55,627 bases of DNA, filler included, from Sphacelaria rigidula (GCA_964200075.2; 6 parts of 6 records of this genome joined end to end with filler, not necessarily neighbours in it); one strand, 5' to 3'; positions 1-55,627 are shown, counted from the first letter of the whole stretch. Notes: generated by a model from the sequence alone, not told the origin. Numbers and translations are program-made.

Positions 1-5
1 CCCCC

Positions 6-121
6 TGACACCGTTTGGAACCAAATACAATCGCAACGCAAGTGTGGAAGGATGTCTGATACAATTATGAGCCTCTGTTTTCGTGCAACCAAATACCCCC
101 CCCCCTATCGCAGGATGGCTC
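6..121 (-). mobile_element. Partial copy of the GAG...CTC-ended MITE (same family as 8668-8940 and 10085-10340), truncated at the window start
   Basis: Reverse complement matches the left half of the 8668 copy; ends in CTATCGCAGGATGGCTC, a variant of the family TIR CTATCGTAGGATGACTC. Confidence 0.75.
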
Positions 122-290
122 CGCTGCTATGAGGTAGATCGTGAACGAGCTAGTATTGGCAAAGCGAGAAGTGTGCGGTTCTTTTAGATAACACGCGAAT
201 GGCAGATTGTCAGATAAACAACCTTGCACTATCTCTTGTGTGTGTGGGGGGGGGTGGCCGCCTTTGCGTACACACGACTACTCCGCCGCA

Positions 291-640
291 ATGATATGGT
301 TCTGAAACTAGCTTCAGCTGGTTTCACGATGAACTCTGGTGTTCTGTAAACACTCTATCAGCGCTATGATATTGATAATGAACAAGCAAATCTTGGTAAA
401 GTGACAATTATGTGTTTATTGGAAACACGTTATTCGTCGATAGAGGTGGTAACAATTGCACCTTTTCGGGGGGTCCATGATAGGCAGATTCGATGGTGCG
501 ATGAGGTGGTTCTGAAACTACGTGACCTTGGTTTAACGGGACAATAAACCAGCAATTCTTGGCAAAATTGACCTATTTGTGTTATGCTCAAAACACGTGA
601 TTCGTAGATTTTGAGGCGGAAAACGTTGCACGTTTTTGTG
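291..640. repeat. Diverged ~210-bp tandem duplication
   Basis: TGGTTCTGAAACTA...AGCAA(A/T)TCTTGG...AAACACGT(T/G)ATTCGT occurs starting near 297 and again near 507. Confidence 0.6.
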
Positions 641-937
641 GGGGGTTATCGTAGAAAGTGTCATACATATGTGAGGTTCATACAGTATACACACCATAAC
701 CACACGCTTGAGGTACTTAGCATGGCTGTGTGTACATACACTGGCATTCAGTCTATGGGATTTGAAAGCAGCCGAGGCTGTTAGGGACTTCGATCCCCTT
801 CCCCAATTGACATATGAAATGTGGGCAAGAGGATAAGCTTCCAACAATTTCTGCTGTCTCTCGATTCTCATCCACTGATACGCGGTACAGTACGAGGGAC
901 TTGAACAGCAGAAGCTGCTCGCAAATAAGTCTTATTT

Positions 938-1170
938 TGCCCAATTTCAGGTATTGGCGGGCAAGATGGGGATTCATTTTGAATAGCTTCTGGTGTGCAA
1001 ATCCCATCTGCGAGTGTATATGGGATTTGCACAACCTCTGCTGTTCGAAAACAAATCCTTTTTGCTCGATTCCAATAATTTGGAATTAGGATTTATTTCG
1101 AACAGCAAAGGCTGTAAATTGGAACCGGGCAAAAAGGATTTATTTCGAGCGGCGGATGTTGTAAAAATTC
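938..1170. repeat. Overlapping imperfect inverted repeats built from a ~50-bp unit (foldback-like)
   Basis: Perfect 14-bp stem TGTGCAAATCCCAT (994-1007) / ATGGGATTTGCACA (1020-1033), extending imperfectly to ~938-1090; 1025-1075 is also inverted relative to 1118-1166. Confidence 0.7.
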
Positions 1171-1640
1171 CAGATTTCCATAGCACTTATGTCTCCAAAA
1201 ACAATCCCGAGGATTTTAATATCGACATAGACCTTCGAGGGCCACTACATTGAAAATCCTCTAGAGAATAACGAATACCGAAGATCCTGTAGGGGGATTT
1301 CAAAACGGACGGATCCGAGGATGACGTTTGAAAATTCCTCTACGAGGTAGCCGAATGGTCGCGTGTGCACCCTGATTATATACTGACAGAAGTATGGCCC
1401 GTCGCACTACCTTTAAATAGTGTGGATTGAGTTGTTGTCCTTCGATTTTTTATGTTTGACGATGCACGACTCTGTGCTGAGGTCGACGCACGTCTCTCGC
1501 CATAGCGACATAGATCCATCGTTGAGGCCCGGGGGTCAAGAAACGATTGTGGCGAGGGGAGCGCGGACGTATAATCATGCAGCTGCGCGATACAGGAGAC
1601 GAACACAGCAGCAGGAGCTGCACCAGCCGTTTACATCGAC

Positions 1641-1870
1641 TAGACTCTACCCTTTTGTTGCAGATCTCCTTGTAAGCCCCCGGTCAATGTACAGATCTAT
1701 TGACATCTCTACACGGACGAAGAGCGTAGCGGCACACCACGCTCATATATCCCACTAGGCTCTACCCTATTGTTGCAGACTACCTTGTAAGCCGCCGGTC
1801 GATGTACAGATCTATTGACATCTATCTCTACTCGGGCGAAGATCATAGCGGCGCACCACGCATATCCTAC
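1641..1870. repeat. ~115-bp tandem duplication
   Basis: TAG(A/G)CTCTACCCT(T/A)TTGTTGCAGA...ATGTACAGATCTATTGACATCT...CACCACGC starts at 1641 and again at 1756. Confidence 0.85.
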
Positions 1871-4071
1871 TACGTACGTCGTGGCTACCCGTAAAATGCG
1901 CACGCACACAGCCTCGTCTGTTTGCACAGCATCACGCCAGCGACGAACACGTGCCAAGCATGGGAGACGTTTTCTCTCCCCCCCGAACGTCAACACCTCC
2001 CGACCACACGCACCCGACACGCGCATTAATCGAAGCATTGTTCCCACGAGTCTGGGATTTGCTGGGTTCGTCAGGCGCGGATCAGTCAGGCGCAAACGTC
2101 AACGCCAGATTACAGCAGTAGTGGCAGATAGGTCGTGTTAGGTCGCATCACAGCTTACTTGACATGGGGTTTAATCAACGAGAGAAAAAAGGCCCAGAGT
2201 GTGTAGCAGATGGGCACTTTTCTCTTGATTAGACAACTCATACGATACGCGGATCACGGCCCGACTCGTCTGTGTCGTTAAGATATCGCTTTGAAAGCTT
2301 AAATCCGTTTTAAGGCTGGCCCAGCTCGTAGCGGTCTTTTGTTGTCTCTTCTGCATGCTTTCTTCGGATTCTGCAGCCTCCACGCCGTTATCGTACGGTT
2401 CTAAAATTGAATTTCCACGGAATAAATCTCCTACTGGGCAGAACTTTCATCACCTTTACATGTACTCGCGCGGCACCACGCCGTGCCTCGCCTGTTCACT
2501 CTCACCCGCGCACAGGGACATATTCTCAACAACGGCTTTCACCTGCGCTGTCTTCGGTTTATCCACTTTTCACCGCCGTACTCTACCTTGTGATTCGGGC
2601 CCCCGTGCTCACTTGGGCGCGGGGGCCCTTCAGCACCCTAGTATCAATGTTGTGGCATTTGGTATGATACACATACTGCGTTTTTCACGGACGATTGCAT
2701 ACCCATATTATATTTTATGCGCACCTGTGAGAAACGTTTCACAAACGCGTGCGGTGTGCTCAAACCATTTTGTTTTTCTTTGAACCAACTCCTCACAATG
2801 CTGGCATAGCAGGCAAACGCGTATGCATTCATACCGTCGCCCTCAACCTCGCGACTCGCGCGGTTCGGACAACCACCCCCGATTCGATATTGTGATCTAC
2901 GGTAGCGACCACAGCAACCCCAACGACCAGTGAAACCCGTCGTATTTTCAGGCTCGGATCGCTTACTCTTTCGACCCAAGCCTGCCCATTTATCATTCTG
3001 GCGTGCTTCACTCGCATACATAGGGCCAATCATAAAACGGTAAACGTCCCCTCGCGATTGCACCTCGGGCAACGGCTGAGCCCCGCCACATTGATGTTTG
3101 TCCTTTCACTGACGCCACATGCGCCACTTGACGATGTCTTGGAAATATACCAAATCTCACGTTTTCAAATAAGCATACAATGGGGTGATCCAGAGTATAC
3201 GACCGCCTCCAACTTAGGCTGTCGTCTTCTTCCTGTCTTGAATACACTTTTCGTTCGTTCCCCTTTGTCTGCCACAGGCCCACAATCGGGAACTAACGAT
3301 TGTCGGCAAGTCGCCGCGAAAGTACCCTATCCTTTCCTTTCGCTCGACTAGTAAACACATTTCACAAAACTGCATCAATGCCTGCAGGCACGGCTTCAGG
3401 TTCGTGCTGCGGGTACACTGGGTACAATTGGACTATTATGATGGGTTCGAAGGCAGCAGAATCCCGTGCATCATTTGCATGACTCCCAACTGAGCGGTGA
3501 CCAACCCCAGCGTTTTCAGCCAGGAGCTGATCACCCAGGTCTATCTCCAAGTAGTAGTAATCATAGCCAGTTGGATCATTTTTCCTCGGGGGATCGGCAG
3601 TGATGTAGTGTAACTTCTATCGCATCCGGACCAGGATCAACCTGTGGTGCGTTCGCTGTTACGCTCATCGTGGGATGACCAAACCATGGCCACACGCCAA
3701 CCCCCACAAACGCCTAGGTGCGAAGCCGGCCCTGCTACATCCACGCATAAAATAGCGTTGGTGCCCGGTCCCCTTCTATTTGATGAGCGAAATTGTCCGT
3801 CCACGCAGCACAACCGTCACGAACCCTGGCGTTCCCTGGTTCAGCGGGCTGGAAAGGAACACCACGTTACAGCGCTAGTGAAGCGCCATGAGCGTGACCA
3901 CAGACGGACAGTCCGTGAAAACGTTTTAGCAGTCCCCGGAGCAGCCAAACCCTTGGTATGCTATAGGTGTGACCATCGGCGGGCTTCTCCGGATGATGTA
4001 GATATCCCTGATGGCGCCGTTGCACCCGCCCACGGAGATGGTGCACAGGTGTGGGCTCCAATAGATGAAGG

Positions 4072-4400
4072 GTCGTTCAGGCCAATTTTTCCAAGATTTT
4101 TTCAACTGATCAATACCACCCCCTGCCGACCGCTCGCACACTATGTTAGAACCCACCACCACAATAGCCTTGTCATCTCTTGGGACAGAATCCTCGCAAC
4201 AAATGAAGCGTTCGCTTCCTTGTCATGAAAACTCTCCGTCGTTCAGGCCGGTATTTCCCAGATTTGGACGGACTATTGGCGCCCTCTATCAACCCCTCGC
4301 ACACTATGTTAGAAGCCATCACCGCAAAAACATTTACATCTCTTGGGACAGAAACCTCGCTACAAGTTGAGGGTTTGCTTTCTGGTCATAAAAAATCTCC
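4072..4400. repeat. ~165-bp tandem duplication with codon-like divergence
   Basis: GTCGTTCAGGCC...CTCGCACACTATGTTAGAA...ATCTCTTGGGACAGAA...TCTCC at 4072-4237 and 4238-4400. Confidence 0.8.
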
Positions 4401-7077
4401 ATCCGTTTCTTAATCACAAGATAAACATAGTATAGCGACCGACGAACCGTCCTCACCGGACCGTTCGTCCCCTGTTACTTAAATGTTGCCACAACCCGCA
4501 AAGGTAGATTTCTGAGTGATGTATCCAAATGTCTTCCGCCCCGACTCTCGTGGCGGCGGTAGAGTATTTTCGAACTTTGGCGTGTAGTCCGGGTACCACC
4601 AACTTGTGCTGGACCCGCAATCCAGGGATCTGATGGCGTTGCGTACACCATCAGGCCTGTACGAACGGCTGGTAACACCTCAAGGTGCCGCCGGCGCCCC
4701 TGGGCCGTTTGAACGTGTGATGTTCCGTGTGATCGATGGATTTTCCCAGTGCCATATGTACCTCGACGACGCAGTAGTGCACGGTAGCACACCTTCCGAA
4801 CACGTCGAACACTTGGCGCCCTTTTTCGCTCGCTTTTAACAACACAACTTGAAAGTCGCCTCCTCCAAATCCCGCATTGGAGCTACGAGCATCGAATTTC
4901 TAGGCCACTGCATCAGCCCTGACGGGCGTAGCCCAAAGCTTAACAAAGTTCGTTCCGCGCACTTATAGATATTCCCATGCCACGGGATACGTCTCAACTA
5001 CGCTCCTTGCTCGGCGCTTTGAGCTACTACCGGCAGTATTTGCCGAACCTAGCCCAACACAAAAACTCCTCACAACCCTTCTAAAAAAAAGAGTGGACTT
5101 ATGTTAACGTCGGAAATGGAGAAAACTGTGCGTTTACTGCTTGACACGCTTTCGCCACCACCGATTTCGGTTTTCCCAGACTGATCAGCCGCTGAAATTG
5201 GCTCACGTCTTTTTCGACTTCACACAGAATCCTCCCAAATTGGGTTTTGCTTCACGTTGGAACAGGAACAAACAGATGCTGGTGTTCACCCCGTTGTATA
5301 TCTGAGTCGAACCACCTACCCAATCGAACATAACTGGTCGGTCATGGAGCAAGAGGCCGGCGCAAGCGTTTAGGGTGTGCAACGACGCCGTCAGTATTTG
5401 TACGATAATCTGCTTGTGATTCATACAGACCATATGTCTTTGAAAAACCTCGACAGAATGACGAAACACAACGCCCGGACTCAACGCTGGTTTGAAACAT
5501 TGTCCTCTTACAACATCACGCTGAAGTACCGAACAGGAGCTCAAAACACAACTAGTAATGCTGATTTTTTGTCTCGCTTGCCCATACCGGCTCAACCTAT
5601 CGACAGCTCCGCCTTGGGACGCATCACGGATCCCACCGAAGGCATCGTATATGTCATTAGCAGAAACGGTCATAGCGGACTCTAGACGCCACTCTCACTG
5701 AGCCACAACTCGGCGCTTGGCATCAATGGGCTGACGACTACATACAACTCACGCTTCTCCACTAGGGAGTATGCCACCACGATTGTTGTGTCCAGTCTGG
5801 GGTGGAACTAGCACAAACACCAGTGGATATTATCAATGTCGTACAATTGGTAATCGAATGGTTAGTGCTGCAGATGTAGACCCGTCTTGTACTGACTACA
5901 TCCTCCCGGTTCAAGTTCGGTATCTCATCTGGAGTAGAACCCGAGGGCGACGGGCCGCCGAGACGGCCACCACCTCTGCCCCGGACCATCCCATCTAAAT
6001 CCCCATCCCGGTGCCCGATAGTTTCCTTGCGCCCCCTTACCCACTGCAGGCAAGGTCCCCAGAAAATTGACCCCATCCACGGCACTCCCGCCCTCCATAG
6101 CTGAAGCCTCGGCTGTGCCCCCCTTTTGCCGGTGATGGTGTCACCACCGATGCCACATCATCCGATACGCTAGTCGACGGGGGAGTCGAGGACAATGTTC
6201 AGCTTGAAGATGCATTAGCTGCTTGCCCCACCCCAGACCCAAATATCCTTGTTTCGAGTCAAAACAGCTGTGACCCGAACCCCTGCATTTCGGACAGACC
6301 GACGGATATTATATTTATGGAACGTTTGACCCTTTTCTCCCACGCCGATTGGGCCAGGGAACAACAGCCTGGACCGGCTTGTAGAGCGGCTGTACAGTAT
6401 CTATCCCAAGGATGCCAGTCTCCTTTTTCAGCAACAAAATTACTCCTACCCGTTGGGAACCACTAAACCTCCACAGAGGATAAAGTTACTGAACTATCGC
6501 GAATACATATATTTTACACGGATGGCGTCGTTCTTTTAGTTCGCCGGCCCACAGCGCCGCCCCTTTGTGTAGAGAAACCTACAAGTCAACATACCCACTG
6601 GTTAGGGGGTGATCCCATACGGATATATGTTGCGATGCTTCTGCATCCATGGGTCCTACATTAATGCCATTGGGAAGCATCCATATATCGAGGAGTCGTT
6701 GGGACTTCCTAGATGCTTCACCATTTTTATTTGTGGATTTGTATGAATCCGTGCGTACGATGGTGGGTGCGACTTTGTCGTTTATGTCAAGTGCGCAAAA
6801 CTTCGCGCCCAACAGTTCGACGGCCGTTGAACTCCATGCCACTTCCCAACGGGCCTGGCGAAATAGTCTCATGGGCCTACTTTGGTATGTTGCGCCTCAC
6901 TGATAGTGGTAACAAGTAATTTTTGTTGTTTACGGATCGATTTAGTCGACACAATGTGATGCATGCTGTTTCGAAAGCTAATTACAGCGCGGCAGGCACC
7001 GCCAACGTCCTTGTACATGCATTCCACAATGGGATATACCCAAACGATGGTTGTCCGACAACGGCCCGCATTTCGCC

Positions 7078-7187
7078 CATGGGTGGCCACTGGGGTGCCT
7101 GCAACCTCAAATGTGGACGTTACAGACCTTTTGCAACGTCGGTCACGTCCACACTTGAGGTTGCAGGCACCCCAGTGGCCACCCGTG
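7078..7187. mobile_element. 110-bp hairpin MITE with CAYGGG...CCCRTG ends and a 2-bp TSD (CC), inserted in the Gypsy integrase
   Basis: ~43-bp near-perfect TIRs; removing the element plus one CC restores DNGPHFAGKRS, matching DNGQPFSGKRS in the other Gypsy copy. Confidence 0.9.
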
Positions 7188-7381
7188 CCGGCAAACGTTC
7201 TGCCGCGACGAGTAACCTCCTGGGTGCCCATCGCATTTTACTAGTTCATGCCATCCGTCCACTAACGGTGAGAGTGAACGAGTGAATCGTACAATGGCGC
7301 AAATGCTTGCAACGGTGACCGACGAACGACGTCCGTATTGGGAGCTGCATTTGTCCCTTGTTCAGATAAAATGCAACAATT

Positions 7382-7711
7382 AACAGACAATTCTAAAAAA
7401 TGAGATTGTACGATGAAACGAGGGTCACGCCCGTATTAGGGTTTTCCCCACAATTGCGGTGATGGCGCCAGACGACTTTTTTATCAGGGTAATGCCCCTC
7501 GATCGCGTAGATACTTCTTCAACGCGTTTTATCGACTCTGTGAGCTCACAGCGCTGACCAAAACGCGTTGAAGAAGTATCTACGCGATCGAGGGGCATGA
7601 GGCCGACAAAAGGGTCATTGGGCACCATCGCTAAAAGTGTGGGGAAATCCCTGTTCCGGCCTTGAACCTCATTTCATCATACAACCTCATTATTTGATAG
7701 AATTGTCTGTT
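7382..7711. mobile_element. 330-bp foldback MITE, AACAGAC...GTCTGTT ends, 4-bp TSD AATT
   Basis: TIR AACAGACAATTCTA; internal perfect 38-bp inverted repeat 7492-7529 / 7561-7598; removal restores integrase QIKCNNSVNAA (QMNHNDSVHAA in the other copy). Confidence 0.9.
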
Positions 7712-8404
7712 AATTCAGTCAATGCCGCCACGGAATGGGCACCCAATGATGTTCATATTGTTCGTACGCCCAGGTTGCCACTGACGGTGTTCGACCGGAA
7801 ACCTACGGGCGACCATCACAGTTTGGATCGAAATATTACGGAGAACCATATTTCTGTTCGTAATTGTCTTGGTTTTGCACATGAGGTGGTACGAGAGCAG
7901 AAAAAAATCAACGACTCGAAAGTAGCCAGGGCAAACACTGTCTCCGACGATGCGATAAATAGCCGCCTGATATGGAAAGTAGGTCAATGTGCATGGGTGT
8001 TCAACGATGTGAAAACCGTCACTCAAGGCGCTAGCTCCGATACGTCTTCGCTGGATAAGGTGTTGAAGTCGAGACTATCCTCGAACTGGACTGGCCCCTG
8101 AAACTCGTGGCAGTTGGGCCCTGTAATACCGCACCTGGCAATAGTCCAGTAAGCGAGAAACGTTCTACGGTTCGGACGAATCAGAGTTCATACGGGTTGG
8201 CTCCTAATGAATGTTCGAGTGCAGATCATGCACCAATGAGTTATCCGGTAGAAATCATAAATGGTGAAGTTGTATATTCAAGGTCATACCGCACGAATCA
8301 TGGATCGGAAATATGAACACTTCAGGTTGTGTAAAACCAATCAGTATCGAAAAACATGCACAAATCATCGTCCATATACAAATCATTGGTAGAAAACACA
8401 TACT

Positions 8405-9030
8405 CGTGATCCATCCCCGATGAACGAAAGGGTGGGCCACATGTATGTATGAGTCATCCCGCATGAAAACGAGGGAGAAAATATGTACCCATGATTCATT
8501 CCGGATGAACGCAAGGGTAGGAGACCTGAACCAATGATTCATCCCGCATGAACGCAAGGGTGGGTGACATGTACACATGATTCACCCTGCATAAAATAAA
8601 GGAGATACATGTGTACCCATGATTCATGCCACATGAAGGCAAGGAGGGAAACATGTATCCATGATTCGAGTCATCCTACGATAGGGGAGGGGGGGGGGGA
8701 GGGGGTGTTCGATTGCACGAGAATAAAAGGCTCAAAAGTGTGTCAGACGACCTGCCACACTCGCGGTGCGCTTGAATTTAAATCAAAACGGTGTCAACCG
8801 GTATGAATGACCGATATATATATATATATCAATGAGAAGCTCGTTCGAGCAACCATTGCTCCTACCGACGACGATTTGACGTGGAATTTTCGTGCAAGAA
8901 GTGGCCCAAAATACCACCCCCCCCTATCGTAGGAGGATTCATTCATGGATTCATGATGAAAAGGGGAGAAAACGTACCTTCGATTCATGCCCGAGGACGG
9001 GAAGGTGAGAACTATGTACACATGATTTAT
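8405..9030. repeat. Degenerate ~42-bp minisatellite, about 8-9 units, interrupted by MITEs
   Basis: Recurring CATGATTCATCCCGCATGAACGCAAGGGTGGG...ATGTAC-like unit. Confidence 0.8.
8668..8940 (+). mobile_element. 273-bp MITE with GAGTCATCCTACGATAG TIR and 4-bp TSD ATTC (Sola2-like end signature)
   Basis: ATTC|GAGTCATCCTACGATAGGGG...CCCCTATCGTAGGAGGATTC|ATTC. GRG ends with a 4-bp TSD are described for Sola2; the superfamily assignment is inference. Confidence 0.85.
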
Positions 9031-9188
9031 AACAGCCTGGATCCGTTTTTGAGGTTTAACATTTAAGTGAGGTTGAAGTCGCCATCGAAGTTTCCTTTGT
9101 TTCGTCCAATGGGCTCGGGATTCGCGAGCGGGTTCGACCTTGTAACCCTAACCCAGAAGTGTCTGTACGGCAGCCCAAGCATGATGAG
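9031..9188 (+). mobile_element. End of an AACAGCC-type TIR element, truncated by the contig end
   Basis: Starts AACAGCCTGGATCCGTTTTTGAGGTT, the same TIR as 23596; whole stretch is the reverse complement of ~30829-30987. Confidence 0.8.
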
Positions 9189-9288
9189 NNNNNNNNNNNN
9201 NNNNNNNNNNNNNNNNNNNNNNNNNNNNNNNNTTAATTAATTAANNNNNNNNNNNNNNNNNNNNNNNNNNNNNNNNNNNNNNNNNNNN
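9189..9288. other. Artificial contig linker N44-TTAATTAATTAA-N44
   Basis: Exactly 100 bp, core with stops in all six frames, recurs every 9288 bp. Confidence 0.99.
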
Positions 9289-9420
9289 AAGTGCTGATTC
9301 TTGTTTTGTGAATCCTTGTGAATCGGCATCATTTTGACTTGAAAATAACTGAAAATGATGCCGGTTTACCAAAACAAAAATCAGCGCCTCCCTGGGGGTC
9401 TAGTTCCGAAAGGGTAAATT
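9289..9420. repeat. Palindromic interspersed repeat fragment (related copies near 13750-13860 and 14305-14350)
   Basis: GTGCTGATT...GGCATCATTTT [loop] AAAATGATGCC...AATCAGCGC; shares GTGCTGATT..TGTTTT.GTGAATCGGCATCATTTT with 13817-13852, whose upstream ATGACTTTTAGTCGAACCTGAGTTT recurs near 14308. Confidence 0.65.
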
Positions 9421-10084
9421 AGTTCAGTTATCTCCAAGCCTCTGGAGTTGCAAGTACGGTTTTCCGAAACTCTCTGAGACACCCCTCATAACTGACTTCG
9501 GGGGTTTCCGGGCCTGTTTCGGGATCTCCCCACTGGCTGTTCTGCCCGCCCCTTCCAAGTATACCGCCCCCCCCCCCCCCCCCCCCCCCCCCCGAGCGTT
9601 ACTAGGCTCTATCGTAGTAACAAAACCGGGGCGTTGGGTATTGCACGGTATGCACCTAGCGGTAGTTTCCTGTATTACGCACGCTATAATAATATTCTCC
9701 GAAATGCGCCCGACAGTCATACATTTTTTCCCTCCCCGGTTTCCAATCATTACATCCCGCATTCAGTCTAGTACAGATTCTTACCCGTCATTTCTTAATT
9801 CTCTCAAAGAAACGAGACGGAGATCCTTAACCGTGAAATTCTTCACATCTGTCGCGCTCTGTGTTTCGTTCGATCGTCTGTGGTAGTGCATGAGCCGTAG
9901 TATACGGCCTCGACCCCACTGTCTTCCCCTTTGTAGTACGTGAGCCACGGGCGCTATATGCGGCAGATGACCGCGGGATACAAACTTAACCTCAACCCAC
10001 ATCATATCCAAGGTCACCGCGATCCTTTCAGATAACACCCCCTGTATTTCTGTAAGATCCTTGGCGAACTCCTCCACCATCACA

Positions 10085-10340
10085 GAGTCATCCTACGACA
10101 GTCGGATGACGGGGTGTTTGGTTGCACGAAAATAGAGTTTCATAGGTGCGTTAGACGATCTTCCGCACTCGATGTGCGCTTGAATTCAGTCTCAAACGGT
10201 GCCAAGCAGTACGAATAAGCGTTATTCATCCATGGCAACCTCGCTCAAACAAGCATCATTGCTGCTTTCAACACCAAATTGACTTGGAACTTCGTGCGAG
10301 AAGTGGTCCAAAACACCCCCCCCCTATCGTAAGATGACTC
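10085..10340 (+). mobile_element. Second complete copy of the GAG...CTC MITE
   Basis: GAGTCATCCTACGACAG...CTATCGTAAGATGACTC; internal sequence collinear with 8668-8940; TSD degenerate (CACA/CGTA). Confidence 0.85.
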
Positions 10341-13300
10341 CGTAGATCCGCCTTGAATCGCCGATAAGTCACTAATTTCGCGTCCTACCACCTGGAAAAC
10401 AACGAGCAGGACGTGGACATCGGCGGAAAACCCAACGGCGCTTACGTGGGAAAGCTACCTACCCTGATAACGCCACAAGGACAAAACAGGGCGGCCGTCA
10501 TGATATCAGTTTTTGCGCCGAAATTTGATCTGTCTACATCGAGGGGGAGGCGCCATGGCAACGCAGACCTTCCTCGGCGAGGGTGAGTTCCAGCGCCAAC
10601 AGTTGTATCTGGTTGCTACGCACATTTATCGTCACGACGGTATGTTGTCAATTGTTTCCATCTATTTCGCAGGTTGTTCATTTTTTATTCGCGCGCTGAA
10701 CTCCTCCCCTTACCGGGGGACGACTCAAAGGTCACAAGGGCTCAACCCGTCTCTCCCCGGCATACGCCTTGAATTGTGATATCGCGGACTAGGTAAGCAC
10801 CCCAGCACGCCGTAGAATCATACAAGATATTCTCAGTCATGTACTTCGGCAACTCACGCTGCCATGCCTTCCACAGCGATACACATGCACCACGGAGACA
10901 GAGCCTAACGCAACGGGAGTCTAACCCCTGATCTGTTCACACTATAGGGTACAAAGGGACAAAGGCATCACATGGCCGAGGCGGTGTCGTTGTGCGTCGA
11001 TAATAATATGAGTCTTTGGAAAGCGAAACCCGCGTTCTACACTCACGGTCTAAGAACTCGGAGCCAGTCTTGATCAGGATTCCACGATGATTGAACGTCC
11101 ACAGTTAGTTTCTCACGGTGGAAGCCGGAGGAGGTGTCGCGCATCACTAATGCGCCGTTTCAAAGTGTCGGCGAGATGACGGGATACAAACAAACATCCC
11201 TCATCGGGTGTCTCAGACCTCATCACAGGAGCAACGCGGAACGGCCCTCGCCCCATCCCGATGACAGCAACGTGGTTCACGCGTACTCAGATGGGGTCAC
11301 CATCATGAGCCGGTCACAACGGGGGATTTTCTGAAAATGGTCTGAACAAAAACAATGAGTCAACTCAGAAGCAGTATTTTCCCATTAAACCCGAGTTCAC
11401 ATTAACTATTTCCGGGGATTTTTACTTTCCCGTTCCCCCAAAGGGTATCAATCGAGGAAAATTTCTTGGCGTATCAAGCGCCCCTTTCTTCACCCCGACG
11501 TATGTGCTTCCTCACTTACATACTCTTTGGGGGAGTGGGGGGGGGGGGGTGGATAAAGCCACGGAAGTAGTTTCTGGAAGGCCGGCACTGATTGAGGTGG
11601 TCCTTATAAACGTCGATTGTCACGATTTCAAATCAACAGAGGAAGCACTGCGTTTGAGTTGAACCACATTATTTTATTCACGTTTTTTTTTCCAATACGC
11701 CGTTTCACGGAAGAAAAGCCAGTGATGTTGGAATACGGCGGCGGATTCACGAAAATAATGGTGCCCGTCACGGCATCAGATGAAAGTTGGCGTCTATAGC
11801 TATCATTAGATGCAGATTTATCGGAGTTGGACCCTACGCAGAATACAGCAGAGGGCGGGAAAACAGGGTGTTCGGATACATACGCGAAGCCGCAGAAACG
11901 ACAAATAATCGGGACCAACCAGTGGACGCCAACCACAGGTGGAAAGTTCGAATCCCTCGACTGGAAGCGCGGATACTCTCGAGGGTGCCATTGGTGCCCC
12001 CGCGGTAATAGACATGCCCACCGGGGAAGAAACCTTCGTCACGAGGATATATTACATGGCTTTTATAAAGGACAAACCGTCCACCCACAGCGGCGGTCGA
12101 GAGATACGGACTGGCCACCTGTGACGGCAACAAGAACCGGTTTCTTGGGGGTAAGGTTCATATCCAAGGGCGTCGCGTCCACCAACCGGGTGGCCAACAC
12201 TGACACCAAATATCGGGCGCCCTTTTCATTTACAACACCCCGACTGACGCCTGCACCCCCACCTGTTCCCCGGCATGGGCCGGCCATCAGGACAAAAATA
12301 AGGCTCGCCACACACAATCTGTCACCGACTGGTACCGAGATAGCCCCCTTCCAAAACCAGCCCAAAACCGCCACCGGAGACAATACCCGCACAGCGCGTG
12401 ATGTTTGGCTTCAGGGCCAATGAAGCGCCTTAGATGGGCGACATGGGCGAAGACGAACCCAAGCGTTGATATTCCACCCTGCACGGATTTTTTCATTTCG
12501 AGATACGTGTAAAGTTTGACTCCGAAAACCATCCACTTTTTGTGGGGGGGCCACCTCGCCAAAAAAACAAATCTGCATCTAATTTTGCCCCAGACATGGA
12601 GGTGATTTATGAACTGTGCCCTCATCGAGGCTCGTGGAGAGGAGCAGAGCCTGACTATGGATCTGAGAGTTGACAACATCGAGTTATTCATTATTCATGA
12701 AATTTTGACACTCACTATAGATGATTACGCCGCCGTACACATGTCATAGTCTCGATTCACACATGACTCCCGACTTTTCCGTAATCCAACAGAGGCCACG
12801 GAGAAGCTGGCAAAACTGAAGACCTCTCTCACCGCAGACGGGGCGATACTAGCGGCTACTGTATTCGACTTCTTCTCCTTCAAGGAAGCCAGACTGAAAG
12901 GTCGCCATGCTCACCTCCACGAAGCCACATCCAGGGTGAGGACGTATTTCACTTGTTCTACCGGTGATGTATATACACAAAAACATAGTAGTCCTTCATC
13001 GAAATCAAGGGAATCGCTTCCTAGTGGTAATTGAGCCCGAAATATTGCCTGACAATAGTCATTTATAAACTGTCTGACCTCAACTTTCCACTCGCTTGAA
13101 ACAAATTTGGCAGCGTTGTCGACGTTAATCGCGGTTTGCGTAAGATGGAGAGACGAAAAACAATTGAGAATGAAAGCGGTCAGGTTGTGGATGAATCGGT
13201 TCAGTTCCGACAGGCCCATCCACGAGGCCAGGAATGCCTCCTCTAATTACTCGACACTACTGAAACTCTGAGATCCCTCAGCAGGGTATGGAGGTGAAGC

Positions 13301-14923
13301 TGTAAAAATACGCCCACGATGCGGGGGGGAACCTGAAAGCGCAGGACACTTTATCATTCGGCACATGATATATTAAAGTCTCAGTGTGGCAGTACGACAC
13401 ATCATGACAAAGTCAGTACTGCGAGAGCAGTGAACGAACACTGCGCGAGCGGAGTTGGGTTGTACAGCAGTCTTACATCACACTGCGAGTACAGCGACAA
13501 CAGACTAGGAGAGTACAGCAACGTTCGTCATGATGATACAGCAGTGCAGTGCAGTTCAAAATACAACCATCTCCGCAGAGATACGCTGCCAAAACCCATT
13601 GTCCTTTTGTAAAAACCCCGTGCGAAGCTGTTCGAGCAGCTGACACGGATGTGTCCGCCCTAAGCTGCCGTGAGACCGGCTTCCGCCGCGTTCGCCAAAA
13701 TATCCAACTCTTCGTGCTCTCATAGTACGTCGAGCGAACCTGGGTTTTAACCCTAACCCGATGACTTTTAGTCGAACCTGAGTTTGTTAACCGTTGGGGA
13801 ACTGTACCCCCAGGGAGTGCTGATTTTTGTTTTTGTGAATCGGCATCATTTTCAGCCATTGTAACGGTTCTGACTCTAACTGTGTAACCCCGGCGAGGAC
13901 AACGGTTCTGGACGGCCATGTCATGTCACTCCACCTGTCAATCTATTGTGGCATTTACATAGTTCGAAGTACGTATCCAGGGCCCACGAACATGAGATGG
14001 CAGAATTCAACCATGTGGCCAACTCTTGGTCCCGCAGTGAACATAAGGTGAATGAGAACCAAGATAGCATACAGTGCAGGTCAACGATCCACGACTCACA
14101 GATGAGAGTAACGTGCCCATGGTACAGAGCCCATGAATTCAGAAGTTTCCACCTCTATGAAGTCTGAAATCCTGCACAAACCCCAGGTGACCAACAGGTG
14201 AGGGGCGGTCACCTGGAACGACTAGCGCATGGGACGCATGCAAATGCCCTGCACACCTGAGTTTATTAAGCAGAAGTTGTCTGTATACGGCTAGTCGTCT
14301 TATCCCATGACTTTTAGTCGAACCTGAGTTTATTTGTCCTAACCGTGGGAGGTTTGGCAGAGGTGATCCACCAAGGCCACCGGAGAACACGATATACGTG
14401 ATGTGCTGTGCCGAGTCTGCACATTGCCGCGACTGAATGAAAAAAGAACCGTGAAGCGTTTCCTCGTCATGGACCATGTATATATACAACACATAACCTC
14501 ACATGTCAGAACGGTACCTCGCTTGGTTCTCGTTTCCCCGATCTGCCTGCAGATTTGGAGAAAGCGAGATGGCATAGCGGAATAGAAAGAGTATGTCACG
14601 ACACCCGCCTTGACATACGGTTCCTAAAATAAGGAACCACTGCCCCAATCAATCCTATAAGACGATCATCACGAGCCAATGCGCTGACACATATGAGACC
14701 GTCAACAAACACGGAATTCACACATTATTAGTGAGGCCACACGTTCGTGACATTACGAACTCCTACAATCAGATTCCTGCTCACACGCCCTCCAAATACA
14801 CACTATATATATACAACATATATATATATATACTTGTAATCCTCACACATGTAACAAACAAGTATTGACTTCGTCATGTATATGCCATCGCGCTCAATCG
14901 TACGTGACGCATGAGGTATACAG

Positions 14924-15308
14924 AAGCCGGGCCTGTATGCACTGGTCGATCGAGCAGCGTCGTTCGTTCGACAAGTGTATGTCGACCACCACAATCCCAC
15001 ACCACATGCTGATGAGGTGCTAGGGTCTGGCTGGCGAGGCGCCATGTACCCCGCGGGCGATGATGTGACCGACGAGGAAGAGAAAGCGGTGAGGAACATG
15101 CAGGTTAGGGTTAACGAACACGTGACCGAGCACCTACTATCTGGTCACTTAGCTCATTTCAAGGGGTCAGCATTCTCCACGCTCGTGTACGCATGGGCTA
15201 TGAAAAGGGACGCGCCCATCATCGATGCTATGATGCGACGCCTCCTGGACGAGGATCAAGACAATGTCCCAACGCCACAACAAGCAACAACGAAATGAAA
15301 AGGAAAGG
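14924..15308 (+). pseudogene. Putative exon of an unknown multi-exon gene, with an in-frame TGA near its end
   Basis: TACAG| acceptor, then KPGLYALVDRAASFVRQVYVDHHNP...ATTK* and a possible AAG|GTGCG donor just after the stop; protein-like composition; no recognised domain. Confidence 0.35.
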
Positions 15309-16038
15309 TGCGGAACATAGTAATAAAATAATACATCGGTGAGCCACGAAATGGACACCAGATTTTGATAAGACACGATATAGCCGAATCGGCCGCCTGC
15401 AATCACAGAAGACACACACATATATATATATATATGCTACCTACCTCCTCAATCCCCATATCCTGCTTCCCTTTGTGGACGACCTTCGAAAAACTACTTT
15501 CCATCGTCATGCCACGACGGTGATGCACACGCAATGAGACAGGATATAAAAATGTATCATAGCAATTCACGTGATGAAATAGACATACCGCCATGTAAAA
15601 CCTGATGCATACCACACACGTCAACTAGGATGTTAGCCCGGACAGTTTCGTGTACAGTCTGGCGAAAATACCCCTGGCCCGTTGGAATACAAAGGTAGTC
15701 GTACGCTCCCCGATACATAACCAGGCAATCGTTTTTGAGTGGGACCAAGAGTTTTTAATATTGGGAACCTCAGGGGATAGTATGGCAAAAACACCGTAGC
15801 CTCACTGGAAAGATAATGTTCTCACCCGTACCTCTTGTGTGTAGACAATACACGTGATACTCCATCAGGCGAAATCCGTCAGGGACCAAATTATCGACTT
15901 TCATACGGGAACCGAAATCAATCTCAAACACGGTAAGTGCTAAATCAGAATCGTCCCAATGTCGGCTAGTTACACGACCTACACATATTACCCACAGCTT
16001 TCGGTGTATGCGGATGTGATGGGGGGTGCCGAGGGACC

Positions 16039-17697
16039 TTGGACTCCACCACCCTATACATGGGAATAATCCATTCGTCACAATATGCCGTTGACACGCG
16101 TACCCCTGACGCCCCCGCGACCTCCTTTGTGCACTATCTCTTGACGATCCGGCTATTCCCTATCCACAACGTGAAGGCCAAGAAAGGCCGGATTAAACGC
16201 AAGAGGGACACGAAACGAAGTTCTGCTTGCATAGCACCGTGTCTTGCACAGGTGTTCAGCTTGTCCGCAAAGACTCAGTGCAAACCGGAGCTCACGGAAA
16301 AAATTCGACATATTGGAGCCGTCAACAGCGTCAGAATTTTTGCGCTTCAACTCGCAAGGGAAGACATTATTGTCCTTCTGGCCACGTCCCTGGCGAAGAG
16401 GAAACACTGCGCACCGCTTCAGTCGAAAGAAGAACGGAAGGAGATCCCAGGAGTTCTTTCTGGGGTGGATGGTCTCGTTAGCGAGAAGCACGCGGAGCAT
16501 TTCATGCGCGAAAATGGGAAAGCCATTCTAGAGATGGAACAATACGCTGTCGCCTCCTTCCGCAGGCTAACTCAACATTTGTCGAAGCAGGACAAAGCGT
16601 TACTCACGTCCATCAACAAACAGGCTATGAAGCCTACCGCCGGGGCAGCCGAGAAGGAAAGGCTTCGGAAAACAAGGGAAGGCGACGGCCGCGATTACCG
16701 CAACTCCAGCAAGTCGTGTTTTGAGCCCGGATACAAACTTCTACCCTACATCTCCATCACGGCCGTGGAAATTGATTTAGACGCAAAGGCATGGTGCGAC
16801 TGGGCGAACCATGTAGATAGCCCTCTAAAGGAGAAGAATGAATCATGCGGCAAGCAGAGAAGGACGCTGGCGACAGAACTCTCGATGCTGGTGGTCGACA
16901 GATTTGTTGCGGGAATGACGAGTGATGACGATGAAGAGAGGAAGGCACTGGAGAAGTTCAAGGAAATATTATCCGCACTGGATGTGAACGGTTTCTTATT
17001 CCAGGTCATGAAACAAAACACCGACGCCTTGTCCTGCGACGGCAAGCCGTTCTTCACAGGGGCCAGACTGGCAGCCGTGAAGGCCAGACTGGCAGCCGTT
17101 GAGGCACTTGCGTCACAGGCGCGTTGACCAATACGATCAACATCCGCGGAAGACGAGACTGGATCAACGATGGGAGGGGACGAGACACTCCCGGCCCAGG
17201 ACGACGCAGAACAGGTGGGCTTGCAACAAGACGTCCAGCGTACAGATACGGGGGCGTCAGACACGTACACTAGAAAGGACAACGTCTGGCTGAGACGGAC
17301 GGACCGCGTGGGCACCACGGCTACCATTCAAGACCCCATATCCATCCACGTCGCCCTGGATGCATTGAATTCGCTAGGACTACTAGGGGCGAACGGGCAA
17401 CCTGTCCTGGGACGGAAGCCGATCACGGTTCCATTATCAATACGCGACGACGACGACGACCCCGAAGAACTTCCCGTCGGCGCTGTAGGCAACCCTGCGC
17501 AACTGGCGGCAGACAACAGTAACACACACTCGGGTGGCGACGGCAACCAGCGGGCTGATCTTGTGTCGAAGGTCGTAACGAGCAGGTGCGCACGGTCACA
17601 ATGCCGACACGGTAGGGGTGCACCTTCTACACCAAAAGAAGAGTTCGTAACTTTAGGAAGTTGCACATGCTGCGATATTATGCAAAATGATGCCTGA
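16039..17697 (+). pseudogene. Long orphan reading frame (362 aa + 175 aa, same frame, one TGA between); probable large exon, product unknown
   Basis: ORFs 16039-17127 and 17170-17697 share a frame with only the TGA at 17125-17127 interrupting; possible donor CAG|GTGCG at 17585/17586; 21-bp in-frame tandem duplication (ARLAAVK/ARLAAVE). Confidence 0.5.
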
Positions 17698-18476
17698 TAT
17701 CCTGATTACCGCGTGAATTCAAGAAATTCAATAGAGACCGACATTACCTGCAAGTTCAGGACAGTGAATGGCAATAATGAAACTTTCAATTGCTCTTCGG
17801 GTTATCGATTTCAACACATCTCCCCCCCCCCCCCTTCCCCCACCCTAACATGCCACAACCGGTCGCGACGTTGACTGTTTTACTGTAGACTAGACTACAA
17901 GACACACTACAGCACATCACGGCACAGTTCCGCACAAACCAGCACGGCAGCGTACTGTGTGCTCCCACGATACAACACTGTACGCTGCACTACACAACAC
18001 TCACGGGCTCACTACACTTGCCACAATAGAACAAGCCCAACGCAGAGCAGCGCAGTATAACACAGAACATTACTGTGATACCCTACCGTACTGTGAACGG
18101 TAACGGTGCCGACTGCGCACACGATGCTTTCAGATTTTTTGGCGATGTGACATGATGACTCTTCTGGTCACTCAGAGCCATCATTTCAATGAAAAGATCA
18201 TACTAGTCGTACATCGTTTGTAACTCATACAGCTTCTTAGCTTGTGCCTGGCTCAGTATAACCCGAAGGTTCTCGCTTCATACCTTCCATGACTTCCAGG
18301 GTAAATAATGGGCATATAAGTCAACTCTGCGCTGAAAATTTGGATGCATCGGTTGTACATGTCACCCGTTTCTTATTATCATGAGTCGGGAACGTCATGT
18401 ACAACTTGCTTGGCCAACTTGTTGGGGATGAGCGCCCGCACATTCTTCCCACCTTCGGGCTAATGCGGGACTGACA

Positions 18477-18576
18477 NNNNNNNNNNNNNNNNNNNNNNNN
18501 NNNNNNNNNNNNNNNNNNNNTTAATTAATTAANNNNNNNNNNNNNNNNNNNNNNNNNNNNNNNNNNNNNNNNNNNN
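18477..18576. other. Artificial contig linker
   Basis: N44-TTAATTAATTAA-N44. Confidence 0.99.
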
Positions 18577-18639
18577 AGATAACGGGCTCCTAACAATTCT
18601 AATCTCAGAAATTATTTCTGTACCCCTACCGTAGCATCA

Positions 18640-18644
18640 CTCCC

Positions 18645-18676
<32 letters not shown>

Positions 18677-18862
18677 CAGGAACAAACAGCAGTAACAACA
18701 AAATAACGACAAACACAAACACAAACACAAACACGAACACGAGCAAAGACAAAAAATATGATGATCGCGCATTACGTAGCTGATTGCAACAATCCAGCTC
18801 GTAATCAGAAACAAAAAGGAGAAAAATGAAAGAAAAATGAAAGAAAAATGAAAGAAATGAAT
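18640..18862. repeat. Compound microsatellite (CAC)n, (AAC)n, (ACAAAC)n, (GAAAAATGAAA)n
   Basis: Directly visible. Confidence 0.9.
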
Positions 18863-19581
18863 CATTGCAAGTGTTAAGATGGGAGAAGGAGTTGCAGGTG
18901 CGGGGTAATAGCCGTCCTGGGGGCGGGACGGGATGGGGAATAATCTGACATAGATTGGGGTGACGTCTCTCGTCTTGGTCTATAACGTATTGATGACGAT
19001 CTCAGACGAATAATCGTTGGGGCACACAACCTTAAAGTTTCAAGCGACAGGGGGAAACTTACCATCATAGCCGAGAATGATGTGAAGGCATGCCCAGGTC
19101 ACAATGTAGGGCATCCCCTGCCCGAAGAACGCTTACGGGGGAAACATTCAATTATTTTCGATCGTGAACCAAATAATACCGACGCCCTCGCACACGTAAG
19201 GAATAATACTAGATACATTATATTAATTGATTGATGCATTGATTGATTGGTTGGTTGATGAGTCTTTTTATCGGACAAGGGGAAGACAAAAGCGCCAGAA
19301 CGTGTAAACCTGAGTCATGGATTTATAAACTACGCCTCTGGCACTTCCATGGGATGCAATTCCCTCGAACGTTCCTCCAAAGTCGCATTGGTCCTGCTAC
19401 ATAGCCCGAGTATACAATATGTATAACGATGCCCCTGAAAATGCGACGTATGTTATTGAACAGTATGAAGCGATGTTTGCCCATTTGTGACCCCACGACA
19501 CTCGGGGAAATGAAATCCACACATATATCACGTTCCCAAATGACATTAGCGCGTGGGGGGCACCAGGTGAGTGGCACCAGG

Positions 19582-19804
19582 TGTAATGCGTGAGAGGACC
19601 GCGTGCTTAGAGAACCGAATCGGAACTTGAACATCCCTATGGTTAGGGTTAGGGTTGGGGTTGGCGTTAGGGTTAGGGTTGAGGTTCGGGTCAGGGGTGT
19701 GGTCCCTGCAGGACTGGCCCGATTTATTTTTGAAAAACGTTGATCCTGAGGTGTTTCGAACTACGATGCGGTCCTCTAAGCACGCGATCTTCTCACGCAT
19801 TGCA
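19582..19804 (+). mobile_element. 223-bp TGT-ended MITE (Ginger-like ends) with 5-bp TSD CCAGG and internal telomere-like (TTAGGG)n
   Basis: CCAGG|TGTAATGCGTGAGAGGACCGCGTGCTTAGAG...CTCTAAGCACGCGATCTTCTCACGCATTGCA|CCAGG; TTAGGG-like tract at 19641-19697. Confidence 0.85.
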
Positions 19805-21460
19805 CCAGGACTACAGTAGTGGGCGGTCTAGCTATTCAGGGGTGTTTTGGGCATTTCCTCGCGTACTCCTCTTCGATAGAACTAGAAATTGCTAGCGTCG
19901 GTAAATTTTGGTACAATGAAAAGATCATCCTCGGAACATAGTGCCCAAGTCAGTGGCAGTTGATGTTATCGGGCGAAACGAGTAAATACCCCGTTCCTCA
20001 GGAGGGTGTTATTGACCGTGAAACACAGTTTTTCGGCCCTAGTGTGATATAGAGGGGAGTATAGACAGGTTCCACACCTTCCTAGCTATGATCAATGTGC
20101 TGCAAGCTTGAGTAGGTGCGCAAACGCACTAGGTGCCCGAGTAAAACAAGCTGCAAATGCACACGTGCAGATTCACGTGACTGTTGGTCACAGTAGCAAC
20201 AAACAAAAGGAGCTCAAAGGCTTGATATCTTTTAACTCTCACTGGTTATTCCCTTGATCGCCCAGCACACTGTTCTCACCAATGGTATACAGTAGGAGCA
20301 GATGATCCGGCTCAAAGGGTAGCTCAAGAGTGAGCGAGGGTGCATGAGGCACGGTAGAGCAACCTATTTTTGAACTCGGCCCGGGAAGGCTTTTCGCCTC
20401 CCGGGGACTAGGGCACACCAAATCTGTACACTACCCTTCCCCAGCTAAGGTACGCCAGTCTGTTCACCAATCTTCCCAGAGCTATGGGAGCATTCCCCGT
20501 GGACAGATCGGATGATCTGTAAGCCAACCTGCCCCAAAGTTGTCTGTGGGAACAAATAACGTCTCTCTATCTTCCTTCCTCATGACACTAGTGCAATAAG
20601 CAGGCAGAATTTCGGAACAATAAAACTGTACAATTCTTGACAAATATGACCGGGACAGGACCCCCGATGACCGGTCAGCTCGTCAGTCACTCAATGTTGG
20701 GTACAGATGTTTTTTTCTTCTTGAAATGCGAAGCGGATACAAATATCTTCAGATCCCCGATGTGATTAGCGATGGCAAGCGAAAAGAGTCCGAGAAAATC
20801 GCCTATTACGAAAAAATCACAAAATGCCATGAAATGAATAGTTAGACCGCCCACTACTGTAACTCTGCACTCTATTCTCATACATACCTTATGCCTCCAA
20901 TTCCCACTATCCGCATGGCACACGTCCGGGATATGAAGATAACCATCCGCTGTACAAGAGCGCTGATTGATTGATTGATTGATTGTCGCACTTCAACTAA
21001 CCCCCCAGGGGTCGAGCCGTGGTCGCATGATAGACGTACCCAAGAAAAGCAAAACGGAAACACTCGCTGGAGAAAAAAAGGAACACTAAAAGTCGAACAG
21101 AACGACATAATAGACTAAGACGTAACGCTGAGGGAATCACAATTGTCGACTCTGCCTGTAACGTACCGTACGTGGTACGAATCACGATGACTCTAGGCAT
21201 GCAGACAAATCTATAGCGTCGACTTACAATGCTGGGGCCTCCCGGTCGATCTCTCAGCTTCTAATAATGCAGGAGTGATGTCCGACATGCTCTCTCCAAC
21301 GAATGAAGCACAAGTCTTTCTGCAGCCCTCGCTGTTCCCATTGTTTGTGTGTCTTGCGGTGCTGGGTTTGAAGTGCCTGGTGCAACCTCGGTGTCTTGAC
21401 ACCTCACACGCGGCCATTTGGCTACCCCCAAAATTCCTCCAGCCCGGTCAACGTTTCGAG

Positions 21461-21573
21461 CCTCCAGAGGAATCAAACGCCTCGGGAGGGGTGCACTCCC
21501 CTCCAGAGGAGATTTTTTGGTGTCCTCCAGAGGGATTAAACGCCTCAGGAGGCTTGATTTTGCCTCTGGAGGG
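21461..21573. repeat. Cluster of CCTCCAGAGG-like motifs in direct and inverted orientation
   Basis: CCTCCAGAGG x3, AAACGCCTC(G/A)GGAGG x2, terminal CCTCTGGAGG; resembles transposon subterminal repeats. Confidence 0.5.
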
Positions 21574-22236
21574 CCACGCATCTCTCCGAAGGCATTTTAC
21601 TACCCCCAGATTAAGGGTGATGCTACGGGGTCAATTTTTTCCTGATTTCTCCGAATTTTCCGGGAAGAACACTTCCCCCCCGGAAAATAAAGGAGCAGAC
21701 TTCTGAACCATTTCAGGTAATATACCAATAATTGAAGACTGACGATACATATCTCCGAAAATCTAGCGTCGTGTTTCCCTTCCCGGCAATTTCGTTCCGG
21801 GAGAAGCCGTGAAAAGTTCCATTTTTTCAAGAAAAGTGACAAGTATGGAATTTTTTACCCCTTACCAAGACCCCTTACCTACCTATAGCATTCGAATACC
21901 GCCTGGATTTACAGTAGAAAAAGGTTTGCCGGGTGGTATACTCTGGAAGTACTATCTAACCGGCCTCCCATTCCAGTGTACTCCCTTGGTCCTCGGACCT
22001 CCTGGTCTGTACCTGTAAGCGTACTACTGGTTAGGGGTGCATACTCACAGTGTGGCATCAAGAAAAAACCACGGGTCGGTTGAAGCGGGAAACAGTAAAT
22101 TTGTATCGTCGGGTTACTAGTATTATCCTTCGTCTGTCCAAAAGCGTATGAATCATTGCCTTGACCGGTCTTCTTTTGTTGTCGGTTGGCTCCTCTATAA
22201 AGGTGCTCGTATTGGGAGGCGAATATTGTTTTACCC

Positions 22237-22401
22237 TGTAATGCGCGGAAGGACCGCGTGCTTTTTGGACCGCATCGGAGGGTTGGGGTCAGCGTCGCGA
22301 TCCCTGCAGGGACTGGCCCGAGCGGTCTTGAAATGCATCGATCCGGGGGTGTTCGAATTCCGATGCGGTTCAAAAAGCACGCGGTCCCCCCACGCATCAC
22401 A
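22237..22401 (+). mobile_element. Shorter related copy of the TGT-ended MITE, 4-bp TSD ACCC
   Basis: ACCC|TGTAATGCGCGGAAGGACCGCGTGCTT...AAGCACGCGGTCCCCCCACGCATCACA|ACCC; shares the CCCTGCAGG(G)ACTGGCCCGA core with 19582-19804. Confidence 0.8.
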
Positions 22402-23470
22402 ACCCATCTTGTGATTTTTGCTACTTTCGAATTATTTGCCTTCCTCGACTCCCTGCCACGAGGTTGAAAGGTGCGTATCGCATTTCCTTCTCAGAATCGT
22501 AGGTTGGTTTATCTGAAATCTTAGATCGCTAGTCTGATCGGCAGAACAGCAGTTAGCTGTGATGTGCAGGTCTGTTGTTGTTGTCTTCACATTAAAAGTC
22601 GTTCCGGTATCTGCGCTGTGCTGTACCGGGCATCTGACTCGGATGTATTCCGTGGTCACAGGCTACCACCCCATGTTAGGGTAAAAAGGAAAAGGAAAAT
22701 CAGGAAACCCACGAAAAATTCACACAGACTGAACAGCAGAATGATAAGGATATATATGCATCCTCAAGCCCCAAGGTGGTAACCCCTTGTTTTACGTGTG
22801 TACAGAGGATTTGTCGTAGCCCCCGTTACACACTCTAGCGCCTGGACCTTTTACGTCGCAGAGACGAGGGAGAGCAACGAACGGAGATTCATTAAGTGAG
22901 AACGAGTTCCCTGCCTCACTGGGACACGCCTATAGTACCCTCCGCGTAAAATTACGGGCACAAGTCGAGCTGAAACTACTTGATGAGTTGATGTTGACTT
23001 GATCCATCCAAGCAGCGTTTGGTGTGGAAAAACTTACAGGTGTGTCGTAAGAAACTGCCTCGTTCAATCATCACATCACGCCGCCCGCTATTGCTGCATA
23101 ATTTATGCGTCCCTTCACAGTGTAACCCCCAATGGGGTTGGCGTCGGTTGGCGATGGCGCTATAAAACACGCCACTCACTGCGTAAGCTAGGCAACCAAT
23201 TGTTACCGATATTTTTGCGCGCTTGCAATTGTTTTTGCGGTAACCATGATGGCAATCGAGCTAGATCATGTTGTGCGGCGTGGGAGAACCTCAACTCCGC
23301 ACAATGAGGATGATCATACTACATAGTGTTCAAATGATGACACATACACGAGGCAGCGTATAAGCCGTGGCTGTCTCTGGAAGTGGCGATGCCACAAGAT
23401 GAAGCAGCTTATTGTAGGCGGCCATCCAAATGCAAGATAATCAGTAGGCTTCGGGCCGAACAATCTTAGC

Positions 23471-23480
23471 NNNNNNNNNN
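23471..23480. other. Internal 10-N scaffold gap
   Basis: Run of 10 N, unlike the 100-bp linkers. Confidence 0.95.
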
Positions 23481-23565
23481 GACGTGCTCCGTCCCGGCTT
23501 TGTAGGGATACGAGGTCAATTGTCTGGTGACTATGGCATGCATGATCATGAGTACACCTCCCCTT
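23481..23565 (+). repeat. Interspersed repeat; other copies at ~31105-31225 (+) and ~35630-35760 (-)
   Basis: GTGCTCCGTCCCGGCTT(T/C)GTA(G/C)GGATACGAGGTCAAT...GCATGCA(T/A)GATCATGA shared by all three. Confidence 0.75.
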
Positions 23566-23595
23566 TCACAGTGCATCATATATATACTTCCCGTC

Positions 23596-24016
23596 AACAG
23601 CCTGGATCCGTTTGTGAGGTTCAAGATTCGGGTGAGGTTCAACTCGGAAACAGTGCTTTCCCTGACGTGAAGTCATGATCAATGAATTTCATATGGACGA
23701 CCTCATGCCCCCCGACCTCCTTGAAACTATTTTCGGGGGTTGCCCGTCTTCCGTGCCTCCAAAGCGTATGTGCCAAAGCACCTTTTTGCCTCGATATCGG
23801 GGCGAAAAAGGGGACGTGTTTAGCCCGAACTTGGTGGTTTCGCATATATGCTTTGGGGGCACGGAAGACGGGCAACCCGAATATAGTTTTAGGAGGTCGG
23901 GGGGCATGAGGTCGTTCATATAAATTTCGTTGGTCATGAGTTGAGGTCAGGAAAAGCACTGTTTTCGAGTTGAACATCACCCAATTATTGAACCTCAAAA
24001 ACGGATCGAGGCTGTT
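23596..24016. mobile_element. 421-bp near-complete palindrome (foldback MITE), AACAGCC...GGCTGTT ends, 4-bp TSD CGTC
   Basis: CGTC|AACAGCCTGGATCCGTTT...AAACGGATCGAGGCTGTT|CGTC; the arms pair over ~190 bp, which is why mirror ORFs 23675-23923(+) and 23689-23937(-) give similar peptides. Confidence 0.92.
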
Positions 24017-27000
24017 CGTCTTACTGAATGATGGCCAGAGGGGACAGGAGCACATACGTCGAATTGCATTGGACTGGCTGCAGCGACATGGCTGACACAG
24101 TGTTTTTTTGTTTGTCCAGCGGAGGACGTTTGTTCCCCGAGCGTAGGGCGCCGGCAATATCGACGGGTACTCGGTATTTCCGTTACCTTTGGGTATATAC
24201 CCGGTATTCACCTCCAAAATGACGCTTCCGTGTTCCAGCACCCGTTCTCATCTCGCCGTCCGGTGCCGAACTCTAGTACTTCTGCGATGGTAGACTCAAC
24301 ACCGAGTAATATATGTCCTAATACCACAAAACATTCAAGTATCCGAGCGACTCTTCTCTCCACCCCCCTCCGAAGAAAAAATAACGAATTTCGGCCCTCC
24401 GGTGGGTTACGTTCCTTCATGACCTCTGCTGGAGGCCTTTTCGGCCCTTTTGATACATCCATCTGCGCCTTCGACAGCCAGGAGTGATCATTTGTTAAGA
24501 ACGTGCATTATGGAAATAACGATCGAAAACATAATAATAGAAAAAAAGAATACGGTGCTGTGATTGGACTGCTGCCCTAAACAGCAACTAAACGGTTTTC
24601 GATTTCCGCACCCCCGGCGGTAAGAACCAACATCTGCCCGGAATCGAAACTTTTTGCACTTTTTGTCAAGAGCCGGCATAAAAAATCACGACTTCATTGA
24701 ATCTCTTGCTTGGGTATCCTCTTCGTTTGAAGCATCGGCTAATAAAGACATCAGGTTCACAGCGCGTCAAGGGGGCTGCGTCTTGCAGTGTGGTAATTAA
24801 TGCACCTGGCAGTCAAAAGGCTTGAGCTAGCATTACGATTGCAGTGTGTCTGATGTCAGGTGCACAGTTTGTCAGGAGCCTCATAAACTCTGACGACCAA
24901 GGGGTTGCATTGAACTGGGATCACGTACGCACTGGCTCTCGAACTTGAAGTGGGCCTATATATCTTGCAGTCCACACGTTATAAGGCGGTATCTTGCAGT
25001 CCATCGACAGTGTTTCACATCGAACGGCCAGAAGCTGAAAACAACACGATTTCGTCACTACTTACCAACTTTTCGTCACCTACCAACGACCACAATGATC
25101 GATAACAGCAAGTCGGCCCTGCACAATGACATCCCCGTTCGTCACCACGAACTGGGACTATAACCCCGTTGGAATCCATGAAACACTCTACCCCTGAGAC
25201 GCATCATGCAAGCACACACACACCAGCTCACCCTTCCATGACCCTCTCTCCGTCGAATCGCTACTAGCCTCATCCTGCACATGCGAATCTCGAATAACGC
25301 CCTGTTTATCATCACTCAAGAGTCTCGTCGTCACAAATTACGTAGCCCCCCCGTTCCCACTAATCGAAAGCCTCGTGCAGGTATGTTTTTGCGGTGAGCG
25401 TCAGACGCACAAGCAACGGGCCATGACGTGCCTAACTCGAATGTTGAACATTCGAGGGCGATCCCAGAATTGAAATAACGTCGCATTCCCACGTCACCAG
25501 TTACATTTTGTCCTCGTCACTATATTCCCCCGTCCACGTAATCCAGACCCTCGTCGGGGATGGCAAGGTGAAACCAGTAGCCGAACACACCATACCTTGG
25601 GTACTCTATCGATCCGAGACGGTCACCTTGTAAGAAATGTGTGCTTCTCGTCCTACGCGCATGACCCACGGCGAAAACATGGACACACATTCGTTTTGCA
25701 TTGGACCACTAATAAAATACCTCAGTAATGATGATCGATTTTGCCGGGAAACCCTAACCCCTTTTCATCGCTACTTCTTAAGTACTTCACTGGGAACCGG
25801 CGAGCCTCGACATCCTCCTTCTCTCGTTGGAATATTTCGCGGCGAAATAATTTTATTCCGGTCGCCTATGCTACGAAAATCAACTTCGCACGGTTCCACC
25901 TTCTCGCTAAGTTTTCTTATATGCAGTTTTAAAATAAGTCATGACCTACAACAATCGGGAGAAACAACGCCTTTGAACACGAGCAATGGATCGAGCACCA
26001 TCGACCAATTGAAGCATCCCGTCAATTTCGCCCCGGGGAACCAACAATCTATTCCGCGAACACGTCATCTCCTCGTGCCGCGTTCGTTGCGTTGAGTAAT
26101 GTGTAGTTCAATGCACGCCACCGGTCGATTGAAATAAATACGTGAGGCCTCATGTGCGCGTCATCCAACCCGAGGACGTTAAGATGTATACTAGCCGGGG
26201 TCATGCCTAGAGCAGAACATAAGGAATACTTTCGACCGCACGTGCGTGCATGTTACTCTAGAACCATGGCCTACACGATGATTGGCGACGGCTACGCATG
26301 CAGTGTGAGTCTTGGATGCGAAAAGAGGGGATTGGCGGTAGGAACATCAGTAATGACAGGCCGGGTACCTTGCGATAACTGATGCTGCGGACGTTCTCGG
26401 TGATGTAAGTGCCACGGTAGGTGCGTTGAAGGGTGATGATACCCCGGGGGGACAGTACGAAAGGACGCACGGTAAAGCCTGCTACGTAGTGAGTAAACGA
26501 GAACAACGTCTTCGTAGCTGCTGGATTCCGTCGGGGGTTCAAAGGTACAGTGATGTACATCCGGAATGCCGCACGTTTCATGCCGGGTAAAGAGGCCCGA
26601 ACGATAGTGTCAACGCTGCCGATCGTTAAACGAGCATGCCCCCCCCCGTGTATTCGATCGAATGAGTTGAACTTACAGCAGCTTCCTGTCCTGTTCCCGA
26701 CGTGTACCAGCACGACTCGAGACGAACAAATAAGGACAGCTAAAGCGTTTTTCCGGCCATGGAAACCACCGCGACAGCAAGAGTACCGAGAGCGTATCCC
26801 CCCATTGAGACAGCCCCAATCGTCGCTCCGACCGCTCCGGAATCTCCGCACCAAAAGACCATGTCCGGGCATGGATCTTCAAACACGCATTCGATCAGGG
26901 CGCCAAAGTTATCGCTCACTCCGCAGTATCGATACGTCAGGCAGCAGTAGTACGCCTGAGGTGTACAACGACATGGGAGAGGAGGGGGGTGAGTATTCTC

Positions 27001-27764
27001 TCCAATCTCTTGCCTGGGAATTGCCTGTGCGAGGAAGAATCAATACCCTTCACCTCCGATATCGCTGGTGAAGTCGTCTCAATCATTATTGGGGGAGGGA
27101 GAGCACGACATGATATGAGCATTTCGTCGACATTCCTGGGAACTACGCGCCTTGGGACGCTGCCGTCTCTTCCCCAGTCACGTGTACGTTAAACGCTCAG
27201 CCGTTTTGGGGGTTTAGCACTACTGTAGCAGTTCGTAAAATAAAGGAAATAGCACTATGGAAATGAAAATATCAACGTGAGAAATTTGTGATGGACCAGG
27301 GGGTAGCATATCTCCCATTTCCTATACCACAACCAGAATGTCTATAACCCCAAGTTTGGCGGGAGGTGGGGAGGGGCTCGGGCACTGCAAATCTAAGTAG
27401 TTGAGCTGCCAGACGTTGTCAAATATCTGAAAATGATGCTGTTTCAAGTGTTGAAAGTACATTCCTGGACTCAGAGCAAGGATGTATCCCGTTTCCTGTG
27501 CGGACGGATAGCATTGCGTTGCTTCATCATGGTCCAGGAACTTCTCGAACCCAATCGCCCCGTAGCTGACTGGCGTTTCGCCTGTGTCAAAAGAAATTAA
27601 TAGCAACATTTCCCAATTATTCGTTCCGGATCAGTTTTTGGTGCTGCGACGGGCCGAGGTACGTGTAAGCCATGCTAGGCATCTTAGCTTATACTTCCTC
27701 TGTCCCATAAGTAAAGTCCGTCATGGGCTTTTGATCGTTTGTGCATTCAAACTCTTCCGATCAT

Positions 27765-27864
27765 NNNNNNNNNNNNNNNNNNNNNNNNNNNNNNNNNNNN
27801 NNNNNNNNTTAATTAATTAANNNNNNNNNNNNNNNNNNNNNNNNNNNNNNNNNNNNNNNNNNNN
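27765..27864. other. Artificial contig linker
   Basis: N44-TTAATTAATTAA-N44. Confidence 0.99.
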
Positions 27865-30828
27865 GCACTCAAACCACCAAGCGGGAAGCGCCGTGGTGTG
27901 CTCGGCGAGTCGCATGAAAGGTGAGCTGCATCCTGCTAGGATTGTTCGGCACGAAGCGTACTGATTATCTTGCCTTTGGATGACAGCCTACGATGAATCG
28001 CTTCATTTTCTGGTATCGCCACTTCCAGAGACAGCTACGGCTTATACACTGCCTCATGGGTGCGTCACCATTTTTTTCGGCGAGCGGCTACCGTGGAAAG
28101 TCTTACAATGGGGAGGAACGTTTTGCACGGGAAATGGACGGAGGTCAAAATTGGTCGGAGTATCTGTCTAGGGGTAGAGATATGGAGCAAATAAAGTTCC
28201 ATACTGAACTCGATATATACATTCAATATATTACGAGCAGAGGTGCTAAATTAACCAAATATGGATTTCGCCGCTCAGTTTTGAGAGTTGTGATTTGAAA
28301 TTTTGAATGGAGTATCGCAAGGGCAACGTAAAACACTTTCTTTGGGGATTTGAGATTTTCTCGTGAGTTTTAGGGACGTTTTTTTTAAACGAAAATGACT
28401 TTTATTTGTTGCCCTTCACTCAGTTTCTCATCTCTCTTTCCAGAGTTGTGCTTTGAAATTAAGTTTGAAGAATCGCAAGAAGAGCATACTAAGAACGAAA
28501 GCACCGGCACCTCGTGTGTTTTTTCGTAAGGTCAAGACGTTCTCGTGAAAATGTGGCCCTCGCTACAGTTAAATGTCCTGAGCCCACGACACAAAAAACG
28601 TATCCCACAGGTTTTCTTTTATTCGTCACCATGCTCTTGCTATTCTCCACACAAGATTTTAGAGTACAAATATCAAAACTGAGCTGATGAATGGTCCACA
28701 ACATACAGCTCCGTTTGTAGGCTGGCCCAGCTTGTGCATTCGAAATTCTCGCCTCAGTTTTGAGACTTGCGAATTATTATTTGGTATGGGGAATCGGTGG
28801 GGCAAAATATTTGTTTTCGGCGCCTTGTTGAGTTTTGCATGAGTTAGCGACATCTTTAGTGCAAAACTGAGTCTTGTTTTGAGGTCTCAACTCACGAAGA
28901 AAGAAAGTATCGACGCGTCGAAATTACTTTTATTATCATGCCCTACATATTTTCCATACCAAATTTTCAATTGCAACCCTCAAAATTGAGGGGAGAATCC
29001 GACTACAACCTACAAATAATCTGGTTCTAGGCTGGCCCAGGTCGTATTCTACTGTGTCCAGTTTTTCAAGGTAATCACGTACGCGGGAATGCTTTAGAAT
29101 TCCGTTAACTGTTCATGGTGAACAAGTGGCATGAAATTGGACCGACTTTGTCAGTTGACCGAGTTTTTCTGAGACATTGTTTTAACTTTGCCAGATGCTG
29201 TCGGATTGACAGACGAGATACGGCATACATATTGTTCCCCACGAGCGAGTGTAGGGGCCTATTGTAAACCTTTGTTCGGGATGCATCGGCTGTGAATATA
29301 AATAAAGCCTGTCATTCAGGTAGATCGCAGAAGTTAGAAATGGTCCCCCAAATCAAGAGATATGCGAAAAAGGTGGATGATGCTGAATAGTTTTCACGAA
29401 TACGCTTTTGTGAAACGTGATTCAACCCAAATTCGCCAGCGCATAGGCTGTTGATGAATCTGCAACTAAATCGCTGCTTCAACGGAGGAACTCAATTAAT
29501 ACGTTGAAGCAGACAGGAGCAACACATTTTCATCTCAACGGCCTTTTATGGCAACCTCGAAAACAGTCGATATTTTTCGACTGCATTTTTTCTTCGTGCC
29601 GCGTGTAATGTACAAGCTGCAGAAGGAGGTATCTATGATATGTGCACAACTGGTTGGGTGCACTCATCTATTCCTGCATACCCTCTACAGGGTGCCGGCG
29701 CGGTCTCCAACTAGTTCCAAAACTATCATCGCGACATCACTTGGATATTTCTGACTTGCGGCCGATTCTTGCCAATCTCTCGAAAACAGTGGACATCCTC
29801 GCTTCGAGTCCGGTCACGTACTCCCGACACGCGAATTAACTCCAGTTTCAGACGTCTGATCAGGTCTGGTAGCTTGATTTCATAAAATCTTCGTATCCAC
29901 ACTTAATCTCCGAAATACGGTTCCATTCCTCCGCCTACTGGTAGCTATTGACAACCTCAGGGTTAGGATTAGACCCCACGGGAAGTCCTGAAATAACGGA
30001 CGGTTTTCTTGGAAAGCAGTCGCTCACTGTAACGGGTAAAAAGCGTTCAAGCAAGGAAATTTCGATTTTGAACAGGGAAATATGTACCACGAGATAGCCC
30101 TGAATAATACCATTCTACATGTTTCATTCCGAGCGATGTTGCCCAAATACCCCCACAGTTGTCACAAATCCTATCTGAGAGAGAGGGTGTCAGCACTTTC
30201 CGTCGCTGGATCAGACCCCGTTCGGGCCCGTCAGGAGGGATATTCACACTGCAGCTGATGCGGGCTCTAATTTAAGAAAAAGCGGCTCGGATTTTGCAAG
30301 CGCGTTGCACTAGTAGTATCCTTCGACAGCCCCACCGCCAAACCGGTTCTCAGCACAACCACGGCGGAAGTGGCCATACAAGGCGTGATGGATAGTTTAG
30401 ACTGGATGAAGCGCCTCGCGTGGGCGCTACTGGCGAAGCAACCCCAAGCGTGGGACTAACCCTTACCCCCGTTGTGTGTGCCAGCAGCTTTTTTGTGGGG
30501 CATCCATTTTATCCAACTGGCGACTGTACTGTTGTAGTGATGCTGTCCTCTGGTGTGGTGGTATATCTCAGCAGACTGCTGGATGATGCTGCGTTTCAAA
30601 GATCGCTGGTGTCTGTCGGCGCATTGGATCGTTTCGCTGACGGCGATCGTCGCCGGCGCAACAGTATGAAGTCTCTCTCAGATACTCAACAAGAGGCGCT
30701 CGAAAACTCGATGACTAGTTCAAAGTATGTTTTTAGCATGCTTTGTTACTTGTTCCGTAGCGCTTAGACGCAGGTCCTGCTCAAAAGATGCCGCACAATC
30801 AATGACGGCGGTTCTTCTGTTGGGCCGC

Positions 30829-30987
30829 TCATCATGCTTGCGCTGCCGTGCAGAAACTTCTGGGTTAGGGTTACATGGTCGGAACCGGTTGGGAATCCCG
30901 AGCCTTTTGGACAAAACAAAAAATGAAATGTCGATGGTCAGTTAAACCTCACCCAAATATTGAACCTCAAAAACGAATCCAGGTTGT
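30829..30987 (-). mobile_element. One end of an AACAGCC-type TIR element
   Basis: Ends ...GAACCTCAAAAACGAATCCAGGTTGTT; reverse complement of 9031-9188; partner end not identified. Confidence 0.7.
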
Positions 30988-31402
30988 TCTTAGGAGGATG
31001 CAGCTCACCCTTCATGCGACTCGCCGAACACAACATTCAGGCCTGACAGTATTCACAACATGCAGCTCACCCTTCACGGGATCGGCCGGGCATATGGCGG
31101 CACTTGGCGCTTGGTGATTGCGAGCCTGGTCCGGCGACAACCCGGTGTGCTCCGTCCCGGCTTCGTACGGATACGAGGTCAATGTTCTCATGACTACGGC
31201 ATGCAAGATCATGAAACATCCCCACCTCTCTCGAACAGTTGGGCTTGAGTAAAAAGTTGGAGTCTCACCGGAATTCTCTGCCCCCGAGAAACTCCCTGTA
31301 CAGCAAGTATTGTAGACAGATGAACCAAAGTGTCCGCAAAATATACACGCAACAATGAGGGCAAAAAGTATATCCATCTATATAGGTGGATCTTATTTTC
31401 AC

Positions 31403-31794
31403 CGGTCTTGCTCTTCACGTCAACGTTGACGTAGTCTGTTACATCCGTCAACGTTCAGCATCCGTCCCACAAGCCCCGCATGAACACAGCAACACATGGA
31501 AAACACTCACAGTCTCTAGCTAACGTTCAAGCCATCGCACGGAGCAAAAGGACCCGTAACGGATGAGATACATGCTCATGGCAGAGTGAGCATTCTTGTG
31601 GCATGCCACCATGTATCATGCATACGTCTCATCCGTTGCGGGTCCGTTTGCTCTGTGCGATGGCTCGAACGTTAGCTAGAGACTGTGTGAGTGTTTTCCA
31701 TGTGTTGCTGTGTCCATGCGGGGCTTGTGGGACGGATGCTGAACGTTGACGGATGTAACAGGTTACGTCACCGTTGACGTAAATAGCAAGATCC
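31403..31794. mobile_element. 392-bp long-TIR hairpin element with 9-11-bp TSD (Mutator/MULE-like MITE)
   Basis: ~170-bp inverted arms around a ~45-nt loop; direct repeat TATTTTCAC(C) at 31394-31402 and 31795-31803; long TIRs with a 9-11-bp TSD are the MULE signature. Confidence 0.85.
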
Positions 31795-32269
31795 TATTTT
31801 CACCGTCACTTGTTGTCATGACCGATCCCGCGTTATTCTTTTTAATCGGGAGCCCACATTTTTTCAATCAGCTGCCCGTTACGAATGTTTTCAAACAAAG
31901 TGAAGGGTTTGCCCAACAATGAGCATGCAGGTCCCGTTTACGCGCCACTTGAGACTGGAATCATGTCACTATTCTCGACAAGTTGCCATCGGTGTACTGC
32001 TTGGTAAACGACCCCCCCATTACTGTCAGGTGACACAAACAACGGCCATACAGGGCGAATACCGGGCATTCCGGGGGGAGGCTTCTCCACTGACACAATA
32101 TTCAAGAGGCAATCTACACTCCCCCATGGAACAATGTCTGTATCATGCAGTGTATATTGAATATATTGGTCACAATGCAGTTCATGCCCGTTGTTTCTTG
32201 TCGTCCCATTTATTCTGGTCGCCAGTCTACACCTTTCGGTATGTGGGCGCATCAGCCGGGGTCACATAG

Positions 32270-32731
32270 AACACTACATTCGTGAGATTCAGAGGGTAGT
32301 TTCAGATTCAGAGTAGAGACCCGAAACAATGGACTTTCCCGTCGATTTTGACATCACCACAGTTCAAGAAGTAATGCGCTCAGCTGGTGAAGCGGTGGCT
32401 TCAATGAAAGCTGTCACCTGCACGATCAATTTCACACATTACTTGATCGCAACGACGTAGTCAGTCCATTGCAACAAAAGATCCTCTCTTTCAGGAAAAA
32501 TCGAGTAGTGCCTGAAACAGTTTCAGTTCCGACATGCCCCCCCCCAGGCGTACAAATGCTTTGTGTGGTATCTCACCAACCAGAGCGCCGAATTCCTCGA
32601 ATGGGGTACTGTACGGTAGCTGCATGCACAGCACGTGTGCTTGAGCAAAAAAACAAAGGTTGCCTGTAAGGAACGCTAGAGCATCCACACTGAATCTGAA
32701 ACTACCCTCTGAATCTCACGAACATGGTGTT
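32270..32731 (+). mobile_element. 462-bp MITE copy A, AACAC...GTGTT ends, 4-bp TSD ATAG
   Basis: ~44-bp TIR AACACTACATTCGTGAGATTCAGAGGGTAGTTTCAGATTCAG; removing it plus one ATAG restores host SINE spacing. Confidence 0.92.
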
Positions 32732-32870
32732 ATAGTTTGAAGGCCAACGCAGGACATTTTTTCCTCCAGTTTGTTTTAGTACTCCACCTTGCTGCGGTAC
32801 TCACCTCATCCTTCATCGCCAGAGGGGTTCAGCCCTCCCCTTCCGTCGTCGACCGCGACGTCGGCTTGTG

Positions 32871-33683
32871 CAGGGTTGTGTTCTGCAGGGTACGGGTATT
32901 TCTGTAGGATGTGGGAGTTTCAACAGAACTCACAGAAATATCGGGTACCGGTATGAAAGTCTCGAAGAAATTACACAATTGTCATACTGTATGGGAGGCT
33001 TTCAGAAACCCGAACCGGCAGTTGGGTTTTCCTTCAAGGGCATCCTCGCGCTCCGGGTACGGGCATAGATTATCTTAAGAATTCGCGGAACTGTTGGGTA
33101 AGGGTATGGGAGGCGTACAAAGCTCACAGAAACTGTTGGACAGGGTATGGAGGCTGCACAGAAAATCATACCCAACAACGTGTTCGAGAGAAAAAGAGTA
33201 GAGCGCTGATTGAGAGCGGCTTTGATAATCCGCTGTAATTTAGCCAATTTTTCATTCCGTGCGCTCTCCTTTACCTCCATCACTGGCGTGTGCTTCCATC
33301 TGCACGTCGATATTCTACTCGGGGATATCAAGGGCCTGAGTGGCAAGCTACTACGGGAAGCATTTTAGGTCTCGGGGAGGGGCATTTCGGAACTGAAACG
33401 ATTCATTCATTAATTGACCGCTTTTCATCCTCAATCGTATCCTCCACGCTCAATCTCACGAAAACACTGTTACCCGCAACCGGGTATCTTATCAGGAGCA
33501 TATCCGTGCCCCCGGTAATGGTACGGGAGGCTTACAGAACTCACGAACTATTGGGTAAGGGTGTGAACATCTTGCACAGTTTACAGAACCGTCGGGCACC
33601 GGTATGAGAGTGTCGGGTACGGTTAATATCCGGAAAAATACCTAGGGTAGACGGAAAAACGTATCCTACAGGACACAACCTTG
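32871..33683 (+). mobile_element. hAT-like non-autonomous element (CAGGGTTGTG TIR) with ACAGAA/GGGTACGG subterminal repeats
   Basis: Left CAGGGTTGTGTTCTGCAGGGTACG vs right-end reverse complement CAAGGTTGTGTCCTGTAGGATACG; 8-bp flanks only 5/8 identical. Confidence 0.65.
33174..33471. mobile_element. 298-bp MITE, AACA...TGTT ends, 4-bp TSD ACCC, nested in the hAT-like element
   Basis: ACCC|AACAACGTGTTCGAGAGA...CTCAATCTCACGAAAACACTGTT|ACCC; partial second copy at 46441-46545. Confidence 0.85.
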
Positions 33684-34063
33684 GAATTATGTGGGAAAAA
33701 ATCCCAAATAGTGTGACTTCACGGAAACTCAGACCCAGTTGCCAACTGAGCCACCGGGGCGAACGGCGAATGTCAGCATCATATTTGTATATCGGATATG
33801 TTGCTTGTACTGGCCAGAAGGACGCAAAGGGAGACACTGTCGCTGTAACCAACGTCGTCCCTTGTCCTCGCCAGCATAGCGAATAGGCCGTTAAAACCCC
33901 TCAACAAGAAATACATGGAGACTAACGACGGCCGAACAGGACAGTAAGCAGTCCATGTAACTCATCCTCAAACACTAAGCGAAGCTAACTCTCTAATCCG
34001 TTCAATTTTATTCAAAAGCTTCAAAATCCCACAGGCGCCCATGCCAATCAAGGGCAGACTTCT

Positions 34064-34264
34064 TCAGCGACTGTGTTTTTCATCAATTTCGTTCAGTTTC
34101 CACGCGTCGTTCATGTCGATGCCGTCGGCCACGCAGTGGTCCCACCGGAAGTTGTCGTAAATGTAGTTCAGGCTGTTCACCCGAGGATCCAAGAGCTTGA
34201 GAATATCTCGGTTAGAGATGGAGTTGCCACCGGGGGAGTAGTCACCGCGGATGCCGGTGTATAC
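34064..34264 (-). CDS. Terminal exon of a tyrosinase-like (type-3 di-copper) protein
   Basis: TCAG| acceptor, then VYTGIRGDYSPGGNSISNRDILKLLDPRVNSLNYIYDNFRWDHCVADGIDMNDAWKLNEIDEKHSR* (201 bp, phase 0); YxY motif typical of the tyrosinase core C-terminus; absent from the ORF track. Confidence 0.8.
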   Translation of the reverse strand, partial: VYTGIRGDYSPGGNSISNRDILKLLDPRVNSLNYIYDNFRWDHCVADGIDMNDAWKLNEIDEKHSR

Positions 34265-34678
34265 CTGATTTAATCACAGCCGGACGGTCGGCAGAGTACC
34301 GTGTGAATGTGCATAATTTGGTTGTTGGAATTTTACGAGCAACCATACAGTGCCCTCATCTCGTTTCACCTCTAACATTTTACCTTACGTGGGTTTTTCA
34401 ATACGCGCTGTAAAACCTTGCAAAAGATACGCAAGGAAGCCTCTCGCCCCACCCTCCCCTCCACCAGCCGAACTGATGAACACCTACCGAGGCCATCTTT
34501 GAAATTAAAACAGTGGATCATCACGAAATATAACTCCGTAAAACCACTTGAAAAAAATAAAAGCTTACGATAAATCTTCATGTGCGTGTGCTGAGGAACT
34601 ATTTTAAAATAATTAGTACGGGTTTTTCACCTGCATCTCTCGTGAATTGCACTACAGCATGCATGCAAAACGAGAGAA

Positions 34679-35140
34679 AACACTATATTCGTGAGATTCA
34701 GAGGGTAGTTTCAGATTCAGAGTGGATGCTCTAGCGTTCCTTACAGGCAACCTTTGTTTTTTTGCTCAAGCACACGTGCTGTGCATGCAGCTACCGTACA
34801 GTACCCCATTCGAGGAATTCGGCGCTCTGGTTGGTGAGATACCACACAAAGCATTTGTACGCCTGGGGGGGGGCATGTCGGAACTGAAACTGTTTCAGGC
34901 ACTACTCGATTTTTCCTGAAAGAGAGGATCTTTTGTTGCAATGGACTGACTACGTCGTTGCGATCAAGTAATGTGTGAAATCGATCGTGCAGGTGACAGC
35001 TTTCATTGAAGCCACCGCTTCACCAGCTGAGCGCATTACTTCTTGAACTGTGGTGATGTCAAAATTGACGGGAAAGTCCATTGTTTCGGGTCTCTACTCT
35101 GAATCTGAAACTACCCTCTGAATCTCACGAATGTAGTGTT
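34679..35140 (-). mobile_element. 462-bp MITE copy B, inverted relative to copy A, in the tyrosinase intron
   Basis: Near-identical reverse complement of 32270-32731 (about 5 differences by eye); flanks AGAA/GGAA. Confidence 0.92.
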
Positions 35141-35329
35141 GGAACTATTTGTAGCATGTATGATCCATCCAACCAATAACGCGCATGGTTCATATACAAG
35201 AAAAAACGCATATAGTAGACAAAATAACGCAACATAGAAAAAAATTGCAGTACGTACAAGATGGATCATCATCCATCAACCAAACAAGCAAAAAATTATG
35301 TAGACATATGTATATATATATATGTTCAC

Positions 35330-35578
35330 CCTGAAAGATCCGCTGCCCTCATCAGCCGCAAGCCCGAACGGAAACACATCCGAGCCCCTGTGGCCATTGC
35401 AGTCTTGATCGTAAAAGCTCAGTAACCCCGTCACATTCTCGCCGCTGTCGTCGACCCAAGTCGTATCCATGTCCGGCCAGTAGAGATCCGTCATCGTTCC
35501 CGTGAGACGCTTAAACATCCACAATCTTTCCATGGTGGGATGCATGGGCCAGAAGGTCGGATCGAGGCTCGAGCTAGA
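35330..35578 (-). CDS. Penultimate exon of the tyrosinase-like protein, carrying the CuB motif
   Basis: TTGCAG|...AGG|GTGAA; 249 bp, phase 0-0; SSSLDPTFWPMHPTMERLW aligns to the CuB consensus DPxFxxHHxxxDxxW; splices in frame to 34064-34264. Confidence 0.85.
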
Positions 35579-36750
35579 CTGCAAGATCGAACGCGGATCC
35601 CACGGGGACAGGGGTTGAAGAGAGGGGGAGGGGGGGGGTGTACTCATGATCATGCATGGCATAGTCATAAGACCATTGACCTCGCATCCCTACAAAGCTG
35701 GGGCGGAGCACGCCGGGTTTTCGCCGCACCAGGCTCGCACTCAATCACCAAGCGCGAAGGGTGGGGGGGGGAGGGGGAGACATTGTGAGAGCTTGGACAT
35801 GGGCGCTTGGTCCGACTTTGCTGCCAGTACGTGGTGGTGTTTTGCCATCCTTGCCCGGTCGAGTCGGTCACGCTATCGTTTCGTCAGTACGGCCATGTCC
35901 CTCCTGGATAGCATACATACCCATATACCCGTGTTTCGCGTAACGAGACGTTGACGCGCGCTTGGTACAAAGATATAAGAGTAAACAATTTGCTCATCCT
36001 CAGTTTACACCATTCGTTTCGGTTGCCACTTCGCTCTCCCAGTTTCCAGTCGTTTTCATTTTAGCAGATAATATATATATATATATATATATTCATGTTT
36101 CAGTTACATTGGACACGTTTCCATCTTGCGGAGAATGACCACGCCTGCATCCCCTCGGGGATCCAGTCAATGTGCGACAATCAATCGATCAGCCAACTAA
36201 CCGATCTCGTCGGGTTCAAGATCCACGGAGTAAAAAAAAAATTGTGAGCCCACACCTTTCCCACGGCTTTGTTTTTTCTTTTCGTTTTTTTTCAGCCTTC
36301 TCACCTGGAAAGCCTTTGGCAGGGGAGCGTGTCGCATGGGTTGTGTACCCAGCGTCTTCACTTTACGTGGGTGCCATTCTCTCCGTTTCTCGACATCTTC
36401 TTGTTCCGTTTATTTCTTCATTTATTTTCCTCTTTTTCCTCTCCCACCGTTCATTCTTGTGTTGTGTTTTTTTTGAGATTTTTTTGCTTTGCTTTGTTTT
36501 CGATACTTCACCTTTCGGTGTCTCATACCTCGTGATGACCATCAGTCAATTGAATCCACGTCAACTCTACCTAAAGGCAAAACACCAGCAGCCTCCCAGG
36601 GATACTGCTAATCAATAACTCCATACACGAGCCGCGGTGCGCTCGGGAGTCCGAATTATTCATCAGTTGAGATTTCCGGGTTGGGCCGCTTCTTTCAACA
36701 GACAAAAATAAATATCTGGAAACGTGCCTTTTTGGAGCTTTCACGTCGTT

Positions 36751-37052
36751 TTACGCCCCAAAAGAGAGATAGGCGGAGTTTGACACCTTGGAATGACTAG
36801 CTCTACTAGTTGAGGCGGTTCCTGGACATGTTCCCGTTTTCCGGTGGCCGAAGTTTTTTTTTACGGCCAAACAACGATTTTTGTCGAAGATGGATAAAAA
36901 ACAGTCAGATCTAGAAAAAATCGCCACTTTTATCTGGACTCGACTGTTTTTCACCGTTCTTGGACAAAAATTCTTGTTTGGCCAAAATGAAAACTGCGGC
37001 CACCGGAAAACGAGAAGATGTGCTGGAACCGCCTCTACTAGTAGAGCAAGTC
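36751..37052. mobile_element. Foldback/palindromic element truncated by the contig end
   Basis: GACTAGCTCTACTAGT...TTTTCCGGTGGCCG (36796 onward) mirrors CGGCCACCGGAAAA...ACTAGTAGAGCAAGTC (ending 37052); centre ~36920. Confidence 0.75.
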
Positions 37053-37152
37053 NNNNNNNNNNNNNNNNNNNNNNNNNNNNNNNNNNNNNNNNNNNNTTAA
37101 TTAATTAANNNNNNNNNNNNNNNNNNNNNNNNNNNNNNNNNNNNNNNNNNNN
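37053..37152. other. Artificial contig linker
   Basis: N44-TTAATTAATTAA-N44. Confidence 0.99.
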
Positions 37153-37399
37153 CATTTCTCCTCCAAACAAAGAGGGTACCCAGGTTTGTCGCTAATGCAC
37201 CATGGTATACCCTACTGTGACGTTTGCCCAAAAAAAACTGTCCGTTTTAGGTCGCTGGCCACTTCATTACTGCACCCTCTGCTGATGCGATTGGTTTAGG
37301 ACCACCGGAATTCAATAAAAGATAATGCCAACATTACCACACATCTATGTATCGTAGTACTGACGAGGGGTGAGGCCCAAAAGGATTAACGCCTGCTGT

Positions 37400-37760
37400 T
37401 CATCAAACGGGAAAACGAAAAGCTCACACTTGCGCAGGCCTGCTTGTTGTCAACTTCTTGCAGGGCAGGTCACGCACAGGGAAAGGATTGTTTTGACTGC
37501 ACCAGGTGAACAACTGTATTGTACCGCACAAAATATCCCTGAGCGAAGCGAGGCAAGGGATAGCGTCGCGGTGGCTGCCCGAATAGATCATGATACCCAA
37601 CCCAGACTACAGTCGGCGACGATTCCACCCTACTACCAGGGTGGGTCATTGGGGTCTCCCTTTCCTTTTTCAAGTAACAGCAATGCTGACTCAACAGCTG
37701 AGTCACCTCGGCGATCAAAATATAAAGTTTGAACTTTTTGGGACGCAACATTGAGTACCC
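37400..37760 (-). pseudogene. Probable decayed hAT transposase C-terminal dimerisation domain
   Basis: Across frameshifts YLKKE...SPTVVW...RYPLPRFAQGYF...SKQSF...DLPCKKL...ELFVF resembles YL..E..DPLxWW..YPxLAxLAxxYL..SERxFS.AG..KKR..ELLVF. Confidence 0.45.
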
Positions 37761-38019
37761 TCTGATCATCGCACTTCTCATCATTGAATTTCTTCGAGAA
37801 ACTCGACGTCGCGAAACTGAAAAACTGACCGCGGGGTGATTTACTTCGTCCACGTACGGTAGCTGGACTCGTGGCTGCTACGGCTCAGCTACTGTAGTAC
37901 ACAACACACAACAGTCAGGCGGATTCAAGAGACGGCGTTTGAGCCAGTCTCGCGCACTGAATAAAGTTCGAAAAAAAGGATGCTTTGTCAATCATCCAGA
38001 AGGGGCAGGAGGGAGGGAG

Positions 38020-38144
38020 GGAGGGGGGGGGGGGGTGCCGTCGTGTGTTGGGTGTCTTCTAGATGTGGGCAGCGTTGAAGAAAGAATGGGGCGATGGTAA
38101 CCGGTTCTTGGTAATATGAGGGATGTGGTTTGAAGGTGGGAGTG

Positions 38145-38182
<38 letters not shown>

Positions 38183-38345
38183 GCCGTCGTGACATGGGCA
38201 TTCACTAGAGGTGGGAACCGTTGAAGAAAGAACGGGTCGATTGTAACCGGTTCTTGGAAACCCTAGTATACGCTTACCGGTTCCGGTTCTTTTTTGTTTC
38301 CCTTTCTTCCCGGTAAAACCGGTTCGCCGGTTCGCCGGTTTAACC
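38020..38345. repeat. G-run-anchored tandem duplication (with G33 run) followed by a cluster of (A)ACCGGTT motifs
   Basis: GGGGTGCCGTCGTG...GTTGAAGAAAGAA...TAACCGGTTCTTGG twice; repeated CCGGTT motifs to ~38340. Confidence 0.7.
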
Positions 38346-40055
38346 TGGAAAGGATGCGTTATTCCGGCGGTTAAACCTTGCAATGATTTTGAGTGGATAT
38401 GGTGCCGTAGTGGAGGGTTTCTTGATTCGTACCTAAGCCAGGGACGTTTGATTCGACTCTCACCAGCATGATCTCCCACAAAGAGGAGTTAACTACTGGT
38501 GCTTGAGTGACAATGTGACACAGAGTAACGTAAGACTGTACGTTTTTTACGCAAAGCAAGTGGGCGTGGATTTCTGTTTACTCTGAAGGTCTGCTTTAGT
38601 TTCCTCACGGAGAGTGCCATCATGATGTTTAGCGTACACAGGAAGTCCGGTCTGGCCCTCTGTGTTTTTTCTCGATAAAATCTGATGTGATGTCTTGTCG
38701 CCTATCGACCTCGTACGATTTTTACGTCATCGTTCATCCTGTGGGCCAAAATTTCCCAGGGAGAAGGCGCGATCGTGCGGTTGGCGTGGTTTGCAGCGTC
38801 TAGGGTGGGTTTTCCGTTGTACCCTGGTTTCGTAGTTTTTAGACACCGAGGCGTTGCATGTTTTCCATGCAAAGTTGACTGAGAGCATTACCCCTGCTCC
38901 TCCCTCCTGTATTGGGGCATTGGGTTTCAGGGGCGGGCGGGGTGTGGGGCGCAGAATTTTCCCTTTTGGCACCGGATGTTGGCTTGCACGCTACAGCTCA
39001 CCCCGGAGATGTGTCGCACGGACAAGAGTAGTCTTTCGTTTTAATGTCTCATTGATTTGTTCATGCCAGTTTCAAGTTTCGAATAGCAGCTGTTGAAGCA
39101 ATCACCAACGCCATTTCCTATCAAGCATTGAAATTGTTGTCACCAGCCACTGTGCTGTTCGTTGGACAGATGTTGCACAGGTGCGGAGGTGTGAGATTGA
39201 ACCTTGCCGTCACCGGCAATGTCAATCACCCACCACATACGAAACACACAACGACGCCTATTTACCTGCGCTTCAATGATTTGAAGGCGTTTTCCCTTGC
39301 TCATCACGTTGAATCGATTATCAGTGAACCGACTGAGAAAAACGATATAACCCCTCTTTATTATTCCGATAATAACGCCTCCTATCCGGTGACCGTTTTG
39401 TTTTTGGTTGCCGGTGCCCACCTCTAGCAATGACACCCCTACTTGAAACAGCTGGGAGTATTTCCGCCGTGGCTGCAGCCTGCGCCAGGCTTGCCAGCGG
39501 CGGCCGCTGGTTGCCGCCGTCGCACGCTGATGCCAGTGCCAAAAAAGGCGGTGACCTTGCTGCGCGACTGAGGCAATGACAATCTTTCTGTGGTGGATAT
39601 CGAGGCTCTGTTCTCCTCGGATAGACACAAATTTAGCGCATGGAATGGAACTAAAGTGCCGGGATATGTGCACGGTGCACAATATGCCTCTTGCTGAAAT
39701 GCATGCTGACAGTGCCCTTGCACCGAACAGGTGATGCAGTCAGTGCACGCTGCACAGACAGGCAGGGATGACAGTACAACGCAAGTGTACAAACCAGAGC
39801 AGGGTGTAGAAACATGGGACAGACACAACACTCCCACAGAGATGAAGCCACCGTACACTGCACGCGACAGTCGGCAGTGTGCAGGGTGAATCAGTCGACG
39901 GCTAAAGCACAAGCACAAATCTTGACGCCGCGAGCGGCATCGACGTGAAAACACACGCCAGGCGTCCAGTGTGTTCACACTAACTATAGTAAAACAATAC
40001 AAACACAAAGCATGAAAACCAACCATGTGCAGTAGGAAGCGATCATTTCGTGACT

Positions 40056-40266
40056 AAACAAAATTCGACTCAACTATCGACGAGGGAAAGGGATGGCTGA
40101 AGCCTTCTCTCGATAAATTAAGGCAAGCACCACAGAAGGAAGATGGAGAATTGAAAAACAAAAATAAGAAACTCCAGTGTGACCTTCCTCCGGTGTGATC
40201 CCGGCTTCTGCGCCCACATATACGGAAAAATGAACAAAGCGCCCAGGATAAATCAGATGAAGACAC
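40056..40266 (+). mobile_element. SINE body fragment
   Basis: Diverged reverse complement of ~41085-41305. Confidence 0.7.
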
Positions 40267-41069
40267 GCAAATCGAGAGTCTGCCCATCCTGATTACAAGG
40301 ACGACATAAAAACTCCATTTTTTTCCAAAAACATGAAGAAGAAAAATGACAACAAGCGGTGCCGTATTGGCACGGGTGCAACGAACACCTCAGGCCAGGG
40401 ACAACGCGCAAAGGGACAACAGGTGACCCCGATATATCCTTGTTGTGATTCTTTCATTTTCCGCGCCTCGAATCTTGGATCTGTGACGCCATGGTTTTTG
40501 CGTTTGCGTTCAAGTTTCTCGTGGTCATTCCTTCCTGGGGTTTAATGCCGCCTTCAAACCCCGACCGAAGCGTACCTCCTCGAACCTCCTATTTTCTGTG
40601 TGGAACCACTTGCAAAGCTGCCCGTTATTTTGTGTGCCCGTAAATACTGCAATGCGCGACAGAGCACGATTTTCCCCCACGCGATGCCGTTTTGAGCCGA
40701 GGGTAAAATACTCTCTTCAAAAAGAGAAAAAAATGAAATTTGATTGAACTTTGCTCGAAGCGCCCAGAGAATCTCCACGGTCGTTCGCAGCTCCTCTGGC
40801 GTAGAAGCGTGTTGGTGCAAGTTGGGGTGCACTACATGCCGTCTTTGGTGGGCGGTTCAACATCGACGTTGTCGATGTCACGTGCATACAATGGGATTAG
40901 GAGCTTGTCGAAGCAGGCATTTCATCTAGAGCGGGGGCGGGAGGGGGGCGGGTTTACAGGGAAAAACAACAATAAAAAACGATACGAAAGTAATACAAGA
41001 TAAAATAAACCCCGGTCAACTCTGCACCGTGCCCGACTGTGCAGTACTTTTATCCGGTGTGTACACAGG

Positions 41070-41435
41070 TGTGTGTTGTGTGTTGTCGTCCCATTTATCC
41101 TGGGCACCAGTCTACACCTTTCGGTATATGTGGATGAATCAGCCGGGATCACACAGGAGCAAAGTCAACACAGGAGATTTTTCTTTTTTATTTGTTTTTA
41201 ATGCCCCACCTTCCTTCGGCGGTGCTTGCCTTTTTATTTTTTATGGCGAGAGGGGTTCAGCAGTCCCCTTCCCTCGTCGACCGTTAAGTCGTATTTTGTT
41301 TACCCATGATGCAGTCGCTCTCCACTGTTGAGCATGGTGTGAGAAAAAATTCCAGATCGCTCCGGGAATCGAACCCCCCCTACTCATCCGCCAGAAGGTC
41401 ACGAGATTACCAACTGAGCCACCGGGGCGACCGGG
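41070..41435 (-). mobile_element. Near-full-length tRNA-derived SINE
   Basis: Minus-strand head GCCCCGGTGGCTCAGTTGGTA (A box) ... GGTTCGATTCCCG (B box), ~250-bp body and (ACAAC/AC)-rich tail; at least four copies in the window. Confidence 0.85.
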
Positions 41436-41561
41436 TAGTTTTTATGATACTACTATAATACTGTACTGTGGTTTCAACATGAAAATCCATGCACCAGGTG
41501 AAGTCTGCAAAACCTCACTCCGTCCACACAAGATCATCATGTGTACGTTCCAAGTGCTCAC

Positions 41562-42224
41562 CTGCAGCGTACCACCCGTGAATGAGGCAGGCTCGGACGA
41601 TCGCCCGGCGTAGGGCTCACTGCTCACGGCGTCTACAAGTAAATCTAGGGGGGCTCGCGGGTTCAGAGCCAAGGTTCGCAGGAGACCACCCCCCTTGCTA
41701 TCTCCAGCAGGTGCTTCTGTTGATCCTGCTGGATTATTTTTTAGATACTTTTTCTCGGCCTCTCGACGCGCGCGGTTGTACAGCTCAAGCGTACACGGAA
41801 CTGCAGTAGCACCCTGCGACTCCTTTGGTGCTGGTGACATTCGACCATCGTCTCCTTGGCATACTGTTGGCGCTTGAGTATGGACAAGGGGGTGCTGGTG
41901 TTCATTTATGACGGTGGTCGTCAGCTGGGCCGTTAGCAGTTGTATGGCAGTCGCCGTATCTCGACTCAGTTCTGCCTTTAGCTTGCCTTCCGGCAGCGCC
42001 GAGAGAGCCGCGAGAAATATGCTCTCCATGTCTCCCTTTTCGTGTCCTGACAAACGGGTCGCTAACCCGGCCACAAACTTTCGCACCAGCTTCTGGCCAC
42101 CGGCATTCTTGTCTCGAGGATCGTGCTTTTTGGATTTGGATTCCCGTTTGTCCATGTTGTCACCATCAGCTTCAGACGGGTACTTCTGTGCCTTTCTTTT
42201 CTTCGACGACTTTCTCGCAGGCAT
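41562..42224 (-). CDS. Orphan exon-like ORF with a basic NLS-like N-terminus; product unknown
   Basis: ATG MPARKSSKKRKAQK... open to GGTLQ, ending at a consensus CAG|GTGAG donor (intron starts at 41561); 221 codons. Confidence 0.5.
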
Positions 42225-45200
42225 GGTCGTATGAATCTTCTCCACTCACGATTTGCCTTGATATCGCTCTCCCTGGGTGTAGCTGTGCCGCTGCGCTCAG
42301 GTAGCTGCAACAGCAGTAGTCGGCTCCCTGAGAACCGTAGACTGAAACCGGAGCACCCTCCAGCGCATATTCGTATCTGCGAATTTCCTTAAAAATGTAC
42401 TCAACTCTGAAAAGTTGCATATATTTTGGTTATATGAGCAGGACCATTTTTTCTATCTGCTATAGGGTACAGTAGTCACCTTTAGGAGAGGTGGACCGAT
42501 GTGCTCTACGAGAGCGTTGCTCCATCTTTCGATTGAATATCATATACTGTGGTTGTGGCAAGGTGGTACTATAGATCTCAGGCTGCCAAGGAGATGAATA
42601 TAATGGAAAACGACTAAAGTACACAACTTGGATTTAGTTTAATGTTGCAGCGACCGCTCCCCACGGTATAATGGCGAACTTGATCGGTTGAATTGACAGT
42701 TCACACCGCAGGCACACACAAAGATACCGTGATGGTATCGATTTGTAGCGCCTCGTTCGTGGCAGGCTTCCTGGCATACTCATTGGCTACCTTTGCAGGC
42801 GGCTATATTTGGCATCTTCACACCTTCCAGGAGTCCTACTTGTCTCTCGAAGTTTGGTCTAAAATGGACGATCCCGTTATCGCTTTGGGAGCCTCGGCCA
42901 TCGGGCTACAGGTGTGTTGTACGCCGTATGCCTCTCCATACTAGGCTCCTGCTTTGCTTGATAGTGTGCATGCTATGCTGTGCGTTGCCAGCAGATTTCG
43001 GGAGTGTTTGCATGTATGGTTTGATAAAGATTGGTGGTGATCAGGTGTTGATACATGCACGTCGATTTCATCATCATGGTAAAGTGCGCTTGTCACGAGG
43101 TGGTTGTGTTGTGGCAGGTGATTCAACCAAAACTCACACGCCTGTGCGTTTGAGAATTCTGCGAACAGTACCGAGCGTACTCCGTTTGGCAGCAGTCGAA
43201 TTACGCTTCACCCGTGTTGTTCGCGTCAGAGTCTTGTAAGCTTCGTGTAAGAAAGTGTGCCTTGACGGTTGCCTCGTTATGGGTGCAAGATCGGATCAAA
43301 ACATTCAAACACACATATTTCGGTGCGAATCTGAAGGTCCGCGCTAGCACTGGCTCTATTTCCATCTCGAATAATGAAGGTTCGAGCGGAGAGCGGAGGC
43401 ATTAGCGGTACTGTACTGTACAACAGTGCAATGTGTTCGTTGCGACCCATGGATGTAGTCGCTAAATACTGTTGTACTGGTATGTCAAGGACCGCTTGTG
43501 CCTGGGATGTATACTCATACTGTACTACATGGCAATTTTGTCGCGCAGTAGCGTTTCGCTGTTGTGTTACGTACTCGGCATGGAAGACAGACTACCGACG
43601 TCTGTTTGTCACGAGTCACACTCGTGCTAATCTTGGCCCACGGCATTTATGTTCTCAGATGGTTGACAACTTACGATACGTTTTATGGGTTGGGGTGGAT
43701 GGGCTGGGATCGGCCTTCCACAGATAGTGGTACTCAAAGTGAACAAAAAGATTTTCGCGCGAGGCGCGATTATAGCCGAGCCATGAAACATCGGCACTCG
43801 GCAAAAATCGAGGACCTGTCTGAAATCAAGGGAAGAACTATCACATGGGACATGTCCTGTTTCACTGCGCTGCAGCACAAACACACCTACGCCCTCTCTC
43901 ATGTGTTGTAGCTGTCACAACGCTGTGGTGTGTTGAGATATTGCGAGGACGGTTTAGTCTCCGCTGGAACGACCTGAGTTGCTTTGTTGTCATAGGGTTC
44001 GTCTCTAGAGAAAACAAAGACATTCGGCAGGTAGTGCTGTGTACACACTGATGAAAATTCCATGGTGTGTTGGCTGTTTCGTCCTCTGTCAAACGAGCAA
44101 GGCGCTGCCCACACCCATCATTTCTATGCTGTAGTTGTCGCTGTGATGTTGTGCATTTGAACACTCTACGACGAACATGGCGTGATATGCGCTGGAGAGT
44201 ACCTGAACAGTTGTACTGCTGCATGCTGTGTTTCGGTCTGCACATAATTGGGGTGGGATCAAAGTGCTGCCTATACGAAGTTGAAACAATCACATGGCGG
44301 CTGTGCAGCTGTCTGTTGCGTCTTCTTTGGTACATCAGTTGTAGTCGGCTGCTGTGATTGGGGAAGACACTCAAGGCGGGTGCGTGCAGGTCGGGGCAAA
44401 TAAGCTGAGCCAGCGCGGGACTGCTGTATTCTCAGCGATTGATGGTCACAGCTGTCTGTCTCGCAGCGGAGCAACATGTGGGCCAATCAAAGCTATTTTG
44501 CCATTCATATGTCACTCGTTTCTCTCATCTGATAGGTGAACGGTCGCCTCATTTTCGTATATTGAAGGGCTCTGATTGGTCGAAAAACCTTGCCACTCAT
44601 ATTTCTTGCCCCAATATGTGGGCCATGTGCCGGTTTTGGTTGTTTTGGGGTCTTTTGGACAAGGGGAGAACAATAGTAAGTTGGGGTCTGGCTGTGTCTG
44701 GTGGAGAACAGTAATTATTTTATTATTTTGTGAGGTGCAGGGGTTCGGTGTTTTTTTGTTTTGTTTTGTTTTGTTTTTTAACGAGGCAAATGTAATAGGT
44801 ACACTAGCAAGCCTTCACATCCACAAAAGTTTACATTGTCAAAAAGTGTACTGCTCACCATGGAATGTATTAATGTCTTCTTACGATAGACGCCGTAGTC
44901 GATTCTGTATGAAGTACACTTCTCGACAATTAAATATTTTGTCCAGAATGTGCAACCCTTACAACCTTGAACATTGTTGCACCCTCGTGTACGCTCTGCG
45001 GCCCGTGCCTTAGTACTTCAACTCTGTCCTCTCGGCGCTTTGTACTGTCTATTCTTTCAGTTTAGTGCGCGCGGTCTTTGACAGTGCGCTAGTATTGACC
45101 CGTTACGCTAATATCGACCGTTGCCGCTCTTCCTCCCTACCTCGTCGATGTCGTTGATCACCTTCGGCACCCACCACCTGCTCTCTCTGTTTTCGAAAAG

Positions 45201-46210
45201 GGGCTGCTCTTATCGTATATGTTACCGCGCTATCAAATCGCCACCGCGAGCTTCGGACCAGTCGGCGGCGCCAAGTTTGGACTGTGGGTGAGTCATTCTC
45301 CGGGCGCTGGTCTTAAGCCGTCGCTGATCGAGACCGAAAATTCATGCACCTCCCACAACCACTTTCTCGAATCTGATTCAACCCAGAGCGACCACCTCAA
45401 CCCTTGAGCGATCGCACGCAAACAGCCCTCCAGGAATGTACTTTTTTTGCTCATTGCGCGGAGTGCGAACCGATCACATCGGTATAGTAGATGGCATACC
45501 GACCGAGCATGAGCAACAAACCCCCCCCGCCAATCTATGACAACCAGCGTGCGCCTGTAGAAGCGTTCAAAAACTTGATGCAGCCGTCGTGTTCGCCCAT
45601 ACACTCGTGTGTGATTACTTGCTACCCGGTGACTAGCTCAGCACTGTTTTAAAGTAAATTACTTGATTTTAGTAAAACAGACGAACTTGAAATCTCCGAA
45701 CGCATCTGGGATCTCGTTGGAAGAGGCACGGGGCGGTCGGTCAAATTGCGACGAGAGAAAACAGGCACACCCGCCCGGGCAAGGGCTAGGCAAGCACGCG
45801 AAAACCGACTAACACAGCAATGTCTCTGTCATGTTAGTACATCCCCCTACCGGAGCAGCCGACGATGGGAGCGTGCGTAGCAGGTGGCGTAACGACCATC
45901 TAGGTTTGTGAGGTTACCAGAAACTACCCTTGGCGCATCAAGTATTTCCCGCTGTACTGTATGTAGTACAAACAAGTGGCGGATCCCTTGGTGAGCACAC
46001 GTGCCCATCGTTGAGAAGCGTGCTTTGGCTGCCCACTCCGATCATCCCGATGTATGTGGTCATGGCTAGCACGTTGCAGTAATGACAGGCAATGTGATCA
46101 CGGGCAAGGTGCTTGCTGTGAGATAAGTATCCCCAACACACCTCGCTCTTGCACTTGCATGGTGCCGGTCGCCACGTCTGGCTGTCACGGTGGTGAGTGA
46201 AGAGCTGCAC

Positions 46211-46340
46211 TGTGTTGTGTTGTGTGTGTTGACGTCCCATCAAATCTGGACGCCAGTCTACACCTTCCGGTATATGTTTGCGCACCAGCCAGGGTCACAC
46301 AGGAGGAAGGTCAACACAGGAGCTTTTTCTTTTTTATTTG
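46211..46340 (-). mobile_element. SINE 3' part truncated by the contig end
   Basis: TGTGTTG tail followed by CGTCCCAT...CCAGTCTACACCTTCCGGTATATGT...CACACAGGAGGAAGGTCAACACAGG. Confidence 0.8.
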
Positions 46341-46440
46341 NNNNNNNNNNNNNNNNNNNNNNNNNNNNNNNNNNNNNNNNNNNNTTAATTAATTAANNNN
46401 NNNNNNNNNNNNNNNNNNNNNNNNNNNNNNNNNNNNNNNN
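46341..46440. other. Artificial contig linker
   Basis: N44-TTAATTAATTAA-N44. Confidence 0.99.
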
Positions 46441-46545
46441 GGTAAAGGAAAGCACACGTGGAATTTTTTTTTGACTCACTTGAAGCGAATGATCAAATCC
46501 ACTCTCAATCGTATCATCTACTCTCAATCTCACGAAAAGACTGTT
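46441..46545 (-). mobile_element. Partial copy of the 33174-33471 AACA MITE
   Basis: Ends CTCAATCTCACGAAAAGACTGTT; reverse complement aligns to ~33174-33275. Confidence 0.75.
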
Positions 46546-46620
46546 TTCTCTTATGTACCCTTTTCCCTCTCGTGTTGCTGTAACTTTGATGCTGGAACTG
46601 CCCTGGTGTGATATCTTGGG

Positions 46621-46762
46621 CCGCTGCTGCTGCTGCGGCTGCTGATTATGATGCTGCTGCTGATGCGGCTGATTCGGGTGCGACTGCGGCTGCTGCTGAT
46701 GCTGACGATAATAATGATGATAACGAGGATGATGGTGATGATGATCACGGTTCTGCTGCTGT
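46621..46762. repeat. (CTG)/(ATG) trinucleotide microsatellite
   Basis: Directly visible. Confidence 0.9.
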
Positions 46763-46999
46763 GAAGTTTTCAGTCTTTTTGTTGTAGAATATAGGATAAC
46801 GTTAGTTCTTGTAGCCCTGTGGTAATATCCGCGCGTGCTGTTGTGTGCGATTGTAGAGTTGACGCGCTTCTTATTTTCGTGAAATTTCAACTTTCGCTTA
46901 TTATCTGTACTGATGCATGCAGCTGTAGGCTTGATCCATGAAGATCTACATACACTGTGGCTTGGACTCTTTCTCATTTTCCCGGCTGAACGGCACACT

Positions 47000-47780
47000 G
47001 TTTTGACTTTTGCCCCGGATGCTGTCAGAAGCGGCTCTGCGATCTTGATGGCTCCTCTCGGATTAATGTCCAGTGGGGATACTGCGGCTGATTATGCTGT
47101 GCCCATCCCCATGCATTCTCCGGATACCACCTCATTCGTGAGTGCTAACCCGATCCTTTTGTTGAAGGTTTTCGAGTTTCGAACAACCTGCATACTCATG
47201 TAGTATAACGTTCCATCATAGTTGCTAATCGGAATTTTACAATTTCCGAGGTCTGCGTAGAACGAAATATCCGAAAAAACGGCTGACACGCCCTTTGACA
47301 ATGCCTCTACGGGAGAAAACAGATGTCTCTCCAGATCTGGAACAATCACGGCAGGAAGCTGAACAGAACGCTGGATTCCTTCAGAATCAGTGACGATCGT
47401 GTTAATAACGCCTCTTCCCGTACCATGTAGGAGATGACGTCCAGCAGTAAGAACACTCATTGGTGCATCAAGCTTCACGTAATCGACCATTTCTCGTTTG
47501 ATATCCGGTAAACGCTGACCGTTCAAGAAATGTCCACTTGAGCCACTGTCAAGTACTGTGATGAAGCTCGGAGGCGTTGCAAGATATACTCTGTGCGGGT
47601 CTGCTCGTAGACCCTGGATTCCGTGACGCGTTGTTATCGCGTTTGCTACTGTCATTAGTTAGGGTTGTTCATCCGCGGCCGCAGGCCGCGTCGCCCCATC
47701 TTGATCAGTTACCGGCTTGCCTTGGTCTCTACCCTGGGCCATCATTACATTCTGCTCCTATGGCTGCCCTGCGGCTGTAC
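47000..47780 (-). mobile_element. Ty1/Copia retrotransposon fragment (aspartic protease plus decayed GAG-pre-integrase)
   Basis: VLDSGSSGHF, TAG...GTGRG and VIVPDLERHLFS match the Copia protease region; a frameshifted GH(I)NP-like remnant follows. Confidence 0.8.
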
Positions 47781-48049
47781 TGAGTAAGAGAGGCTTGTAG
47801 ATAAAACATGATGCTAAGCAAACACGTGAGTTCCTCATCAAGGGTCTGAACATGAATGAATCTAGTTTGTGATAGTCAAGGAAGGATAGCTAGGTCTGTG
47901 TGAGGTTGCCCACGTGGGAGCTTGGTGGGTTGGCACCATGGTATCTCCTGGCACTCATACTGAGAGACCCCAGCCACTGCATTAGCCTCTCCCTCTTTAT
48001 GACACTACCATCTTCAATAGCATTCTGTCGGGTGTACAATATTTGTCAG

Positions 48050-48372
48050 TGACATGTGAACCTGAAAGAAAGGAAAATCCCATGCTGTTTGATGGTGGAC
48101 GGGTATCGGTCACTGTTGCAGCTGAAGATGTTACCCCGAGTACGCGCACTACCAGCCAAAACAGCAGGCCCGCATGCGCTCGTACCGCGACAGTCGTGAT
48201 AACTGACCACGGGAAACGCGCAATCACCAAAACCACTACCCTCGCACAAACCAACCTCGTTGCAACAACTACCGAGGTCCCGCCCCCTCGTACGGGCCCC
48301 AGGCTCAGGGGTATGTTTACAACCCGCACGCTGCCCAACTGACTCATCAGTCACCTGGTAAAGCGTCGCAGG
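48050..48372 (+). promoter_or_regulatory. Candidate 5' LTR and primer-binding site of the downstream Gypsy element
   Basis: TGAC...GTCA ending at 48353, followed after 2 nt by TGGTAAAGCGTCGCAGG; no second LTR in the window to confirm. Confidence 0.3.
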
Positions 48373-51300
48373 CGCCTAACCAAACCACCAACACAAACCA
48401 ACTAGCACCACCACCGAGTCAACCTCTGAACAATCAGTCGTCCACTCAATCTTCGCAAGACACTAAACGCGCCTCGCCCTCCGAACCTCATGCCCTCCGA
48501 CACACCAGACCTCATCAAGTAAAACACCGCACAATGACATGCGCACCACCTGACTGGCTCCTCGATACGCCGTGTACCCTTCGGCGCTATCGAATCAACC
48601 CCCCAAGGGCATCTCTTGGTGAACACCACTCTCCATGAATGCACCAAAATATTCGGTGCCAGTCCCTGTACTTGATAGTTCGTCTAGTGTCCTGAGGCAT
48701 GAGCCTACACCACAGACTGGCGAAAGTTTCCCTCAGTCTCCGGTGCTACATTATTCCACGCGAATGCAACCCCGCCTTTCACGGCCCATGACCAACCATC
48801 ATCACGGTGCGGTCCCCATTAATTTTACGCGGCCACTGCCCCCACATCCCGAAACTGAGATACCGTCGGCCGGCGCTAGCTCAAGCTCGTGGTGTGGGTA
48901 AAATGGGTCTGATCAGTTCTGGGTCAAGGGTCTCACTCAGGCAAGATCCCGCGGAACTACACGTATTTATAGCTTTTATGGTGAGAAAATGTGTCGTACT
49001 AACACTAGTAATGATCACTCTAGTATACCACTTTATAATTCGATCTGTGAACAGCTATCTTCCTCTCAGTCAAACCAGAGGGGGAGGCCACGTCCAGCAG
49101 GTATCCACGTGCCGAGAGAGAAGCTGTCTCGGTCATCGGATTGCTGCCCCTGCAACTATTCATCGTAGGGTACGTTCTAGCCCAAACATCCAAGTGGTGT
49201 CGGGTCCCTTTGCAGTTGAGCATAGCTATTGCACTGTGGATCACGATCACAGGAAACCCTCGCTTTCCGTTGCTCCACGGGTTGGAGAAGGACCCCCCGC
49301 GGTGACCTGGTCGGTAAGCCAAGAGTTCACACCGTCACGGACCGCTCCTGAGAACTTCCCAACAGCGACAGGCCACGACGGTACGCCTCAGGCATTGCAT
49401 GTGCCGCTACCGTCCTATGTCCCCCCTTGGCCCCCACAGCCACCACCGACACGAGAAGTAGAGGCGGAGCATGTTGACTCATGGTCCACCCTACCTACTG
49501 TCGGTTCGTTGTCGCGCTCACGTGCGGATCCGCCACTGGCGACCTCACACCACGACAGCCTCACGCCGGTAACTGAAGATTCGTCCCCTATGTTTCCAAT
49601 TTGGCCGCCGACAACGTGTCTGCTGATCAATCCGTGGAGACCATGTCTATTCCCAATGCATGTGTTGATGTTCTGGACGTAAGTTCCGCTGATGCAGCCA
49701 CCGGAAACACGTCCCACGGCGAAAAACCGTCTCCCCTTCTGTCCACTGTAGACTGTTCGGTAGACACATCGCGGTGCAGGGCTATATTTCTGCCGACCCC
49801 CCACACGGGACATCCACTACCAAGCCGGCAGTCCATGCCCCCCCTGCCGACATCACAGCCGGCCCGGCTTTCACCAGGACGGCCACCCCTAATAGTCGCA
49901 CCTCCATCGCGGTTTACGAGATATGTAGCCCGGACGCCCCAACATTGGAGAACACCGAAGACCAGTGCTCACATCCCCAGACCCCCACAAGACCACCCCA
50001 GAGAATATCTCAATACTATAGTTGTGGAGGTAAAGCGAACACATATCAATTCGTTGCCAGAGTTTGGCCCGGATCTTACGAGTGGCATTGTCTCCTTAGA
50101 CGATGCGTCTTTCACAACTAGAGTTGGGCTTCACAGTGGGTCTTGTGCAAGCCATCAACTTATGGCCCTGGCACTACCGGACTCGGGCTCCCCTCAGACC
50201 TCCATCACCGCCAGTTGCTGGCAGGATATACTCCGCACCGGCGTGGCAGATGATACATGTCTGTCCGCTGTCCCCCCCCGCACCTTCGGCGGCTTCGGGT
50301 CAGGCTGTGCGACTGAGTATCTAGTTCTTCGATGATACGAACCCCACGGCACGACGTTCTGTCTGGGCTTTGATTCCTCCACACAATGCCATGGCCTTCG
50401 ATGTTTTGCTGGGCAGAGATAGCTGGTTGCGATTTTCGGCATATACGTGCACCACCGAACCTCCGTCACCGCATTCATCCACGAAGGGCAAAGTGCCACT
50501 GGGTCACTTTGATGACCAACCCGGTGCTCAGGCTTTCACGCGCGACGCGTCTGTAGCTCAGGCCGCTTTCAAGTTGTTTTATGTTGGAGAGGCAGTTGCG
50601 TCACTTTCGTATGAACGCCAACCCTTGATGGTTAAGTTGGTACGGCGCAATGGTCTGCCAGCACTCGCAGGACAGTACTTGGTGGACTCCCTTCCCCGCG
50701 ACGGTTAGGCAGGTTGCATGTTCGGAAAGGAGGATGTATTTGTGAAGGACGGACGCCAGCAAATTGTCCTGACGTCTCCGGAGTGCATTGATTTAGTACC
50801 CAATCATTTGTGGGGGTATACCTCGGCTCCGCTTCTACGTACTCCTCTGTCAGATATATGCCCCCGCACCAGTACCACTGCTGCAACTGACTTCAATCAA
50901 AATACTGACTGTGATGGACCAGTGTCAGTTGATCCGATTGTTGTGACCGCGTCGGATGGAGACGCGGGACCGGAAAATTCCAAAAAAACTGTTGGATCGC
51001 CTACAGCCTGAGCAGCGGGCAAGTTTCTCGCGACTGTGGAATGACGTTCCTCTCCACCTTCGTCACAACACCTTCAATCTCGACGGTGAGGGTTGAACTA
51101 CGGCGGTCATCGACAGACTACGAGATGTTCTGATCCGCTATGCCGCGCGATTTTCCACCCCACCTCTGGATTTGGGTCGTTGCACAACGGCTCCGTTCAA
51201 GATCAACGTGCTCAAAGGAACACGCCCCATCGCCACACGCCCGCATCGCACAACCCGCTGCTCGCTAATATGAGTACAAACAGTCATAGATAGCTACCTA

Positions 51301-54300
51301 GCGGTGGGGATCATTCGTGATTCAACATCCCCAGGGCCTCCTCCTTTGGTTGTTGTTCGAAAACAAAATGGCAAGATCCGCGTCACCGTCAACTATCAAC
51401 GTTTGAACGCAGTGACGATGGTTCCCCGCCTTCCGTTCCCCCGAATACACGAAATCATCGACTCCCTTGGACGAGGTAAACTATTTTCTACTGTCGATAT
51501 GCAGTCGGATTACCACCAACTGATGATAGTTCCCTACTCCATTGAGCTGACGGCGTTCTGCACGCCGTCTGGACTGTATGAGAGGCTAGTGACACCAAAA
51601 GGTGCCTCTGGCGCGCCTGGGGCTTTTCAACCAGCCATGTTTCGCGCCACCGATGGGCTCCCCTCCGCGGGTTTTTTCTGGACGATGTCGTGATCCAGGA
51701 TCTCAATCCCGAAGGGCACATAGAGCTATTAGCATAATCTGAAACTTTCTCCATCGAAATCACAGATTGGCTCAACGATTTTCACCTTTCTGGGGTACTG
51801 CATTACCCCAGAAGGCCGCAGCCCAACTCTCGACAAAGTTTCAGCTCTTGCAAACATACCAATGCCCAAAGATAATCCTCAAGTGCGCTCGCTGCTCAGC
51901 GGCCTCAACTACTACCGCTAATATCTACCGAATCTCACGTGAACACTAAAAAACCCCACCACTGTCATCAAGCGAGGGGTGAGGTTTGAGTTCAAAACAG
52001 CCATGCAAGAGATAGTCCGTGATCTCCTTGCCCAATTGTCTAGCCCTCTGGTCCTTGAATATCCTGATTAGGATGCCGCCGATGACGGTTCACGACCTAT
52101 CCGGCTACATACATACCGACGTATGCAAGATTGGATTCGGTTGTACACTTGAGAAGGAGCAATTGGATGCATCCAACCGTCCCATTGTCTATCTGAGCCG
52201 CACAATGTTCCCTCGTGAACAAAGTTGGAGCATTATGGAGCAAGAAGCGAGCGCCGTTGTTCGGGGTGTCCGGCGTCTCCGTCACTTTTTGTATGGTATT
52301 TCATTCGTCATTTTGACCGACCACAAACCATTGGAAAACCTCGCAAAAATAGCGGAGCACAATGCGCGAGTTCAGCGTCAGTTCGAAATCTCATCTTTTT
52401 ACAACTTTCAGTCGAAGTATAGGATCGATCCTTAAAACGCCAACGCTGACTTCCTCTCCCGATTTCCGACACTTGCCACACCGATCGATACCTCCCCCGC
52501 GGGGCGCATAACAAATCCCACGGAGGATATCGTATACGTAGTCAGTCTCCTTGGACACCGTGGTCTCTGGACACCTTACGCCTCCACCGAGACTACGGGT
52601 TTGAGTATGAGTGGGCTGACACCTTCTGGCCCGAAAACGGCGCTAGGTGGCTTGCCCCCCCCCGACCTTTTCCTTCAGTGTTTGGGAATGTCAACACCAA
52701 TACAAGTACCATACTTGGATATGACGTCTTCAGGGTGACGACCCGCCGCATGAATATTGCTGCCACACCGGAGCTCACCGTCCCCCATCTGTCTTCCCTG
52801 TTCAAGTACGCGATCTCAATTCTAGTAGAACGGGGGTCGAGAGCAGCAGAAGCAGCCGCTCACGCCGCTGTTTCTGGATCTAATCTTCCCCCGCCTTCCC
52901 CGGTCCCGGTGCAGGCGAGTTTCCTCGCCCCACCCCAACCACGTCGGTATAAACCAGCGCCTAAGGCGGGATCACCTCCTCCTGACCTGCCAATGATCGA
53001 CAAATCCGCGGAGGACGATCCCCTGATCAAGGACCTTTCGAGTACCAGTGACTTCGCTGTCCCACAGCCTTCTACTCCCGACGAGTCTCTCAGCGATGTC
53101 GAAGCTGCAGGTACTGATCTACTGTTGGAGCTCGCCCCCCCCTCGTACCCTGCGTTCCGAGGGTGGCAGTTCAACAGGCACCATCCACGATGCCTACGAT
53201 TGTCTCCTTGACTCTTACGTCGAAAGTGAATAAAAAGAGCAATTAAGCTTGTTCTCTCTCCAAGATGGGGCGCGATAACAATGAGCCGAGCCTGCGTGCC
53301 GCGCAGCAATACTTTATCTGTCCCAAAATTGCCTATTCCCATTCCCCTCCGCGGATATTCTCAAACCTGTCGGACGGCGCTAGGCATCCACATAGGATGA
53401 AGTTGTTGAGCTCGCCCGCAAAAGCAAACTGGACATGGATGATGACGGCATTGTGGTTTTGATCCGCAAACCCACGCTGGCACCACAGTCAGACCGTCCT
53501 ACCGGTATATATGCTCGATTAATCGGTCAAGAACCTCCTCGCATTTACGTGCCAATATTGATGCGACCATGGGTTCCGCACGAGTGTCATTCCAACGCTT
53601 CGATCCATCTGGGTACAATTCGGACGATCCAGTTCATGGAGCGATTCTACTGGTGGATAGGTATCGACCAATGTGTCCGTTGGTGGATACGTTATTGTTT
53701 GACTTGTCAGGCGCACAAGACGTCCCGCCAGACGGAGCGTTGACCAGTCATCTCCATGCCGCTCCCCACTGGGCCCGGTGAAATATATATCGGGACTATT
53801 TCGGACCATCGCCTCTCACGGAGAGTGGCGGCAAGTACATTTTGTTGATCACGCATCGATTCAGTCGTCACGCCGTCGTGCATGCTGTCTCAGAACCCAA
53901 CTATTCCGCGGAGGGCACTACCAATATCCTGGTATACAAGTACATGCCACAATTGGGTGCCCCCCGGAAATGGTTGTCCGACAATGGCCAACCCTTTTCC
54001 GGCAAACGTTCTGCCGCGGTCAGTACACTATTGGGTTCCCGTCGCATCTTTGCAAGTGCATGCCACCCCCAAACTAACGGTGGAACGGAACGGTCAACCA
54101 TACGATGGCGCAAATGCTGTCAGCCGTCACAAACGAACTGCAAACATGTGGGATTTGCATCTGCCTTTTATCCAAATGAACCACAATGATTCGGTTCACG
54201 CCGCCATCGGCCTTGCACCAAATGAAATCCACATTGCTCACATGCCGCGGCTGCCGTTGACCGTGTTGCAGCGCTGCAACGTGAGTCGTTATCAGAGTTT

Positions 54301-55538
54301 GGACCTGGATATTAGGGAGTATCATGACCTTTTGAGTCAGCGTCTGCGGTTGGCGTATGGTTTGGTGCGCGAGCAGAACCAAATCAAGTTGGCAAAAGAG
54401 ATCAGTGCCAATGCCACGTTGGATGCGGTGATGCACAAGCACCCAGTGTGGAAGGCAGGTGCATGGACGTGGGTGTACATTGATGTATGGGGGGCCACTG
54501 GGGTGCCTGCAACCTCAAATTTGGACGTTACAGACCTTCTGCAACATCTGTAACGCCCAAATTTGAGGTCGCAGGCACCCCAGTGGGCCACCCGTGTGTA
54601 CAGGTGATTCGCCAAGGAGCTACCGCGGATAAGGATCCGCTGGATAAGGGGTTGAAAGCTAAGTTGTCCCTGAATTTGACCGGGCCATGGAAACGTTCGG
54701 GTGTTGGGCCAAGTGCTACAGCACCGGATGATCGACCCCTCGGGGAAGAACCTTGTACCTCGATTTCCCCATGGGCCTCCGCCGAAAACCCGCGTGTCTG
54801 TCTTGCGCTGTCAACTTTGCACCGCCCCGTACGATACAATTTACATGCCCAAACAATTACCTTTGGGACTCAGCCAGTATGTGTTGACGAACCACGCCAC
54901 CAAGTCGCCGCCTTTCATGTCACAGCTGACAATGTTCACGCCCTAGTGGAACGCGTAGTAGTCGATCATATCAGCTGACACCAACTGGTCCGCAGTCGTG
55001 GCGATCAAATAGCAATGATGTATCAGACGCACTGGAAAGGATTGATGCAGGTCACGTCGGAAAGGGAAGTTGATTAAAGACATTTCCGTAGACAAATATT
55101 GCTGTACTGGGTAGGCGATGTTGCGCAACACCGTTTGTTGAACCGAAGATACAGGTCTACGCGGAAGGGCGCGGCGGCACCGGAGCTGACGCGGGATCAT
55201 TTGGCTAGGTTTGCCATTGCAGGCTTTAGTCTTGTTTCGCGTGAGAAATATTGCTTTCTTTTCGCAGGAAACGTCTTCCGGAGTGCGTAAACTTCTGATA
55301 CAAGGCGCAGGACTCCCTCTGGTGGTTGGGCGAGATTCACTTACCAGCCCCCGACCCCGACAACTCCCACTACATCCCCTTCCTCTATGACCCCGGCTCC
55401 CTTAAGCTCATTCTAGACGATACTTACTACACTGAAGCGTCGTCTGCTCGCCGCGGGTCCTGGTGTCTTCAGCGTCATGATGATGGCAACATGGACGACC
55501 CTAATCTCTGGAATACCGACAACTCATTGAAGGAAGAC
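48356..55538 (+). mobile_element. pol: Decayed near-full-length Ty3/Gypsy element (gag region, PR, RT, RNase H, integrase, chromodomain-like)
   Basis: PR LPDSGS...LLGRD (50161-50430); RT VVVRKQNGKIRVTVNYQRLN...FLDD (51304-51950); RH TD...E..TDHKPL (52110-52460); IN HECH..HLG..CLTC, DNGQPF, NGGTER (53435-54700); VVDHIS...YQTHWKG (~54950-55090); many stops and frameshifts. Confidence 0.95.
54486..54596. mobile_element. 111-bp hairpin MITE (same family as 7078-7187), 2-bp TSD TG
   Basis: TG|TATGGG...CCCGTG|TG; removal restores WVYIDVQVIRQGA, matching WVFNDVKTVTQGA of the other Gypsy copy. Confidence 0.9.
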
Positions 55539-55627
55539 TGTAATGCGTGAGAGGACCGCGTGCTTAGAGAACCGCGCCGTAGTTAAAAATACCTCAGGAT
55601 CGACGTTTTCCAAAACCAATCGGGTCA
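55539..55627 (-). mobile_element. Third copy of the TGT-ended MITE, truncated at the window end
   Basis: TGTAATGCGTGAGAGGACCGCGTGCTTAGAGAACCG, then the reverse complement of ~19715-19770. Confidence 0.85.

Follow-up and report, generated by a model that had tools for sequence, protein, structure and literature searches.

The Sola superfamily of DNA transposons is described, in the accessible part of PMC10741241, as having a 4-bp target-site duplication (TSD) and terminal inverted repeats (TIRs) of 11-1124 bp with very variable termini. In Ectocarpus, the superfamily is represented by Sola1-1_Ec32, which the available portion of PMC12477816 describes as a 21.5-kb element with AACCG-CGGTT ends and a 4-bp TSD, whose best match is a moss Sola1; it occurs in 1989 copies, 2 of which are intact, and carries a ParB-methyltransferase passenger gene. 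The Sola1 MITEs of Bombyx and Rhodnius, as far as the accessible text of PMC3845634 goes, are non-autonomous elements of 250-700 bp with GGACC ends, a strict AWWT/AWDT target and a 4-bp TSD that favours A in the first and T in the last position. Sola2 elements also have a 4-bp TSD and an aspartate-based catalytic core, with the motifs DFKEN, SDGAKHFKS or CDNARHFKS, and HGKS..D (PMC3627910, accessible portion).

Here we describe MITEs with AACA...TGTT ends in a stretch of 55,627 nucleotides, filler included, from Sphacelaria rigidula (GCA_964200075.2), hereafter the window. They are like Sola1-1_Ec32 in occurring in a brown alga, in their AAC...GTT ends and 4-bp TSD, in being associated with a long element of the spliced type, in the many short genomic fragments and in the nested fixed insertions, which are described for such giant elements (PMC12477816, accessible part). 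They differ from it in the fourth end base (A here, C in Sola1-1_Ec32) and in the bias of the TSD (A first and T last here, while that of Sola1-1_Ec32 ends in A). Ectocarpus has one Sola1 family, and its curated table, in the part of PMC12477816 that is available, has no Sola1 MITE family, whereas here we count no fewer than five families of transposase and six types of MITE end. The insect MITEs are similar in their non-autonomous structure, size and TSD, but the ends are AACA and the target is loose in Sphacelaria. The 4-bp TSD and the aspartate-based core are shared with Sola2, but the corresponding motifs here are QAD, DNCVGENKN and GHTH..ID. We propose that the elements are, in all likelihood, non-autonomous Sola1 DNA transposons on which spliced DDD transposases, encoded elsewhere in the genome, act in trans.

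The elements of the window and their genomic copies

The window consists of six contigs of about 9.19 kb each, joined by N44-TTAATTAATTAA-N44 spacers (9189-9288, 18477-18576, 27765-27864, 37053-37152 and 46341-46440); the source assembly comprises 244 Mb in 27,214 contigs. Since the spacers are artificial, nothing across them counts as real neighbourhood.

Five elements start with AACA and end with TGTT, and their flanks are as the initial annotation had given them. The family A MITE (7382..7711, 330 bp), which sits within a Gypsy-type remnant, has TIRs of about 160 bp (81% alike) and the TSD AATT. The family B MITE (23596..24016, 421 bp) has TIRs of about 190 bp (86% alike) and the TSD CGTC. 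Family C is represented by a 462-bp copy on the plus strand (32270..32731, TIRs of about 45 bp, TSD ATAG) and by a second, inverted copy on the minus strand (34679..35140, flanks AGAA/GGAA), and family D by a 298-bp element on the plus strand (33174..33471, imperfect TIRs, TSD ACCC). Only 5 of 462 positions separate the two C copies, whereas the next best C copy is 91% alike, and each of the two has its own TSD; this is consistent with gene conversion or a recent local transposition. Contig breaks explain why the ends at 9031 and 46545 are partial: the first is a family E end (9031..9188, plus strand) cut by the end of contig C9095, the second a D-like end of type F (46441..46545, minus strand) cut by a contig start. 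A third partial end had been placed at 30987; it belongs to a family E copy that lacks one end (29949..30988, minus strand), whose true terminus is 30988.

The A and B elements resemble hairpins, their TIRs measuring 160-190 bp, whereas the TIRs of C and D are short. Family E consists of foldback elements that reach 1.85 kb and have arms of about 830 bp; their interiors contain no transposase exons. The families had been taken to be distinct in sequence, which is only partly so: B and E are alike over the first ~44 bases, D and F over ~46 terminal bases, and C has an internal stretch in common with D. All end types have AACA at positions 1-4 and a heptamer at 20-26; a second heptamer lies at 38-44 in A, B and E and at 39-45 in C, D and F. 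The heptamer reads TGAGGTT in A, B and E, and TGAGAGT or TCAGAGK in C, D and F. The paired motifs of the initial annotation are real, with this corrected spacing, and together with true AACA ends and the 4-bp TSD they bear out its view that these are MITEs of one kind of transposon.

Its statement that the window holds no autonomous partner also stands. A Pfam scan of 22 of the 131 open reading frames returned only retrotransposon domains and one weak low-complexity match, and a tblastn search of the window with the transposase exons described below gave no match.

Several other features of the window were observed. Two decayed Gypsy-type remnants (~5374-8100 and 50325-54980) have Pfam matches to reverse transcriptase, RNase H and integrase zinc finger, and both contain a palindromic element of about 110 bp (7079-7190 and 54487-54596, 90% alike). 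A foldback element at ~31404-31794 has GG...CC ends and is flanked by an apparent 10-bp duplication, TATTTTCACC; it looks MuDR-like. The stretch 40030-41327 has CAGT...CACTG ends and inverted arms of 88 bp, with flanks other than TA. A decayed internal remnant at 13173-13258 is 74% like family D, an interstitial telomere-like GGTTAG array of about 9 copies lies at 19641-19696, and three plus-strand open frames (14915-17697), which encode 127, 385 and 189 aa, have no Pfam match.

Genome searches gave 698 first-look candidates for A, 1261 for B, 459 for C, 3924 for D and 503 for E, 40 being scored per search. For families A-D, 115 loci were fetched, giving 107 paired elements, 69 of which (including the five copies of the window) have exact AACA at both ends. 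Among these 69 elements, an exact 4-bp duplication is present in 30, compared to 9 duplications of 2 bp, 2 of 3 bp, 1 of 5 bp and none of 6-10 bp; over 2000 shuffles of the flanks, the number of perfect 4-bp duplications had a mean of 0.84 and a maximum of 5. When decayed ends are allowed, the TSD of the 106 elements with full flanks is exact in 48, has one mismatch in 30, two in 15 and at least three in 13. In families B, C and D, copies diverge from their own consensus by 5-7%.

A search for empty paralogous sites over 114 entries was successful for 9 distinct elements, and the overlap is 4 bases in 8 of them; in the remaining one, which lies within a T run, it is 3 or 5. The window itself provides such sites for the elements at 7382 (paralogue at 54188-54191) and 32270 (41153-41156 and 46299-46302), with an overlap of 4 each time, in agreement with the initial annotation. 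The idea that AA/TT is part of the target is ruled out: the empty sites keep no AA/TT, which therefore belongs to the element.

The 30 exact TSDs comprise 26 different tetramers. The target is a loose palindrome, C-x-A-C|A-N-N-T|G-T-x-G, with A in 51% of cases at TSD position 1 and an excess of C at -1, of A at -2 and of C at -4. AWWT is found in 8 of 78 targets (about 1 expected by composition), ANNT in 17, and A first or T last in 62. The preference points in the same direction as the AWWT/AWDT of Sola1 and is much weaker.

A nested insertion was seen on one contig (C4167, 7624-8345), where a D copy interrupts a B copy two bases in from its terminus, with CAGC duplicated (L101 and L066).

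Transposases encoded elsewhere in the genome

The Pfam family DUF7869 (PF25273) was chosen as search profile on the assumption that it covers Sola-like proteins. It gave 79 matches from 87 candidates in this genome, and none in 14 control genomes. The set considered here consists of 40 stretches from 39 contigs, plus small pieces of a few more. Within these 40 stretches we distinguish the families S1 (20 loci and one fragment), S2 (14 loci), S3 (2 loci and one diverged locus) and S4 (2 loci); a fifth type, S5, is seen in short pieces, so that the genome has at least five families. The longer, transposase-encoding elements that the initial annotation had recommended looking for thus exist, and in three families their right ends start with AACA.

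The exons encode the motifs QAD, QLDNCVGENKN and GHTH..ID, all three being kept in 19 of 40 loci, and match only DUF7869 in Pfam. The three aspartates align with those of full-length homologues (hhalign probability 99.6), which include proteins of Ectocarpus, moss, liverwort and marine animals; the nearest named proteins are CAN0101251.1 of S. rigidula itself and CAB1097926.1 of Ectocarpus, and a search for longer relatives of the latter gave 1 match. The first-aspartate motif is QADAAAQ here and HDKMDQ in the homologues, and the brown-algal proteins are without a long insertion that is present in the nearest non-algal homologues. Compared by eye with the published Sola1 HMM consensus (RNase_H_Sola1.hmm, accessible part of PMC5751038) over positions 82-107 of 124 only, the second-aspartate segment is identical at 13 of 26 positions, with no gaps.

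An AlphaFold model of the homologue P0023 (pLDDT 84.9) gave no Foldseek match at E<=0.001. On re-examination of this model, integrase and DDE transposase cores rank first, with middling Z values of 6.9-7.8, the top structures being retroviral intasomes, Mos1, Metnase and Sleeping Beauty (for the RSV intasome, Z 7.8, rmsd 3.6, 137 aligned). Separately, the predicted C-terminal domain of the model (m7349b39fe41b, residues 931-1043) appears to resemble BAH/SH3-like chromatin-reader folds (for EBS/SHL, Z 6.5, rmsd 3.6-3.9, 87 aligned) and is folded within the full model; the last exon of the loci L181, L192 and L214 is similar to it.

Regarding splicing, GT..AG joints at four predicted exon borders of S1 were looked for in contigs of sequencing runs. 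X1 and X2 contain all four joints, X4 contains one, and X5 has none; that X1, X2 and X4, which come from one study, are RNA is our guess, no run being on record as such. This suggests that the S1 transposase is spliced.

The right end of S2 lies about 3 kb past the domain and is common to 8 of the 14 loci, 7 of which start with AACAG, with unrelated flanks; of the other S2 loci, five extend beyond their contigs and one is fragmentary. The right end of S1, seen in 3 of 20 loci, starts with AACAGC. That of S4 is present in the 3 of 3 loci checked (AACACAGG in 2), has the heptamer TGGGGAT and has its own MITE. In all three the heptamers occupy positions 20 and 38, which is also the layout of A, B and E. 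Only right ends were recovered: among the loci examined, in which contigs break inside the elements, we found neither the left ends of S1 and S2 nor an autonomous copy with both ends and a TSD, and no S3 right end was found within the 1.7 kb examined.

The 73 exact S2 end sites include only two pairs located on the same contig. Both pairs are MITEs of 352-354 bp, terminated on either side by the exact S2 20-mer, and their TSDs are CCTT and AAAT. For one of the two an empty site exists, and identity between its arm and the end of the transposase locus L210 is 88%. A further sister MITE, in L176, carries an S2 end in which one of the first 11 bases is mismatched, and its similarity to the A element of the window is 79%. 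The ends of the sister MITEs of A are common to the S2 transposase family. The rule used in Repbase for non-autonomous elements is the same TSD length and ends that match those of a member over bases 1-11 within one mismatch. By this comparison the MITEs L219, L220 and L176, the sisters of A, have 0-1 mismatches to S2, while the A element of the window has 3, and B and C also fall outside with respect to the S1, S2 and S4 ends.

The B and E ends share AACAGC and both TGAGGTT boxes with S1, and the sequence between the boxes differs; no inward-facing pair was found among 85 exact S1 ends. In half of the 20 S1 loci, a family C element is found within S1, its outer end being mostly decayed, and a C TIR is the apparent left boundary in 1 of 20 S1 loci (L205). 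No exact B/E or D/F TIR was seen at the end of a transposase element. A close cognate transposase end is found for family A only; for B/E and C/D/F, the assignment follows from layout and TSD.

Other features were noted in these loci. In L019 (C10528), a C copy lies between exons of an S3 transposase, the last exon coming after it. In L183 and L186, TTAA followed by CCCTT, which resembles a piggyBac end, is found at the point where these two S2 copies stop sharing sequence, some 3.3 kb upstream of the domain.

Probable assignment to Sola1

The characters of the superfamily that we observe are the 4-bp TSD, the TIRs with variable termini and, in the partner, a DDD transposase with an RNase H-like core. 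The elements are very probably new non-autonomous Sola1 families and not a new transposon group. The strength of the assignment varies: family A belongs to Sola1 almost certainly, B and E very probably, and C, D and F probably.

Other superfamilies were considered. Sola3 and Kolobok are specific for TTAA, which is found in 0 of the 30 exact TSDs. Ginger elements end in TGT...ACA, while the ends are AACA here, and the partner exons match DUF7869 only and not the rve integrase domain; rve integrase and terminal sequence are the two characters by which Ginger was tested and rejected. The piggyBac target is likewise TTAA-specific (PMC12477816, accessible part), which excludes this group on the same count. 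As for Sola2, the two labelled Sola2 proteins in the accessible portion of PMC3627910 differ in motif at all three aspartates.

The initial annotation had set Sola1 aside on the basis of the AWWT rule, but the preference is present here in the loose form given above. It may then be asked whether the Sphacelaria elements form a distinct stramenopile subgroup of Sola, deserving its own name beside Sola1-3, given that their AAC ends differ from the GGACC ends of insect Sola1 (PMC3845634, accessible text), that their target is looser than AWWT, and that their transposase has QADAAAQ in place of HDKMDQ and misses the long insertion of its nearest non-algal homologues. We consider this improbable: the second-aspartate segment fits the Sola1 profile, Sola termini are very variable in general (PMC10741241, accessible part), homology to moss and animal proteins continues without a gap, and the Ectocarpus element, in the available part of PMC12477816, is already filed as Sola1. 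Still less credit can be given to a mixed scenario in which A and B/E are Sola1 while C, D and F are served by another, unseen transposase. The start AACA, the 4-bp TSD and the heptamer at 20 are shared by all families, S3 and S5 could be the partners, S4 shows that the heptamer varies among the Sola1 families of this genome, and the junction bias towards C described below is the same, with 5 cases each in C and D. These points outweigh, in our opinion, the position of the second heptamer (39, not 38), the low scores of the first 45 bases against the S1 and S2 ends (only 19-24), the fact that a cognate autonomous end was not found, and the presence of C inside S1 in half of the loci, like a fixed passenger.

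The new superfamily that the initial annotation had proposed, in the form of a possibly under-described group, is very hard to uphold: transposase-bearing elements with ends of the same kind encode a protein that matches the Sola1 profile, and the outcome that the initial annotation had named as refuting, an autonomous copy from a described family with such ends, is largely at hand, a brown-algal Sola1 with AACCG ends being curated already. What speaks for it is that AACA ends with such a layout are undescribed in the accessible text of the literature covered (including PMC3985635, PMC4455052, PMC5199201, PMC7466625 and bioRxiv 2021.09.26.461848), a weak argument as Repbase and the defining 2009 paper are outside this scope. 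The same literature, whose scope excludes Repbase, the paper of Bao et al. 2009 and the Ectocarpus FASTA, has no account of AACA-ended Sola1 MITEs or of a junction bias, and a search for "DUF7869" found no mention of it. The moss transposable element paper has no Sola passage, and no labelled Sola1 protein occurs in the searchable parts of the Majorek and Bombyx supplements. Assignment to Sola1 remains our preferred reading.

Proposed transposition in trans and the bias at the junctions

In the mechanism that we propose, transposases encoded by long (>7 kb) elements elsewhere in the genome would move the MITEs in trans. By analogy with DDE transposases in general, the enzyme would bind the two heptamers at ~20 and ~38 of each TIR, pair the ends, excise the element and insert it with a 4-nt stagger, the repair of which would give the TSD. 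The heptamer of each lineage (TGAGGTT, TGAGAGT/TCAGAGK or TGGGGAT) probably sets which transposase family moves which MITE.

Imperfect TSDs show a bias. The 13 elements with at least three TSD mismatches being left out, the mismatches in 93 elements (186 junctions) fall more often at the outer than at the inner positions (40 versus 20, p=0.013). Where the two TSD copies disagree, the one adjacent to the element has C in 24 cases and has lost C in 3 (p=5e-5), whereas interior mutation rates predict about 6 such changes; T>C is seen 19 times and C>T once, and this is so in all four families. The changes that can be polarised with an empty site all lie at the element-adjacent base (5 of 5, in 4 elements). 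In a second, partly overlapping set of 68 elements, the outer excess is not significant (p=0.10) but the bias towards C stays (17 versus 1).

Decay of CpG was rejected as the cause, since the observed/expected ratio of CpG is 1.05, CG>TG changes, at 3.4%, are similar to those in other contexts, and the next base is G in 6 of 13 cases, compared to 73 of 136 overall (p=0.58). Plain carry-over of flanking bases from random donors also fits poorly, for it would not favour C, and the changes are to C in 24 cases, to G in 9, to T in 4 and to A in 3. The explanation that we favour, which we regard as possible and rather doubtful, is that the non-transferred strand is cut one base outside the TIR, leaving a 1-base 5' overhang that would sometimes be ligated as the last base of the TSD, with C-flanked donors being favoured. 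Such an overhang would explain why C|AACA and TGTT|G arise at about one junction in eight in four families. Local mutation or a fill-in error may be the cause instead.

MITEs with AACA...TGTT ends and a 4-bp TSD, of which this brown alga has thousands of candidate copies, can be annotated as Sola1, and the AWWT rule is unfit for excluding Sola1 in algae. Sola1-type transposases form at least five families in the genome of S. rigidula, and in one or more of these they are apparently still spliced, while Ectocarpus has one curated family in the available part of its description. If the bias towards C at the junctions is a footprint of cleavage, it offers a simple in vitro test of the Sola mechanism. 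We know of no study of the biochemistry or mechanism of Sola transposons; if true, the overhang reading, together with the fixed 20/38 layout of the heptamers, would give a first handle on how Sola ends are recognised and cleaved.
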